Source: Candidatus Latescibacterota bacterium (GTDB lineage Bacteria; Latescibacterota; UBA2968; UBA8231). From it: a stretch of DNA of 64,000 bases. The notes under the pieces are model-generated. The model saw nothing but the letters and a program-made list of their open reading frames with translations, did not search any database and was not told where the DNA came from. The first letter of the stretch is position 1, and each line of letters opens with the position of its first letter. The position numbers and the translations under genes are program-made. Positions 1 through 64,000 of the stretch are shown here, in pieces. Location of the stretch: assembly GCA_965215195.1 (NCBI GenBank), contig CBDCDC010000002.1:1312001-1376000 (forward strand). Reading direction: 5' to 3'.

Positions 1-874
1 CCGCAAGCTCTAAGTTGGCGTCGGGGATGGTCACCGGCGTTTCGGCGGCGTCCGGCGTTTCGCTACCGTCCGGCGTTTCGCTACCGTCCGGCGTTTCGTC
101 GTCATCCGGCGGCGTATGCCCGTCCTGCCCTTCTTTGTTGGTGTAATCGTCGTCGCCTAAAAAGCCGCACAGGGGACAGTCGTCGCCAGTGGCTTTACCA
201 GCCGAAGCCGACACGACCAACTCCACCAAGGCCCGGCCTGCCTCGACGCGAAAGCCCGAGTCCATATAGGGAACCAACCCTTCGCCCGACACGATCAAAC
301 CATACACTGGCTCTTTAGCAGACCCGCCAACAGAAGCCGCGACCCCAGCCGCGACCCCAGCCTGCCCGTCAATCAGCACCATCCGCCCCGTCTGGCTCTC
401 CCCACCCACCGTCATCCGGTAGATGTACACCCCTGCCCCAACAGCCCGACCCGCCGCATCCGCAGCGTGCCACGTCGCCGTGTGAAAGCCAGCCGGCCGT
501 TCTCCCTCCACCAACGTCGCAATGCGCTGCCCTAACAGGTTGAACACCGCTAGCCGCACCTCGGCCGAAGCCGCCAGTTGATAGGGAATGATCGTCGAGG
601 GATTGAACGGATTGGGGTAATTCTGACCCAAGGTGAAACTCGTAGGCAGGACGCTGCCCGGTAGTGCTGCTAACGGCAGTGCGAAATACCCGCTTCCATC
701 GGTGATGGCGCGGGCAATGGCTCCCCGCTGAAGGTCGGTCATATCGAATATCCGCACCTGTGCGTTGGCCACCGGTTCGCCAGAATCCAGCCGCACCTGC
801 CCCTCAACGAGAGGTTCAGCGCTGGCGCTGAAGACGGACATCAAGCCGATGAGACTGCTGCTGATCAGTTTCAT
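1..874 (-). CDS. Secreted protein with an N-proximal FlgD/T9SS-A-like Ig domain, followed by a probable leucine-rich-repeat cap; runs off the left edge
   Basis: Not in the ORF track. Manual translation from ATG 874 (AGGAG RBS upstream): MKLISSSLIGLMSVFSASAEP...LPTSFTLGQNYPNPFNPSTIIPYQL...VFNLLGQRIATLV...GVYIYRM...ETPDGSETPDAAETPVTIPDANLELA. IPDANL is typical of the cap before internalin-like LRRs. Confidence 0.8.
   Translation of the reverse strand, partial: MKLISSSLIGLMSVFSASAEPLVEGQVRLDSGEPVANAQVRIFDMTDLQRGAIARAITDGSGYFALPLAALPGSVLPTSFTLGQNYPNPFNPSTIIPYQLAASAEVRLAVFNLLGQRIATLVEGERPAGFHTATWHAADAAGRAVGAGVYIYRMTVGGESQTGRMVLIDGQAGVAAGVAASVGGSAKEPVYGLIVSGEGLVPYMDSGFRVEAGRALVELVVSASAGKATGDDCPLCGFLGDDDYTNKEGQDGHTPPDDDETPDGSETPDGSETPDAAETPVTIPDANLELA
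35..110. repeat. 18-bp coding tandem repeat (ETPDGS linker)
   Basis: Two exact copies of TCCGGCGTTTCGCTACCG plus degenerate flanking units. Confidence 0.85.
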
Positions 875-919
875 TGTTACTCCTGTGTGGTTTTGTGCGA
901 GTCGCGAGTAGAGAACGGA

Positions 920-1051
920 TTACTGCGGTGGGGTCGCCGGTGGATCTGAGGAAGCCAATGGAACCAGAGCCATTCTCACACAGGCACATACTCCCTGCCA
1001 ATCGCGGCTCGACAGATGGCCGACACGCTCAGGATGGGTAGCAGGCGGCAG
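920..1051 (-). pseudogene. C-terminal remnant of a PemK/MazF-family toxin
   Basis: Startless frame LPPATHPERVGHLSSRDWQGVCACVRMAL...* overlapping the end of the upstream small ORF. It resembles the 'GxLsxxDw' C-terminal helix of MazF/PemK. Confidence 0.65.
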
Positions 1052-1259
1052 GCTCCTCTTCCTCCGGGTAGAGTTTCGCCGCATACTGTAAGGAGACGGA
1101 GGTCAAGTCGCTTTGGTCTTGTTCGCTCCAAGTGTCACTTCGGTCCACAACAACCACTTCGGACAACTCCTGTAAAATGAGTGCTGCGAGACGAAACTGC
1201 TCGCTCGGTGGTAAGGCACGCACGATGTCGGCGAAGACTTCTTGTGCGGTCGCAGTCAT
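1029..1259 (-). CDS. Small acidic protein, probable antitoxin of the deleted PemK/MazF toxin
   Basis: 76 aa with a GGAG RBS; LPPSEQFRLAALIL..DTWSEQDQSDL; lies directly upstream of the toxin remnant. Confidence 0.6.
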   Translation of the reverse strand: MTATAQEVFADIVRALPPSEQFRLAALILQELSEVVVVDRSDTWSEQDQSDLTSVSLQYAAKLYPEEEEPAACYPS

Positions 1260-1337
1260 GTTGACTTCTCCCAAAAGGCGTTTTTAGCGATCATTCGGTT
1301 ATCTGTTTCAGTCCTCTAAACTATGGGTAGCTTTGTT

Positions 1338-2357
1338 TTAGGCACCGGGACTGACTTCTTCTTCGGCCCTCTTTTGCAGGGCGCGCATGTACGCGAGTGT
1401 ATAGGCCGTGCCCAGCCGCCCGTCGTCGCCCATCTGCGGGATGTGATCCGGGATCAAGGTGCCGTCGTACCCGACTTGGGCCAGCGCACGCATGGCCTGA
1501 TACATGTCGAAGTACCCGTCATCGACAAAGGTCTCGACAAAGTGCGGCAGCGGCTTGTCGACGTTGCGGTAGTGGACCTTGAATATCTTGCCCTGCCCGC
1601 CGAAGTAGCGGATCGTCTCCACCACGTCGCGGCCCATGGCCTCGCCGCCCTCCAGCCAGCAGCCAATGCACAAGCACATCCCCACATTGGGGCTAGCGGC
1701 GATTTCGAGGGCGCGTTGGTACCCATCAAAGCTGCTGAAAATGGGCCGCGGCACCCCGCCCAACGGCACCCCGGGCGGGTCGTCCGGGTGAATGCCAATG
1801 CGGACGCCAGCCTCCTCGGCGACCGGCGCGACCTCCTTGGCAAAGGAGGCGAAGTTGTCCCACAGCTCTTCCTCGCTGTATTCGCGGCCGTGCGTCAGCC
1901 CCGCGCCGGTAAAACCGCCGCCGGAAGCCTCGGGGAGCCGCGCCATGTCAAAGGCCCGCGCCCTAGCGCCGCCCCGGGTCTGCTCCGGCGGCGTACTCCA
2001 CACGCTGTTGGCCATGTGCGCGTATGTCGTATAGGGAATGTCGGCTTGGCCCAAGTTGCGGAGGTGCGCCTTGTACTCTTCTACTTTCTCGTCGCGATTG
2101 GGCAGGTTGAGGGTGATCGCATCCACGTTGTGGACGCTGCTATTGCCCAAGCCGTAGAGCTGGATGCGGCCGCGGGCAAAGTGCTCTCGCCGGCTGCGAT
2201 AGTACTCGGGGCTGGCCTTGGCCGGATCGACCCAAGTCACTGCGTATTCTACGCCCATTTGCCGCACCAAGGCCATTTCCTCCTCGCTCGGCTCCGGGGA
2301 CATCTGGGCCGCGACCTTGAGGCCGGGCGCTAGTTCAATGTGGCTTTTGACGGCCAT
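1338..2357 (-). CDS. uxuA: Mannonate dehydratase
   Basis: NRDEKVEEYK, PVAEEAGVRIGIHPDDPP, HYRNV, FVETFVDDG, IPDHIP motifs. Confidence 0.85.
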   Translation of the reverse strand: MAVKSHIELAPGLKVAAQMSPEPSEEEMALVRQMGVEYAVTWVDPAKASPEYYRSRREHFARGRIQLYGLGNSSVHNVDAITLNLPNRDEKVEEYKAHLRNLGQADIPYTTYAHMANSVWSTPPEQTRGGARARAFDMARLPEASGGGFTGAGLTHGREYSEEELWDNFASFAKEVAPVAEEAGVRIGIHPDDPPGVPLGGVPRPIFSSFDGYQRALEIAASPNVGMCLCIGCWLEGGEAMGRDVVETIRYFGGQGKIFKVHYRNVDKPLPHFVETFVDDGYFDMYQAMRALAQVGYDGTLIPDHIPQMGDDGRLGTAYTLAYMRALQKRAEEEVSPGA

Positions 2358-2510
2358 GGCGATCTTCCTTGCGGCCCCATACTGAGGCCGGACTGTACGT
2401 TGCAAAGGGCAAAAGTGGGATTGCGCGGGAGCAATCTAAGGCCAATTTTGACGTATGTCTAATTGAACTAATTCACCCGGCCCCGGCCCGCTTACAAAGG
2501 CGAACCACCC

Positions 2511-2747
2511 ATGCAGCAACCCCCCGATCCCGTGCAGGGAATCGTAGCCGAGCTATCGAAGCGGTTAGACAGCATCGAGACCAACCAGCGCGAGAACATC
2601 CAAGCGTTACAGCAGGACATCGCCCGCATCGAGAGCCACCAACGCGAGGACATCGCCGAGACTCACCGTCGCATTGACCGCTTAACCCGCTGGATTATCG
2701 GCATCCAGCTTACAACGCCGATTGCGTTAGGCACCCTGCCGGGCTAA
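2511..2747 (+). CDS. Small coiled-coil protein with a C-terminal hydrophobic segment (DUF1640/CCDC90-like)
   Basis: Repeated IExxQRExI units followed by RIDRLTRWIIGIQLTT. Confidence 0.55.
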   Translation: MQQPPDPVQGIVAELSKRLDSIETNQRENIQALQQDIARIESHQREDIAETHRRIDRLTRWIIGIQLTTPIALGTLPG

Positions 2748-2784
2748 CTCATTGTAGGGGCGCAATTATGCACGGTTATCTACC

Positions 2785-3561
2785 ATGCCCATCGTCACCC
2801 TGACGACGGATTTCGGCTGGGGCGATTACTATGTCGGCGCGATGAAGGGGGTCATCTTGGGCATCGCACCCGAGGCCCAGCTCGTGGATATCTCGCACCA
2901 AATTCCACCCCAAGACGTGCTCGCCGCGGCCTTTGTCCTGCGCCACGCCGCATGCGAATTCCCGCCCGGCACCGTTCACCTAGCCGTTGTCGATCCCGGC
3001 GTAGGCACCCAGCGCCGCCCCCTCGCCCTCCACAGCAGCGGCCACTTGTGGGTGGGGCCGGACAACGGCCTCTTCAGCTTCGTCCTCAACCGCGCCGACA
3101 GCCGGGTACACGAAATTGCTCGGCGCGACCTCGGTCGGCCCGATCCGAGCAGCACCTTCCACGGCCGCGACCTCTTCGCGCCGCTGGCCGCCCACCTCGG
3201 TCGCGGCTTGGACCTCGCCTCGGTCGGCCCGGCAGTGGCCGATCCAGTGCGCTTGGCCGAGTCCGCACCTCGCAAATCGGCTAACCGCATCGCCGGGCAC
3301 GTCATCCACATCGACGGCTTTGGCAACTTGGTGACCAACATTGCGGCCGCCGAAATTGCGCCGTGGGGTCCGGCGCTGTGCATCCGCCTCGGCGCACACG
3401 TGCTCACCCAGCTTTGCCGCACGTACGCGGACGTCGAGCCGGGCGCACCCCTCGCCTTGATCGGCAGCACTGGTCTGCTGGAAGTTGCGGTCAATCGCGG
3501 CCATGCTGCCCGCCAACTCGGCGTACAACGCCGCGCCCCTCTTATCGTCGAAAAGCTCTGA
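2785..3561 (+). CDS. SAM hydroxide adenosyltransferase (DUF62, fluorinase/chlorinase superfamily)
   Basis: TLTTDFG, VVDPGVGTQRR, GPDNG, STFHGRDLFAP, HIDGFGNLVTN. Confidence 0.9.
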   Translation: MPIVTLTTDFGWGDYYVGAMKGVILGIAPEAQLVDISHQIPPQDVLAAAFVLRHAACEFPPGTVHLAVVDPGVGTQRRPLALHSSGHLWVGPDNGLFSFVLNRADSRVHEIARRDLGRPDPSSTFHGRDLFAPLAAHLGRGLDLASVGPAVADPVRLAESAPRKSANRIAGHVIHIDGFGNLVTNIAAAEIAPWGPALCIRLGAHVLTQLCRTYADVEPGAPLALIGSTGLLEVAVNRGHAARQLGVQRRAPLIVEKL

Positions 3562-3574
3562 GAAAGAGAAAATT

Positions 3575-4945
3575 ATGTCTAGTGCTCCGCTCATCGTCAG
3601 CATTTCCGGGATTCGCGGCCTCGTGGGCCAGTCGCTCACCGACGAGGTCGTCGCCGGCTTTGCCGCGGCCTTTGGCACCACCTTGACGCCGGGGGACATC
3701 GTCGTCCTCGCCCGCGACACGCGCCCGTCTGGCGCGTCCTTTGCCCAAGCTGCGGCCGCTGCGCTGCGCCAGACGGGCTGCCGCGTCGTCGATTTGGGCA
3801 TGTGCTCTACGCCTGGGGCCAAGCTGATGGTCGTCGAGCTGGGAGCCCAAGGTGCTATCATCATCACCGCCAGCCACAACCCGGCCGAGTGGAACGGCCT
3901 CAAGTTGGTGCGTGCCGACGGCGTCTTCCTCAATGCAGAAGAGGGCGCGCACGTCGCGGCTCTCTTCCACGCGGGCCAATTTCGCTGGGCCGCGTCCGGC
4001 GCGGCTTCGACGTTGAGCGCAGCCGAAACCCTAAAAACAGTGGTGGCGCACCACGTCCAGCAGATTGTGGCCTATGTCGATGCCGACGCCATTCGCCGGG
4101 CTAAGTTCAAGGTGGCCGTTGATCCCTGCAATGGCACGGGGGCCTTGTTGGTTCCAAGTCTGCTGGACGCCTTGGGCGTCAAAGCGGTCCTCATCAACGC
4201 CCGGCCCGACGGCGATTTCGCCCACGACCCAGAGCCGGTGCCCGCCAACCTCGTCCAGCTCGGCCAAGCCGTGCGCGACCAAGGCTGCGCCATCGGCTTT
4301 GCCATCGACCCGGACGCCGACCGCGTCGCGTTGGTCGATTCGAGCGGTGCGCCCGTAGGCGAAGACTACACGCTCGCGCTTGCGGTGCAAGCGGCGGCGG
4401 CCCGGCGGCCCGGCCCGGTCGTCACCACCCTCTCCACCTCGCAGGCCGTTACAGATGCGGCCGCGGCCCACAACTGCCCGGTCTTGCTCACGGCGGTCGG
4501 CGAGGTAAACGTGGTGGAGAAGATGATGGCCGAGCGAGCCGTCATCGGTGGCGAGGGCAACGGCGGCGTCATCGTCACGCAAATCGGCCCCAGCCGCGAC
4601 GCAGCCGTTGGCTTGGCCCTAGTGTTAGAGGCTATGGCACGCAGCGGCCAATCCCTTGCAGAACGGGTCGCCGCGCTGCCCAGCTATGCCATCGACAAGC
4701 GCAAAATCACTTGCACCCCAGAGCAGCTAGCCGCCGCCATTGCCGCGCTGCGCGACCGCTACCCCCAAGCATATATTCACCCGGTGCGCGATGGTTCCAA
4801 GCTCTACTTGAGCGGACGGCTCGAATGCCCTTGGATCCACCTCCGCGCCTCCAACACCGAACCCATTGTCCGCGTCATCGCCGAAAGCGCGAGGGCCGCG
4901 GAAGCCGCCCTGCTCTGCGACGAGGTAGAAAGGTTGTTTACGTAG
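3575..4945 (+). CDS. Phosphoglucosamine mutase / phosphomannomutase family
   Basis: ITASHNP, DPDADR, GGEGNGG, RASNTEP motifs. Confidence 0.9.
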   Translation: MSSAPLIVSISGIRGLVGQSLTDEVVAGFAAAFGTTLTPGDIVVLARDTRPSGASFAQAAAAALRQTGCRVVDLGMCSTPGAKLMVVELGAQGAIIITASHNPAEWNGLKLVRADGVFLNAEEGAHVAALFHAGQFRWAASGAASTLSAAETLKTVVAHHVQQIVAYVDADAIRRAKFKVAVDPCNGTGALLVPSLLDALGVKAVLINARPDGDFAHDPEPVPANLVQLGQAVRDQGCAIGFAIDPDADRVALVDSSGAPVGEDYTLALAVQAAAARRPGPVVTTLSTSQAVTDAAAAHNCPVLLTAVGEVNVVEKMMAERAVIGGEGNGGVIVTQIGPSRDAAVGLALVLEAMARSGQSLAERVAALPSYAIDKRKITCTPEQLAAAIAALRDRYPQAYIHPVRDGSKLYLSGRLECPWIHLRASNTEPIVRVIAESARAAEAALLCDEVERLFT

Positions 4946-4993
4946 CTATCGTAGGGGCGTTGGTAATGCGCTGGCATACAAGTTGAGAACAGG

Positions 4994-5022
4994 GTTGACC
5001 ATATAAGTAAACATGATACATT
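4994..5022 (+). promoter_or_regulatory. Sigma70-like promoter overlapped by a palindromic operator, upstream of the HTH-methylase
   Basis: TTGACC-16bp-TACATT with an extended TG; GTTGAC-N7-GTAAAC inverted repeat at 4994-5012. Confidence 0.5.
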
Positions 5023-5039
5023 ATCCTCAATTCCCACCT

Positions 5040-6308
5040 ATGGAGAACGTCCGCATGGTTCAGTTTGGGGATCACCTGAAGGCGGCTCGCCTCAAAAGCG
5101 GATTGACCCAAGCCGATGTAGCAAAGCACCTTGGGGTTTCGAAAGGGTACATCTCCCGCCTCGAAAGCGGCAAGGCCCGACCTGCCCAAGCTACAGTCCA
5201 ACGCTTAGCCGAACTCTGCGCGACCGATCCTGATCCGCTCCTCATCTCGGCCGATTACCTGCCCTCCGACCTTCGAGAAATTCTATCGCAGCATCCCGCC
5301 GAGGCATCGGCGGTTCTACGCGGCACCTTTGGGCGTACCACTCACCCGCAAAATGCTCCTCCCGCTGTCGCCGAGTCCCAAGTCCTCTACCAGCCTAGCG
5401 AAGCCTCATATCAGCTCGTCCAAGAGGATTGCTTCGCGTGGATGGAGCATGGCCCCCCCAACAGTGTCCACGCCATCGTCACCGACCCCCCTTACGGCCT
5501 AAAAGAGTACACCACCCAAGAAAAGGACAAACTCCGGCGCGGACGGGGCGGCGTCTGGCGCATCCCCCCAGCTTTAGACGGCTGCGTCCGCCAGCCCCTG
5601 CCTCGGTTTACCGTCCTCAGCAACGGCGACAAGCAGCAGCTTGCTGCATTTTTTAGACAATGGGGCGAGCGGGCCTTGCGAGTGCTCGTGCCGGGGGGGC
5701 ACGTTTTTATTGCCACCAACCCCTTGCTGTCGCACTTGGTCTATGCGGCCCTCGTCGAAAGCGGCTTTGAGAAGCGCGGCGAGATCATCCGCCTAGTACA
5801 GACGCTGCGGGGTGGCGACCGCCCCAAAAATGCACACGACGAATTTGCGGACGTCACCGTCATGCCCCGCTCAGGCTGGGAACCTTGGGGCCTGTTTCGC
5901 AAGCCATGCGAAGGCCGCGTACAGGACAATCTGCGCGAGTGGAAGACGGGCGGACTGAGGCGGATTAGTGCCGAGCGCCCTTTCGGCGACGTCATCCGCA
6001 GTGCGCCCACCCGACCGACAGAACGCGCCATCGCCCCGCATCCCTCGCTCAAGCCGCAGCACTTTATGCGTCAGATCGTGCGTGCGGCCCTGCCGCTGGG
6101 CGAGGGGATCGTGCTCGACCCGTTCATGGGCGGGGGTTCGACTATCGCCGCCGCGTGTGCAGTGGGTTATGAGAGCATTGGCATTGAGAGCGATCCCGCG
6201 TTTTTCGCGATCGCAAAAGCCGCCATTCCGCAATTGGCCACGCTGGAGGTCAACGGAGAGAGCAAGCCGGCACCGACAGCCAACCGCCGCGCCGAATGGA
6301 CGACTTAA
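5040..6308 (+). CDS. XRE-HTH fused to a beta-class amino (N6A/N4C) DNA methyltransferase
   Basis: N-terminal LKAARLKSGLTQADVAKHLGVSKGYISRLESG; IVTDPPY; HPSLKP; VLDPFMGGGST. Confidence 0.9.
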   Translation: MENVRMVQFGDHLKAARLKSGLTQADVAKHLGVSKGYISRLESGKARPAQATVQRLAELCATDPDPLLISADYLPSDLREILSQHPAEASAVLRGTFGRTTHPQNAPPAVAESQVLYQPSEASYQLVQEDCFAWMEHGPPNSVHAIVTDPPYGLKEYTTQEKDKLRRGRGGVWRIPPALDGCVRQPLPRFTVLSNGDKQQLAAFFRQWGERALRVLVPGGHVFIATNPLLSHLVYAALVESGFEKRGEIIRLVQTLRGGDRPKNAHDEFADVTVMPRSGWEPWGLFRKPCEGRVQDNLREWKTGGLRRISAERPFGDVIRSAPTRPTERAIAPHPSLKPQHFMRQIVRAALPLGEGIVLDPFMGGGSTIAAACAVGYESIGIESDPAFFAIAKAAIPQLATLEVNGESKPAPTANRRAEWTT

Positions 6309-6615
6309 TTTCGATACCCTCGTCGCCCTTTAACACTAAATTCGATGCGTAATGGCCTTTCGGTAGTAGGTCGGGATTGGCCTCCAGCGTTTCAGCAGCG
6401 CGGGCGATATTTTTTACGAGAAACTCGGAGATCATGCCGGACAGAGAGTTGCCCAGCAGTAATTCCTCCAATGGACGGAAGCCGCTGTTTTCGAGAAAGT
6501 CGTTCAACCCGTGAAAAAGCCGGTACGTCTCCGCCACCGCCTGTTCTATTTCTTTGACTTTGAGCGCGTAGGGAAGGACGACGTAGCGGGGATCGAGTTT
6601 GGTCGGCCGCGACAT
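6250..6615 (-). pseudogene. Truncated PD-(D/E)xK restriction endonuclease, convergent with the methylase
   Basis: PDLLP...EGIEIKSS catalytic-like motif. The ORF stops about 17 aa later and its tail overlaps the methylase 3' end. Confidence 0.6.
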
Positions 6616-6624
6616 AGCTCAGGG

Positions 6625-7131
6625 TCAGCCAGCGGCGACAATATCCCCGTAGGAGCCTTTGACGAGCTGGTCGCTGGTGATTTCCAAGGCCCGCATCAGG
6701 GCCTCAACGCGCTGGTGCGACTCCTCGATGCCCTTTTCTTCGGTAACGGCCTCTAGCTCAACGAACTGGCCGAGGCCCTTTACGTCGTCAAGGTGGATGC
6801 GCACGTTTTCCCACAGCCAGACTTGGCGCGTCTTCTCCACCTCAACCAAGATGCCGTGAATGTTGCTGAGGATGTTGCGCAGGCCCTCGGGGTCTTCGGT
6901 CTTGGCAATCTCGTAGTCGCTGCGCTTGGGGCCGGCTAGGTCCTCGCGCTGGTAGAAAATCAGATGGCCTTCGTCAGTCCCCAACTCGCGCAGCTTGAGC
7001 CGCCCGGGGTCGATGTTGAAATAGGTGTCCTTCTGGTGGAAGGTCCCGGCCAGCCCCGCGCCGAGGGCGTTGAGGTTTTCTTCGGCGCGCTCGACGTCTT
7101 GGTAGTGAGCCTTGATCTCGATATTGGTCAT
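6625..7131 (-). CDS. cyaB: CYTH domain / class IV adenylate cyclase
   Basis: NIEIKA, QKDTYF, RLKLRE, VEKTR, IHLDDVKGLGQFVELE. Confidence 0.85.
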   Translation of the reverse strand: MTNIEIKAHYQDVERAEENLNALGAGLAGTFHQKDTYFNIDPGRLKLRELGTDEGHLIFYQREDLAGPKRSDYEIAKTEDPEGLRNILSNIHGILVEVEKTRQVWLWENVRIHLDDVKGLGQFVELEAVTEEKGIEESHQRVEALMRALEITSDQLVKGSYGDIVAAG

Positions 7132-7205
7132 GTCGGATGCGTTTGGTTGAATTGCGATGCGATTGATTAAAAGTATAATGAAAGTATAAGATACCCCCAA
7201 TGCGG

Positions 7206-8620
7206 CTACCCTCTGATGAGCATTTCCGAGCGTTTGCTTTTTGACGACGGCACCTTCCCAGACGCCACCTCCTCAATGCGGCTGACCACCTCCTCGGCAT
7301 CGAAGACATGGTCGACGCGGCCGTCCATCCGGCCGTCTGGACCCACCAAAAAATAGGAGGGTATGCCCCGAACTTGGTACAACTGAGCCACGGCCGCCTG
7401 CCTGCCGCCTCGGGCGTGGACGTGGACGCCGGTCAGGCCGTGTTTATCGACCGCTTGGTGCCACTCGTCGGCGGGGTCCAAAGAGATGTTCAAAAAGACC
7501 ACCTGCTGGTCTCGGGTCCGCTGTTTGATCTCTTCTAGATAGGGTACTGCCTCAATGCAAGGGCCGCACCAACTCGCCCAAAAGTCCAAGAAAACTGCCT
7601 GACCTTTGAAATCGCGCAGGGAGACGCTTTGGCCTTGGAGATCGTCGAGGGTGAAGTCGGGCGCGGGCTGGCCGGGTTTGAGCTTGGATGCTTGTCGCAC
7701 GACTTCCTCGACGACCTCGGTGTATGCGGGATAGGGGTTGTCCTGGAGGAATTCGGTTAGGCGTTGTTCACCTTGGTCAAAACGGCCCTGTTGGAAGTCG
7801 TCGATGATTTCCCCGGCAAGAAAGAAGTACAGGACTTTGCCGTGCAAGAGCCGCTTGGCCAGGGGATAGATGATATGGTGTGGGGTTGGATACCGTCTCG
7901 GCGTTGCTCCTCGGATAGTTGCTCCCGTTCGGCTCGCTCCTCGGCTTCGTCTTCTATACGCCAGAAATTGCGCTCCAGAAAGGTGCGGTAATCGAATGTG
8001 CCGATAGCCGCTTCGTCAACCAGTTCAACTTGATCGAGGGCATCGTGATAGTCCGCGGGGAGGTCGTCATTCCTGTTTCCATTGGCGAACATGTAGTCAG
8101 TGGGATAGGAGACCACGAGATTGGCCCATTCATAGGTGATTTCAGCGCGGTAGTGGGCGATAAAGCCCGGGGTGAGTTGGTACTGGCTGCATCCCTCGTC
8201 CAGAAAGCGAGTCATTTCCAAGCGTCGCTGGTCGATCATTTTGAGAAAGACATCAACCTCCAAGTCTTTGTAGTCGATGCGCAGGTAATCGGGGAAGCGG
8301 GACCGCAGGGCGGCGAGGAACTGATTGTTGGCCGCGCCCCGGCCGGAAAAGTGGAGGGACTGGGGATCGAGCAAGTCCGCGTCAATGTGCAATTGGTCGC
8401 CCGGTTCCAAGAAGAGCTTGATCTCGCGCTGGGGGCCGACCGAAACCATTTGCGCTTCCGTAAACGGCAGTTCCACTGCGAGGCAACCCTTTTCGTCGAG
8501 AGGGACTTCGACGGTGACGGGCGTATGGTAGATGGGCGTTTGCTGGTAGTCGAAGGCGATGCTGCGGAGTTCCAACGCATTGGCTAGCGCGGCGGTGACG
8601 CGGGTGGCAAGCGAGGGCAT
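7206..8620 (-). pseudogene. TlpA/AhpC-TSA thiol-disulfide oxidoreductase, split by a frameshift near 7895
   Basis: The C-terminal ORF carries APDFTL..FLDFWASWCGPC. The N-terminal ORF joins it with a one-base shift (...RRRRYPTPHHIIYPLAKRLLHGKVLYF). Confidence 0.7.
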
Positions 8621-8669
8621 GGAATATCTCCTCTCGTATATTAATTTTGAACGATTGAATGCTTGAGCA

Positions 8670-8692
8670 GGCTAACGATCGTTATTCCCTAC
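8670..8692 (-). repeat. GTAG-type REP-like palindrome, copy 1
   Basis: GGCTAACGATCGTTATTCCCTAC (reverse: GTAGGGAATAAC-GATC-GTTAGCC); identical to 9735-9757. Confidence 0.8.
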
Positions 8693-8732
8693 TATCTTGC
8701 GGCCCGCTCCTGAATACAGCAAAGTATAGCCC

Positions 8733-9707
8733 ATGAAAGCCATAACCGTAGCCAACGACGCGGATCACTCGCTCTGCTGGCAAGAAGTCCCAGACCCCAC
8801 CTGCGGCCCGGGCGAAGTTCTCGTCGATATACGTGCCACAGCCGTCAATCGCGCCGATCTGCTCCAGCGCGCCGGCCACTACCCGCCGCCCCCGGGTGCG
8901 TCCCCCTACATGGGCTTGGAAATGGCGGGCGTGGTCGCCGCCACGGGCGCGGCCGTAACGCAGTGGCGGCCCGGCGACCGCGTCCTCGGCCTGCTCTCCG
9001 GCGGCGGGTACGCCGAGCGCGTGGCCGTTCCCGCCACCCATTTGCTGCCCCTGCCCGGCGACCGCGACTTCACTTGGGGGGCGGCCATCTGCGAGGTCTT
9101 TCTCACCGCTTTTGTCAACCTGTTCGGCGAAGCCGGCCTGCGCACCGGCGAGACCGCCCTCATCCACGGCGGGGCCAGCGGCGTCGGCACGGCCGCTGTG
9201 CAGTTGTGCTGTCAAGCCGACGCCAAGGCGATCGTCACGGCCGGCACGGACGACAAGGTGGCGCGCTGCCTAGGGCTGGGCGCGGAGTTTGGGGTCAACT
9301 ACAAGGAGCGGGACTTTGCCGAGGCCATTCTCGCCCACACCGACGGGGTCGATGTGATCCTCGACATCGCTGGGGCCGCCTACTTGGCGCACAATGTGCG
9401 GCTGCTCAAGTCCGGGGGCCGCCTCGTAATCATCGCCGTCCTGACCGGGGCCGAGGCCCAGATCGACCTCTTGGAATTCCAGAGAAAGCGGCTGCGTCTG
9501 ATCGGCTCGGTTTTGCGCAGCCGCTCGGACGCGGAGAAAACCGCGATCGTCGCGGCCTTCAAAGAGCGCTTCTGGCCGCTGCTCATCGACGGGCGCATGC
9601 GACCTGTGATCGAGGACGTGCTGCCCATTGAGCGCACAGCCGACGCCCAAGACATCCTGCGGCAAAACCGCAACATCGGCAAGGTCGTCCTGCAAGTGCG
9701 GAATTGA
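8733..9707 (+). CDS. NAD(P)H-quinone oxidoreductase, PIG3 family
   Basis: VNRADLLQRAGHYPPPPGAS, LIHGGASGVG, NIGKVVL. Confidence 0.9.
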   Translation: MKAITVANDADHSLCWQEVPDPTCGPGEVLVDIRATAVNRADLLQRAGHYPPPPGASPYMGLEMAGVVAATGAAVTQWRPGDRVLGLLSGGGYAERVAVPATHLLPLPGDRDFTWGAAICEVFLTAFVNLFGEAGLRTGETALIHGGASGVGTAAVQLCCQADAKAIVTAGTDDKVARCLGLGAEFGVNYKERDFAEAILAHTDGVDVILDIAGAAYLAHNVRLLKSGGRLVIIAVLTGAEAQIDLLEFQRKRLRLIGSVLRSRSDAEKTAIVAAFKERFWPLLIDGRMRPVIEDVLPIERTADAQDILRQNRNIGKVVLQVRN

Positions 9708-9734
9708 GAATTGGGAACTGGCGTTACGCCCGGG

Positions 9735-9757
9735 GGCTAACGATCGTTATTCCCTAC
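9735..9757 (-). repeat. GTAG-type REP-like palindrome, copy 2
   Basis: Exact 23-bp match to 8670-8692. Confidence 0.8.
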
Positions 9758-9799
9758 AAAGACGCACAAGGAGCACCAATTGAGAATTAGGAGTGTTCT

Positions 9800-10849
9800 A
9801 TGAGTACTCGTTATCGGCACGTTGAAGTGAGCGGTCCGCCGCGCGAGATGGGACGCCAGATTGGGGAGGCTGCCCGCGAGGAAATTCGCGGTTTTGCCGC
9901 CATTGCCCTAGCGCGCGTCAACAAGACCGTGCGCGTCTCGCACGCCCGCGCCATGGACATAAGCCGCCGGAGCATGGATTGCGCGGCCGCGTACGCGCCC
10001 GACATGCTCGACGAGTTGCGCGGCATGAGCGAGGGCGCGGGCGTCGCGCTCGACGAGCTGATGCTGTTGCAGGTGCGCAACCAGCTTTGCCCGGACGAGG
10101 ACGCGGCCTGCACGGCCTTTGCCGTCGCCCCCCAGCGCAGCGCCGAGGGCCGGGCGATTGCCGCGCAGAACTGGGACAACGACCCGGCGCTGGACCCCTT
10201 CACAATCGCGCTGACGCGCCGCCCAGCAGGCAAGCCCGCGCTGATGAACATTACCCAAGCCGGCCTCATCGCGTACATCGGCTGCAACGACGCTGGCATG
10301 GGCGTCTGCATGAACACCCTGCCGGCCCCCAGCCGCCCGGTCGGCGTCCCACACTACTTTGCCGTGCGCGCCATCTACGAACAGACCTCGCTCAGCGGCG
10401 CGGTCGCAGCGGTGCGCCGGGCCGACCGCGCCATTCCCGGCAACATCCTCCTCGCCACCCCGCAGGGGCCGGCCGATCTCGAACTCACCTTGGGCCGCGT
10501 CCACGTCTTGCGCGACCCCGAGCTCGTGGTCCACACCAACCACTGCCTGCACCCGGAACTCGCGCCGATCAACCGCGAATTTCCCGAGCTGATTGAGTCT
10601 GGCCCGCGCCAACGCCGCATCGAACAGTTGCTCGGCCCCGAGCGCCTCGTGAGCATGGCGCAGGTGCAAGAGGCCCTGCGCGACCACGACCGGCATCCGC
10701 ACTCCATCTGCCGCCACGTCAACGACCACCCGCAGACCGGCTTTTGGGCGAGCGTGTTTTCAGTGGTGATCGAGGCCGACCAAGGCCGCATGCACATCAG
10801 TCGCGGCAACCCCTGCGCGGCCCCGTACGAAACGTATTCCCTCAACTGA
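9800..10849 (+). CDS. C45 family autoproteolytic acyltransferase/hydrolase (AAT)
   Basis: GPPREMGRQIG; ACTAFA (Ntn nucleophile Cys); AQNWD; HTNHCL. Confidence 0.85.
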   Translation: MSTRYRHVEVSGPPREMGRQIGEAAREEIRGFAAIALARVNKTVRVSHARAMDISRRSMDCAAAYAPDMLDELRGMSEGAGVALDELMLLQVRNQLCPDEDAACTAFAVAPQRSAEGRAIAAQNWDNDPALDPFTIALTRRPAGKPALMNITQAGLIAYIGCNDAGMGVCMNTLPAPSRPVGVPHYFAVRAIYEQTSLSGAVAAVRRADRAIPGNILLATPQGPADLELTLGRVHVLRDPELVVHTNHCLHPELAPINREFPELIESGPRQRRIEQLLGPERLVSMAQVQEALRDHDRHPHSICRHVNDHPQTGFWASVFSVVIEADQGRMHISRGNPCAAPYETYSLN

Positions 10850-10860
10850 CAGGAGGCGCT

Positions 10861-12309
10861 ATGGGCACCCTGCACGGCACGATTGTCGACGAAGTCTCCG
10901 GCGAGCCGCTCGACGCCAAAGTTCACGTACTCACGGCTTCGGGCACCTTTTCCCACCCGCCGAACTCCGTGCTCAAGCGCGGCCCGGGTACGCGGTTTTT
11001 CTTTTGCGATGGCGCGTTTGCCGTCGAGAGCAGCCGCGGGCGCACGGATGTGCTCGTCGAGCGCGGCACCGAGTACGAACCCTATCGCACGACCGTTGAG
11101 CTGCCGGCCAAGGGCCGCGTTGAGTTGGAGATTCGGCTGCGCCGCTGGTATCGCCCCCAAGAGGAGGCTTGGTATCCGGGCAACACGCACATCCACTACG
11201 ACGAAAGGGAGACCCGGCCCGACGAGCGGCTGGGGATTGATTGCAGCGTCGAGGGGTACAACGTCACCTGCGTCAGCGTCCTCGACCGCCGCCAACTGCC
11301 CTACGCATCCAACAAGTATCCCATTGGCGTGATGAACGAGTTTACGACCGCCCATCACGTCCTCGACATCGGCGAGGAAAATCGCCACTACGGAGACAAC
11401 TCGCCGTGGGGATTTGGCTACGGCCACGTGATGTTGCTCAACATCCGCAATCTCGTGCAGCCCGTCAGCCGCGGCCACACCCTCGCCGGGCAATTCGACC
11501 CGGACTACCCGCCCTTGTGCTTTTGCTGCGACGACGCCCGCGAGCAGGGCGGCTTGGTCATCTGGTGCCACAACGGCCGCGGCATGGAGGCCCCGGTGGC
11601 CGCAGCCCTCGGCAAGCTCGACGCCTTCAACCTGTTCGACCCCTTTTGGATGGACCCGGAATACGACCTCTGGTACAAGCTCCTCAACTGCGGCCTGCGG
11701 CTGCCGGCCTCAACCGGCACGGACTGGTTCGTCTGCTCCAACAACCGCGTGTACGTCCAAGTGGATGGGGAATTTTCGTACGCACGCTGGATCGAGGGTA
11801 TGAAGCAGGGGCGGACCTTCATAACCAACGGCCCGGCCCTTCAGCTCGCACTCAACGGACATCCCATGGGCGAGACCGTGGAATGCGGGAGCGGCACCGA
11901 GCTAGAGGCCGAAGTGACCTTTAGCTCGTTTTACCCGATTGAGCGCGTCGAGTTGGTGGTCAACGGCGCGGTCGTGCAGGGCTGGGAATGGCCGGCTGGC
12001 CGGCGCGAGGGCGCGTTGCGCCACGGCTTCCGGGCCGAGCGCGATGGCTGGGTTGCCGCCCGCCTGTGGGGCGACTCGCGCGACAGCTTCGACCAGTCCA
12101 TTTACGCGCATTCGAGCCCGAGCTATTTCCGCTGCGGCGCACCACCGGCCGAGCGCGCGGCGGACGCTACCTTCTTCCTCCGCTCAATTGACGAATCGCT
12201 CAAGTGGATCGGCACCTATGGCCGCTACAACAACGACCAGCAGCGCGAGGACGTGCGGGAACTGTTCAGGAGGGGGCGCGCGGTGTACGCGAGAATCGGG
12301 AATTCGTAA
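10861..12309 (+). CDS. CehA/McbA-family PHP-like metallohydrolase
   Basis: WYPGNTHIH, WYKLLNCGLRLPASTGTD, GRTFITNGP, AHSSP. Confidence 0.8.
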   Translation: MGTLHGTIVDEVSGEPLDAKVHVLTASGTFSHPPNSVLKRGPGTRFFFCDGAFAVESSRGRTDVLVERGTEYEPYRTTVELPAKGRVELEIRLRRWYRPQEEAWYPGNTHIHYDERETRPDERLGIDCSVEGYNVTCVSVLDRRQLPYASNKYPIGVMNEFTTAHHVLDIGEENRHYGDNSPWGFGYGHVMLLNIRNLVQPVSRGHTLAGQFDPDYPPLCFCCDDAREQGGLVIWCHNGRGMEAPVAAALGKLDAFNLFDPFWMDPEYDLWYKLLNCGLRLPASTGTDWFVCSNNRVYVQVDGEFSYARWIEGMKQGRTFITNGPALQLALNGHPMGETVECGSGTELEAEVTFSSFYPIERVELVVNGAVVQGWEWPAGRREGALRHGFRAERDGWVAARLWGDSRDSFDQSIYAHSSPSYFRCGAPPAERAADATFFLRSIDESLKWIGTYGRYNNDQQREDVRELFRRGRAVYARIGNS

Positions 12310-12315
12310 TTCACA

Positions 12316-13134
12316 ATGCAATCCCTCTTAACTCACTACTCCATCCGCCCCAAGAAAAATCGCGGCCAAAATTTTCTCACCGACACTGCCGTCCTGCGCC
12401 GAGAAGTGGCTTGCGCCGACATCACGGCCGGCGATACAGTGCTGGAGATCGGGGCCGGAATCGGCAATCTGACGCAGTTGCTGCTGGAGCGAGCCGGGCG
12501 GGTCGTGGCGGTGGAGCAAGACCGCCAGTTCGCCCGCTGCCTCAAGGAATTGCAGCGGCGGTACGGGCACCTTGAAGTGGTGTGGGGCGATGCGTTGAGC
12601 GTGGATTTTCCGCGCTTTGACAAGGCGGTGGCCAACCTGCCGTATCAAGTGGCCCTGCCGATTGTGTTCAAGCTGCTAAACCAGCGATTCGAGTGGGCCG
12701 TGCTCATGCTGCCCAAGCGGCTGGCCCAGCGGCTGTGCGCCACCGTCGGGCAAAAAGGCTACTGTCGGCTAGGAGTCGCCGTTGGGCGGCTGGCCCAAGT
12801 AGAGTGGATCGAGCAGGTGGGCAAAGACGCCTTTTTCCCCCGCCCCAAAGTCGAGAGCGCACTCGTGCTCGTCAAACGCACCAAGCCCAAGTTCGCCGTG
12901 CCGTCCGAAGATTTCTTTAGGCAGGTCTTGGAAAATCTCTTTGCCCGCCGCCAAGAGCAAGTCCAGCAGATCGTACCCACAGCCACCCTCGCCGGTCTAA
13001 GCAAGAAGATCAAAAATAAACCTGTGTACACCGTCACGCCGCGTGAGTTCGGCGAAATCACCCGCGTCTTGTGGGCGAGGAATTCGCAATTTCGCTCAGT
13101 ACACGACCTCTCCTGTGGGTGCGTTCGCGCCTGA
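12316..13134 (+). CDS. rsmA: 16S rRNA m6(2)A1518/1519 dimethyltransferase
   Basis: GQNFL, VLEIGAGIGNLT, VANLPYQ, FFPRPKVES. The stop codon lies inside the downstream MITE. Confidence 0.85.
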   Translation: MQSLLTHYSIRPKKNRGQNFLTDTAVLRREVACADITAGDTVLEIGAGIGNLTQLLLERAGRVVAVEQDRQFARCLKELQRRYGHLEVVWGDALSVDFPRFDKAVANLPYQVALPIVFKLLNQRFEWAVLMLPKRLAQRLCATVGQKGYCRLGVAVGRLAQVEWIEQVGKDAFFPRPKVESALVLVKRTKPKFAVPSEDFFRQVLENLFARRQEQVQQIVPTATLAGLSKKIKNKPVYTVTPREFGEITRVLWARNSQFRSVHDLSCGCVRA

Positions 13135-13220
13135 CGGTAGGACGCCGTTGAATGCGAAATAACCTTCTGTTGGCCGGCAAGCTGCCCGCGCACCCGGCGG
13201 AAACCTTCGCGTCGTGTACT
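13098..13220. mobile_element. MITE-like element A (123 bp)
   Basis: Perfect 10-bp terminal inverted repeats AGTACACGAC / GTCGTGTACT in a CTCAG / CTAAG context; no transposase. Confidence 0.65.
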
Positions 13221-13222
13221 AA

Positions 13223-13390
13223 GAAGCTGTCTGAAAACTAGGGTTTCGCTCTCGGCCTTGACTCCAAGCCGCTGGCATCAAGGGCGTCTCGCCCGCGAAA
13301 AACGCCGGACGCCGAGGCCGCTGGACCGCCTTGCAAAGCAGCCCGACAGGGGTTTGTCACGCCTAAAGGCGCGGTGAAGCAGACGGCTTC
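13223..13390. mobile_element. MITE-like element B (168 bp), IS5-like ends
   Basis: TIRs GAAGCTGTCTG / CAGACGGCTTC (10 of 11 match), with TAA on both sides as a putative target-site duplication. Confidence 0.7.
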
Positions 13391-13416
13391 TAAGGAAATT
13401 TCGCAATTCCCAATTC

Positions 13417-14352
13417 TCAATGCGCCAAAAACCGCTCGGCCTCAATTGCCGCCATACACCCGGTGCCGGCCGCGGTGACGGCTTGTCGGTACACCGAGTC
13501 CTGCACGTCGCCGCAGGCAAAAACCCCGGGGATGGCGGTGGCGGTCGAATCCGGCTCGGTGCGGATGTAGCCCTGCTCGTTCATGGCCAACGCGCCGTTG
13601 AAAAGCTCGGAGTTGGGCACGTGGCCGATGGCGACGAAGACGCCGTCGCAGGGGAATTCTCGCGTCCGGCTGGTGTGGGTGTCGCGCAGCAGCACCCCGC
13701 GCACGGCTAGCTCGCCATCGGCTTGCAAAATCTCGGCGATTGTGGCGTTGACCGCGAAGTCGATCTTGTCGTTGTCCTGGGCGCGCTTGAGCATGATTTT
13801 GGAGGCGCGAAACTCCTCGCGGCGGTGGACGATGGTGACCTTGGAGGCGAATTTCGTCAGGTAGGTCCCTTCCTCCATGGCCGAGTCGCCGCCGCCGACG
13901 ACGACTAGCTCCTTGTCGCGAAAGAAAAAGCCGTCGCAGGTGGCGCAGGCCGAGACTCCGTGCCCCATGAGCCGCGCCTCGGACTCTAGGCCGAGGAGGC
14001 GCGCCGACGCGCCAGTGGCGATGATCAGCGCATCGCAGGTGTAGGAGGAGGCGTCGCCTTTGACTGCAAAGGGCCGCTTGGACAAATCGACTGCGGCGAC
14101 CGTCTCGAACTGGCACACGGCACCAAAACGCTGTGCCTGCTGGCGCATCAGATCGACCAGTTCGGGTCCCATGATGCCGTCGGGGAAGCCTGGGTAGTTT
14201 TCTACGTCCGTGGTAATGGTTAGCTGGCCGCCCGGCTGCAAGCCCTCTAGGACGAGCGGGGCTAGGTCGGCTCTGGCCGCGTACAGGGCGGCGGTCAGCC
14301 CGGCCGGCCCCGAGCCGACGATTACTACCTTGTAGTGGTGATTCGCGCTCAT
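13417..14352 (-). CDS. trxB: Thioredoxin-disulfide reductase
   Basis: [34 protein letters not shown]. Confidence 0.97.
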
Positions 14353-14363
14353 TGTGCTCCTTT

Positions 14364-15320
14364 TTAGACGATGCGGCTCAAAAGTTCTCGGCCCTCCAAC
14401 CCAGCCAGCAGGTTGCCCACCGAGCACTCGGCCATGACTTGGCGCGTCTGGTGGGTCGCGCTGCCTAGATGGGGTATGACGACGAGGTTGTCCAGCGCTA
14501 GGAGGGGGTGGTCGCGGGGCAAGGGTTCGGGTTCGGTTACGTCGAGGGCGGCGGCGTGGAGGCCGCCACTTTGCAGGGTTTCCAACAGGGCGTCGTGATC
14601 GACGACGCCCCCGCGTGCGGCATTGACCAGCACGGCCGACTGCTTCATCAGGCCCAACTCGCGCCGGCCAATCATGCCCCGCGTCTGTTCGGTCAGTGGC
14701 ATGTTCAAGGTCAAGAAATCCGCTTGCTGGAGCAGCTCGTCCAGCCCGACGTAGTGCGCTCCGAGGTCGGCTTCGGCCTTGGGGTTGCGACGGCGGTTGT
14801 GGTACAAGATGGTCATGTCAAAGGCCAGCGCACGGCGCGCTACTTGGTAGCCGATGCTGCCCAGCCCGATGATCCCGAGGACTTGGTGGTGGACCTCCTG
14901 CCCCAACATGAAGCTCGGATCGTAAGCCACAAAGTCCGGGCCGCGGGCAAAGCGGTCGCCTTGGATGAGGTTGCGCGCCGCGGCCAAGAGGAGGGCGAAG
15001 GTCATATCGGCCGTTGCGCCGTCGAGGACGTTGGGCGTGTTGCCTACGGGGATGCCGCGCTCTTGGGCGGCTTGGAGGTCGATGTGATCGACGCCGACGC
15101 CGTAGTTGCTGATGACGCGGAGGGCGGGCATGAGATCCATGTATGCGGCTGTGAAGGCGTAGTGCCCGTAGTTGTACACGCCTTCGATGGTGCGGAGGAG
15201 CTCGGCCGGGGGCTGTGGGTGCAGCGGATTCCAGCGCGCGATCTCGGCGCGTTCCTCGATCATGGGAATGATGGTGTAATACGGTTCGATTTCCGAGCGG
15301 ATTAGGACTTTGTAGGGCAT
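14364..15320 (-). CDS. D-2-hydroxyacid dehydrogenase (glyoxylate/hydroxypyruvate reductase type)
   Basis: [42 protein letters not shown]. Confidence 0.92.
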
Positions 15321-15364
15321 TTTTGCTCTCGAATAGAGTGAAAAACAACTATCCACATCAGCTT

Positions 15365-15616
15365 CTAAGCTCCAAATAGCTGTTGACGCAACTCAGATTG
15401 GCTGATTTCCAGATACGCGGCAACCCTCGATAAAATCACGTGCAACGTGCCAACTTTTAGCTGGCTATGCCGCGGGATTGATACGTGATGTTCCGGCCCT
15501 TTTATGCTGGTAACTAGCCGTATATGGCTACCCCTCTGCCGGACGACCCGATACGCATAGCGACGATGCAGTAGCCGGATCAGTTCATCACCGGATATAT
15601 CCCTCGGCATCATCAC
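15365..15616 (-). CDS. hicA: HicA-family toxin
   Basis: RQRGSHIRL...HHVSIPRH..LKVGTLHVIL. Confidence 0.9.
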   Translation of the reverse strand: MMMPRDISGDELIRLLHRRYAYRVVRQRGSHIRLVTSIKGPEHHVSIPRHSQLKVGTLHVILSRVAAYLEISQSELRQQLFGA

Positions 15617-15828
15617 ACTGCAACGACCTCGTCCTTTACCAGATGCAGTCTAAAAGTCCCGGGTACTGAATCTCCATCGAAATGGCACAGCACAGCGTCT
15701 TGAGCCATTAGCTTCAGGTCTTCCCACGAGTCAGCTTGGGTAATGATGTCGCATCCGACTGCCGCGGCATAGTAGCCGCCTTCCTCAGCTTCGTGGACTT
15801 CAAAAACTATTTCGTTTGGCATAGTCAA
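15613..15828 (-). CDS. Short HicB-like antitoxin
   Basis: EIVFEVHEAEEGGYYA..IITQADSWEDLK; overlaps the hicA start. Confidence 0.8.
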   Translation of the reverse strand: MTMPNEIVFEVHEAEEGGYYAAAVGCDIITQADSWEDLKLMAQDAVLCHFDGDSVPGTFRLHLVKDEVVAV

Positions 15829-15993
15829 ACATCCTCCATTTGCCGGTTATAGCAACATTGGAGAGTACGATGTCAGGAACTTCTGGGCAAGCCTGCCGAG
15901 GGCCGGGGATAGGGCAAGCGCGAAAGAAGTCTTGACGCAAGGGGATCGGTGGCCGACGTTGGAATTTTGCCGTCCCTTTCAAGACGAGGTCCC

Positions 15994-16743
15994 ATGCTGA
16001 TTGCACACCCCAAAGGACACTATCGCTTTCTCCAAGGCATTGACCCCTATTCCTGTGGCGTCGTGGCCGAGCCGGGCTGGGAGCTCGTCCGCGTTGCGCT
16101 CGCCGAGCCGCTGCCTTGGCGAGAGGGCTTTGAGCGCGTGGATGCGCATCTAGCGGCGGAAGGCTGCGACCGCATCGCGCTCTGCGCCATGGAGCTGCGC
16201 TCGCCCGCGCCCTTTACCATGCAGGGGTTCATCGACTTCAACCGCGAGTACTGCGCCGTCCTGCGGGCGTGGGGTTTGTACGCAGGCGAGCTCAATCCGG
16301 TGGCCCGCACCAACGTCGCGCCGGTGTGCGATCCGCCGCCGGTGCCTTCGCTGTATGCCTTTTCCTATGCGGTTCCCAACGACCGAATTGAGCGCAAAAC
16401 CCTGATCGTGGCCGGTGCCGGCGAGTTGCGGGAGGGCCGCCTCGTAGCCGAGGGGATTATCCGCCCGGGCGACACTTCGCCCGCTGCCATGCGCGAGAAG
16501 GCCGCTTATGTGGCGCAGGTCATGGGCGAGCGGCTCGCGGGCCTCGGCGGGACTTGGGACCTGATCGACGCGGTTGACGTGTACACTATCTATCCCCTAG
16601 CGGAAATAGTCGCAGAGATTCTCCTGCCGACGATGGCCGCGGCGCGGCGATGCGGCGTCTGTTGGCACTACGCCCGGCCGCCGGTGGTCGATATCGACTT
16701 TGAGATGGATCTGCACGGCGTGGTGAGGCAGCAGATCGTCTGA
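15994..16743 (+). CDS. cnbZ: 2-amino-5-chloromuconate deaminase-like protein
   Basis: YSCGVVAEPG, CAMELRSPAPF, NPVARTNV, WHYARPPVVDIDFEMD. Confidence 0.75.
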   Translation: MLIAHPKGHYRFLQGIDPYSCGVVAEPGWELVRVALAEPLPWREGFERVDAHLAAEGCDRIALCAMELRSPAPFTMQGFIDFNREYCAVLRAWGLYAGELNPVARTNVAPVCDPPPVPSLYAFSYAVPNDRIERKTLIVAGAGELREGRLVAEGIIRPGDTSPAAMREKAAYVAQVMGERLAGLGGTWDLIDAVDVYTIYPLAEIVAEILLPTMAAARRCGVCWHYARPPVVDIDFEMDLHGVVRQQIV

Positions 16744-16781
16744 TTATTGAAGCCCCTTAGCGCGGGTGAGCGGTCGGGAAT

Positions 16782-16824
16782 AAAAACACCCCCAATGCCT
16801 TGCATGAGCAGCGGGGGTATTTTT
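16782..16824. terminator. Hairpin with A and T flanks, possible bidirectional terminator
   Basis: AAAAACACCCCC...GGGGGTATTTTT downstream of the cnbZ-like gene. Confidence 0.45.
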
Positions 16825-16895
16825 GTCGGGGCGACGCCATTTTTCGTATATTGAGGTTAAGCTGCCTTTATCTCATACCCATGAGGAGGTCTTTT

Positions 16896-17060
16896 ATGAC
16901 TGACGCTGCCAATCCCAACCCGACCCCTTCCCCGGCACCCGACGAGATTCACTGGGGCGTGGCCTATCTGCGGGAGGACATTCAGGACGTGCGCCAAGAG
17001 TGGCTCATTACCACTATGCTGGCGATGACGGGCATCCTCATCGCCGTGATAAAACTCTAA
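16896..17060 (+). CDS. Small membrane-anchored DUF1640-like protein, apparently internally shortened
   Basis: GAGGAGG RBS; YLREDIQDVRQE abuts the hydrophobic tail WLITTMLAMTGILIAVIKL. Confidence 0.55.
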   Translation: MTDAANPNPTPSPAPDEIHWGVAYLREDIQDVRQEWLITTMLAMTGILIAVIKL

Positions 17061-17114
17061 ACGCGGCCTCCCGGCTCGCCTTCGCCGCCCACGCGCACGA
17101 AGACGAGCCGCTTT

Positions 17115-17822
17115 TTAAGGCCGCCAGTGCAAACATCGCATCTGCCAATCCACGCCAGCCCCGCACAAAGCCGCCGCGTATCCGTCCGCCGGTTCCAAAG
17201 CCACCAACTTCCACCGCCCCCCCTCGTCCGAGCGCAAAAGCGCGGCCTCTGCTCCCAGCGACACCGCAAAGGAGCCGAGGCCAGCGGCTATGCCGTCGCC
17301 CCGCGCCTTGACATAGGCTTCCTTGCGCGTCCAGATGTTGTAAAAAGCCGCTCGTCGCTCCGCGGCCGGTAGCTGCGCCAGCACCTCCTGCTCCTCCAGC
17401 GAAAAGAAGCGTGCGGCGATTTGCTCGTGCGCGACTTGAGGCCGCATCCACTCCACATCGACGCCGACCTCGCGGTTGCGCGCTATCGCATATAGAGCCA
17501 GTTCATGGCTATGGGACACGTTGAAATGCAGCGTCCCCTCCTGCAGAAAGGGCTTGCCGTGCGCGCCGCGCGCAAAAGCCAACGCCCCGGGCGCTTGGCC
17601 GAGATAGCGTCCCAAGAGCCGACGCAGCATGGCCCGCGCCACCCCAAAGCGCCGCTGATGGGTGCCGGTCAGCAAGCCGCGCCCCCGCTCGCGCTCGTCT
17701 GCGCTCAGACAAGCCGCGAGCGCGGCCACCTCGCCGGCCGCGGCCAATTCGACGCACCAGACGTGGATTTCATCGTCGCTGAGCCGCGGCCAGCTCAACG
17801 GGGTTTCCCATGGAATGGTCAT
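17115..17822 (-). CDS. Sfp-type 4'-phosphopantetheinyl transferase
   Basis: HGKP, FNVSHS, VGVDVE, WTRKEAYVKARG. Confidence 0.92.
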   Translation of the reverse strand: MTIPWETPLSWPRLSDDEIHVWCVELAAAGEVAALAACLSADERERGRGLLTGTHQRRFGVARAMLRRLLGRYLGQAPGALAFARGAHGKPFLQEGTLHFNVSHSHELALYAIARNREVGVDVEWMRPQVAHEQIAARFFSLEEQEVLAQLPAAERRAAFYNIWTRKEAYVKARGDGIAAGLGSFAVSLGAEAALLRSDEGGRWKLVALEPADGYAAALCGAGVDWQMRCLHWRP

Positions 17823-17848
17823 ACTTGACGCCGCCGTTTATCGCGCTC

Positions 17849-17902
17849 AAATTACGAATTGCGAATTTGAACAGGTCGCAATTCCCAATTCTCAATTCTC
17901 AA
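17849..17902. repeat. Inverted heptamer-repeat tract
   Basis: AATTACG-AATTGCG-AATTTG ... CAATTCC-CAATTCT-CAATTCT. Related tracts at 9701, 9778, 12292, 13081 and 13395. Confidence 0.7.
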
Positions 17903-17915
17903 AAAGGAGTGCCTC

Positions 17916-20225
17916 ATGGCTGCCTTTTCCAGCAAAGACTATCCCAACTACACGGCCGACGGCAAGTACAAGGTCATCGGCACCCGCCCCATCCGCCACG
18001 ACGGCGTCGATAAGGTCACCGGGGCTGCCGTGTACGGGGCCGACGTGCGCCTGCCGGGCCTGCTCTACGGCAAGGTCCTCCGCAGCCCGCACCCCCACGC
18101 CGAGATCCTCTCGATCGACACCTCCAAGGCCCTCGCGCTCAATGGAGTACGCGCCGTGGCCACGGCCGACGACTTGGTCGAGACCGTAGATAAGCTGTCG
18201 CACATTGGCGAAACAACGGTCAATGTGCGCGAGATCGCCAAAAACTCGCTGGCCTCGGGCAAGGTGCTCTATGCGGGCCACGCGGTCGCGGCCGTCTGCG
18301 CGGTCAGCCCCCACATCGCCGAAGAGGCCCTCGACCTAATCGACGTCGAATACAAGGTTTTGCCGCCAGTCGTGGATATCCGCGAGGCCATGCGCGACGA
18401 CGCCCCGCTCCTCGACGAGGAGCGCACCACCCGCGCCCTCGGCGAGGACACCGGCAAGAAGAGCAATATCGCCTCCCACAATCAGCACGCCATGGGCGAC
18501 CTCGCAGCGGGCTTTGCCGAGGCCGACGTGATCGTGGAAAGCGAATTTCACACGGCCACCATTCACCAAGGCTACATTGAGCCGCACAACACGACCGTCT
18601 GGTGGAAGACGGACGGCAGCGTCACCGTGTGGGTGAGCACACAAGGGCCTTTTGAGATCCGCTCGCAGGTCTCGGAAGTCCTCAACGTGCCGGTCTCCAA
18701 GGTCAAGGTCATCCCCTGCGAGATCGGCGGCGGCTTCGGCGGCAAGTTCCCCACCTATATGGAGCCAGCCGCGGCCATTATGTCGCACAAAACCGGCCAG
18801 CCAGTCAAAATGATCATGAGCCGCAGCGAGGTCTTTCAAGGGACGGGCCCGGCCCCCGGCTCCTATATAAAGGTTAAGATGGGGGCCAAAAACGACGGCA
18901 CCATCACCGCGGCCCACTGCTACATGGCCTACGAGGCCGGGGCCTATCCCGGCTCGGCCGTGGGGGCCGGGGCGTCGTGCATTCTCGCGCCGTACAACAT
19001 CGCCAACGTCACCATTGACGCGTACGACGTGGTCGTCAACAAGCCCAAGTCCTCGGCCTACCGCGCCCCCGGGGCACCCAACGCGGCCTTTGCCTCCGAA
19101 AGCGTCATCGACGAACTGGCCGAGAAGATCGGCATAGATCCGCTGGAGATGCGCTTAAAGAACGCTTCCAAAGAGGGGACGCGCCGCGCCGACGGCACGG
19201 TGTACGGGCAGATCGGCTGCGAGCAAACCGTGCAAGCCGCCAAGGACTCGGACCACTACCACAGCAAGCTCGAAGGCCCCTATCGGGGGCGCGGCGTGGC
19301 TGGTGGCTTTTGGTTCAACGGCGGCGGCATGTCTTCGGCCGCCATAGCCGTCAACGACAACGGCACGATCAATCTCACCGAAGGCTCGGTTGACATCGGC
19401 GGCACTCGCGCCGCCATGGCCATGATCGTCGCCGAGACCTTGGGGCTGCGGGCCGAGGACATCAATCCCTCCATCCCGGACACCAGCTCAATTGGCTTCA
19501 CCGGCGGCACCGGCGGCAGCCGCGTGTGCTATGCCACCGGCCACGCCTGCTACAACGCGGCCGAAGACGTCAAGGCCGAGATGTGCCGACGCGCCGCTCG
19601 GCAGCTAGAGGTGGCCGAGGACGACATTGAGTTCGAGGACGGCAGCTTTGTCTGCAAATCCGATCCCGCTCAGCGGCTCACCTTTGCCGAGGTCGCCGCC
19701 AACCAGGGCAGCACCGGCGGCCCGATCACCGGCAAGGGCACGATCAACGCCGGTGGCCCGGGCAACGCCTTCGCCGTTCACCTCGTCGATGTGGAGGTCG
19801 ATCCAGACACCGGCAAGGTCGAGATTTTGCGCTACACTGCGGTGCAAGACGTGGGCAAGGCCATTCATCCCTCGTATGTCGAGGGTCAGATCCAAGGCGG
19901 GGCCGTGCAGGGCATTGGCTGGGCACTCACCGAGGGCTACTTCTACACGGACGATGGCCAGATGGCCAACCCGACCTTCCTCGACTATCGGATGCCCACC
20001 ACCTTTGACATTCCCTTGATCGAGACGATTTTGGTCGAAGTGCCCAATCCGGCCAGCCCGCACGGGATCCGCGGCGTCGGCGAAGTGCCCTTGGTGCCGC
20101 CGATGGCCGCCATTGCCAACGCCATCTACAACGCCATAGGGTGCCGCTTGGGCGAGTTGCCCATGAGTCCGGACCGGGTCGTCGCCGCCTTGCAGGAGCA
20201 TCCGCTCGCGGAGGCGGCTGGCTGA
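17916..20225 (+). CDS. Xanthine dehydrogenase-family molybdopterin-binding large subunit
   Basis: KVTGAAVY, IGGGFGGK, AYRAPG, VEGQIQGG, RGVGE. Confidence 0.93.
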   Translation: MAAFSSKDYPNYTADGKYKVIGTRPIRHDGVDKVTGAAVYGADVRLPGLLYGKVLRSPHPHAEILSIDTSKALALNGVRAVATADDLVETVDKLSHIGETTVNVREIAKNSLASGKVLYAGHAVAAVCAVSPHIAEEALDLIDVEYKVLPPVVDIREAMRDDAPLLDEERTTRALGEDTGKKSNIASHNQHAMGDLAAGFAEADVIVESEFHTATIHQGYIEPHNTTVWWKTDGSVTVWVSTQGPFEIRSQVSEVLNVPVSKVKVIPCEIGGGFGGKFPTYMEPAAAIMSHKTGQPVKMIMSRSEVFQGTGPAPGSYIKVKMGAKNDGTITAAHCYMAYEAGAYPGSAVGAGASCILAPYNIANVTIDAYDVVVNKPKSSAYRAPGAPNAAFASESVIDELAEKIGIDPLEMRLKNASKEGTRRADGTVYGQIGCEQTVQAAKDSDHYHSKLEGPYRGRGVAGGFWFNGGGMSSAAIAVNDNGTINLTEGSVDIGGTRAAMAMIVAETLGLRAEDINPSIPDTSSIGFTGGTGGSRVCYATGHACYNAAEDVKAEMCRRAARQLEVAEDDIEFEDGSFVCKSDPAQRLTFAEVAANQGSTGGPITGKGTINAGGPGNAFAVHLVDVEVDPDTGKVEILRYTAVQDVGKAIHPSYVEGQIQGGAVQGIGWALTEGYFYTDDGQMANPTFLDYRMPTTFDIPLIETILVEVPNPASPHGIRGVGEVPLVPPMAAIANAIYNAIGCRLGELPMSPDRVVAALQEHPLAEAAG

Positions 20226-20250
20226 GGACCCATTGCAGGGCCGCCCACTC

Positions 20251-20293
20251 GCGCCCGGCTTCCTCGCGAGAGGAACCGGGCGCTTTTACTTTT
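20251..20293 (+). terminator. Rho-independent terminator
   Basis: GCGCCCGG(C)TTCCTC-loop-GAGGAACCGGGCGC followed by TTTTACTTTT. Confidence 0.75.
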
Positions 20294-20391
20294 CGCAGTG
20301 GCTTATATGCAGTGCTCCTGCCGCTGTCTTGGTTCGGCGGAGCGCAGGCGCGTCGTCGCAGCGCGAGCCAACGCCCTTGCGCGGCCGGATT

Positions 20392-20416
20392 CTGGATTCC
20401 CGCGTGCGCGGCAATG
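20392..20416. repeat. dRS3-like palindrome
   Basis: CTGGATTCCCGCGTGCGCGGCAATG; one mismatch from the ATTCCC-N8-GGGAAT pattern. Confidence 0.55.
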
Positions 20417-20476
20417 TGGGGAGGCGACCGGAAGCCTCTGACGATAAACGCTGCGTAACGTCCGTTGGTTAGGATT

Positions 20477-21331
20477 ATGGCCGAACACATCGCCCCCGAC
20501 GACTTTATCGACGCGCTGCTCCCGGTCGTCGGCCAGTGCGCCCGCGCCTCCCTGATTTTCTACGGCCAAGTCGCCGACATTGGCAAGGCCGCCGACACGA
20601 GCCTCACCGGCCGCAAGGCGCAGGACGCCTCCACGGCCTTTACGGTCCTCGATGCGGCCGTGCAGGACATCCTCCTCGCGGTTGTGCTAAAGCACTTCCC
20701 GTTTGTGCGCTGCATCGCCGAGGAGCGCACGCCGCTCAAAAAGCACTTTGCCGGCAATGCCTCGCCCTATGCGGTCATCCTCGACCCCATCGACGGCACC
20801 TTGCACTTCAAGCGGGGCGACGCGCCCTATCACATCTCTATAGGGTTGGCCTGCGACGGCCAGATGCTGGCCGCAATTGTCGCACGGCCCTCAGAGGACA
20901 AAGTGTTCACGGCCCTCAAGGGCGAAGGGGCTTGCGTGCGCTTCGGCAACAGCCGCCCCCGTCCCTTGCAACTGCCCGGCGAACCGCGCACGAACAAAGC
21001 CTTCATTTCCTCCAAGGCGCGCCCCTATCAGGCCCTCGCCCGCCCCGCGCTGGACCCGCGCGAAAGCCCCATTGGCGCGGCATTGGTCCTCACCGAGATC
21101 GCCGAGGGTGCGCTATGTGCGTATCTGACGCGCCAAGTCGAAGTCTATGACGTGGGCCCGCCATCGCTGATTGCCGAAGAAGCCGGGGCGCGCTGCTACA
21201 TTGGGGAGCACCGCCGCCCGGTTTATACTCAGCGCCGCAAATTCGGGCATTTCTTGGCGGCCGCTAACGACGAGATCGCCGAACACCTCTTTGCCATCCT
21301 GCGCCGTGTGCGCCGAGGTCAACGACTATGA
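20477..21331 (+). CDS. Inositol monophosphatase family protein
   Basis: IAEE, ILDPIDGTLHF, YDVG..LIAEEAGA. Confidence 0.85.
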   Translation: MAEHIAPDDFIDALLPVVGQCARASLIFYGQVADIGKAADTSLTGRKAQDASTAFTVLDAAVQDILLAVVLKHFPFVRCIAEERTPLKKHFAGNASPYAVILDPIDGTLHFKRGDAPYHISIGLACDGQMLAAIVARPSEDKVFTALKGEGACVRFGNSRPRPLQLPGEPRTNKAFISSKARPYQALARPALDPRESPIGAALVLTEIAEGALCAYLTRQVEVYDVGPPSLIAEEAGARCYIGEHRRPVYTQRRKFGHFLAAANDEIAEHLFAILRRVRRGQRL

Positions 21332-22233
21332 GCTACGAAATCAAAGACGTCCTGCCGGTCGTCCACATGCCGTACACCGACGACCAAGCCATTGATTACG
21401 CCGTATTGGAAAACGAGGTCGATTACCTCTTCGAGACAGGGGCACACGGGTTTTGCCTCGCCTTGGTATCCGACCTGTTGCGCCTGACGGCTGCCGAGCG
21501 GCTGGCGCTTCCGGCCCGGCTAGTGGAGTTCGCCCGCGGGCGCGGGCCGGTCATCATCGGCGTTGGGGCCGAGGGCACGGCCCAGGCCCGGCTCTACGCT
21601 CGCGCTGCCGAAGACAGCGGTGCCGCGGCCGTCATGGCCATTCCGCCGATTTCCCGCGCCTTGGGCGAGAGCGAGTTGCGCGCCTATTTTGCCGCCCTGC
21701 TCGCCGAGGTCTCCATCCCGGTCATGATCCAAGACGCCAGCTCGTATATCGGCAACCCCATGAGCATTGAATTCCAAGCGTCGCTCTTTTGCGACTACGG
21801 CGACCGCATCCTCTTCAAACCCGAGGCCACTCCCTTAGGGCCTTGCATCTCGGCCCTGCGCGAGCACACCGCCGGCCGGGCCGGCATATTTGAAGGCAGC
21901 GGCGGCTTGCTATTGATCGACTCCTTCCGCCGCGGCATTCGCGGGACCATTCCCGGCGTTGAGCTGCTCGACGGCACGGTGGCCCTGTGGCGCGCCCTCG
22001 CAGCCGGCCACGAAGCGCGTGCGTACCAGATCTACTTCCCCATCTGCGCCCTGTGTACTTTGCAGATCCAAGGAGGCTTGGACGGCTTCATCGTGGTCGA
22101 GCGCTACCTAATGCACAAGCGCGGCCTCTTTCCCAACCAAGTCCACCGCGGCCCCCTGAGCTATTTTTTGGACCGGGAAACCTGCGCCGAAATAGACCGT
22201 CTGTTCGAGCGGTTGCAGGAAGTGCTGCGGTAG
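21328..22233 (+). CDS. Dihydrodipicolinate synthase-family aldolase/dehydratase
   Basis: PVMIQDA, LFKPEA (Schiff-base Lys), TIM-barrel DapA-like pattern. Confidence 0.85.
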   Translation: MSYEIKDVLPVVHMPYTDDQAIDYAVLENEVDYLFETGAHGFCLALVSDLLRLTAAERLALPARLVEFARGRGPVIIGVGAEGTAQARLYARAAEDSGAAAVMAIPPISRALGESELRAYFAALLAEVSIPVMIQDASSYIGNPMSIEFQASLFCDYGDRILFKPEATPLGPCISALREHTAGRAGIFEGSGGLLLIDSFRRGIRGTIPGVELLDGTVALWRALAAGHEARAYQIYFPICALCTLQIQGGLDGFIVVERYLMHKRGLFPNQVHRGPLSYFLDRETCAEIDRLFERLQEVLR

Positions 22234-22352
22234 ATTTTGGCAGAGAAATAACGTTGCGGAAGGCGAGGTGAGGAGCGATTTTGTACATGAGCATCTAGGC
22301 ACAGACGGGGTTAGTCGTAAAGCAGCGGATTATAGAAAGAGGAGAACAACAG

Positions 22353-23315
22353 ATGTTTGGCTTAGATATCAAAGTAGCGGAAGAATTTGACGGCGAGGAA
22401 CATGTAGTAATTTTTCATGGAGACTGCATGGATTTGCTCAAGTCCATCCCAGATAATTCAATCCAGTTAGTTGTTACATCGCCTCCGTACAACATAGGCA
22501 AGGAATACGAAAAAAGACTTGATATTGAGACCTACGTAAAACAACAAAGAGAAGTAATAAAGGAATGCGTCCGCATTCTCTCCAACTCTGGCAGTATCTG
22601 TTGGCAAGTGGGCAACTACGTAAACAATGGCTCAATTATCCCTCTCGATACCATTCTCTTTCCTATATTTCAAGAGCAAAATCTCGTTATGAGAAATAGG
22701 ATTGTTTGGCACTTTGAACATGGTCTTCACTGTTCGAGAAGATTTTCCGGGCGTTACGAAACAATAAATTGGTTTACAAAAAAAACAAAAAATTACGTCT
22801 TTAATCTCGACCCTGTACGGGTTCCACAGAAATACCCGGCAAAGAAGTATTTTAGAGGCCCCAAAGCTGGACAGTACTCTTGTAATCCATTGGGAAAGAA
22901 TCCGGGCGACATTTGGGACGTGCCAAATGTTAAAAGCAATCACGTAGAAAAAACCCAACATCCTTGCCAGTATCCAGTTGAATTGATTGAGCGCCTTGTT
23001 TTATCAATGACTAATGAGAATGACTGGGTATTCGATCCGTTCCTTGGGACAGGCACCTCCATTATTGCAGCTATAAAAAACGGTCGCCGAGGTGTTGGAG
23101 CAGAGACAGAAGATAAGTACGTCAAGATCGCCCGCGATAGGGTGCAAAGCGCAATAAACGGAACGTTAAAAACAAGACCAATGAATAAACCTAAATACGA
23201 TCCTGCGGCAAAAAAGAATAAATTAGCCGTGTCGCCTTGGGACCAGAAAGAGAGAAAATCCGATCAGTTGACTTTAATAAAAAAAGAAAAGAGGAGCCGC
23301 CGTGAAGATAATTGA
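22353..23315 (+). CDS. Beta-class amino DNA methyltransferase (probable N4-cytosine, BstYI/BglII-type system)
   Basis: VVTSPPYN, HPCQYP, VFDPFLGTGTS; markedly AT-rich relative to its neighbours. Confidence 0.92.
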   Translation: MFGLDIKVAEEFDGEEHVVIFHGDCMDLLKSIPDNSIQLVVTSPPYNIGKEYEKRLDIETYVKQQREVIKECVRILSNSGSICWQVGNYVNNGSIIPLDTILFPIFQEQNLVMRNRIVWHFEHGLHCSRRFSGRYETINWFTKKTKNYVFNLDPVRVPQKYPAKKYFRGPKAGQYSCNPLGKNPGDIWDVPNVKSNHVEKTQHPCQYPVELIERLVLSMTNENDWVFDPFLGTGTSIIAAIKNGRRGVGAETEDKYVKIARDRVQSAINGTLKTRPMNKPKYDPAAKKNKLAVSPWDQKERKSDQLTLIKKEKRSRREDN

Positions 23316-23433
23316 GAAGTACTCTCATCTAAACGGACTTGAATATCTACTCGTTCATCACCCTGACCTTTGGAAAGAAATAGAGGAGGTCGTTGAGCAA
23401 GTGATGTGCCAACGGTTCCTCTGGTCATCATAG
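23302..23433 (+). pseudogene. N-terminal remnant of a BstYI/BglII-family restriction endonuclease
   Basis: GAGGAG RBS, GTG start: MKIIEKYSHLNGLEYLLVHHPDLWKEIEEVVEQV, then a stop at codon 44. It closely resembles the BstYI N-terminus as I recall it (YSHLNGLEY). Confidence 0.8.
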
Positions 23434-23459
23434 GCATAGAGGAGTGAGGAGAAACTGAC

Positions 23460-23729
23460 GTGCCGTATATCAATTACACTCCTAGCGAGATCGAATTGCA
23501 GGGCGAAGCTATTTATGGGCGACAGATACGTGACAAAGTTGAGTTTGCGCACAAAGGCAAGTTTTTAGTTATCGATATCGAAACAGGTGAATACGAAATT
23601 GACGCCGACGATTTGGTAGCTACGAAACGCCTGCTTGTCAAGTATCCCAACGCCGTCGTCTATGGTTTGCGGATCGGATTTCCAACTGCCTATCGAATAG
23701 GCGCATACTTTTCGGTGGAGACGCGATGA
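23460..23729 (+). CDS. Small hypothetical protein (DUF5678-like), partner of the aspartic protease
   Basis: GEAIY..KGKFLVIDIETGEYEID..YGLRIG; ATGA overlap with the next gene. Confidence 0.7.
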   Translation: MPYINYTPSEIELQGEAIYGRQIRDKVEFAHKGKFLVIDIETGEYEIDADDLVATKRLLVKYPNAVVYGLRIGFPTAYRIGAYFSVETR

Positions 23730-24097
23730 TCAACGGAAAAGTTACGGCCAATAGAGAAGCTGTCATCGAATTAGATGTTATTGGATCAAACCAAAAAAGA
23801 GAAAAAATTGAGGCAGTGATAGACACAGGCTTTGATGGCTACCTGACGTTACCGAGCAACTTGAGCAGTCGCCTTGAACTCCAATTAGCTGGAAATCGCC
23901 GTGCAACTCTCGGAGATGGAAATGTAGTAGTACTGGATGCGTGTTTTGCAAAAACATTATGGCATGGACAAGAACGCGAAGTACTCGTTCTGCAATCCGG
24001 TAGTGTACCTTTGGTTGGTATGTCTTTACTTTACGGAAATCGACTGATATTGGATGTCATCAACGACGGCGATGTCGCCATTGAGCCTCTACCATAA
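23726..24097 (+). CDS. Clan AA (retropepsin-like) aspartic protease
   Basis: AVIDTGFDGYLTLP, LGDG, PLVGMSLL. Confidence 0.85.
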   Translation: MINGKVTANREAVIELDVIGSNQKREKIEAVIDTGFDGYLTLPSNLSSRLELQLAGNRRATLGDGNVVVLDACFAKTLWHGQEREVLVLQSGSVPLVGMSLLYGNRLILDVINDGDVAIEPLP

Positions 24098-24116
24098 ATC
24101 GAGAATCCAACTGCCC

Positions 24117-25283
24117 ATGCTCGACTCAAAGCGCATGCGGGCGGTACAAAGCCCGGTGATTCCGCATGTGGCCGCCCTCATCCGCGACAACCCGGGCACC
24201 ATTTCCCTCGGCCAAGGCGTCGTCCACTACCCGCCGCCACCGCAGGCCATGCAGGCGCTTGCCCGCTTCGGCGGCGCGATTGCCGAACACCACTATCAAG
24301 CCGCCCGCGGCCTGCCCGAACTCAGGGACGAACTGCGCCAAAAACTCGCGTCCGAGAATCAAATTGAGGTGACCAACGACCAAGTCCTGATGGTCACGGC
24401 CGGCTCCAACATGGGCTTTTACCACGCTGTGCTCGCCGTTGCCGACCCGGGCGATGAAATCGTCGTGATGTCGCCCTTTTACTTCAACCACGAAATGGCC
24501 GTGGCCATGGCCAATTGCCGGGCCGTGCTCGTGGCTACAGACGATGCCTATCAGCTCAACCTCGACGCGATTGAGGCCGCGATCACGGGGCGCACCCGCG
24601 CCATTGTCACCATCTCGCCCAACAACCCAACGGGCGCGGTCTATCGGCCCGCGGACGTGGCCGCGGTCAATCGGCTCTGCCGCGAGCGGGGTCTCTACCA
24701 CTTTGCCGACGAGGCGTACGAGTACTTCACCTATGGCGCGGCCCGGCACTTTTCGCCCGGCTCACTGCCCGAAAGCGCCGCGCACACCATCTCGCTCTTT
24801 TCCTTTTCTAAGGCATACGGCCTCGCCAGTTGGCGAGTCGGCTACCTCGTGGCCCCGCGGCACCTGCTAGGCGCACTAGAAAAGATCCAAGACACTGTGC
24901 TCATCTGCCCGCCGGTCATTTCGCAACGCGCCGCGCTCGGCGCACTCGCAGCCGGAGCCGCGTACTGCAAGGAGCATCTAGCGGGTATGGATGCGGTGCG
25001 CCGGCTCTGCCTAGAGCGGCTCGGCGCACTTGGCGAGCGAGTGCAAGTGCCTGCGGCCGAAGGAGCTTTTTATTTATTAGCGCGTCTGCAAACCGATCTC
25101 GACGCCATGGACGTGGTCGCTCGCTTGGTGCGGGAACACAAGGTCGCGGTCATCCCCGGCAATGCCTTCGGACTGAGCGCGGACTGCTATTTGCGCGTGG
25201 CCTACGGTGCCCTGCGCCAAGAGGACGTGGCCGAGGGCATGGATCGCCTCGTCGGGGGCTTGGAGCAAATTCTCTGCGCTTGA
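24117..25283 (+). CDS. PLP-dependent aminotransferase class I/II
   Basis: SLGQG, SPNNPTG, DEAY, SFSKAYGLASWRVGY. Confidence 0.93.
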   Translation: MLDSKRMRAVQSPVIPHVAALIRDNPGTISLGQGVVHYPPPPQAMQALARFGGAIAEHHYQAARGLPELRDELRQKLASENQIEVTNDQVLMVTAGSNMGFYHAVLAVADPGDEIVVMSPFYFNHEMAVAMANCRAVLVATDDAYQLNLDAIEAAITGRTRAIVTISPNNPTGAVYRPADVAAVNRLCRERGLYHFADEAYEYFTYGAARHFSPGSLPESAAHTISLFSFSKAYGLASWRVGYLVAPRHLLGALEKIQDTVLICPPVISQRAALGALAAGAAYCKEHLAGMDAVRRLCLERLGALGERVQVPAAEGAFYLLARLQTDLDAMDVVARLVREHKVAVIPGNAFGLSADCYLRVAYGALRQEDVAEGMDRLVGGLEQILCA

Positions 25284-25304
25284 CATGGTGGATTATTTAG
25301 GCGT

Positions 25305-28136
25305 ATGTTTCAACTAACAGAGAGCGACCTGAATCTGCGTGAAGAATACCCCAGGGGAAGTTCTCCACTTCTCTGCGATGTGGAACTTCGACAAACATTG
25401 TATTCGGTATTCTGGCGGGTTGGTCGCTCTTCTTTTTTTCTTCTGCTCGCCCTCCTGCTCCTGCCAGCGGCCCTTTGTGCCCAACCCCTCGCCATGGCCC
25501 CAGATGCGCTCGACTTGGGCGTAGTCGGCGTCGGCGCGGAGGCACGGGCGTCCATTTCCCTCGAAAATCTGCAAGACGACGCGCTCGAAGTGATCGTCGG
25601 CATTAGCGGAGCCGGTTTTGGCACGGCAGCGGATACCCTGCGCTTGGAGGGCAAGGGCGTCAGCCGCGTCGAAGTGCGCTTCAAGGCCGCCGCGGCCGGG
25701 GAGTATGCGGGCGAACTGATCTTGCAGGTAGCCGCGTTGTTCAAAGACCAGCGCCTAATCGTGCCGCTCCAAGCGGTAGCCGTCGTTCCGACCTTGGTAC
25801 TGTTGCCGGCCGAAGGGCTGGATTTTGGCGCAGTGCCCGTCGGGCAAGTGGCGACAGCAGCCGTTATCGTCAAAAACACCGGCCCCGCGTCCGTGGCGGG
25901 CGGGCGGATGGCCGTTGCTGATCCACAGGGTCCCTTTAGGATTGAGGGCGACGCTGGCCCTTGGCCCGCCCCCGGCCGTGAAACGCGGATAGACGTTACT
26001 TTCGCGCCGATGCGCGGGGGGCTGGTTGCGACTGAGTTCGTGGTCACCGCGCCCGACTTTGGGGCTTGGTCCATTCCCCTGCGGGGGAGCGGTCTGGTGC
26101 CGCAAGCGGCCTTTTCGCCTCTCCCGCAAGTGGGCCTCAACTTTGGTGCTGTCGAGGTGGGCCAGCGCCTAACGCGCCGCGTGACCGTCCTCAATCAGGG
26201 CCAGGCCGAGCTGCACATTGAAAGCACCGCCGTCGAGGGTGCGGCCTTTGTCCTCGGGGCCGGGGACTCGTCGGCCACCATTGCGCCCGAGGGGCGGCTC
26301 AACCTGAGCGCGGCGTTTGTGCCGCAGAGCGAAGGCGACCAAAGCGGCGTCCTGCGCCTGCACACCAGCGATCCGCAAGCGGCTGTGGTCGCCATCCCCC
26401 TCGCGGGTCGCGGCCAAATCAGCCCGCCGCGCATCGAGGTTCTCAATAGCGACATTGATTTCGGCAGCGTGCCCATCGGTCAGACCGCGCCCGGCCATTT
26501 GCTATTGTGGAACAGGGGCGGCCGGCCGGGCGTGGTGGAGCTCGCCTTGGCCGCGGACGAGGGCGTTGAATTTGCCCTCGAACAGCACTCAGTCCTCGTC
26601 CAGCCTAGGGCCAGTGCCCAAGTAGCGCTGAGTTTCTCGCCCAAGGAAGCCGGTGCCCGCCGAGCCACTCTCCGCGTCAAGGCCGAAGCCGCGCACCAAA
26701 CCGTGCGCTTGCAAGGCGTAGGCCAGTTTTTCGCCCTCAGCCCGGCGACCGTTGACTTCGGTCGAGTCGCGGTCGGCGAAAGCAGCAGCCAAGTCGTCGA
26801 AATAGCCAATGTGGGCAACGCCGATTTTGAAATTCACCAACTTCGCTCGACGAGTGCCGAGTTCACCGCCCACGCCCCAATTGACGCCGACAACAAGTTC
26901 CTGTTGCCGGCCCACAGCCAGCGCACCTTGCCCCTGCACGTGGCCTTCAGCCCGTCAGTTCGCGGCGCGATTTCCGGGACCTTGCGCTTGGACGGCTTGG
27001 GCGCGAATGAGCTGACCACGCTCGACATCCTGCTCAAGGGCAACGGCGTGGCCGCCGAAATCGAGCTGAATCCGGCGGGCGTCGTCGATTTTGGCTACGT
27101 GATCTTAGGGGAGCAGGCGGAAAGGACCTTTGTGGCCACCAACGTCGGCGATACCGTGCTGCAAGTGGAGGCCCACCCCCAAAGCAAGGAGGCCCACGTT
27201 GCGCCGGCGCAATTCGCACTAGCCCCGGGCGAATCTGCGCGCCTCAAGCTCTTTTTTGTACCCGATGCCTTGGGCGAGCGCCGAGGGCGCGTTTTGTTGG
27301 TCAGCAACGACGTCAAGGACCGCGCCCGTCCGCTCGAATACAAGGGGCACGGAGTGCTGGCAGACATCGACTTGGCGCAGATTGTCGAGGTCTTGGTTGC
27401 GCACGGCGAGCAGACCCAGCCCTTGGCCGTCGGCTGGAACAATGCCCCGGTCGTGCAACAAGACGGCACCAAAGTGGATGTGGCCTTTGCGATTCCCGAC
27501 TCCCTGCGGCAGGCACTCATTGGTCGCGAGCTAGTCGTCGAGTGGACCCGGCTCGACGAAAACTACGACCCCAAGGGCAGCACCCATCAGAAGAAGGTCA
27601 AAATCTACGAGTCGAGCGCCGGGCGCGTCCTAGCCGAGGATCTCAACTTGCGGCTGTCGGAAGCAGACAATCGCCGAGTGCGGCTCAAAATCACGACCCA
27701 TAGCTACCCGGGTGCCCCGCCGCAGAGCGTGTCCCAGCTTTTGCAAGCCGGGGGCTGGAAGTGGGAATTTGAGGCCAAGCCGCTGGTTTCCTTTTTGACG
27801 ATCCGCCCCGGGCGCGATTATACCGATGCCGACGGCAACGCGGTCCGAGGCGAAACCGAGCGCCTGATTGGCCTGCCCGGATTGGCCTTTGCCGGCTGGC
27901 ACAACGTGGATAATCCGTCGATTTCCGGCGTCCATTTCACCGCCATCGGCAATGTCCTCGAAGCCCTTTCGACCGAAAACTCGCTGGCCATTTCTCTGGG
28001 CGTGGCCATTTCCTTTTACAAGGATCAGTTTCTCTTCGGCTTTGGCTGGGACATTTACGACAACCGACCCCGAGCCAAGAAGAAAGGCTCGCAGAACTAC
28101 ATTATGACCTTTAAGTACTCGGGGTTGTTCAAGTGA
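25305..28136 (+). CDS. Secreted protein with six ASH/choice-of-anchor-D Ig-like domains; start probably near 25380-25400
   Basis: Signal peptide FFLLLALLLLPAALCA; six (L/V/I)(D/N)(F/L)GxVxxG...N.G repeats; unrecognised C-terminal region. Confidence 0.8.
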   Translation: MFQLTESDLNLREEYPRGSSPLLCDVELRQTLYSVFWRVGRSSFFLLLALLLLPAALCAQPLAMAPDALDLGVVGVGAEARASISLENLQDDALEVIVGISGAGFGTAADTLRLEGKGVSRVEVRFKAAAAGEYAGELILQVAALFKDQRLIVPLQAVAVVPTLVLLPAEGLDFGAVPVGQVATAAVIVKNTGPASVAGGRMAVADPQGPFRIEGDAGPWPAPGRETRIDVTFAPMRGGLVATEFVVTAPDFGAWSIPLRGSGLVPQAAFSPLPQVGLNFGAVEVGQRLTRRVTVLNQGQAELHIESTAVEGAAFVLGAGDSSATIAPEGRLNLSAAFVPQSEGDQSGVLRLHTSDPQAAVVAIPLAGRGQISPPRIEVLNSDIDFGSVPIGQTAPGHLLLWNRGGRPGVVELALAADEGVEFALEQHSVLVQPRASAQVALSFSPKEAGARRATLRVKAEAAHQTVRLQGVGQFFALSPATVDFGRVAVGESSSQVVEIANVGNADFEIHQLRSTSAEFTAHAPIDADNKFLLPAHSQRTLPLHVAFSPSVRGAISGTLRLDGLGANELTTLDILLKGNGVAAEIELNPAGVVDFGYVILGEQAERTFVATNVGDTVLQVEAHPQSKEAHVAPAQFALAPGESARLKLFFVPDALGERRGRVLLVSNDVKDRARPLEYKGHGVLADIDLAQIVEVLVAHGEQTQPLAVGWNNAPVVQQDGTKVDVAFAIPDSLRQALIGRELVVEWTRLDENYDPKGSTHQKKVKIYESSAGRVLAEDLNLRLSEADNRRVRLKITTHSYPGAPPQSVSQLLQAGGWKWEFEAKPLVSFLTIRPGRDYTDADGNAVRGETERLIGLPGLAFAGWHNVDNPSISGVHFTAIGNVLEALSTENSLAISLGVAISFYKDQFLFGFGWDIYDNRPRAKKKGSQNYIMTFKYSGLFK

Positions 28137-29082
28137 GCAGGCGGCGGTACACCATGGCCGCTGCACACAAGTCCTGCGCTCCCATTCCCGTCAGATAGAC
28201 CGCGCTCGGCGCGGCCGCGCCAATCCGCCCGCAGGCGGCGGCGCCGATGTCCAGTACCGCGCCCGCGGCGTTCCGCGCCAAGGCGATCTGCTCGGCCCGG
28301 CCCTGCTCGGCCGCAAAGCGAAACTCCCCGGATTGCTGGGCTTGGGCGAGCACATCGACGACCACGGTGCGCTCGCAGAGCACTTCCGGCGCGAGCTGGC
28401 GCGTGCGACTATCCCCGGCCATGACCGCGAGGTAGGGGACCTCGGCCAGTGCGGCCGCACTTAAAATGGGCTGCGGCGTCGGCACCGCCGTCAGCACGGC
28501 GTCCGCGCCGGCCAGACACGCCTCTAGCGACGTCGCCATCCGCAGGTGCGCTCGCAGGTCTGGCCCAACCGCTTTGGCAAACGCCGCCCGGTTCGCCGCC
28601 CGGCGACTCGTGCAGGCAATCTCCGCCAAGTCAAAGAGCGCGTCGCAGGACAGGGCCAAGCTCCGCGCAATCCGGCCGGTTCCCAAAATAGCGACGCGCT
28701 CGATGGCTGCGCCCGCTAGGTAGTGGAGACCCAGCGCCCCGGCCGCGCCAGTGCGCCGGTCGGTGATGTGCCCGGCCTCTAGCCGCCACGCCCGGCCCTG
28801 TTGCAGATCTTCAAACGCAATATACGCCGCCCGCTTGGCCAACCGCCCGGTCGCCACGTCTGAAAACTCTTCGATGACCTTTCGCGCGCGAAATTTCCCC
28901 GGCCATTCGGCCGGCATGTCCAAGCGAAAGTAGTCGAGTGCCCCGCGCTTTTGAACGGATTCGGTGCGCGGCGGATTGTCGATGATCCCCGCGCCGTACT
29001 GCTCAAACGCCTCGTGACAGGCGGCGAGGAAATCAGCCGTGGAGAAGCGATGGGCAAAGGTTTCTTCGCGCAATAAATCCAC
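28129..29082 (-). CDS. Ornithine cyclodeaminase / mu-crystallin family
   Basis: ITDRRTGAAGA, ILGTGRIA, TGMGAQDL. Confidence 0.8.
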   Translation of the reverse strand: MDLLREETFAHRFSTADFLAACHEAFEQYGAGIIDNPPRTESVQKRGALDYFRLDMPAEWPGKFRARKVIEEFSDVATGRLAKRAAYIAFEDLQQGRAWRLEAGHITDRRTGAAGALGLHYLAGAAIERVAILGTGRIARSLALSCDALFDLAEIACTSRRAANRAAFAKAVGPDLRAHLRMATSLEACLAGADAVLTAVPTPQPILSAAALAEVPYLAVMAGDSRTRQLAPEVLCERTVVVDVLAQAQQSGEFRFAAEQGRAEQIALARNAAGAVLDIGAAACGRIGAAAPSAVYLTGMGAQDLCAAAMVYRRLLT

Positions 29083-29145
29083 ATCTCATCCTTTGTTTGC
29101 TTGACGTAACTTGCCGTTTTCTATTCATTTAATAACGTTGGAGCG

Positions 29146-29610
29146 ATGGAACGAGAAAACCCCAACGTGCAGGAGCTAATTTTGTGGGGGCTGGCTGTCG
29201 TGGCCATAGCCCTTCTCCTGAAGGCGGCCTTCTGGCCGCATTCTGCTGCACCCGAGCCAACGCCCCAGCGGGAAGTCCCCAAGCCGGAAACCACTCCCCA
29301 GCTCAGCCCCATTCGGGTCGAAATCCTCAATGGCGGAGGCGAACCGCAGATCGCTGCCCGCCTGCGCAAAAAGGCACGCGCCCTCGGGCTAGACGTGATT
29401 CACGAAGGCAATGCGCCCAGCTTCAACTACCTACACACCCTCGTCGTCGATTTGGACGGCGATATCGAGCAAGCCAGACAAGTGGCAGATGTCTTGGGAA
29501 TACCCCATTTTATCCAGCAGAAGAAGGAAGACCAGTTTAGCTTGGCGAGCGTCTCGATTGTCATCGGGCGCGACTATCGCCGCATCGGCCTGCTCAACCC
29601 GGCCAAGTAA
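29146..29610 (+). CDS. LytR C-terminal domain membrane protein
   Basis: TM helix, then IRVEILNGGG...SIVIGRDY; usual position upstream of rsfS. Confidence 0.85.
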   Translation: MERENPNVQELILWGLAVVAIALLLKAAFWPHSAAPEPTPQREVPKPETTPQLSPIRVEILNGGGEPQIAARLRKKARALGLDVIHEGNAPSFNYLHTLVVDLDGDIEQARQVADVLGIPHFIQQKKEDQFSLASVSIVIGRDYRRIGLLNPAK

Positions 29611-29628
29611 CACCGCGAGAAAGCGTCC

Positions 29629-30024
29629 ATGAGACAAGAGCCGCACATTGCCCGCGTGGTAGAAACTTTACAAGATAAAAAGGCCCTCGCAATAACCTTG
29701 CTGGACCTGCGCGACGTCACCGATACCTGCGACTACTTCCTGCTCTGTACAGGCACCTCTGAACAGCACATTCGCAGCCTCGCCGACGAAGTGCGGGACC
29801 AACTCGCCGAGATGGGAGAAAAGCCTTGGCACATTGAGGGCGCGGATACGCAGCGCTGGGTGCTGATAGATTACGTCGATTTTGTCGTCCACATCTTTCG
29901 CGCGGAGGTGCGCGATTTCTACGCCCTAGAGAGGCTGTGGGGCGACGCTGTGCGCACGGACTTCGCCGATGGGGACGCGCCCGAGGAAGCCGCAGAAACG
30001 CCCTTTGAATTTTCGACCTTCTAA
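29629..30024 (+). CDS. rsfS: Ribosome silencing factor
   Basis: DKKA, WVLIDYVDFVVHIF, RDFYALERLWGDA. Confidence 0.95.
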   Translation: MRQEPHIARVVETLQDKKALAITLLDLRDVTDTCDYFLLCTGTSEQHIRSLADEVRDQLAEMGEKPWHIEGADTQRWVLIDYVDFVVHIFRAEVRDFYALERLWGDAVRTDFADGDAPEEAAETPFEFSTF

Positions 30025-31064
30025 TGCCGATGCAAACGCTCAGATGGCAGGACAATGCCCTAGTCCTGCTCGACCAGACCCGCTTGCCCGAGGAGCTGGT
30101 GTACGCGGCCTATAGCCGCGTCGAGGCCATTGCCCGAGCTATTGAAGGACTGGTGGTGCGCGGCGCACCGGCCATTGGCTTGGCGGCTGCGTACGGGGTC
30201 GTGGTGGGGGCGTACGCAGCAGTTGATTGCGCCCCCGCGGCCTTTTGCCGCCGCGTGGAAGCGGCCAGCGCCCGCCTCGCCCGCACCCGGCCCACCGCGG
30301 TCAATCTGTTCTGGGCCTTGAAAAAGATGCAGGAGGTGTTAGCGGCGAATCAGGGCCGCGACAACTGCGCCATCTGCGATGCCCTACTAGCGGCCGCGCA
30401 CCGCCTCTTTGAGGAAGACCGCCAAATCTGCCGCCAGATCGGCACCCACGGCGCGGCACTCCTGCGCGATGGCAGCCAAGTCATCACCCACTGCAATGCC
30501 GGCGGCTTGGCCACGGCCGACTACGGCACGGCCTTGGGGGTCGTCTACGCGGCCCAAGAGGCGGGTAAGAAAGTGGCCGTGTTTGCCGACGAAACCCGCC
30601 CCTTGCTGCAAGGCTCGCGGCTGACGGCGTGGGAGCTGATGCAGAGCGGCATCGACGTCAAGGTCATCTGCGACAATGCAGCCGCGGTCGTGCTGCGGAA
30701 TGAGGCGATTGACTGCTGCATAGTGGGTGCTGACCGCATCGCCAAAAACGGCGACGTGGCCAACAAAATAGGCACCTACGGGCTGGCCATCCTCGCCCGC
30801 GAGCACGGCGTACCCTTCTACGTGGCCGCCCCGGTCTCGACCCTCGACATGGCCTTGGCCTCGGGCGCGGAAATCCCCATTGAAAAGCGCGACCCAGCCG
30901 AGGTGCGCCAAGGCATGGGCAAGCCCACGGCCCCGGACGCAGTGCCGGTTTACAACCCGGCCTTTGACGTCACGCCTTGCGACTTGGTGTCGGCGATCAT
31001 CTCGGAAAAGGGCGTCGCCCGCGCTCCGTACGAACCCGCCTTGTGCGCTTGGGTCGAGCCATGA
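30024..31064 (+). CDS. mtnA: S-methyl-5-thioribose-1-phosphate isomerase
   Basis: LLDQTRLP, VRGAPAIG, THCNAGGLAT, ETRPLLQG, NPAFDVTP. Confidence 0.95.
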   Translation: MPMQTLRWQDNALVLLDQTRLPEELVYAAYSRVEAIARAIEGLVVRGAPAIGLAAAYGVVVGAYAAVDCAPAAFCRRVEAASARLARTRPTAVNLFWALKKMQEVLAANQGRDNCAICDALLAAAHRLFEEDRQICRQIGTHGAALLRDGSQVITHCNAGGLATADYGTALGVVYAAQEAGKKVAVFADETRPLLQGSRLTAWELMQSGIDVKVICDNAAAVVLRNEAIDCCIVGADRIAKNGDVANKIGTYGLAILAREHGVPFYVAAPVSTLDMALASGAEIPIEKRDPAEVRQGMGKPTAPDAVPVYNPAFDVTPCDLVSAIISEKGVARAPYEPALCAWVEP

Positions 31065-31825
31065 GAACCTACTTGATCCTCCTCTTGCTGGCCCTGCTCG
31101 GCACGGCCCACTGCGCGAGCGCGCCGCGCTGGCGCTCTGACTCGGACGACGCCGCGCCCGTCAGCCGCGAGGAGTTCGACCCGAGCACCCTCGGCGAAGA
31201 CCCTTTGCTCATTGAGCCGGTTCAACGCGAGGGCCGCGACCAAGCTCAAACCCCAGCGGAGCCGGCCGCCCCCGTGCAAGACCGCGCTGCGGTAGCGAGT
31301 GCTGCGGCCTATCGCCTCCAGCTACTGGCCCTGAGTAACGAAGCTAGGGCCCGCCAGCTCCGCGTCGAACTAGAACGCACACTCGGCGTGAGGGTCTATC
31401 TAGTGGCCCGCAACGAGCACTCGGTGCTGCAAGCTGGCCAATACGCGACCCGCGCCGAAGCCGCGGCCCTCAAAGAGCAGGTCGCCGCTCTCGGCCCGGA
31501 CTACGCCGACGCCTATGTCGTCAAGGTCCCGGCTAGCGCGGAGCCTACCGAGGCCGCGGCCGAACAGGTGAGCACCGTTGGCTGGCGGGTGCTAATCGCC
31601 CAGTTCTTGGACCACGACGAGGCCAGCCGCCTCGCGGAAGAGGCAAAAAAACGCCTGCAGCGCGAAGATATCAACGTGACCTTTAAGGCCCCCCCTTGGC
31701 ATAAGATCGAAGTCGGCAACTACCGCACCGAGGCGCAAGCCCAAGCCGCGGCCGAACAAATCGGGAAGTACTACCCCAACGCCCTCAAGATCCGCTCCCA
31801 GATCTTCATTTCGCAGGAGGACTGA
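31061..31825 (+). CDS. SPOR-domain protein (two SPOR domains), probably exported or a lipoprotein
   Basis: Hydrophobic N-terminus with Cys; YRLQL..AGQYATRAEA; WRV..VGNYRTEAQA. Confidence 0.75.
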   Translation: MRTYLILLLLALLGTAHCASAPRWRSDSDDAAPVSREEFDPSTLGEDPLLIEPVQREGRDQAQTPAEPAAPVQDRAAVASAAAYRLQLLALSNEARARQLRVELERTLGVRVYLVARNEHSVLQAGQYATRAEAAALKEQVAALGPDYADAYVVKVPASAEPTEAAAEQVSTVGWRVLIAQFLDHDEASRLAEEAKKRLQREDINVTFKAPPWHKIEVGNYRTEAQAQAAAEQIGKYYPNALKIRSQIFISQED

Positions 31826-31831
31826 CGCGCC

Positions 31832-33706
31832 ATGCGCTTGTATTGCTGTATCATCGCCTTGCTGCTCATGGCCTGTGCCCATGGCAAAAGCACCGGACCT
31901 TTGGTCTTCGACGAGGCGGGCCCGGGCCCGTCTGCGGACCTGTCTGCGGACCCGCCGCCAGATACGGCCGACCTACGCGCCGTTCGTTGGCACTTGCTCC
32001 TCGCTATCGAGAGCCACGCGCTCGGGCAGACCCAACGGGCGCAAGAGGCCCTCGACGCGGCCATCGGCATTTTAGCCGACCTCGACGAGCACGACGCGCT
32101 CGTGGATACTGTGCAGGCCGCAACGCTCGGCCTAGCTATTGAACGGGCGTACCTCGACCTGTTGCCGCACTTGGAGCGCTTGCCCGCCGACAGCCACTTG
32201 AACCTGCTGCTCGAAGGGCTAGCCGAGGAAAAAGTCGAGCACCTGCTGGCAGATGCCGAGCCTTTGGTCCGCATCCGCCAGCTCGGCCGCCGCTGCGACA
32301 TGCCCATTGACGCCAACGATCGCGTCGTCGCCAGCCTCCACTTCTTCCAGACGCGGGGTCGCAAGACCTTTGCCACTTGGTTGCAGCGCGCCGGGCGCTA
32401 CCGCACACTGATCGTCGATATCCTCCGGCGCGAGGGGATGCCCAGCGATCTTTTTTATTTAGCAGTCATCGAGAGCGGCCTCAATCCAAGGGCCTATTCG
32501 CGGGCGCGGGCCGTGGGGTTGTGGCAGTTTATGGCGCATACCGGCCGCATGATGGGCCTCGAGCGCACCCATTGGATCGACGAGCGGCGCGACCCGATCA
32601 AGGCGACCGTTGCTGCTGCCCGATACCTAAAAGACCACCTCTTAGCAGAGTTCGGCGACTGGCGCTTAGCTTTGGCCGCGTACAACGCCGGGCCAGGACG
32701 AGTCCGCCGGGCCATCGCCCGCGCCGACACCAACGACTACTGGCAGCTCGATCTGCCCCGCGAAACGAAAAACTACGTGCCGCTCTTCATGGCCGCGGCC
32801 GTTATAGCCAAGGATCCACAACTTTTTGGTTTTGAGCCCCAAGCCGAAGAGCCAGCCTTTACATACGAGGAAGTCGTCCTGCCCGCAGACTGGCCGTATG
32901 TCGATCTGAAAGCGGCGGCTCAGCTCTTGGGCATCGAACGCCAAGTATTGCACGACCTCAACCCCGAGTTGCGCCAAGACATGACACCGCCGGGATCTCC
33001 GTCTTATGTTTTGAGGGTGCCGCGGGGTAAGAAGCAACTCTTGCTCGACCAGTACGCTAGCCTGCCGGCCCCACAGAAGGCGGCGGTCCATCGGTATCAG
33101 GTGCAACGCGGCGATACAATCTCTGGTATCGCCCAAGCCTTTGGCGTCTCCACGCAGGTCATTGCCGCGGCCAATAGCTTGAGAAACCCCCACCTCATCC
33201 GGCCGCGGCAGATGCTCTATATCCCGATCCCGTTCGCCCCAAAGGCCAAGCAAGCGCGTAGCAGCCGGGGGACCTATACCGTCCAGCCGAACGATGTACT
33301 CGGCCGCATCGCTTCCCAGCACGGGGTGAGGCTGCGCGACTTGATGAAATGGAACGGCCTCAAAACCACGCTGATCAAACCCGGTCAGGAATTGGTGGTG
33401 CGACGACAGCCTATCCCCGGCGCGACCTACACCGTGCAGCCGGGCGATACGCTGTGGGAGTTGGCCCGACACTTCTCGGTTAGTGTCAACGATTTGAAAG
33501 TGTGGAACGGCCTCAAAACCGAGCGGATCAAACCCGGTCAACAGCTAATCGTGGCCAACGCGCAAGCATACACCGTGGTCACGGGCGATACCCTGCACAG
33601 CATCGCCCGCAAATTCGGCCTCGCCCCCGGCGACATTGCCCGCCAGAACAACATCGGCCTCTCGGAGACGCTGCTGGCGGGTACGACCTTGCAAATCCCG
33701 CGGTGA
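31832..33706 (+). CDS. MltD-like lytic murein transglycosylase lipoprotein with four LysM domains
   Basis: Lipobox LMAC; IESG, AVGLWQFM, AAYNAG, ETKNYVP; four Y.V..(G/N)D LysM repeats. Confidence 0.92.
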   Translation: MRLYCCIIALLLMACAHGKSTGPLVFDEAGPGPSADLSADPPPDTADLRAVRWHLLLAIESHALGQTQRAQEALDAAIGILADLDEHDALVDTVQAATLGLAIERAYLDLLPHLERLPADSHLNLLLEGLAEEKVEHLLADAEPLVRIRQLGRRCDMPIDANDRVVASLHFFQTRGRKTFATWLQRAGRYRTLIVDILRREGMPSDLFYLAVIESGLNPRAYSRARAVGLWQFMAHTGRMMGLERTHWIDERRDPIKATVAAARYLKDHLLAEFGDWRLALAAYNAGPGRVRRAIARADTNDYWQLDLPRETKNYVPLFMAAAVIAKDPQLFGFEPQAEEPAFTYEEVVLPADWPYVDLKAAAQLLGIERQVLHDLNPELRQDMTPPGSPSYVLRVPRGKKQLLLDQYASLPAPQKAAVHRYQVQRGDTISGIAQAFGVSTQVIAAANSLRNPHLIRPRQMLYIPIPFAPKAKQARSSRGTYTVQPNDVLGRIASQHGVRLRDLMKWNGLKTTLIKPGQELVVRRQPIPGATYTVQPGDTLWELARHFSVSVNDLKVWNGLKTERIKPGQQLIVANAQAYTVVTGDTLHSIARKFGLAPGDIARQNNIGLSETLLAGTTLQIPR

Positions 33707-33707
33707 C

Positions 33708-34175
33708 ATGAATGCGGTCCGCCATATCCTCTTGCTGGCACTGGCCTTCACCCTGCAAACCACTTGGGTTGATTCCCTAGAGGTATGGTCGAGCAAACCC
33801 GATCTATTGATCGTGATATTGACCCTCGTCGCGCTGCGCAGCGGGCCGATTGTCGGGACCTGTATGGGGCTGGGAGTCGGCATCCTTCAAGACATATACC
33901 TGCCCGCGTACCTCGGAGTCAACGCGCTCGCCAAGTCGCTCATCGGCGCAGGCCTCGGCTACTGCCACGCCCGCATGGTCGCCGACAGCATCCAAGTCCA
34001 GACCGGGCTGGTTTTTCTCGCCGTGATCGTCCATGATCTCATCTACTACGTGGGTGCGAGGGCCGATTTGCCCCTTGAGGTGAGCATCTTGGTGGGCCGC
34101 GCCGCGTACACGAGCCTGATCAGTGCGGTTTTCTTCGCCGGCTTGGCCCTCAAGCGCCATCTCTTCCCCGCTTGA
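33708..34175 (+). CDS. mreD: Rod shape-determining protein MreD
   Basis: KPDLLIVI..GILQD..LGVNAL; hydrophobic; upstream of PBP2. Confidence 0.85.
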   Translation: MNAVRHILLLALAFTLQTTWVDSLEVWSSKPDLLIVILTLVALRSGPIVGTCMGLGVGILQDIYLPAYLGVNALAKSLIGAGLGYCHARMVADSIQVQTGLVFLAVIVHDLIYYVGARADLPLEVSILVGRAAYTSLISAVFFAGLALKRHLFPA

Positions 34176-35938
34176 TCATGGAATACCAAGTACAACAAGA
34201 TCAGCGCCCACCCCTCATCAGCCTCCTCGCACCCGTCGTCTTGCTGTTCGCGGTTTTGGTCTTGCGTCTGTTCTATTTGCAGGTCATCACCTCGGCCGAT
34301 TACGCCCGCGAGTCCGAGGAAAACCGCATTGCTCAGCGGCGCGTCAAGGCCCCGCGCGGGCTGATCTACGATCGCGATGGCCACATCTTGGCTCGCACCC
34401 GGCCGTTTTACACCGTCTCATTGGAGCGCACCACGCGCAAGGATTTCGACGCGGCCACCGCGGCGTTTACAGAGGCTGTCGGCGACCTAGAACTAGACGG
34501 CGAATACAGCCGCAAATACCGCACCATCCGCCTCAAGCGCGATGTTGATTTCCGCACGGTGTCGATCGTAGAGGAGCAGCTCAGGGCCGCTTGGCCCCTG
34601 CTCGATATTGAAATCGAGACCCAGCGCTACTATCCCCACGGCCCGGTGGCCGCCCATCTGCTCGGCTATCTCGGCATGATCCGCGACCAAGATCTACAGG
34701 GCAAAAACGATAACGCCTACGTGCTTGGCGACTTTATCGGCAAGACCGGAATCGAGAAGATGTACGAAAATAGCCTGCGCGGTCGCGACGGCATGGTGTA
34801 CGTCGAAATTGACGCAGTCGGGCGCACGGGCCGGGGGTTTCCCGAGCGCGACCTGCTCCCCGTACCCGGCGAGCCCCTGCATCTGACTGTTGACTTGGAG
34901 GTACAACTCGCGGCTGAGCGCGCCCTGCCCGATAGCTTGGCCGGGTCGCTCGTCGCGCTCGACCCGCGCACCGGGGCCGTGCTGGCCTTGGTCAGCAAGC
35001 CGACCTTTGACCCCAACATTTTCGTGTCGTTCCAAGCCCAAAAGGAGCGGCGGCGAGTGTTGCAGAGCGAGACCATGCTGCTCAACCGCGCCTTGCACGG
35101 GCGTTATCCACCTGGCTCAACGCTCAAGATGGTCAGTGCCATAGCCGCGCTCGAAACGGGCGTCACCGATACGCTGAGCCTGTTTGAGCCTTGCTATGGT
35201 TCGCTGACCGTGGGCAGGAGCAGGTTCCGCTGCCACAAGCGCGAGGGCCACGGCGGCTTGACCCTCTTAGGGGCGATCGAGACCTCCTGTAATGTTTACT
35301 TCTACCATTTGGCCCGGTTGCTGAGCATTGAAAGGTGGCACGAGTACGCGGCCAAACTCGGCTTCGGCCAGCCGACCGGGGTCGTCCATCCCGGGGAAGC
35401 GGCCGGCCTCCTGCCCTCGCGCCAGTACTACGAGGAGCGCGGCGGCTGGTCCTTCGGTCACCTGCTCAACCTCTCCATTGGCCAAGGGGCCGTACTGGTC
35501 ACGCCCATTCAGATGGCCCGCTACGTGGCCGCCATTGCCAACGGTGGCTACTTGGTCACTCCATACATCAGCGGCGCTCCACCCCCCCGCCAACGCATTG
35601 ACGGCATTTCGCCGCAGACCGTCGACATCGTGAGAAAGGCCATGCTGCGGGTGGTGGCCAACAACACCGGCACCGGCCGGCGAGCGCGGGTTGCCGGCGT
35701 CGCAATTGCGGCCAAGACTGGTACCGCGCAAGTGCCCAACCGAGACGACGACGCTTGGATGGTGGCCTTTGCTCCGTACGAGGATCCCGCCATTGCCATA
35801 GCGGCCGTGGTCGAAGGGGGCGGCAGCGGTGGGATGCGAGTTGGCCCGGTCGTGCGCGAGGTCGTCAAAGCCTTCTGTATCCAAGAGGGGATCATTGCTC
35901 CAGCAGACACGCTCTTAGCTAACCACGGAACGCTTTAG
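34172..35938 (+). CDS. mrdA: Penicillin-binding protein 2
   Basis: RGLIYDR, PGSTLK (SxxK), SCN, KTG. Confidence 0.92.
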   Translation: MIMEYQVQQDQRPPLISLLAPVVLLFAVLVLRLFYLQVITSADYARESEENRIAQRRVKAPRGLIYDRDGHILARTRPFYTVSLERTTRKDFDAATAAFTEAVGDLELDGEYSRKYRTIRLKRDVDFRTVSIVEEQLRAAWPLLDIEIETQRYYPHGPVAAHLLGYLGMIRDQDLQGKNDNAYVLGDFIGKTGIEKMYENSLRGRDGMVYVEIDAVGRTGRGFPERDLLPVPGEPLHLTVDLEVQLAAERALPDSLAGSLVALDPRTGAVLALVSKPTFDPNIFVSFQAQKERRRVLQSETMLLNRALHGRYPPGSTLKMVSAIAALETGVTDTLSLFEPCYGSLTVGRSRFRCHKREGHGGLTLLGAIETSCNVYFYHLARLLSIERWHEYAAKLGFGQPTGVVHPGEAAGLLPSRQYYEERGGWSFGHLLNLSIGQGAVLVTPIQMARYVAAIANGGYLVTPYISGAPPPRQRIDGISPQTVDIVRKAMLRVVANNTGTGRRARVAGVAIAAKTGTAQVPNRDDDAWMVAFAPYEDPAIAIAAVVEGGGSGGMRVGPVVREVVKAFCIQEGIIAPADTLLANHGTL

Positions 35939-35941
35939 CTC

Positions 35942-37180
35942 ATGCGCCTCCTCCGCCAACTCGACTTCCCGCTCCTAATTGCAACGTTGGCGACCGTACT
36001 AATCGGCATCATCGCGATCTATAGTGCTACGTATCACAACGATTCTACCGCAGTGCAGAACGCCTGGAGTAAGCAGGTCCAATTCGCGATCTTGGCCTTG
36101 GCCTTGGCCTTGGCGGTCGTCTATGTCCCGGAAAAGGTCATTTACAGCGTTGGTTATCTGCTGTACCTGAGCGGCATTGTGAGCCTAATCGCGGTGTTGG
36201 CTTGGGGCACGGGCGACGCTACCCGCTGGTTGCGCTTGGGGCCGTTGGTGTTGCAGCCTTCGGAGCTGGCCAAGATCGCGACCATCATCGCCCTAGCGCG
36301 CTACCTAAGCGACCGCAGCGTCGAGCGCATCAACTCCTTGGGCGGCTTTCTCGGGGCCTTGTTCCTCATCTTGGTGCCGCTCGCCTTGATTGTGCGCCAG
36401 CCCGACTTGGGGACCGCGGTTTCTTTTGGTGCGCCGCTTTTCCCCATGCTCTATTGGGCGGGGATGCGCAAGTTTTTCATCTTCCTCGTCGTTTCGCCGC
36501 TCATCAGCGTCATCTGCTCCTTAGATCCACTGTGGCAATGGGGCACTCCGTACGTCTTCGGCATCTTCCTCGTCGGCAGCACCTTCTTGATCCACCATTT
36601 TCTGCGCCAACTCTGGCTGACCATTTCCATGGCCTTAATCAACACCTCGGCGGGTTTGCTCACGGTGTACTTTTTAGAGCACTTCCTGCATCCATACCAG
36701 AAGGCCCGCATTATGACCTTCTTCAATCCAGAGAGCGATCCGCTCAGATCTGGGTGGAACATCATCCAGTCCAAGATCGCCATTGGCTCTGGAGGGCTGA
36801 CGGGCAAGGGCTTCCTAGAAGGCACGCAGACCAAGCACCAGTTCCTGCCGGCCGCTCATACTGATTTCATCTTTTCGGTCATCGGGGAGGAGGGGGGGTT
36901 TGTCGTGGCCCTGATAGTGCTGGGCTTGTTCTTTTTTCTCATCTATCGGGCACTGCACATCGCCTCCATGGCCAACAATGCCTTTTATAGCCTGACGGCC
37001 ATCGGCGTGGCCGCGATGCTGACCTTCCACGTGTTCATCAACATTGGCATGACCATCGGCGTCATGCCCATCACCGGCCTGCCGCTGCCCTTTCTCAGCT
37101 CGGGAGGCTCCTCGCTGTTGTCCAACCTCCTCGCCATCGGCCTGCTCCTCCACATCGACACCTACCGCCACGAGTTTTGA
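35942..37180 (+). CDS. rodA: Rod shape-determining protein RodA
   Basis: QPSELAK, QPDLGT, QSKIAIGSGG, HTDFIFS, TGLPLPFLS. Confidence 0.95.
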   Translation: MRLLRQLDFPLLIATLATVLIGIIAIYSATYHNDSTAVQNAWSKQVQFAILALALALAVVYVPEKVIYSVGYLLYLSGIVSLIAVLAWGTGDATRWLRLGPLVLQPSELAKIATIIALARYLSDRSVERINSLGGFLGALFLILVPLALIVRQPDLGTAVSFGAPLFPMLYWAGMRKFFIFLVVSPLISVICSLDPLWQWGTPYVFGIFLVGSTFLIHHFLRQLWLTISMALINTSAGLLTVYFLEHFLHPYQKARIMTFFNPESDPLRSGWNIIQSKIAIGSGGLTGKGFLEGTQTKHQFLPAAHTDFIFSVIGEEGGFVVALIVLGLFFFLIYRALHIASMANNAFYSLTAIGVAAMLTFHVFINIGMTIGVMPITGLPLPFLSSGGSSLLSNLLAIGLLLHIDTYRHEF

Positions 37181-38239
37181 ATGCGCGTCGCTAGACAGGC
37201 CGTTTGCTGCGCCCTGCTCGGCGCGTTCGTCATCAGCAACCCGCAATGCGGTACCTATCGAGCCGGACACGCCCAGCTAGCGCACACCTATCTGCGCGAC
37301 GGCCTCTATGGCCAAGCCCTCGCCGAAACCCGGCGCGCCATCCGCCAAGACGGGCCGGACGACCGCGTACTCCTCATCGCCGCCCTCGCCCGGCTGGGCC
37401 TAGACGAAGTGGATGCCGCACTAGAACTGATCGGCCAAGCCATTGCCTTGGCACCGGACAACGACGACCTGTACCGGGCCCTGCGCGACATTTGCCAAAG
37501 AGAACAGCGCTTCGCCCAAACCGAAAAGCTCCTCGCGCACCTGCGCGCAGACCACGGGCAGAGCGCGTCCCTGTGGGCGACCGAGGGCTGGCTCTACGCC
37601 CATCAGGAGCGGCCCGATGCCGCCGTAGAAGCACTGCGCCAAGCCATCCAACTCGACGGGCACCACCTCTTCGCCCACATTGAACTCGGCCGCCTCTTAA
37701 TTGCCGAGGGACGACTCGCCGCGGCCGAAACCGCGCTCGCCGCGGCCGTACACATGCAACCCGATAACCCCCAGCTCGTCCTCGCCTTGGGGGATTGCCA
37801 GCTCCGCCAAGGGCTTGCTGAGCGGGCCGCCCACACTTTTGCCCAAGCACTGGAGGCCGGGGTCATCAGTGCAGTTGACATCGCCCGCACCTACTACGAG
37901 CGCGAGCGGCCCGACCGCGCCATTGAATACTACGAGCGCGCCTTGGCCGGTGCTCCAGACGATCCGCTGATCCTCAATAACTTGGCTTGGACCTATGCAG
38001 AAGAGGGCCTGCGCCTTAGCTATGCCCTGAATCTGTCGATGCGCGCGGTCAAGCTCGACGCAGAAAGCTCGGTCTATTTGGACACCTATGCGGAATTGCT
38101 GCACCTGTTGGGGCGGCACGCCCACGCGGTGGCCATTATGCGCCAAGCCCTCGCGCTCGAGCCGACCGACGGCGAGCACCGGGCCTATCTCGAAGGCCAG
38201 ATGGCGAAATTCCGCCGTGCGCTCGCCGCACACCTGTGA
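37181..38239 (+). CDS. Tetratricopeptide repeat protein
   Basis: Multiple TPR motifs, e.g. AIEYYERALAGAPDDPLILNNLAW. Confidence 0.85.
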   Translation: MRVARQAVCCALLGAFVISNPQCGTYRAGHAQLAHTYLRDGLYGQALAETRRAIRQDGPDDRVLLIAALARLGLDEVDAALELIGQAIALAPDNDDLYRALRDICQREQRFAQTEKLLAHLRADHGQSASLWATEGWLYAHQERPDAAVEALRQAIQLDGHHLFAHIELGRLLIAEGRLAAAETALAAAVHMQPDNPQLVLALGDCQLRQGLAERAAHTFAQALEAGVISAVDIARTYYERERPDRAIEYYERALAGAPDDPLILNNLAWTYAEEGLRLSYALNLSMRAVKLDAESSVYLDTYAELLHLLGRHAHAVAIMRQALALEPTDGEHRAYLEGQMAKFRRALAAHL

Positions 38240-38240
38240 G

Positions 38241-39275
38241 TTAGGTTCGGTAGTGTTGGTAGTCGATATCGAGGTGTTCTAGCTTTGCGTACAGGCTTTT
38301 GCGCGACAAACCCACGTCTTCGGCCACTTGCGAAATCACCCCGCGGTGCCGGTGCAAGGCGTCGCAGAGGAAGTGCCGCTCAAACGAGTTCCGCGCTTCC
38401 CTAAAACCGCGCTCGCTCAGGTCGGGCTCTTCTTCGTCCTTCCAGTGGACGATCTCTTCGGGCACGTCTTCCTCCCGCAACAAGCTGTCGCTCGCGAGGA
38501 GGACCATGCGCTCGAGCGCGTTTTCCAACTGCCGCACATTGCCCGGCCACGGATAGGCCAAGAAGTGGTTTAAGGCCGCGGCGTCGAGCCCGAGAATTTT
38601 GCACCCGTTTTGCGCCGCCAGCCGGCGGATGAAGTATTCGATCAACAGGGGAATGTCTCCTTTGCGCTGGCGCAGCGGCGGCAGCTTCAGCGGCACGACA
38701 TTGAGCCGGTAGAAGAGGTCTTCGCGGAAGGCTCCTTTGCGGATCTCCTCTCGCAAATCGACGTTAGTAGCGGCGATGACCCGCACATCCACCTGCAAGG
38801 TCTCCGCGCCCCCGACGCGCTCGAACTCGCGCTCTTGCAAAACGCGCAACAGGCGCAGTTGCACGCGCATATCGGCCGCGCCAATCTCGTCGAGAAACAA
38901 GGTGCCGCGATCGGCTAGCTCAAAGCGACCTAAGCGCTGGCGGATCGCGCCGGTAAAGGCTCCTTTCTCGTGCCCGAACAGCTCGCTCTCCAACACGCCT
39001 TCGGGCAGCGAGGCGCAGTTGAGCCGCACAAACGAGGCCCTGCGCCTTGGGCTGCGCCCGTGCAAGCGCCTCGCCAGTACTTCTTTGCCGGTGCCGCTTT
39101 CTCCGGTGAGGAGCACGGTCGCCGGGGACTCGGCGACCCGGTCGGCTTGGGCTAGCAGGCGGCGGACTTGGGCGTTTTGGGTGATAAATTCGGGATGGTC
39201 AGTACAGCGGGGGGAGGACGCGCCCATTCGCGTAGCCGCGTCCGAGTTAGCAGACGTACAAGAATACACAGACAA
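38241..39275 (-). CDS. Sigma-54-dependent transcriptional activator lacking an N-terminal sensor domain
   Basis: GESGTGKE, ESELFGHEKGAFTGA, FLDEIG, WPGNVRQL, C-terminal HTH. Confidence 0.92.
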   Translation of the reverse strand: MSVYSCTSANSDAATRMGASSPRCTDHPEFITQNAQVRRLLAQADRVAESPATVLLTGESGTGKEVLARRLHGRSPRRRASFVRLNCASLPEGVLESELFGHEKGAFTGAIRQRLGRFELADRGTLFLDEIGAADMRVQLRLLRVLQEREFERVGGAETLQVDVRVIAATNVDLREEIRKGAFREDLFYRLNVVPLKLPPLRQRKGDIPLLIEYFIRRLAAQNGCKILGLDAAALNHFLAYPWPGNVRQLENALERMVLLASDSLLREEDVPEEIVHWKDEEEPDLSERGFREARNSFERHFLCDALHRHRGVISQVAEDVGLSRKSLYAKLEHLDIDYQHYRT

Positions 39276-39314
39276 CCTCCCTTCCTCATTTGGATATTTA
39301 ATACAAAAGTGAAT

Positions 39315-39342
39315 ATAATATGAGAATGCAAATAGTTGTCAA
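39315..39342 (-). promoter_or_regulatory. Sigma70-like promoter for the sigma-54 activator
   Basis: TTGACA-16bp-TATTAT on the minus strand in an AT-rich gap. Confidence 0.55.
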
Positions 39343-39366
39343 GAACAACCAATGCGGATGGGGGGA

Positions 39367-40143
39367 TCAGGCCAAGACAGAGGGCCTAGCGGCGCATATC
39401 TCGGAAACCAAGCTATTGTAGTTGTTGGCTCCTCTCGATTCTGCGTCGTAGAGCACGACGGGCTGGCTAAAACCCGGGGCCTCGGCCAAGGTGATGTTGC
39501 GGCTGATGATCGTCTGATAGACCTTGTCGCCGAAGTGGTTGCGCACTTCTTGAGCCACGCGGCGACAAAGCTGCAAGCGAGCGTCGTACAGGGTGAGTAA
39601 AACGCCCTCAATTTCGAGGGTGGGGTTGAGATAGCGCCGCACCACGCGGATGGTATCGCTGAGCTTGCTCACGCCCTCTAAGGCATAGTACTCGCATTGC
39701 ACCGGGATGAGCACGGAATCGGCCGCGCTCAGCGCGTTGATCGTGAGCAAACCCAAAGACGGCGGGCAATCAATGAGAATAAATTCGTACTGCCCCTTTA
39801 CCGGATGCAGGGCTTCGGCCAGCCGCTTGTCGCGCCCAACCATGGCGGCCATCTCCACTTCAGCACCCGCGAGGCGGATGTGCCCGGGCACTACGAAGAG
39901 GTCCTTTATATAGGTGGGAAAGGTCGCCGAGGAGATGCTGAGCTGGCCTATCAAAACCTCGTAGGTAGAGGCGTAGTCGCTGCCGAGCGCGGCGTCGCAA
40001 CTACTAGTGGCATTGGCCTGCGGGTCTAAGTCGATGAGGAGGGTGGGGTGCCCGGAAAGGGCCAAACAGGCGGCGAGATTGACGGCCGTGGTGGTCTTGC
40101 CCACCCCGCCTTTTTGATTGGCGATAGCGATGATTTTGCCCAT
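39367..40143 (-). CDS. parA: ParA/Soj family ATPase
   Basis: IANQKGGVGKTTT, DLDPQANAT, DCPPSLG, PVQCEYYALEG, LAEAP. Confidence 0.92.
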   Translation of the reverse strand: MGKIIAIANQKGGVGKTTTAVNLAACLALSGHPTLLIDLDPQANATSSCDAALGSDYASTYEVLIGQLSISSATFPTYIKDLFVVPGHIRLAGAEVEMAAMVGRDKRLAEALHPVKGQYEFILIDCPPSLGLLTINALSAADSVLIPVQCEYYALEGVSKLSDTIRVVRRYLNPTLEIEGVLLTLYDARLQLCRRVAQEVRNHFGDKVYQTIISRNITLAEAPGFSQPVVLYDAESRGANNYNSLVSEICAARPSVLA

Positions 40144-40637
40144 GTCGATATTTTGCCCCGTGAAAGTCTGCAAAAAGGCTCAATCAGCTAGATCGGAGCG
40201 CACCCAAGCGCAATTCCGTGCTATTTAATGAGCAAAAAATAAAGCGGGCTAACTGATCGCTCCCACAGCAAAAGGGAGCCGCCAAAACTGTACTCAGGGG
40301 AGTTGTACAGAAGGCCTTCATCACCGCCTCTTCTTCAATATAAAGCGGTGTAATGGCTCGTCAAGGGATTGTACCGATTTGGTTATAGGCGAATAAAATA
40401 AAATTCATAACATTATATAAAATAAGATGTTATAACTTTTCAATAAATGAATTACAACCTCTGTGGCCTGCGGCGGGCGTAGTTCCTTATTATTCTTTTT
40501 CCCCTAAGTACACGACACCAATAACTTGTCGTTGATGGGCGATGAGTCCGGGATCGAGGGCGTCCCGCCCTCGACGAGGGTAAGGCCCTACTGTCGTGTA
40601 CTTAGCTTTTTCCCATAAAATCCAAAAGCAAAAAGCG

Positions 40638-41438
40638 ATGCAAAGCGATTCCACGTTCTCAGAATTAGTTGCTATCATGGCGCGTCTGCGCGGCCCCAAT
40701 GGCTGCCCTTGGGACCGCCAGCAGACGCACGCCACGCTCAGGCCCTATCTGTTGGAGGAGGCGCACGAGGCCCTCGAAGCCATTGACGCGGAAGACGACG
40801 CCGAGCTGTGCAAGGAGCTGGGCGATGTGTTGCTGCAAGTGGTGTTCCACGCCCAGATCGCGGCCGAGGAGGGCCGCTTCGACATTGAGGCGGTCGGCCA
40901 AGCCATCGTCGAGAAGCTGATTCGCCGCCATCCCCACGTCTTTGACGATGAGAGTGCGGACGGGGCCGACGAGGTTTTGCGCCGCTGGGAGCAGATCAAA
41001 AAGCAGGAGCGCCAAGAGCAAGGGAAAGCCGCGCCTTCACTGCTGGAGGGCATTCCCAAGCAGCTCCCCGCCCTAATGCGCGCCCAGCGGATCCAAGCGC
41101 GCGTCGCACAGCAGGGGTTTGATTGGGACGACATTGATGGCGCACTCGACAAGGTCGCAGAGGAATTCGCCGAAGTGCGCGAGGCTTGGGAGACGGGTGG
41201 GGCCGCAGCGGTCGAGGAGGAGTTTGGCGACCTGCTCTTCTCGCTGGTCAACGCCAGCCGCTTCCTCAAAGTAGATCCCGAGCAGGCCCTCAGGCGTGCA
41301 GTCGCCAAATTCGAGCGCCGCTTCCGCGCCCTAGAGGAGACCGTGCATGCGCGGGGCGAAGAAGTAGCTGCGCTCTCGCTGGCGGCCCTAGACGAGATAT
41401 GGGACGAGGTGAAAGCGCGCCAACGGGCCGAAGAATAA
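40638..41438 (+). CDS. mazG: Nucleoside triphosphate pyrophosphohydrolase
   Basis: GCPWDRQQT, ELGDVLLQVVFH, KLIRRHPHVF, EEFGDLLF. Confidence 0.95.
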   Translation: MQSDSTFSELVAIMARLRGPNGCPWDRQQTHATLRPYLLEEAHEALEAIDAEDDAELCKELGDVLLQVVFHAQIAAEEGRFDIEAVGQAIVEKLIRRHPHVFDDESADGADEVLRRWEQIKKQERQEQGKAAPSLLEGIPKQLPALMRAQRIQARVAQQGFDWDDIDGALDKVAEEFAEVREAWETGGAAAVEEEFGDLLFSLVNASRFLKVDPEQALRRAVAKFERRFRALEETVHARGEEVAALSLAALDEIWDEVKARQRAEE

Positions 41439-41447
41439 GGAGGCGAC

Positions 41448-42161
41448 ATGGAGCTGGCCCTCGACAGGGTTCCCCTCCGCGTTGACGTGCTCTTTTTCGC
41501 CGCGGTCTTGGGCGTTTTGGCACTTTTGCTGTTGGCCGTGCGCACTGCTGCGCAGCGCACCAGCCAATCCGCCGACCGGTGGACGAGGTGGGCGGCGGCT
41601 GGAGCGGGGCTCTGGCTGGTATCGACCGGCCTGGCCGCGCTCTCGGGTGCGCTACGCGACTTTTCGCTACCCCTCTTTACAGCCTTGATGATCCTAACGA
41701 GCGGCGCGGCCTTTTCGCGGGTGGGGGCCGCGCTGATGGCTGCGGTCGGTCCGGTCGGCCTGATTGGCTTCCAGTTTTTCCGCATGCCGCTGGCTATGTT
41801 CCTCCAAGGGATGTACCAAGCCGGGCAGGCGCCGGTGCAGATGACCTACGAGGGGCTCAACTTCGACATCTTCGTCGGCTCAACCGCGCCGGCCATGGCT
41901 TGGCTAGTTTGGCGCGGCAAGGTGGGATCCTACGCGATATGGGCTTGGAATGCACTTGGACTGGTGCTGCTGGCCAATGCGGTCGTCGTCGCGGCCCTCT
42001 CCATGCCAACCGAGTTCCGCGTCTTCACCAACGAGCCGACGAGCGCGTTCGCGACCTACGCGCCCTACGTCTGGCTGCCAACGGTCTTGGCACCAGCCGC
42101 CCTAGTGGGTCATTTGCTGGTACTGCGCTGGCTGCTGTCGAGTTGCTCCGGGTCGAGGTAA
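41448..42161 (+). CDS. Uncharacterised integral membrane protein
   Basis: AGGAGG RBS; 6-7 hydrophobic segments; QMTYEGLNFDI, PYVWLP motifs. Confidence 0.7.
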   Translation: MELALDRVPLRVDVLFFAAVLGVLALLLLAVRTAAQRTSQSADRWTRWAAAGAGLWLVSTGLAALSGALRDFSLPLFTALMILTSGAAFSRVGAALMAAVGPVGLIGFQFFRMPLAMFLQGMYQAGQAPVQMTYEGLNFDIFVGSTAPAMAWLVWRGKVGSYAIWAWNALGLVLLANAVVVAALSMPTEFRVFTNEPTSAFATYAPYVWLPTVLAPAALVGHLLVLRWLLSSCSGSR

Positions 42162-43642
42162 TCCATGGCCGGATCGAGTTTCCAGCGGCACTGGTCGGGC
42201 GGCTGCACAGTGCGGCCCCACGCGGCTAGGATGGCCCGGTCGGCGCGCAGCGCGGCCAGGCGCGCAGCAATCCACTCTGGGTCCCACCCGTCCAAGACTT
42301 CGGCTTTGAGCGCGGCCAGCGTCTCTTGGTGCGCCGGATCGGCCGCTAGGTCGCAGCGCTCGCGTGGGTCGGCTCGGAGGTCGAAAAGCTGGCAGGGCTG
42401 GCCGTGGTAGTAGTTGAGCTTCCACGGCCCGCGCCGAATCATGCGCTGAAAAATGCCCTCTTGTGGGAAGGGGCCGCCGGCCCCGGCCGCGTCTTGGCAG
42501 AACTCGGAGAAAGCGACGTCGTCCCACGCGGCGTTTTGGGGATCCGCGAGCAAGGGCAGTAGGCTGCGGCCCCGCGAGCCGGGCAGGGACGGGCAGCCCA
42601 AGGCGTCGAGCATGGTCGCGTTGAGGTCGAGCGAAGAAATCACCCGGTCGCAACGAATGCCGGCGGGCAAGCGCCCGGGCCAAGCGAGTATAGCCGGCAC
42701 CTTAACCGAGTCCTCGTAAAAGGTCTGCTTCCACCACAGCCCGTGCTCGCCGACCTGCTCGCCGTGGTCCGACGTATAGAGGACGAGGGTATTTTCCTCC
42801 AAGTCGTTTTCCCGCAGCGCGGCCGCGATCTGGCCGATCAGCGCGTCCATGCGGTGGACTAGCGCCCAATAGGCAGCGCGGGCGCGGCGGGTCTCTTCCG
42901 CGCTGACTTCCTCGATCTCGCAGGCTTGACGCCAGCGTTTGATGTGGGGGTGTAGGTGGTCGCCGAAGGGTTCGGGGGTTTGCGGCGGACCCATGTTTTC
43001 ATAGTAGTAGCGATAGTCTTGCAAGCGGGCGACAAAGGGCTGGTGCGGCAGCATGAAACCAACCGAGAGCGAGAACGGCTCTGCTGCTTGGCCGGCGCGC
43101 TTGGCCACGCCGAGGCGGTTGAGAAAGTCAACGGCAGCGGCGGCCACGTCTTCGTCGTGGACTTGGTAGGCACTCTGGCCGTGGCCGGACAGGCGCAGGC
43201 TGACGCGGCTCGGCCCGGCCGTGCCGGCGAGTTGGCCGTGGTCGACGCCTTGGCCCCCGGGCTGGTTGGGGCCGTGGTCGCCAACGAGCCGCTCGGCGTA
43301 CCCGCGCAGCTGATCCGGCCCAACCGAGTGCATGCGGCCCACGAGTGCGGGGCGGTAGCCGCCCGCGCCCATGGCGTGGGCGAGGGTGGGGATGCCAGAG
43401 TCGAGGATGTGGGTATTGGTCCAGACTTGGTTGTCGCAGGGGTAGCGGCCCGAGAGCATGGACATCCGCGAGGGCACGCAAATCGGCGAGGGGCAATAGG
43501 TGTTGTCGAACACCACGCCACGGGCGGCGAGGGCATCGAGGTGGGGGGTCTCGACCAAGGGATCGCCATAGCAGCCGGCCACGTAGGGGCTGTGTTGGTC
43601 GGAGTGGATGTAAAGCAGGTTGGGGCGGGGGTCTCGGCTCAT
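42110..43642 (-). CDS. Formylglycine-dependent sulfatase (choline-sulfatase-like)
   Basis: PNLLYIHSDQH, CVPSR (CxPxR), GRMH, YTSDHGE, KQTFYEDS. Confidence 0.92.
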   Translation of the reverse strand: MSRDPRPNLLYIHSDQHSPYVAGCYGDPLVETPHLDALAARGVVFDNTYCPSPICVPSRMSMLSGRYPCDNQVWTNTHILDSGIPTLAHAMGAGGYRPALVGRMHSVGPDQLRGYAERLVGDHGPNQPGGQGVDHGQLAGTAGPSRVSLRLSGHGQSAYQVHDEDVAAAAVDFLNRLGVAKRAGQAAEPFSLSVGFMLPHQPFVARLQDYRYYYENMGPPQTPEPFGDHLHPHIKRWRQACEIEEVSAEETRRARAAYWALVHRMDALIGQIAAALRENDLEENTLVLYTSDHGEQVGEHGLWWKQTFYEDSVKVPAILAWPGRLPAGIRCDRVISSLDLNATMLDALGCPSLPGSRGRSLLPLLADPQNAAWDDVAFSEFCQDAAGAGGPFPQEGIFQRMIRRGPWKLNYYHGQPCQLFDLRADPRERCDLAADPAHQETLAALKAEVLDGWDPEWIAARLAALRADRAILAAWGRTVQPPDQCRWKLDPAMDYLDPEQLDSSQRSTSK

Positions 43643-43760
43643 AATGGACCTTGGCGGTTAGACGGTGTGCTCGACAAGGTACGCGGCTGGTTGGAGCCGA
43701 GCAAGATGGCGGGACAGGTTGTATTTTTTAACGGCGAATCGCAAGCCATGGAGATTGGAT

Positions 43761-44564
43761 ATGCAAGGTAAAAAAGCCGCCAAGCCGGCGAAGATGAAGC
43801 GGAAGATCTACGAGCGCGAATTGACCAAGTTGCACCACGAGCTGGTCAAGTTGCAGCACTGGATTAAGGACCAAGGCTTGCGGGTCGCAATCGTCTTTGA
43901 GGGGCGCGACACGGCCGGCAAGGGCGGGATCGTCAAGCGCATCACCGAGCCGCTCAATCCGCGCGGCGCACGCGTGGTGGCCTTGGGCACGCCCTCGGAC
44001 CGCGAGCGCACCCAGTGGTACTTCCAGCGCTACGTGGCCCACCTGCCAGCCGCGGGCGAGATCGCGATCTTCGACCGCAGCTGGTACAACCGCAGCGGCG
44101 TTGAGCGGGTCTTCGGCTTTTGCACCGAAGAGGAGTATTGGGAGTTTCTCCACTCGTGCCCAGAGTTTGAGCGCATGCTAGTGCGCTCGGGAATTATCCT
44201 GCTCAAGTACTGGCTCTCAGTGAGCGAGGAAGAGCAAGAAAGGCGCTTTCAGGAGCGCGCCCGGAATCCGCTCAAGCACTGGAAGCTCTCCGCTATAGAT
44301 CTCAAGTCGCGGAACATGTGGGTCGAGTACTCCAAGGCCAAAGACGAGGCGTTTTTCTACACGGACATTCCCGAAGCACCTTGGTACACGGTCGAAGCCG
44401 ACGACAAGCGCCGGGCGCGTCTCAACTGCATCGCGCACATCCTCAGCCAACTGCCCTACAAAGACGTGATGCCGCAAAAAATCGAGCTGCCGCCGCGCCC
44501 GCCTCACGGCGAGTACCAGCGTCCGCCCCACAGCAAGTTGCACTTTGTCGATGAGAAGTACTGA
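43761..44564 (+). CDS. ppk2: Polyphosphate kinase 2
   Basis: FEGRDTAGKGG, QWYFQRY, FDRSWYNR, DDKRRARLNCI. Confidence 0.95.
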   Translation: MQGKKAAKPAKMKRKIYERELTKLHHELVKLQHWIKDQGLRVAIVFEGRDTAGKGGIVKRITEPLNPRGARVVALGTPSDRERTQWYFQRYVAHLPAAGEIAIFDRSWYNRSGVERVFGFCTEEEYWEFLHSCPEFERMLVRSGIILLKYWLSVSEEEQERRFQERARNPLKHWKLSAIDLKSRNMWVEYSKAKDEAFFYTDIPEAPWYTVEADDKRRARLNCIAHILSQLPYKDVMPQKIELPPRPPHGEYQRPPHSKLHFVDEKY

Positions 44565-44610
44565 AAAGCGGTTTTGCAACTTGCCCGAGTTGCTGCGGGC
44601 GCCGTGCGGC

Positions 44611-46128
44611 ATGCCCCTCTTTATCGTCGCGGCGACATTCCTCGTAGGGGTCTGGACCTTTGACGCCAAACTTTCTCTGAGCGGCGACAACGCCGAATTC
44701 ATTACGCTGGCGCACAGTCTGGCCCAAGGCGAGGGGCTTTTGCACATCAACTCGCCCGATCCGCAGCCAGCGACCAAGTACCCGTTTGGCTTTCCCCTTT
44801 TGCTGGCACCTATGGCGTGGGCTTTCCCCGGCGATTGGGTGCCCATGAAGGCCTGGGTGCTGGTGCTCTTTGCACTGGGCATGGGGGTGCTCTACCAGTT
44901 GGCCAAGGAGCGGGTGGGCGTCTTGCCCGGCTTGGCAGTGGTGGCGCTGAGCCTTATGGCCGGCAAGAGCTATTTGACGCACGGCCCGACCGGCCCAGCC
45001 TACGGCCCGCTGCTGCTGCACTACGCACACCAAGTCATGTCCGAAGTGCCCTATCTGACTTTTTCGCTTTTGGCGCTGTGGCTCGTCGAACGGGGCGTTG
45101 GGCGCGAGCCCCTCAAGGGAAATTGGTGCCTCGTCGGCGGGTTTGCCTGCACCATTTGGGCGTACTACATCCGCACGGCTGGGATCGCGCTAGTGGCGGC
45201 TGTGGTGGTCTATTTGTTGGTCCGGCGCGATTTCCGGCGGGGTTCGCTCTTTGGCGGCGCGGCATTTGTCTGCTATCTGCCGTGGGCCTTGCGCAACCAA
45301 GCGGTGGGCGGCGGCAGCGTCTATATCAAACAGCTCTTCATGGTCAATCCCTACCACCCAGAGCGGGGCTTGCTCGACGTGGGCGGCCTTGTCGAGCGCT
45401 TCATCGGCCATACGCATGGCTATTTGACGCGGGAATTGCCCAATACCCTAGTGCCTTTTTTTAACGGCACCGAGACGATCCTGCATCCCGCCCCCTTGTT
45501 GCTGATCGCGCTCGCCGTTGCCGCGACAGCACTCTGCATCAAGCGCGGCCAACACCTGCTGCTCCTGCTCTACGCGGCCTTCTCTATAGGTATAGTGTTG
45601 CTCTGGCCCTGGCCGGGGGATCGCTTTTTGCTGCCCATTGTGCCGGTGCTCGTCTTGTTGGGGGTGTGGGCCGTTTTGCAAATCCGCGACAGACTGGCCG
45701 GGGGCCGTGTGGGCAAGTTCGCAGTATGGGGTTGCTTTCTCGCCTGCGTCAGCGGCCAAGTTGGCGGGGTCAAGCGCCTAGCCGACTACGCCGCCGCCGA
45801 CTACCCCCCGCCTTGGCGCCGCTACTACCAAGCCGGTCAATGGCTCAAAGCCAATGCGCCGGAAGACGCCATCGTGCTGTGCCGCAAGGGCTACTGGATG
45901 TACATCGCCTCGGGCCGGCGTTGCGTCGGCTTTCCCTTTGACGAGCCGGCCAAAGTGCTGGCCCACATGGAGCGCAAAAAGGTGGATTACGTCGTGCTGG
46001 AGAGCCTCGGTTTTCCGCAAACTTGGCAGTACCTGTACCCAGCCATCAAGGAATACGAGAGCCGCTTTCAGATGGTGTGGCACGACCCGGTGGTCCCGAC
46101 GTATGTACTGCGTTTTCTCCGGCCCTAG
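44611..46128 (+). CDS. GT-C fold membrane glycosyltransferase (PMT/ArnT-like); start uncertain (44545-44611)
   Basis: GDNAEFITLA..KYPFGFPLLLA, VMSEVPY, many TM helices, RFLLPIVP. Confidence 0.75.
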   Translation: MPLFIVAATFLVGVWTFDAKLSLSGDNAEFITLAHSLAQGEGLLHINSPDPQPATKYPFGFPLLLAPMAWAFPGDWVPMKAWVLVLFALGMGVLYQLAKERVGVLPGLAVVALSLMAGKSYLTHGPTGPAYGPLLLHYAHQVMSEVPYLTFSLLALWLVERGVGREPLKGNWCLVGGFACTIWAYYIRTAGIALVAAVVVYLLVRRDFRRGSLFGGAAFVCYLPWALRNQAVGGGSVYIKQLFMVNPYHPERGLLDVGGLVERFIGHTHGYLTRELPNTLVPFFNGTETILHPAPLLLIALAVAATALCIKRGQHLLLLLYAAFSIGIVLLWPWPGDRFLLPIVPVLVLLGVWAVLQIRDRLAGGRVGKFAVWGCFLACVSGQVGGVKRLADYAAADYPPPWRRYYQAGQWLKANAPEDAIVLCRKGYWMYIASGRRCVGFPFDEPAKVLAHMERKKVDYVVLESLGFPQTWQYLYPAIKEYESRFQMVWHDPVVPTYVLRFLRP

Positions 46129-46265
46129 TGCGCTCGGCCGCGGCCTCCACCATTTCCCGTATTCGCACCTCGCTGCCGACTTTGAATTTTTATGCAAGTC
46201 TTGGGCGACCAGCCCCGCCTGCACGGTCAGTGCCACGTTTTACTCCCTGACCGCAATGCACAAGC

Positions 46266-47249
46266 TCACGGCAATGGGGCGTCGGCGCGGACCAAGCCCT
46301 CGGCGCGGAGTTCGGCCCAAAACGCGGGGGGAAGCTCCTGAGTGAGCAAGGCGAAATTCTCGCTCACTCGCTCGGGCTGCCGCGTCCCGGGGATGATGCA
46401 GGTGATGGCCGGATGGGCGAAGACGAATTGCGAGGCCGCCGCCCGCAGATCGACTTGGTGGCGAGCGGCCACGGCCTCTAGGGACTTGGCCCTAGCCGCG
46501 ATTTCGGGCGGAGCTTCCCGGTAGTTGTACGTTGCGCCCGGGCGCGCACCTTTGGCCAAGATGCCGCTGTTGTACGTGCCGCCGGCCATGATGCCGATGT
46601 TCTTTTGCACACACAGCGGCAAGAGTTCGTCGAGTGCGCTCTGATCGAGCAAGCTGTAGCGGCCGGCGAGGAGGAAGCAGTCGAAGTCGCCTTCGCGGGC
46701 AAAGCGGGCCAGCATTTCCCACTGGTTCATGCCCGCACTGACGGCGCGGATGACGCCCGCGCCGCGCAGCTTGTCGAGCGCGGGATACGCCCCGGCAATG
46801 GCCTCCTGCCAGTGATTGTCCGGGTCGTGAATGTGGAGGATGTCGATGCGATCTACGCCTAGGCGTTTGAGGCTGTCTTCAAAAGAGCGCATGACGCCGT
46901 CGTAGCTGAAGTCGAACACGGGTTGGTACGGGGCCGGGTCGTCAAACGCGCCCACCTGTTGGTCCCGCTCGGTTGGGACCAAGATGCGCCCCACTTTGGA
47001 CGCCAGCACGTACCTGTCGCGCGGCACCCCCACGAGGGCCTGCCCGAGGCGGATTTCGCTTTTGCCCGCTCCGTACAGGGGGGCGGTGTCCAAGAGGTTC
47101 AGCCCCAAAGACAGGGCGCGGCGCACTACGGAGACGGCCTGAGAGTCCGGTATGTCGCCGTATAGGCCGCCGATGGAGGCGCAGCCCAAGCCGAGGCGGG
47201 TGACGCACAAGCCGCTGCTGCCGAGGGGGACTTTTTCGAGTGGATTCAT
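46266..47249 (-). CDS. Aldo/keto reductase (D-threo-aldose 1-dehydrogenase-like)
   Basis: DTAPLYGAGKSE, FDFSYDGV, IHDPD, LLAGRYSLLDQ. Confidence 0.9.
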   Translation of the reverse strand: MNPLEKVPLGSSGLCVTRLGLGCASIGGLYGDIPDSQAVSVVRRALSLGLNLLDTAPLYGAGKSEIRLGQALVGVPRDRYVLASKVGRILVPTERDQQVGAFDDPAPYQPVFDFSYDGVMRSFEDSLKRLGVDRIDILHIHDPDNHWQEAIAGAYPALDKLRGAGVIRAVSAGMNQWEMLARFAREGDFDCFLLAGRYSLLDQSALDELLPLCVQKNIGIMAGGTYNSGILAKGARPGATYNYREAPPEIAARAKSLEAVAARHQVDLRAAASQFVFAHPAITCIIPGTRQPERVSENFALLTQELPPAFWAELRAEGLVRADAPLP

Positions 47250-47342
47250 GGCGTGCTCCTCAGGGGATAGAGACCAGGGGTTAGTGGTTCAAAACATAGG
47301 CCAAATCACCCGCTGCAAAAAGCCCGCCCCCTTGGGGTCTGC

Positions 47343-47371
47343 TTGACGCCCACAGGGGCAGGCCGTACATT
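47343..47371 (+). promoter_or_regulatory. Sigma70-like promoter
   Basis: TTGACG-17bp-TACATT upstream of the 47417 operon. Confidence 0.5.
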
Positions 47372-47416
47372 AAACGGCCTTTGTAAATAGATCAGAACTC
47401 ATTGAATATAAAAGAG

Positions 47417-48850
47417 ATGTATCAATTTAAGGCCAAGCTCCTAGCGCTGCTGATGCTGGCCGGATGCACCGCCACTGAGGAGTTGCCGCAAGAAGCGGCG
47501 AGCGGCGAGCGGTCGGCCTTGGCCGAGTGGCAGTGGGCCGATGGCGAGCTGCCTTGGGGCACTTGGGACGAGTCTTTGTTCGCGCGCGCTCAACGCGCCG
47601 ACAACCCCATATTGGTGTATTTGGCCGCTCCGGGATGCGAGGGCCTGTTTCCCGCGCCAACGCCGGCGTTGCGCCGACTGGTCGCCGAGAAATTTGTCGG
47701 CGTGCGGGTCGATCCATTCAAGCGGCCGGACATTGCGCGGCACTACGACAGCGGCGGTTGGCCGGCTCTAGTGGCGGCCCTGCCGGACGGGCGAGTTTTC
47801 GCCCGGGCCGTGGATATTCCGCCGCCCAACGTCGAGCCTTATCTGCGCCGGTTGCGCACGGCCTACGAGGAAAAGCGCGCCGTAATCGCCGCCAAGGTGC
47901 AGCGCAGCGCCTCTCGTCCCGAGGTTGAGAAGCCCTTTGCAGTAGAGGCCGTGTACCGCGCCTGCGCGGCCGCCTTTGACTCGGCCCACGGCGGCTTTGG
48001 CGGCCCGACCAAGTTTCTCGAGGCTTCGGTATTGCGCTTCCTACTCGTCTATGCCGAGGCGCGGGGCACTGCGCCGGCGCGGCAGATGGCCTTGGCTAGC
48101 CTAGACGCGGTACTGGCCTCGCCGCTCGGCGACAGCGGTGGTTTTCGCGCGTACTCGTACGCGCCGGATTGGAGCGCACCCGCCAGCGAGCGGGACGCCC
48201 TCGATCAGGCCGCCATGCTGCATCTGTTGCTGGAGGCCGGCCAGCCCCGCTACGCCGAGTCGGCCAGAGCGCTGCTCGGCTTTGTCGAGGGCACGCTCTT
48301 CGACGCGGCCGAGGGCGCGTTCCGCGGCCGCCAAGTCATGGCCGGCACTTGGTGGACCGATCCCACGCTCTACGCCGACCGCCAAGCGGCCCTGATACGG
48401 GCCTATCTAGCCGCGGCGGCCGCCCTAGGCGACGACCGCGCCGCCGCGGTGGCCCTGCAAGCCGGCGACGCGCTCATCAACCGCTGTGTCGATGGGCGCG
48501 GCCAAGTGCAGCACGTCTGCGACGCAGAGGCCGAGGGCAGCGCGGGCCTGCTCGTCGATCAAGCCTTGGCGGCATTGGCCCTGTGGGAATTGGGCGAGTG
48601 GAGCGGAGAGGCGCGGTTTGCCGCGGCCGCCGACCAGGTCGCGCGCTTTACCGAGCAATCGTACGACTATTTTGCGGCCCTCGGCCCCCGGCCGCACCCC
48701 GGCAAGGCCCTCGCCCTCCAGCTCTACGGGCGACAGGGCCGGGCCGAACAGGTGGTCGCCTTGACCGGCGAGCCGCCCTTGGCGCAGGTACTTGGTCGGG
48801 CGCATAGCTCATGGGCGCGGGCCTTGCTGCTCTACGGCCCGCCGCTATGA
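47417..48850 (+). CDS. DUF255/YyaL-like lipoprotein (thioredoxin-like plus six-hairpin glycosidase-like)
   Basis: Lipobox LAGC; RPDIARHY.SGGWP; FDSAHGGFGGPTKF; GGFRAYS. Confidence 0.75.
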   Translation: MYQFKAKLLALLMLAGCTATEELPQEAASGERSALAEWQWADGELPWGTWDESLFARAQRADNPILVYLAAPGCEGLFPAPTPALRRLVAEKFVGVRVDPFKRPDIARHYDSGGWPALVAALPDGRVFARAVDIPPPNVEPYLRRLRTAYEEKRAVIAAKVQRSASRPEVEKPFAVEAVYRACAAAFDSAHGGFGGPTKFLEASVLRFLLVYAEARGTAPARQMALASLDAVLASPLGDSGGFRAYSYAPDWSAPASERDALDQAAMLHLLLEAGQPRYAESARALLGFVEGTLFDAAEGAFRGRQVMAGTWWTDPTLYADRQAALIRAYLAAAAALGDDRAAAVALQAGDALINRCVDGRGQVQHVCDAEAEGSAGLLVDQALAALALWELGEWSGEARFAAAADQVARFTEQSYDYFAALGPRPHPGKALALQLYGRQGRAEQVVALTGEPPLAQVLGRAHSSWARALLLYGPPL

Positions 48851-49743
48851 GGATTTTGGTGACAGGTGCCACCGGCTTTTTGGGCCGCACCCTGCTGTCC
48901 TTGAAAGGGGAAGCCGAGTGGATCGGCTGCGGCCGCCGGCCCGCGGCCGACCTTCCCTATGGCCAAGTCGATCTAGCCGACCGCCAAGCCGCGACCGCAC
49001 TTGTCGCCGAGCTCGCTCCCGACTGGGTGATCAACGCCGCGGCCATGACCGATGTCGATGACTGCGAAAAAGACGTGCGGGCCGCGCGGCAAGCCAATGT
49101 CGATATTCCCGAGAACTTGGCAGTGGCTTGCGACGCGGTCGGAGCCGGCTTGGTTCACATTTCCACAGATTACGTCTTCGACGGCAAGCGCGGCCCCTAC
49201 GGCGAAGGGGATGCAGCCAATCCGCTGTCTTGCTATGGCCGACTCAAGCTCGAAAGCGAGGGTATATTAAAAAAAATGGAGCGCGTGCTCGTCGTGCGCA
49301 CCCTGTGGCTATACGGCTATGTCCCACAGGCCGGGTCCAATTTCCTCACGTGGGTGCTGCGGGCGCTGTCTAGCGGCCAGTCCGTGCGGATTTTTGCCGA
49401 TCAGTGGGGCAACCCGACCTACATCCGCGATCTGGCCCGCGCCTTGGTGGCCCTGTGCGGCCAAGACGCGCGGGGCTTGCTGCACGCAGGCGGCGCGACC
49501 TTTATGACGCGCTGGGAGATGGCGCGGGAGCTGGCCTGTTTCTTTGGCATTGATGGCGCGTTGATCCAACCCGTGCCGACCCGCGCGGCCGGGCTGCCAG
49601 CCGTGCGCCCCCTGCGCTCTGGTCTGCGCACCGATGCGTTGGAAGCTGCGCTCGGCCGCCGGCCCCTGAGCTTTGCCGAGGGGCTGCAACACCTCGCTGC
49701 GGACCCGCTTTTTCGCCGCGACTTTCCCCAATTTGCCCGCTAG
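48847..49743 (+). CDS. rfbD: dTDP-4-dehydrorhamnose reductase family SDR
   Basis: ILVTGATGFLG, AAMTDVDDCE, ISTDYVFDG, YGRLK, DQWGNPT. Confidence 0.85.
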   Translation: MRILVTGATGFLGRTLLSLKGEAEWIGCGRRPAADLPYGQVDLADRQAATALVAELAPDWVINAAAMTDVDDCEKDVRAARQANVDIPENLAVACDAVGAGLVHISTDYVFDGKRGPYGEGDAANPLSCYGRLKLESEGILKKMERVLVVRTLWLYGYVPQAGSNFLTWVLRALSSGQSVRIFADQWGNPTYIRDLARALVALCGQDARGLLHAGGATFMTRWEMARELACFFGIDGALIQPVPTRAAGLPAVRPLRSGLRTDALEAALGRRPLSFAEGLQHLAADPLFRRDFPQFAR

Positions 49744-49752
49744 CGCATTCCC

Positions 49753-50478
49753 GTGGACCCCGTGCGGATTTCGCTGGTGACGCCCACGTACAACGAGCGG
49801 GAAAACCTGCCGCTTTTGGCCGAAGAGATATTCGCGGTCGTCGGCCAAAAGCCGGATATCGACTTGGAGCTCATCGTGGTAGATGACAACTCGCCCGACG
49901 GCACCGGCGAGGTGGCCGAGTCCCTGAAGGACCGCTATCCCGTGCAGGTGGTCCATCGGGCCGGCAAGCTCGGTTTGGGGTCGGCGGTGATGGCGGGTTT
50001 CGCCCAGTCGGCGCGGCCGCACCTCGGGGTGATAGACGCCGACTTGAGCCACGACCCGGCGATTTTGCCCGAGCTGGTCCACAGCCTGCGCGAATGCGAC
50101 ATTGCCATGGGCAGCCGCTTTGGGGCGACCAGCCGCGTCGAGAAATGGGCTTGGCACCGCAAGCTAATTTCGCAAGTCGGGGTGGGCGCGGCCCGCCTGC
50201 TGACCGGGGTCGAGGACCCGCTGTCGGGTTATTTCTGTCTGCGCCGCCAAGTGATACAGGACCTAGTGCTCACGTCCTCGGGCTACAAAATTTTGCTCGA
50301 AATTTTGGTCAAGGGCCGCTATCAGCGGCATCGGTCCGTGCCATTTGTCTTTCGCAACCGCCAGTTCAGCTCCAGCAAGCTGGACCTGCGCGAGTACCTG
50401 CTCTTTGCCAAACAGATCCTCTACTTCAGCGGCTACAAGCTCATGGGCCGCCAGCGAGGGGCCCGATCGTGCGACTGA
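49753..50478 (+). CDS. Polyprenol-phosphate mannose synthase-like GT2
   Basis: PTYNEREN, VDDNSPDGT, KLGLGSA, DADLSHDP, GYKILLEI. Confidence 0.88.
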   Translation: MDPVRISLVTPTYNERENLPLLAEEIFAVVGQKPDIDLELIVVDDNSPDGTGEVAESLKDRYPVQVVHRAGKLGLGSAVMAGFAQSARPHLGVIDADLSHDPAILPELVHSLRECDIAMGSRFGATSRVEKWAWHRKLISQVGVGAARLLTGVEDPLSGYFCLRRQVIQDLVLTSSGYKILLEILVKGRYQRHRSVPFVFRNRQFSSSKLDLREYLLFAKQILYFSGYKLMGRQRGARSCD

Positions 50479-52142
50479 GCGTCGTCTTCCTCAGCTACAA
50501 CACCCGCGACCTGACCCGACAGGCCCTGAGCGCGGTGCTCGCAGCAGCCGAGGGCCTAGAGGTGGAGATATTCGTCGTCGACAATGCCTCGGCCGACGGC
50601 AGCGCCGACATGGTGGCCGAGGAGTTTCCAGAAGTGGAGCTCATTTGCAACGCGGCCAACGTGGGTTTCGCGGCCGGCAACAACGTGGCCCTGCGGCAGG
50701 TGGCCGGAGAATACGCGCTGCTGATCAACACCGATACCATTGTGCGCCGAGACGCGCTGCGCACGATGGTAGAATTCTTGGACGCGCACCCACAAGCCGG
50801 GGCCTGCGGGTGCAAAATCCTCGACCCGGACGGCACTTTGCAGCTCGACAGCCGCCGCGGCTTCCCCACGCCCTTGGCTGCTTTCTGCAAGATGTCGGGC
50901 CTGAGCCGCCTCTTTCCCAAGCATCCACTCATCGCCCGCTACCACATGACGTATCTCGACCCTGAGCAAACGGCTGAGGTCGAGGTGCTGTCTGGTTCCT
51001 GCATGATGGTGCGAAAGGCGGCCATGGACCAAGTGGGTCTGCTCGACGAGTCCTACTTCATGTACGGCGAGGACATCGACTGGTGCTATCGCTTCCACCA
51101 AGCCGGCTGGAAGATCTACTACGTGCCGACGACCGCGATCATCCACTTCCGCGGCGAGAGCGGCCGGGGGACGCCCCTGAAAATTCTCTATCGCAAGAGC
51201 CAAGCCATGTCGATTTTTGTCGACAAGCACATGGCGCGGCGCTATCGCTTCTTTCCGCTGTGGCTTTTGCAGGTGGGCATTGCCCTGCACGGGACGTTCC
51301 GCTTCCTCGCTCGGGCGGGCCGCGCCTTGGCCATGCCCCTGATCGACGCCGGCTTGGTGCTCTGCGGCCTGAAGTTAGGTTTAGCAGTGCGCTACCACCC
51401 AGAGCTGGTGCCCTTCATCTACCGCATTGAGCAGGTCGGCAACCTCTTCGGCCTCGACGTCCAGCCGACGCGCTGGCTGGTCCCGCCTCCGTACTCGGAT
51501 TTGCAATGGGCCGTCGTGTACGGTGCTTCAACCTTAATCTGGCTGTTGGCGTTTTACGTGTCGGGCCTGTACGACCGCCGCCGCTACTCTGTGGCGTGGT
51601 CGGTGGTGGGCGTGACGCTGGGGTTTGCCTTCATCGTGACGCTGGTGTTCTTCTTTAAGGCATACAACTTCTCGCGGCTGGCTGCGGTCGCGGCTTGGTT
51701 TTGCAACGCAGTGTTAATCGCCGGTTGGCGCTTCGCCGGGCGTTGGTTCCTGCACCAGCGCGGCCGCGAGGGCCGATTGCGCACCCTGCTGGTGGGAACC
51801 GATGCGGTCGCAGTGGATTTCGTCGAGCAGCTAGAGCGGGCGGGCGTGGCCCACTACAACCTGATCGGCGTGGTGGGAGAGGCTCCTCAGCCGCGGGTCC
51901 GCGCCCTGGCCGGTCGCCCGCTAGTCGGTCACGTCGGCCAGCTAGAGGAGCTGGTGCGCGACTTTGCCATCGACCACCTCGTGTTCACCCCGAGTGCCAT
52001 GGGGTCGTTCTTGGAGCAGCCAGTGCGGTCGCGGGATTTGCGCGTTAGCATGGTGCCGGTCGCGTTTGCCGAAATGGTTGCCGACCGCGGCGTACGCGAC
52101 TCTGCGCCCCTGCCTCTCGTGGAAATTAGGACGGGCCGTTGA
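50469..52142 (+). CDS. GT2 glycosyltransferase fused to membrane and CoA-binding-like domains
   Basis: VVDNASADGS, GFAAGNN, YFMYGEDIDWC, TM block, RTLLVG. Confidence 0.85.
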   Translation: MRLSVVFLSYNTRDLTRQALSAVLAAAEGLEVEIFVVDNASADGSADMVAEEFPEVELICNAANVGFAAGNNVALRQVAGEYALLINTDTIVRRDALRTMVEFLDAHPQAGACGCKILDPDGTLQLDSRRGFPTPLAAFCKMSGLSRLFPKHPLIARYHMTYLDPEQTAEVEVLSGSCMMVRKAAMDQVGLLDESYFMYGEDIDWCYRFHQAGWKIYYVPTTAIIHFRGESGRGTPLKILYRKSQAMSIFVDKHMARRYRFFPLWLLQVGIALHGTFRFLARAGRALAMPLIDAGLVLCGLKLGLAVRYHPELVPFIYRIEQVGNLFGLDVQPTRWLVPPPYSDLQWAVVYGASTLIWLLAFYVSGLYDRRRYSVAWSVVGVTLGFAFIVTLVFFFKAYNFSRLAAVAAWFCNAVLIAGWRFAGRWFLHQRGREGRLRTLLVGTDAVAVDFVEQLERAGVAHYNLIGVVGEAPQPRVRALAGRPLVGHVGQLEELVRDFAIDHLVFTPSAMGSFLEQPVRSRDLRVSMVPVAFAEMVADRGVRDSAPLPLVEIRTGR

Positions 52143-52211
52143 GGGGGGCAGTGTTGATTTTTTGCCTTTATTTACGTATTGTGAACGCGAGCATACGCTG
52201 GGAGAATAACT

Positions 52212-52913
52212 ATGTCTGAGAGGCGTTTGGCAGGCGGTCGGGAGATCGTGCTGCCGATGAGTAAAGCAGTGGAAATTAGTTTTCGCAGCCTGAAAATTCG
52301 CTTTGGCCGCTCGCTGATCACCACCAGCGGCGTGATTTTGGCCATTGCCTTTTTAATGTCGGTGTGGAGCAACAACGAAATCGTCACCAGCCTGCGGAGC
52401 GCGGACAAAAGCGAGATCAACTTGCTGTTGCAAAAAAACGGCATTGAGACCGGCATCACCGAAGCCGGCGACGCTTCCGCAGAGGCTGCGGGCCGCATAC
52501 AGGAAGAGCGATCCAAGCAGACTTGGCTCATCAGTCTCTCGCTCTTGGTCTGCGTCGTCGGCATTGCCAACGCCATGTTGATGTCGGTGACCGAGCGATT
52601 CCGCGAGATCGGCACTATGAAGTGCCTCGGGGCCTTGGACACCTTTATCGTCAAGCTCTTCCTTCTCGAATCGACCTTTCAGGGGTTGGCGGGGACTTCG
52701 GCGGGGATCGTCATTGGCTTCGCCCTGACGCTGGGCTTGGCCCTGCTCGACTACGGCGGCTACGCGCTCACTTATTTCCCGCTGGGCGGCATCGCCGAAT
52801 CGGCCGGGTACGCCTTGGTGGTGGGGACCCTGCTTTCGCTGATTGGTGCTATGTTGCCGGCGTACCGCGCGGCCAAGATGGAGCCGGTCGAGGCCATGCG
52901 CTCGGACACTTGA
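52212..52913 (+). CDS. FtsX/MacB-like ABC permease (short)
   Basis: GIANAMLMSVTERFREIGTMKCLGA, PAYRAAKMEPVEAMR. Confidence 0.88.
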   Translation: MSERRLAGGREIVLPMSKAVEISFRSLKIRFGRSLITTSGVILAIAFLMSVWSNNEIVTSLRSADKSEINLLLQKNGIETGITEAGDASAEAAGRIQEERSKQTWLISLSLLVCVVGIANAMLMSVTERFREIGTMKCLGALDTFIVKLFLLESTFQGLAGTSAGIVIGFALTLGLALLDYGGYALTYFPLGGIAESAGYALVVGTLLSLIGAMLPAYRAAKMEPVEAMRSDT

Positions 52914-52934
52914 TTTCTTAGAGGAGATTCTGCA

Positions 52935-53705
52935 ATGACCGAAACCGCCCCAAGCGAGATCGCTGTCCAAGAAGCGGAAAAACGCACTGTAGTACGGACC
53001 CAGCAGGTAAAGAAAATTTACTTGATGGGCGAGATTGAGGTTCACGCCCTGCGCGGGGTCGACATGGAGATCTACACCGGCGAGTACCTGTCGATCATGG
53101 GGCCTTCGGGCTCGGGCAAGAGCACCTTCTTCAACATGGTCGGCGGCCTCGACAAGCCCTCGGAGGGCAAGGTGTACATCGACGAAGTAGACGTCGCCCA
53201 GCTCGACGCGTATGAACTGGCTTGGCTGCGCTGCCGCAAGATCGGCTACATCTTCCAGTCGTTCAACTTGATCCCGGTGATGACCGCGCTCGAAAACGTC
53301 ACCTTGCCGATGGTCTTCGCCGGCCTGACCAGCGACGAAGCCCGCGACAAGGGCATGGAGCTATTGGTCAAGGTGGGCCTTGGCGAGCGGCACTCGCACA
53401 AGCCGTACGAGCTTTCGGGCGGCCAGCAGCAGCGCGTGGCCGTCGCCCGCGCCCTCGCCAACGACCCGGCCGTGGTCCTCGCCGACGAGCCGACCGGGAA
53501 TCTGGACCTGCGCACGGGCACCGAAATCATCGAATTGCTCAAAGAGATGAACGAGAATTCCGGCGTGACCGTCATCTCAGCGACCCACGACCACAAGATG
53601 CTCAGCGTCTCCGACCGCGTGGTGTGGGTCAAGGACGGCCAAGTCGATCACGTGCGCAAACGCGAAGATCTCGATATCGAAGTAACCCACGTAGAAGGCG
53701 AGTAG
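52935..53705 (+). CDS. LolD/MacB-like ABC ATP-binding protein
   Basis: GPSGSGKS, LSGGQQQR, ADEPTGNLD. Confidence 0.95.
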   Translation: MTETAPSEIAVQEAEKRTVVRTQQVKKIYLMGEIEVHALRGVDMEIYTGEYLSIMGPSGSGKSTFFNMVGGLDKPSEGKVYIDEVDVAQLDAYELAWLRCRKIGYIFQSFNLIPVMTALENVTLPMVFAGLTSDEARDKGMELLVKVGLGERHSHKPYELSGGQQQRVAVARALANDPAVVLADEPTGNLDLRTGTEIIELLKEMNENSGVTVISATHDHKMLSVSDRVVWVKDGQVDHVRKREDLDIEVTHVEGE

Positions 53706-54490
53706 TGCTGCCAGCCTACCCAACCGCCTTTTGGGTCTGCGCGGTGGGGGCAGTGCTCTTGATGGGGGTGGCCAAGGCCGGCTTTGGCGGCGGCATTGGG
53801 ATTTTGGCCACCCCGCTTTTGGCACTGACGGTTTCGGTGGCCGACGCGGCGGCCCTGTTGCTGCCGCTGTTGATCGCCTGCGATGTGTTCGCCGTCCGCC
53901 ACTACCGCCGCACCTTCGACAAAACGAGCGTCCAACGGCTCCTGCCCGGTTCCGCCTTGGGGATCGGCGCCGGGGCCTTTTTTTTTGGCTACTTCAGCCA
54001 GCACGAGCGCGTCTTGGAGATAGGCTTGGGCTGCTTGGCCTTGCTGTTTGTCGCTTTCCAATTCGGGCGGGCGGCGATTGTCGGGGCCGTGCGGAAGCAG
54101 CATCCGGGGCCGCTCGCCGGCGTACTGATGGGCGCGGCCTCGGGCTTCACCTCAACGCTTGCCCACGCCGGGGCCCCGCCGGTGGTCATCTACTTGCTGC
54201 CGCAGCAGCTTCCACGCCACGTCTTCGTCGGCACCACGGTCATCTTCTTCGCCGCGCTCAACTTGCTCAAACTGCCGCCCTATTGGGGCTTGGGGCTTTT
54301 TCACGCCGACATTTTTAAGACGACTTTGCTACTGGCTCCGCTGGCGTACATCGGGGTGCGGTTGGGCGTGTTTTTGCTCCAGCGATTTAGCGATGTGTGG
54401 TTTAATAGGATAGTGTACGGGATGTTGCTGGCGACGGCGGTGCAGTTGATTACTGGAAGCAATCTGCTGGAGGGGATGGTCCGGGGGTGA
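53705..54490 (+). CDS. Sulfite exporter TauE/SafE family protein
   Basis: GVAKAGFGGG, GFTSTLAHAGAPP, FFAALNLLKL. Confidence 0.88.
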   Translation: MLPAYPTAFWVCAVGAVLLMGVAKAGFGGGIGILATPLLALTVSVADAAALLLPLLIACDVFAVRHYRRTFDKTSVQRLLPGSALGIGAGAFFFGYFSQHERVLEIGLGCLALLFVAFQFGRAAIVGAVRKQHPGPLAGVLMGAASGFTSTLAHAGAPPVVIYLLPQQLPRHVFVGTTVIFFAALNLLKLPPYWGLGLFHADIFKTTLLLAPLAYIGVRLGVFLLQRFSDVWFNRIVYGMLLATAVQLITGSNLLEGMVRG

Positions 54491-54528
54491 TAGACCTTGC
54501 GCCTCAAAGTCGTGGCGCACGGACCGTT

Positions 54529-54620
54529 TCAGGGTGTCCGTAGTTCCCTTATTGCATTTATTACATCAACGGCTTCGCCCGGCGCGACGATGGGTATTTA
54601 GTGTCTAGGACGACTCTCAT
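54529..54620 (-). pseudogene. Internally deleted PIN-domain toxin
   Basis: An ATG directly after the antitoxin stop gives MRVVLDT, the canonical PIN start. It joins out of frame to IPIVAPGEAVDVINAIREL, a PIN-like C-terminus. Confidence 0.75.
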
Positions 54621-54854
54621 CTAGGCTCGGCGGAGCTGGTGGACAATACGGGAGATTTCTTCGAGCGAGGGCTGAGTAGAATCCGCTACGGCAGCGGCTC
54701 GGTCGAGCAGGTCGGATGAATTCTCTGCAAAAGCGACGACCTTAAACAGCGGCTTAGATCGCTTGACGACGACGATTTCGCGCCATTGCTCCAAGTGTTC
54801 GGCAATGCGCGGCAATTGCTGGCGAAATTCCTTTGCGCTCAAGTATTTAGCCAT
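54621..54854 (-). CDS. Phd/YefM-family antitoxin
   Basis: LSAKEFRQQLPRI..EIVVVKRSKPLFKVV; GGAG RBS. Confidence 0.75.
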   Translation of the reverse strand: MAKYLSAKEFRQQLPRIAEHLEQWREIVVVKRSKPLFKVVAFAENSSDLLDRAAAVADSTQPSLEEISRIVHQLRRA

Positions 54855-55001
54855 GAGAAATCTCCACTGTGAAGTTCGACGTTAAGTAACTTTAGTATAA
54901 ATTCTGCCGCCAAAAATCAACGGACCCATGCGGCCCGCTTCTACCGAGGATTGACCCTAGGCAGATCCTTTGAACGACTTTATTTAGAAGGAAACCAAAA
55001 C

Positions 55002-55229
55002 ATGGCGATCTCGATTCAACTTCCTGCTGACGCGGAACAACGGCTCGATTTTCTGGCGGCGCAAACAGGGCGCACCAAAGATGGCTGCCTGCGCGAGATT
55101 ATCGAACGGGGCCTTGAAGACATGGAGGACTACTATCTCGCCGCCGAAGTCCTGAAGCGCGTCCGAAACGGCGAGGAGCAGGTGTACTCCGCTGCTGAAG
55201 TGAAGAAAGCCCTTGGTCTGGACGATTGA
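55002..55229 (+). CDS. RelB/StbD-like ribbon-helix-helix antitoxin
   Basis: ISIQLP..EQRLDFLAAQTGRTK..GLEDMEDYYLA. Confidence 0.85.
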   Translation: MAISIQLPADAEQRLDFLAAQTGRTKDGCLREIIERGLEDMEDYYLAAEVLKRVRNGEEQVYSAAEVKKALGLDD

Positions 55230-55479
55230 GTACACCAAAACTGCTAGCGATCAGCTTCGCAAACTGGACAAACAGACGGCTCGTCGTATTATCGCTTACC
55301 TCGACGACAGGGTGGCCGTGCTCGACGATCCACGGAGTTTGGGTAGAGTGCTAACAGGTCCATTTGGTGGGTTGTGGCGCTATCGCGTTGGAAATTGCCG
55401 GGTAGTCTGCGACATTCAGGATCGCGTCTTGCGGATTGTCGTCGTCAGGATTGGTGCTCGCGACAGGGTGTATCGTTGA
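55213..55479 (+). CDS. relE: RelE/StbE-family toxin
   Basis: WTIEY..QLRKLDKQ, LWRYRVG, IGARDRVY; overlaps the antitoxin. Confidence 0.9.
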   Translation: MVWTIEYTKTASDQLRKLDKQTARRIIAYLDDRVAVLDDPRSLGRVLTGPFGGLWRYRVGNCRVVCDIQDRVLRIVVVRIGARDRVYR

Positions 55480-55551
55480 TCGTGAACGGTTTTGTGCGAC
55501 AGTATAATTACCTCTATAACGCCTTTACTTTCTCTCGGGAGACCATACCCA

Positions 55552-56505
55552 ATGGACACTAGACCCTATTCCCGCCGCACCTTCCTCAAGCTGTCGACCG
55601 CGGCGGCCGCTGGCCTTTCCATAAGTGCCGCTCCCAACCACCGCGACATGCCCCACCGGATCTTGGGCCGCACAGGCGAAGCCGTTTCCCTGCTCGGCTT
55701 GGGCGGCGCACACCTAGCCGACCACGGCCACATGGAGGAAAGGGAGGCCATCGCCTTGATGCACGCGGCCATCGACGAAGGGATCAACTTCTTCGACAAT
55801 GCTTGGGGCTACTCCAACGGCAAGAGCGAGATGCGCATGGGCAAGGCCCTGCGCGGGGGCTATCGCGACCGCGTATTTCTAATGACCAAGGACACCAGCC
55901 GCCACCCCAAGCGGGCGATTGCTCACCTCGAAGAGAGCTTGCGGCGGCTGCAAACCGACGCGATTGACCTGTGGCAGTTTCACAATATCAAACAGCCCGA
56001 CGACCCACAGCGGATCTACGAGCAGGGCCTGTTAGAGGCCGCGCTCAAAGCCAAAGAGGAGGGCAAGATCCGCTACATCGGCTTCACCGGCCATACCTTG
56101 CCCGCCCTGCACGTGGAGATGATCGAGCGCGGCTTTGCTTGGGACGCCACGCAAATGCCGATCAACGTGTTTGACCCGCACTACCTCAGCTTTGTCGAGC
56201 AGGTGCTGCCGGTCGCAGTGGAAAAGAACATCGGGGTCATCGCCATGAAAACCTTGGCCGGTTCGCCCGAAGCGATCCTCGCCACGGGTGTGGCCACGGC
56301 CGCAGAGTGCTTGCGCTACGCCATGAGTCTGCCGGTGGCTACCGTGTGTTCCGGGATGGATTCGCTGGAAAAGCTGCGGCAGAACATCGCCGTTGCCCGA
56401 CAGTTCGCGCCCTTGGCCGACGAAGAGCGGCTCGCGCTTTTGTCGCGCACTCAAGAGCTGGGGATGCGGGGTACACGCGAGTCGTACAAGGCCCGCCGGC
56501 CCTGA
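55552..56505 (+). CDS. Tat-exported aldo/keto reductase
   Basis: SRRTFLK Tat signal; FFDNAWGY, FLMTK, RYIGFTGH. Confidence 0.88.
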   Translation: MDTRPYSRRTFLKLSTAAAAGLSISAAPNHRDMPHRILGRTGEAVSLLGLGGAHLADHGHMEEREAIALMHAAIDEGINFFDNAWGYSNGKSEMRMGKALRGGYRDRVFLMTKDTSRHPKRAIAHLEESLRRLQTDAIDLWQFHNIKQPDDPQRIYEQGLLEAALKAKEEGKIRYIGFTGHTLPALHVEMIERGFAWDATQMPINVFDPHYLSFVEQVLPVAVEKNIGVIAMKTLAGSPEAILATGVATAAECLRYAMSLPVATVCSGMDSLEKLRQNIAVARQFAPLADEERLALLSRTQELGMRGTRESYKARRP

Positions 56506-56510
56506 TCGCC

Positions 56511-59492
56511 GTGCGCCATCCCTTCCTTTGCCTCCTTTTTGCGCTGCCCCTGTGGGGCCAAGACCTCGCCATCGCGCCAGCCAAACCCGCTGGTCCTCCC
56601 AAGATGGAAAGTGCGCTGTGGGAGTTGGCTAGGCCCTCGGCGGCCAAGCCGACCCGCGCCAGCTCAAACGCGGTCGTCATTTTGGTGCCCACGGCGGGCG
56701 CGGCGGCCGCCATTGACACCGCAGCGTTAGCCTCCCTCGGCGTCGATATTTTGGCCCAGTCCAAGAGCCTGATGCGCGTGTCGGTTCCGCCCGCATCGCT
56801 GCGGGCGGTGTCTGAGTTACCGAGCGTGGCCTTCGTCCGCAGGCCGTACCGTCCACACGCGCAACAGACCGTTAGCGAAGGCTTAGCTCGCATCCGCGCT
56901 TTCGCACATCACGCGGCTGGCGCGAAGGGCCAAGGGATTAAGGTGGCGGTTATCGACGTCGGATTTAAGGGGGCCGATACGCTGCGCGACGACATACCAG
57001 CGCGTCGGTGGTTCCGCGACTATACGCACACGGGGATATACGCCGGGACCGCCCACGGCACCGCGTGTGCCGAGATCATCCACGACGTGGCTCCAGAAGC
57101 CGAACTCTATCTGTACAAGGTTGCGGATGAAGTGGATTTGGAGAATGCCAAAGACCGCTGCATCCAAAACGGCGTTGCCATTGTAAACCACTCGGTGACT
57201 TGGGTGGGAGAGGGCTTTGGGGACGGGCGCGGGATCATCTGCGACATTGTAAATGACGCGGCTGACAACGGCATTCTCTGGGTCAACGCGGTCGGCAACT
57301 ACGCCCAAAAGCACTACATGGGTTTTTGGCGCGATAGCGACGCCGACAATCGGCACAATTTTGCCGCCGGCGACGACGCGGTGAATTTTGCCGCTGAAAT
57401 CGGCAACGCCATAAGGGTGACCCTGACTTGGGACGATTGGCCCATCGCCACTCAGAATTACGACCTGTATCTCTACTATCAAGACGCGTCCGGCAACATC
57501 AAAGAGGTCGGCAAAAGCACGGACGTGCAGGGGAGCGGCGGTGCTCCGGTGGAGTTTATCGAATACTTCGCCGGGCGAGCGGGCACCTATGGCATTTCCG
57601 TCGTCCGCGTCGGCGAGGCCGCGCCCAAGAAGCTGCGAGTGTGGTCTTGGCACCACGACATCGAATATCCGGTCCCGGCTGGCAGCATTGGGATTCCATC
57701 GGATGCTCGCGGCGCACTGAGCGTTGGGGCGATCCACCACGACTACTGGGACTTAGGCACACTGGCAAGCTCTAGCTCGCGCGGCCCCACCGCCGATGGC
57801 CGCATCAAGCCCGACCTCGTCGCACCTTCGGGCGTGTCAACGGCTTCTTACGGTGCGGATATGTTTGGGGGGACCTCGGCTGCGGCTCCCCACGTGGCCG
57901 GTGCAGCCGCCTTGATCAAATCGGCCAATCCTTCGCTCACGCGCGACGATCTGTGGAAGGCCCTCGTCGAGGCCGCGGTCGATTTGGGGGCTCCGGGCAA
58001 GGACGACAGCACGGGATACGGCAAACTCGTGCTGTCGGTTGCCGCGCCGCAAATTGCGAGCGTCTCGCCGCGCCGCATTCAATACGGCCAAACAGCGACC
58101 ATCGTCGGCGAGGATTTCGGCGCAGACAGAGGGACGAGCAAAGTGGTCTTTTTCGCGGGAATGGAGCCGAGCGATTCCGACTATCTCGCTTGGAGCGACG
58201 CGCAGATTCGAGTGCGCGTGCCGACCGGTGCTCGCACCGGCAAGATGCAGGTGATAACCGGCAGCGGCAGCGACGGTGCGCCGGTGGTCGTCACATCCCC
58301 TTACATCGACGCGATCGCCAATCACACGCGCATGGATGCGCGGGCCAAGACCGGCGATCTCATCGAAATTGCCGGAGACAATTTCGGCCTCGCGCAGGAC
58401 AGCAGTTCCGTGCGGATTGATTCGGTCGCGGCGTCTTCGTTTGAGGCTTGGTCGGATGAGACGATACGATTCCGCGTTCCGCTCAATGCGCCCTCGGGCG
58501 ACGTAACTGTTGCGACGTCTGAGGGCACCAGCAATGCCGTCCGCGTGGAAATCGCCAGCCCGTACTTGGCGCAACTTTCGCCACCGCAAGTACAGGCCGG
58601 CGAGCACCTGACCCTGACCGGCGGCAACTTTGGCCCCGAGCGCGGCACCGGGTACGTGTTGTTTAATCCCAATGTGCAAGCGGCGGCGGCCGATTACGCG
58701 GTCTGGTCCAACGGCATCATCGTCGTGCGGGTCCCGTTTGAGGCCCGCAGCGGCGCGGTGCAGGTTTTTACCGATGCTGGGGCGACCGGAGCCGCGCACG
58801 TTGAGATTGGCAGCGAATGGGTAGAGCCGCTGCCGAGCAGTGGAATTTTCGGCTACAGCCCGCCCGCGGTTAGCAAAAATCCCAAAAGCGTCCGGTTCGG
58901 TTTTGCGGGGATCAACGGCGATGTCCTATGTCAATTTTCGACTAAGGAAATAAGCGACGACGAGGTCGTCATTTTCCTCAACGAACAGCAGTACGCCGCG
59001 GTGCCGGAGAGTGAGGATTGGACGATTCGGTATCTCGTCCTCCATGAAACAGACCTCCAATCCGGTCAAAACATCATCGAGTTCCGCAATATCATCAATC
59101 AAGACCGCGCCGCATCCTTCGCCCGCTGGCAGTTGAAGGACGTGATGCTGTGGAAGCCGTTTAGTGCCAAGCTGGCCGCCGGGACGCGGCTTTTGTCCAA
59201 GCTGCCGGACGGACTAGTGTCCGGCTTAGGCAACCCCTTCCCCACGCCGTTCAACGCCGAAGTGACCATTCCCTTTGCTCTGGTCGAGGCCGGCCCGGTG
59301 CGGCTTTCTGTCTATAACCTGATGGGGCAGCAGATTCGCGTGTTGGCCGATGGCTGGGTGACTGCTGGCGCACACCACGTGCGCTGGGACGGTCGCACGG
59401 CTGCGGGCACCGAAGTCGCTTCGGGGGTCTATTGGGCCGTTTTGCAAGCCGGCGAGGCCGTGCAAACGGCCAAATTGGCGTTGATTCGCTGA
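56511..59492 (+). CDS. Secreted S8 subtilase with three IPT/TIG domains and a C-terminal FlgD-like domain
   Basis: Catalytic triad VAVID, HGTACA, GTSAAAPHVAG; IPT repeats; PFPTPFNA..YNLMGQ..WDG..SGVY. Confidence 0.9.
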   Translation: MRHPFLCLLFALPLWGQDLAIAPAKPAGPPKMESALWELARPSAAKPTRASSNAVVILVPTAGAAAAIDTAALASLGVDILAQSKSLMRVSVPPASLRAVSELPSVAFVRRPYRPHAQQTVSEGLARIRAFAHHAAGAKGQGIKVAVIDVGFKGADTLRDDIPARRWFRDYTHTGIYAGTAHGTACAEIIHDVAPEAELYLYKVADEVDLENAKDRCIQNGVAIVNHSVTWVGEGFGDGRGIICDIVNDAADNGILWVNAVGNYAQKHYMGFWRDSDADNRHNFAAGDDAVNFAAEIGNAIRVTLTWDDWPIATQNYDLYLYYQDASGNIKEVGKSTDVQGSGGAPVEFIEYFAGRAGTYGISVVRVGEAAPKKLRVWSWHHDIEYPVPAGSIGIPSDARGALSVGAIHHDYWDLGTLASSSSRGPTADGRIKPDLVAPSGVSTASYGADMFGGTSAAAPHVAGAAALIKSANPSLTRDDLWKALVEAAVDLGAPGKDDSTGYGKLVLSVAAPQIASVSPRRIQYGQTATIVGEDFGADRGTSKVVFFAGMEPSDSDYLAWSDAQIRVRVPTGARTGKMQVITGSGSDGAPVVVTSPYIDAIANHTRMDARAKTGDLIEIAGDNFGLAQDSSSVRIDSVAASSFEAWSDETIRFRVPLNAPSGDVTVATSEGTSNAVRVEIASPYLAQLSPPQVQAGEHLTLTGGNFGPERGTGYVLFNPNVQAAAADYAVWSNGIIVVRVPFEARSGAVQVFTDAGATGAAHVEIGSEWVEPLPSSGIFGYSPPAVSKNPKSVRFGFAGINGDVLCQFSTKEISDDEVVIFLNEQQYAAVPESEDWTIRYLVLHETDLQSGQNIIEFRNIINQDRAASFARWQLKDVMLWKPFSAKLAAGTRLLSKLPDGLVSGLGNPFPTPFNAEVTIPFALVEAGPVRLSVYNLMGQQIRVLADGWVTAGAHHVRWDGRTAAGTEVASGVYWAVLQAGEAVQTAKLALIR

Positions 59493-59520
59493 ACCGAATA
59501 GTGCCTGCCACGAATTTTCC

Positions 59521-59548
59521 TTGACGACTCGTTTTGAGGGCGTACTAT
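59521..59548 (+). promoter_or_regulatory. Sigma70-like promoter
   Basis: TTGACG-16bp-TACTAT. Confidence 0.5.
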
Positions 59549-59616
59549 AAGCCGCCGCAACTCGCGTCGGCATTCCACATGCTAGATACACTCATCTCTT
59601 ACAGCATGGAGCGGAA

Positions 59617-62600
59617 ATGAAATCAATTAATCGTTGTAGAATTATGACCGCCCTTTTCTCGGGCATCCTTGGCTATGTACCCCTTTGGGGACAAGACCTA
59701 AACTTCACACCGGCCAAACCCGACGGCCCTGCCAAGCTACAGAGTGCGTTGTGGGAGTTGGCAACGCCGCGGGCGGCCAAGTCGAGCCGCGCCTTACAGG
59801 ATACGGTCGTCGTCATCTTGGTTCCACAGCTTGGCCAAGCGTCGGCTTCGATTGACACGTCGTCGCTGGCAGCACTTGGGGGAAGGGTGTTGGCGCAGTC
59901 CAAGAGCCTGATGCGGATTTCGGTCCCGGCGGCGTCGTTACTGGCGGTCTCGGAATTGCCGGGAGTTGGCTTTGTCCGCCGGCCGTACCGGCCGCATTCG
60001 CAACTGACCCTTAGCGAGGGCGGGGCTTACATCAAAGCGTATGATAATTACCTCGCGGGTGTCAGAGGCCAAGGGGTCAAGGTGGCGATTATCGACGGAG
60101 GAGGATTTAAGGGGGCGAACCAGTTGGGTCAAGACATGCCGGCGCGTTGGCGATACCGCGACTATACGGGCGAGGGGATATACGCCGGCGAGGGCGTCCA
60201 CGGCACAGGGTGTGCCGAGATCGTCCACGACGTGGCTCCTGATGCTGAGCTCACGCTTCTGAAGACGGGCGATCTGCTTGACTTTGAAAATGCCAAGGAC
60301 TTCTGCATACGAGAGGGAATTGACATAATCAGTGATTCTGGGACTTGGCCAACAACGGGTTTTGGCGACGGCCGAGGGTTCGCCTGCGACATTGTAAACG
60401 ACGCCGCGGATAATGGCATTCTCTGGGTGAATGCGGCAGGCAATGGCGCAGAGAGCCATTACTCCGGGTTCTGGTCTGATCGCGATGATGACGATTGGCA
60501 CAACTTTAGAGGTGGAGATGAGTTGCTAACATTTGAAGCAGAGGAAGGAGATGAGATAGATATTGCGTTGATCTGGAATGATTGGCCGACCACCTCCAAA
60601 ATTACGACTTGTATCTTTATCATGACGACGAGCGGGTTGCCAAAAGTACGGATATTCAATCAAGGAATGCACCCAAAGCTCCCGTAGAATGGATCGAAAT
60701 CAAAGCAGAAAGATCGGGAAGATATGGAATTGCTGTTCGCAGCGAGGGCGCTCAGCCCAGAAGGCTGAAAATATGGTCGTTTGAGCACAATTTTGAAGCG
60801 TATGCGGTTGCGGAGAACAGCATAGAAGTTCCATCCGACGCACGAGGAGCCATGGCCGTCGGGGCAGTCCATTATTGGAACTATGGCTCAGGAAGAGTTG
60901 CAGAGTACAGCTCTCGCGGCCCCACCACCGATGGCCGCATCAAACCCGAACTCGTCGCGCCTAGTGGAGTGGCGACGGTTTCTTATGGAGCGGACGGTTT
61001 TTTTGGCACCTCGGCTGCGGCACCCCACGTGGCCGGCGCGGCCGCCCTGATCAAGTCGGCGAATCCCTCGTACTCGCGCACTCAATTGTGGAACGCACTG
61101 GTCGCGGCCACGGTTGACGTAGGAACCCGGGGCAGGGATAACACCAGCGGATACGGCAAACTTGTCCTGCCGGCTTTACGGAACACTTCATCTTTATCTC
61201 GCGCTCCCCAAATCACGTCCGTATCGCCTAGCCGGGTTCGCTACAATCAAGTCGCGACCCTCCGCGGCCGTAATTTCGGCTCCTCGCGGAGGAGCAGCTC
61301 GGTGCGGATTGGTTCGGTGGTGGTCTCTTCATTCACTGCTTGGTCAAACACCACAATCAAGTTCCGCGTTCCTCTCAATACTCCTCCCGGCAACCTGACC
61401 GTTAGAACGTCAGAAGGCACCAGCAATTCCGTCCGCCTAGGCATAACAAGCCCGCATCTGACGCGAATCGCACCTACGCAAGCAAAAACGAGGGCTCCTC
61501 TAACGCTAACGGGCGGCAATTTTGGCACTAGACGCGGCAGCGGCTACGTTTTATTTTCCTCCAATGTCCGGCCTTCGGCTGCGGACTATGTGAGTTGGTC
61601 CAACAGCAGAATTGTCGTCCGGGTTCCGTCCCAAGCCCGCAGCGGCAATGTGCAGGTCGTTACCTCGAATGGGAGGTCGGGGACGAGGCTTTTACAGGTC
61701 GCTTCCTCTCGCGCTCCTCAAATCACGTCCGTATCGCCCAGCCGAGTGCGATACAATCAAGTCGCGACCCTCCGTGGCCGTAATTTCGGCTCCTCGCGGA
61801 GGAGCAGTTCGGTGCGGATAGGTTCGGTGGTGGTCTCTTCATTCACTGCGTGGTCAAACACCGCAATCAAGTTCCGCGTTCCCCTCAATACGCCTCCCGG
61901 CAACCTAACCGTTAGAACGTCGGAAGGCACCAGTAATTCCGTCCGCCTAGGCATAACAAGCCCGTATCTGACGCGAATCGCACCTACGCAAGCAAAACCA
62001 GGGACTCGTCTAACGCTAGCGGGCGGCAACTTTGGCACTAGACGTGGCACTGGCTACGTTTTATTTACTTCCAATGTACGACCCGCTGCTACAGACTATG
62101 TGAGTTGGTCCAACAGCAGAATTGTCGTCAAGGTCCCAAGTAGGGCACAAAGCGGCAATGTGCAGGTCGTTACCTCGAATGGAAGGTCGGGGACGAAGCG
62201 GCTTGAAATCGAACAGTTAAAGCCATTGCCGAGCAGAGGGCTCTTCGGCTACAGTCCGCCTGCGGTTAGCAAAAATCCCAAAAGCGTCAAGTTCGGCTTT
62301 CAGGGCATTGGCGAAGATATTGCGCTAGGATGGTCTCTCAAAAATGATGCCGAGGTCGATATTTTGGTCAACGGTCAAAGAGTATGGCGCATTCCAGTAA
62401 GCGACGATTGGAAAATTTGGGGGGGCATTGTAAAACAGACGTATCTCAATTCTGGTCAGAATGTGCTCGAATTTCGCAACAGGGCCAACCAGAGCCGCAC
62501 GAGTTCCTTTACCCATTGGCAGTTGAAGGACGTGAAGTGGTGGAAGCCTGCCAATGCCAAGCCAGTTGCCGGGGCGAATTGGTCCGTCGTCGAATCCGGC

Positions 62601-62867
62601 CTAGGCGCTCCCTTTCCCACGCCGTTCAACGCCGAAGTTACCATTCCCTTTGCCTTGGCCGAGGCCGGCCCGGTGCGGCTTTCCGTCTATAACCTGATGG
62701 GGCAGTCCATTCGCGTGTTGGCCGATGGCTGGGTGGCTGCGGGCGCACACCACGTGCGCTGGGACGGTCGCACGGCTGCGGGCGCGGTGGCCGCTTCGGG
62801 GGTCTATTGGGCCGTGCTGCAAGCCGGCGATACCGTGCAAACGGCTAAATTGGCGTTGATTCGCTGA
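59617..62867 (+). pseudogene. Second S8 subtilase / 4x IPT / FlgD-like paralogue, frameshifted near 60597 (real lesion or sequencing error)
   Basis: Two overlapping ORFs. Paralogue 1 reads WPIATQNYDL; here ACC TCC AAA ATT needs one extra base to read TSQNYDL. Confidence 0.8.
61197..62199. repeat. 510-bp-period tandem duplication of two IPT domains
   Basis: 61197-61689 and 61707-62199 are near-identical at DNA and protein level. Confidence 0.93.
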
Positions 62868-62949
62868 GCGTTGTCCGGCGCTTGACAGCGAAAATTTGAG
62901 GGCGTATTTGATTGACATGGGGATTCACAATCCTGCGGTTAGGCGAATA

Positions 62950-64000
62950 ATGGCGGTGAGTATTGCTGATCTTCTCAGGCTCGTGGAAGGTAAGACGCTG
63001 GAATTTAAGCGGGACGTGTCTTCCCCTAAAAACCTGCTGAAAACGCTAGTGGCTTTTGCAAACACCGCGGGTGGGCGGGTGATCGTTGGCGTGGACGATA
63101 GCTCTCGCTCGCCAGTGGGGATAGAGAATCCACTCGATGAAGAGGAGCGGCTTTGCAGTCTGATCGCCGACTCCATCCGACCACGCTTGGTTCCGAACGT
63201 CGAGATGACGACGGTTGATGGCCAAACCCTGCTCGTAGTAGAAGTGTTTCTGAGTGGGTCCCGGCCGCATTGGTTGAAGGCCGAAGGCCCTGAGCGCGGG
63301 GCCTATGTCCGCTTAGGCTCCACCAATCGGCTGGCCGATCGGGAATTGCTCGCCGAGTTGAGGCGCTCGGTGGCAGGCGTTGCTTATGATGAACTCCCGA
63401 TGCCCGAACTGTCGGTTGCCGATTTGGACTTGGTGGTACTGAAGGAGCTATTTCGCGACCAGCGCGACCTCGGCGCAAGGGAGCTGCTCACCCTGAGACT
63501 GCTGACCAACGAGCAGGGGCGACGGGTGCCGACTAGGGGAGCGGTTTTGCTCGTCGGAAAAGAGCGGGAAAGACATTTTCCCGACGCTTGGGTGCAATGC
63601 GGACGCTTTATCGGACGGGACAAAGCGGATATTTTCGATCACATCGAACTGCACGACCCGCTGCCGCAGGCGGTCGAAAGCATCCTGTTGTTTCTCAAAA
63701 AACACGCCATGCGCGGGGCCGACTTTTCCGCAATCCGGCGCAAAGACCGATGGAGCATTCCCCTTGGGATTTTGCGCGAGGTGGTCATTAACGCGTTGGT
63801 TCACGCCGACTATTCGCAGAAGGGGGGACCCATTCGGGTGGCTTTTTTTGACGACCGCATTGAGGTCGAAAATCCCGGCATCCTCCTGCCGGGTTTGACC
63901 CTCGACGATATCCGTCAGGGCCTCTCAAAAATTCGCAACCACGTCATTGCACGGGTCTTCCGCGAGTTGAACCTGATTGAACAGGGGGGCAGCGGCATCC
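62950..64000 (+). CDS. AlbA_2/Schlafen-domain protein with a RecG-C/HATPase-like domain; runs off the right edge (alternative start 62917)
   Basis: Not in the ORF track. EGKTLEFKR, VAFANTAGG.VIVGV, LREVVINALVHADY, DRIEVENPG, RNHVIARVF. Confidence 0.88.
   Translation, partial: MAVSIADLLRLVEGKTLEFKRDVSSPKNLLKTLVAFANTAGGRVIVGVDDSSRSPVGIENPLDEEERLCSLIADSIRPRLVPNVEMTTVDGQTLLVVEVFLSGSRPHWLKAEGPERGAYVRLGSTNRLADRELLAELRRSVAGVAYDELPMPELSVADLDLVVLKELFRDQRDLGARELLTLRLLTNEQGRRVPTRGAVLLVGKERERHFPDAWVQCGRFIGRDKADIFDHIELHDPLPQAVESILLFLKKHAMRGADFSAIRRKDRWSIPLGILREVVINALVHADYSQKGGPIRVAFFDDRIEVENPGILLPGLTLDDIRQGLSKIRNHVIARVFRELNLIEQGGSGI

Follow-up and report, generated by a model that had tools for sequence, protein, structure and literature searches.

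Loss of the toxin with the antidote left in place is an ordinary and already described decay route of selfish gene pairs. For restriction-modification systems, Seshasayee et al. (NAR 2012, PMC3424554) counted 174 orphan methylases beside degraded nucleases and 15 cases of the reverse. For type II toxin-antitoxin pairs, the pseudogene counts that we draw from Belot et al. (Mol Biol Evol 2026, PMC13617665) are 185 for the toxin only, 186 for both genes, and 8 for the antitoxin only, most of them truncations. That paper proposes a two-step decay that begins with the toxin, and it cites the work of Mine et al. (2009) on ccdO157. For anti-addiction modules, the work of Saavedra De Bast et al. (2008) is taken as cited in PMC13617665 and PMC7192599.

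We analyzed a 64,000-nucleotide stretch of one contig (CBDCDC010000002.1, forward-strand positions 1,312,001 to 1,376,000) from a Candidatus Latescibacterota bacterium, which we call the window. A first-pass annotation of this DNA had described four toxin or nuclease remnants, each beside an open partner gene, and had ascribed them to deletion rather than point decay. All four remnants are present in the window, and for each of them relatives carry an alignable intact gene at the orthologous site. These alignments map the missing segments at every remnant, bear out deletion as their cause, and confirm the observation of four deleted toxin or nuclease genes beside whole partners. The polarity of the change is fixed at all four remnants because intact orthologues occupy the same sites. 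The remnants also belong to the families that had been named for them (PemK/MazF, PIN, and BglII-type), with the second nuclease, R2, only putatively of the PD-(D/E)xK type.

Remnants and retained partners in the window

The MazF/PemK remnant (920..1084, minus strand) is a 54-aa in-frame ORF composed of the first 11 and last 43 residues of the toxin, with the translation MRRNSTRRKRS|LPPATHPERVGHLS...PPQ*. In the DNA alignment with the syntenic relative G144, a 231-bp in-frame deletion falls at window junction 1054|1055. The same frame is a 128-aa ORF in G144 (L002) and G119 (L003). The G144 product matches PF02452 PemK_toxin at 35.2 bits (cut-off, 23.1; profile positions 2-106 of 109), and the window remnant is 91% identical to its residues 85-128. 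The 81-aa gene retained next to it, AT1 (1029..1274, minus strand), had no match in Pfam or NCBIfam, so we assign its antitoxin role from position: AT1 lies upstream of and overlaps a PemK-family ORF in G144, G119, G082, and G092, and it overlaps the toxin ORF in the window as well. The deletion has changed the C terminus of AT1, which ends ...EEEEPAACYPS* in the window versus ...EEEDIV* in G144. By profile match and gene order, AT1 and MazF make up a predicted PemK/MazF toxin-antitoxin pair. The same genome carries a fifth scar (C2:1003849-1004100), in which an N-terminally truncated AT1 stands beside a 27-aa MazF head and the junction is common to G144 and G125. Across the 22 loci of this family, the toxin is full length at 4 and has 42 residues or fewer at 16, with at least six junction types within the genus, and AT1 is broken at 4.

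The PIN remnant (54529..54620, minus strand) retains 7 + 22 of 146 codons, namely, the first 7 (MRVVLDT) and, out of frame with them, the last 22 and the stop. Compared to G144, 349 bp are missing at junction 54597|54598. The gene is intact (146 aa) in G129, G144, G140, G123, and G093, and the G144 orthologue matches both PF13470 (57 bits; cut-off, 27) and TIGR00305 (59 bits; cut-off, 29.15). The retained neighbor, AT4 (54621..54854, minus strand), encodes a 77-aa Phd/YefM-like antitoxin whose PF02604 Phd_YefM score of 18 bits lies below the cut-off of 29.8, and it is directly upstream of the intact PIN gene in five relatives. This arrangement is that expected of a PIN-domain toxin with a Phd/YefM-like antitoxin upstream, and we classify the pair as such on profile and position.

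Two further scars are of restriction-modification type. M3 (22353..23315, plus strand), predicted to be a beta-class methyltransferase, carries SPPY and FxGxG motifs, matches PF01555 at 195 bits, and is the partner of the R3 remnant (23302..23449, plus strand). The first-pass annotation had correctly recognized the BglII-family head of R3 (23302-23400, 33 codons) and had overlooked a surviving tail in another frame (23401-23449). An internal deletion of 466 bp leaves residues 1-33 and ~189-203 in the window copy, and the lost central segment includes the EVQFGKY stretch of the intact copies. Intact 203-aa R3 genes occur in G125 and G138, and the G125 orthologue scores 117.3 bits against PF09195 Endonuc-BglII, with positions 3-163 of the 163-position profile aligned. 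From these profiles, R3 and M3 are classed as a BglII-family restriction endonuclease and an adjoining cognate-type methyltransferase. The GC3 of M3 is 0.41, compared to ~0.8 in its flanks, and 6 bases occupy the place of the window's 1.9-kb M3 islet in G144. Among the nine genus copies, R3 is intact in two and deleted in seven, with at least five different breakpoint pairs. The M3 core is open in 8/9 copies and in 6/7 nuclease-less genomes, and a nonsense codon (TAA at codon 51) is found in G130.

M2 (5013..6308, plus strand) is a predicted DNA methyltransferase fused to a helix-turn-helix (HTH) domain, with DPPY and FxGxG motifs and matches to PF01555 (67 bits) and HTH_31/HTH_3. It is convergent with R2 in all 12 genus copies. 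The R2 remnant (6250..6615, minus strand) corresponds to the first 113 residues of a putative type II restriction nuclease that has 213 residues when whole. Compared to G144, it lacks 319 bp at 6270-6279, where there are 8 filler bases, as well as 18 bp at ~6378 and 12 bp at ~6584. The 18-bp deletion removes AKVGGH, adjoining an invariant PD, and read-through across the R2 deletion has replaced the C-terminal codons of M2. R2 is whole in 10 of the 12 copies; the other two are those of the window and of G139, whose deletions differ. M2 has a frameshift in G131, and in G139 its N-terminal residues 1-126 are missing. Residues P91, D92, E112, and K114 of R2 are invariant in 25/25 aligned sequences and may represent a catalytic PD...(D/E)xK motif. 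Sequence searches of R2 against Pfam, NCBIfam, and the PDB gave no match, and its structure model (mean pLDDT, 66) had no Foldseek match at E ≤ 0.001. In VIA-align, restriction enzymes weakly account for 6 of the 10 top rows (NaeI, Z 5.5; BglI, 4.2; SwaI, 3.5; 3ndh, 3.5; SfiI, 3.3; DpnI, 3.2), all of them below the level that the tool treats as reliable.

The window also contains two intact pairs that had been put forward as possible recent arrivals. The HicA gene (15365-15616; PF07927) and the HicB-like gene (15613-15828) together span 15365..15828 on the minus strand. Both have syntenic counterparts in G144 (88-92% amino-acid identity), and the pair is also present in G139, contradicting a recent arrival. 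HicA is broken in G130 and G136. The second pair (54951..55479, plus strand) consists of a RelB/ParD-like antitoxin (54951-55229) and a ParE/RelE toxin (55213-55479; ParE_toxin, 54 bits), shares a hotspot with the PIN module, and is absent from G144. Its distribution is patchy, but the pair is not demonstrably new, as it occupies the same site at 83-94% identity in four other genus genomes: G118, G124, G131 (where both genes are eroded), and G145 (where ParE is eroded and RelB kept).

Deletions, turnover sites, and recurrence

When the window was compared to syntenic G144, three intragenic deletions of ≥200 bp were found, all inside toxin or nuclease genes. Three of the four toxin or nuclease genes shared with G144 are deleted, compared to none of the ~45 other shared ORFs (hypergeometric p ~2e-4, by our own arithmetic). 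Most inactivating mutations of this lineage are deletions of 60-600 bp whose junctions show hardly any homology or none, and the partner genes lose at most a dispensable tail to them. A search of the source genome found no close resident copies of the four toxins.

Contigs from other public runs show that the breakpoints are polymorphic. One X5 contig, ~97-99% identical to the window in the pieces compared, has the 18-bp and 12-bp pieces missing from R2 and ~407 extra letters at the large junction; R2 is therefore undeleted there. Contigs of X8 join window position 4940 to 6621 and so lack the second restriction-modification module. Because two of the junctions are spanned by contigs from other runs and R2 is intact in one run at ~97-99% identity, we conclude that the window deletions are both real and young.

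The first-pass annotation had also proposed that modules are captured and then lose their toxin, and the distribution in the genus bears this out: the modules lie in small islets that are missing from some relatives (G144 and the X8 contigs), and toxin loss has occurred repeatedly across the genus with different breakpoints. For three of the four systems, most loci came from queries with the partner protein, a search in which partner-less loci would stay hidden; only two hotspot surveys, which were anchored on flanking genes, are free of this bias. At the site between DHDPS and an aminotransferase, whose anchor is present in 30 genus genomes, DHDPS stands beside the aminotransferase with no module in 13 and M3 is present in 8; none of the 30 anchored genomes has a deletion of the M3 core or the nuclease without M3. 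The TauE/aldo-keto-reductase site is empty in 13 genomes, holds the PIN module in 5, and holds RelB/ParE in 5.

Selection and competing explanations

The explanation that we consider probable is toxin-first erosion at turnover hotspots, in which addiction spares only those deletions that leave the antidote. The four selfish pairs (two toxin-antitoxin and two type II restriction-modification) would be partway along the decay route that is usual for modules of this kind. Modules would enter turnover hotspots situated between housekeeping genes, probably through recombination within conserved flanking sequence, and would later be lost. The toxin or nuclease would outlast the antidote, and the survivable mutations would be those that eliminate the poison at a time when the antidote is still being produced. 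Addiction, in the form of post-segregational killing, would then act as the filter on deletions, and the scars would always read as toxin broken and antidote whole because only antidote-sparing mutations can be survived. The orphaned antitoxin or methylase would afterward be free to decay or be deleted, giving an empty site.

It is highly improbable that assembly errors, or random short ORFs with a chance resemblance to toxin fragments, account for the remnants. The remnant fragments on their own are too short and matched no Pfam family, and minor intact variants in the source sample are compatible with the contig data. However, identity between remnant and orthologue is 88-100% across every retained piece, and one pattern is seen at four different loci with syntenic intact references. 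Two of the four junctions, moreover, were assembled independently by other studies, which contradicts an assembly artifact: contigs from three studies (runs X1, X5, and X7) span the MazF junction, and one X8 contig spans the R2 junction with zero differences. A different possibility, which we consider less likely than not, is that this lineage pays a cost for its toxins and nucleases through self-restriction or spurious activation, so that their deletions were positively selected and not merely tolerated. The confinement of the large intragenic deletions to toxin and nuclease genes, with none in the ~45 other ORFs, is in keeping with such a cost, as are the recent and separate deletions in 7/9 BglII-type copies. 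R2 has been struck three times within ~1-3% divergence of an intact carrier, which exceeds simple neutral decay and may reflect selection against the nuclease. The same contrast with housekeeping genes is nevertheless expected if toxins are merely dispensable and the other genes are under purifying selection, and intact copies have lasted long enough to diverge at a dN/dS of ~0.1, so they are not quickly purged.

The first-pass annotation had further suggested that the retained genes form an immunity or anti-addiction repertoire, in which selection keeps orphan antidotes that neutralize incoming cognate modules, so that the mobile elements carrying them cannot addict or kill the cell. We consider this unlikely. 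Intact cognate modules do circulate in close relatives (R2 in X5; PIN, MazF, and BglII-type modules in the genus), the source genome has no close resident toxin copy for the orphans to serve, and the idea has been published for toxin-antitoxin and restriction-modification modules alike (PMC7192599 and PMC3424554). The proposed check of dN/dS in the retained genes gave low values (~0.06 for M3; ~0.10 for M2, with a range of 0.09-0.14 versus relatives), but these values are uninformative, since the remnants are equally low: 0.07-0.18 for R2 compared to 0.14 in intact copies, and 0.08-0.15 for the BglII-type R3 compared to 0.09. Dead remnants with a dN/dS as low as that of intact genes indicate that the deletions are so young that low dN/dS in the partners cannot show selection after the loss. 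At an old AT1 locus, where G144 and G125 share the toxin deletion, there are 6 synonymous and 6 non-synonymous differences (binomial p = 0.036), fewer non-synonymous changes than the neutral expectation, which hints at continued constraint on the orphan, and the open M3 of 6/7 nuclease-less genomes points the same way. On the other hand, orphans also decay, as seen for M3 in G130, for M2 in G131 and G139, and for AT1 at 4/22 loci and in the second copy of this genome. The private changes in AT4 (4 non-synonymous and 1 synonymous in the window, compared to 1 and 11 in four toxin-bearing relatives; Fisher p = 0.01) look like relaxation, although they are unpolarized and the outgroup has the window residue at 2/4 sites. 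With partner dN/dS uninformative and orphaned partners decaying, these observations do not show an immunity repertoire. We likewise give little credence to an extended version in which orphan antidotes are a standing "vaccination" set under frequency-dependent selection against re-addiction by circulating modules, with the unusually fast, multi-hit deletion of the nucleases as selected disarming and not drift. Its setting would be a community that holds intact and disarmed forms of the same modules together at 97-99% identity.

Comparison with described systems

The R3-M3 module resembles type II systems of the BglII/BstYI/BamHI type: the nuclease of the relatives fits PF09195 end to end (117 bits), the methylase carries the SPPY and FxGxG motifs, and the genes follow the tandem M-R order usual for such systems. 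Unlike in those systems, the window nuclease is reduced to residues 1-33 and ~189-203. The orphan methyltransferases treated by Seshasayee et al. (PMC3424554) are similar in that a methylase with an intact core adjoins a degraded nuclease and fully degraded stages exist, and in that, here, the low GC3 of M3 and its presence or absence among relatives indicate a horizontal origin. In that survey "degraded" is defined by sequence divergence, whereas here there are discrete young deletions and the retained codons are under-diverged. As with the anti-addiction modules of Saavedra De Bast et al. (2008), in the form in which they are cited, and with protective solitary methylases, an antidote without a working poison could neutralize an incoming cognate module; unlike those modules, several of the orphans are themselves broken, both in relatives and in this genome.

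The erosion of chromosomal type II toxin-antitoxin pairs, as presented by Belot et al. (PMC13617665), is also similar to what we find. In both cases, the modules are tiny islets at sites of high turnover between core genes, most toxin pseudogenes are truncated, a broken toxin alone or a pair with both genes broken is common while a broken antitoxin alone is rare, and losses are independent across the genus. The present case differs in that it concerns another, uncultivated lineage, in that its breakpoints are mapped to the base and are polymorphic between public runs, and in that two restriction-modification pairs undergo the same process alongside the toxin-antitoxin pairs.

Remnants of two toxins and two nucleases

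We translated the four sites in all frames and, querying with either the surviving partner or the remnant, sought the corresponding loci in up to 168 genomes from this phylum. Base-by-base comparisons were made against G144, a genus member that is syntenic with the entire window and shares approximately 80 to 96% nucleotide identity with it (86 to 92% in most blocks). Intact orthologues of all four genes were found in relatives, and relative to these the window lacks 231, 319 plus 18 plus 12, 466, and 349 bp, so the remnants are deletions, as the first-pass annotation had proposed. The intact MazF gene, found in G144 and G119, is a 128-aa ORF that follows the antitoxin-like gene AT1 and matches PF02452 (PemK_toxin). 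The window copy (920-1084, minus strand) is the same ORF less 231 bp in frame compared with G144, with 11 N-terminal and 43 C-terminal residues remaining. This deletion begins within the AT1/MazF overlap and thus rewrites the final codons of AT1 (1029-1274, minus strand). The second remnant, R2, is a 121-aa ORF (6250-6615, minus strand) corresponding to residues 1 to 113 of a 213-aa protein. Among 12 copies in the genus, 10 encode the complete protein, and the gene invariably converges on that of an HTH-fused methylase, M2 (5013-6308, plus strand). Compared with G144, a large deletion has replaced 319 bp with 8 filler bases, taking the nuclease C terminus along with the spacer between the two genes and the final codons of M2, and two small deletions have removed 18 bp (AKVGGH, immediately N-terminal to an invariant PD) and 12 bp.

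The third gene, a BglII-type nuclease, is intact in G125 and G138 as a 203-aa gene that lies after the methylase gene M3 and matches PF09195 from end to end. In the window (R3, 23302-23449, plus strand, after M3 at 22353-23315, plus strand), 466 bp are missing, and codons 1 to 33 and the last 15 or so codons, in a different frame, remain; the head had been recognized before, but the tail had been overlooked. The intact PIN gene encodes 146 aa (PF13470, TIGR00305) and follows the antitoxin-like gene AT4 in G129, G144, G140, G123, and G093, while the window copy (54529-54620, minus strand; AT4 at 54621-54854, minus strand) is missing 349 bp and retains 7 plus 22 codons. A Pfam search of the remnant fragments returned nothing useful, as they are too short. 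For none of the four toxins does this genome contain a close resident copy.

The deletions are discrete, ranging from 12 to 466 bp, and we found no consistent homology or mechanism at the mapped junctions in the window. The PIN junction has no homology, the MazF junction has at most 1 base, the large R2 junction has the 8 filler bases, the two small R2 deletions have 2 to 3 bases, and the BglII-type junction has an imperfect GTxGxTG. We also compared contigs from other public runs with window positions 700 to 7300, the MazF and R2 region. The MazF junction is spanned by contigs of three studies (runs X1, X5, and X7), and a contig of run X8 crosses the large R2 junction with zero differences, showing that these deletions are not assembly artefacts. 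At the R2 junction, records 7 and 8 of X1 stop at 6283 and start at 6291, respectively, and so provide no formal bridge, while record 22 of X7 extends past it by only 28 letters. The X5 contig, which matches the window at approximately 97 to 99% identity in the compared pieces, has the 18-bp and 12-bp pieces of R2 (the latter with the same letters as in G144) and about 407 additional letters at the large junction, so all three R2 deletions are absent there. Contigs of X8 also join 4940 to 6621, a site without the entire M2-R2 module. Next to this module lies the 3' end of a CYTH-domain gene (window 6625-6740), of which G144 has two copies, one in place and the other upstream of M2, past a 1.7-kb segment found only in G144; the arrangement suggests that a flank of the M2-R2 islet was duplicated.

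The 213-aa protein belongs to a family with 1,515 homologues at an E value of ≤1e-5, and the best 120 of these are 75 to 93% identical, from sources named Roseiflexus, Planctomycetes, Deltaproteobacteria, and Scalinduaceae. We found no sequence match to it in Pfam, NCBIfam, or the PDB, where a sequence search gave only chance hits. Residues P91, D92, E112, and K114 are invariant. Its predicted fold is of mediocre quality (pLDDT of 66), and Foldseek gave no match in the PDB at an E value of ≤0.001; in a structural comparison, restriction enzymes made up 6 of the top 10 rows with Z scores of 3.2 to 5.5, under the reliable range of the tool. We therefore refer to this protein as a putative type II restriction nuclease.

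Recurrent toxin loss at a few sites across the genus

Serial toxin loss, as proposed from the window alone, was borne out and extends to a genus-wide pattern. Of 9 genus copies of the BglII-type nuclease, 2 are intact and the other 7 have been partly or wholly deleted. In the coordinates of G138, where the nuclease occupies 145 to 756, the missing intervals are approximately 246 to 717 in the window, 251 to 516 in G131, 177 to 684 in G133, and 528 to 591 in G136; in G118 and G143 the right end is 695 and the left ends differ, and in G130 the entire gene is gone. Allowing for possible nesting, these represent at least five separate deletion events. Across 22 MazF loci in two genera, the toxin is full length at 4, partial at 2 (broken in G131, C terminus replaced in G088), and reduced to 42 residues or fewer at 16, with at least six junction types in the genus. 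In G139, R2 carries another internal deletion, which differs from those of the window. HicA is intact in the window (15365-15616), G144, and G139, but in G136 it is split in two and contains a TAA, and in G130 only residues 35 to 82, with stops, are left. In G145, ParE is eroded next to an intact RelB; in G131, erosion has reached both genes.

To control for specificity, we compared the window with G144 and found three intragenic deletions of at least 200 bp, all in toxin or nuclease genes. Deletions of this size affect 3 of the 4 shared toxin or nuclease genes (MazF, R2, PIN, and HicA) versus 0 of approximately 45 other shared ORFs (P of ~2e-4), and the remaining large differences are of whole ordinary genes, for a collagen-like/LamG protein, a membrane protein, and an LRR protein. 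The same alignment shows an rRNA adenine dimethylase gene (PF00398; window 12314-13077) inverted in place between colinear flanks, as well as 342 extra bases in the window at 13077-13419.

Since most loci came from searches with the partner as the query, which introduces a bias, we resurveyed two sites in all 31 genus genomes by their housekeeping flanks. At the site upstream of an aminotransferase gene, where the anchor is present in 30 genomes, a DHDPS gene adjoins the aminotransferase gene with no module between them in 13, a pair of genes encoding 89 and 123 aa is the only insert in 5, M3 with or without its nuclease is found in 8, and 3 differ; in G125, M3 and R3 are on a different contig from this site. 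Among the 30 anchored genomes, we observed no deletion of the M3 core and no nuclease without M3. The small pair forms a two-gene islet in the window (23460-24097), and its 123-aa product resembles clan AA aspartic proteases (TIGR03698, 53 bits, under its cutoff). It stands alone in G135, G124, G134, G123, and G142; erosion is seen in G130 and in G125, whose protease-like gene is missing residues 19 to 103. It behaves like a further toxin-antitoxin-like pair.

The gap between the TauE and aldo-keto reductase genes (window 54490-55492), which holds both PIN/AT4 and RelB/ParE, is a second module hotspot. Downstream of TauE, an anchor also present in 30 genus genomes, the site is empty in 13, has AT4 and PIN in 5 (PIN being whole in 4), and has RelB/ParE in 5, while others differ. 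The intact HicAB and RelB/ParE pairs had been considered possible recent arrivals. HicAB is syntenic in G144 (88 to 92% amino acid identity) and also present in G139, so it predates the split between the window and G144. RelB/ParE is absent from G144 but is present at the same site in G118, G124, G131, and G145 with 83 to 94% identity. Farther along the window, a subtilase-like gene (59617-62867), a paralogue of the 1,061-aa gene at 56307-59492, is apparently divided between two ORFs that overlap (59617-60687 and 60582-62867); a frameshift may be present.

Age of the losses and fate of the partners

The retained codons of R2 have dN/dS values of 0.07 to 0.18 against intact and G139 copies, compared to 0.14 over 36 pairs leaving out the window, G139, and G131, and the BglII-type remnants of G131 and G136 have values of 0.08 to 0.15 versus 0.09 for the intact pair. 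Remnant codons are thus as low in dN/dS as intact copies, which confines the deletions to branch tips; the deletions are real and young. The methylases also have low values, approximately 0.06 for M3 throughout the 36 pairs, 21 of which compare genomes lacking the nuclease, and approximately 0.10 for M2. Because the remnants appear equally constrained, these values show only that the losses are recent, and we dropped partner dN/dS as a test of function. While toxin loss was indeed serial, the suggestion that the partners are kept as an immunity repertoire is unproven, and the data taken together speak neither for nor against a protective role of the orphans.

Orphaned partners are themselves degraded in places. 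In G130, codon 51 of M3 is a TAA; M2 shifts frame at residue 228 in G131 and is missing residues 1 to 126 in G139; and 4 of 22 loci have a broken AT1 (G123b, G142, G086, and G090). A fifth AT1/MazF scar lies outside the window (G000:C2:1003849-1004100), where AT1 is missing roughly 20 N-terminal residues and MazF is reduced to a 27-aa head. Its toxin junction is common to G144 and G125, so this loss is old. The two whole AT1 copies of this locus differ by 6 synonymous and 6 nonsynonymous changes, the latter fewer than the neutral expectation (P = 0.036). Pairs that involve the truncated copy fit neutral evolution. For AT4, the window has 4 nonsynonymous and 1 synonymous private changes versus 1 and 11 in four toxin-bearing relatives (P = 0.01), but at 2 of these 4 nonsynonymous sites the distant outgroup G093 has the same residue as the window, so the direction of change is ambiguous and we do not rely on this sign of relaxed constraint. 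In the C-terminal half of AT1 (window 1029-1150), the last 40 or so residues match within open frames of >1,000 aa at 62 to 72% identity in G083, G084, G078, G087, G089, G075, and G053, which are genomes from other families of the same class.

In the partner gene, the deletions leave the conserved core untouched and trim no more than the tail (AT1 and M2; M3 in G143, G118, and G130). We infer that addiction acts as a filter. A stable toxin or nuclease would outlive its antidote, so a deletion that also took the antidote would kill the cell. Antidote-sparing deletions are the only ones observed. The orphan would then drift until it too was lost, leaving the hotspot empty again.

Relation to published decay of addictive pairs

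These data provide a clean, base-resolved case of the death of addictive pairs in an uncultivated bacterial lineage, in which the poison is lost first, by deletion, repeatedly, recently, and at a few hotspots. Toxin-antitoxin and restriction-modification pairs appear here as one evolutionary object, side by side in a 64-kb stretch. Intact and disarmed alleles form matched natural pairs that could be used for direct tests of anti-addiction. For annotation, gene callers overlook such scars, "orphan" antitoxins and methylases here are best regarded as intermediates of decay, and R2 points to a widespread family of 213-aa putative restriction nucleases that lacks a Pfam model.

Current understanding is unchanged by these results. 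A toxin-first decay model has already been published for both restriction-modification and toxin-antitoxin systems. Published work reports 174 orphan methylases next to degraded nucleases versus 15 cases of the reverse (Seshasayee 2012, PMC3424554), describes a "two-step decay" of toxin-antitoxin systems in which 185 cases were toxin only, 186 both, and 8 antitoxin only, mainly truncations (Belot 2026, PMC13617665), and discusses orphan antitoxins as possible anti-addiction modules (PMC7192599). The phenomenon is well documented, and what is new is the lineage.
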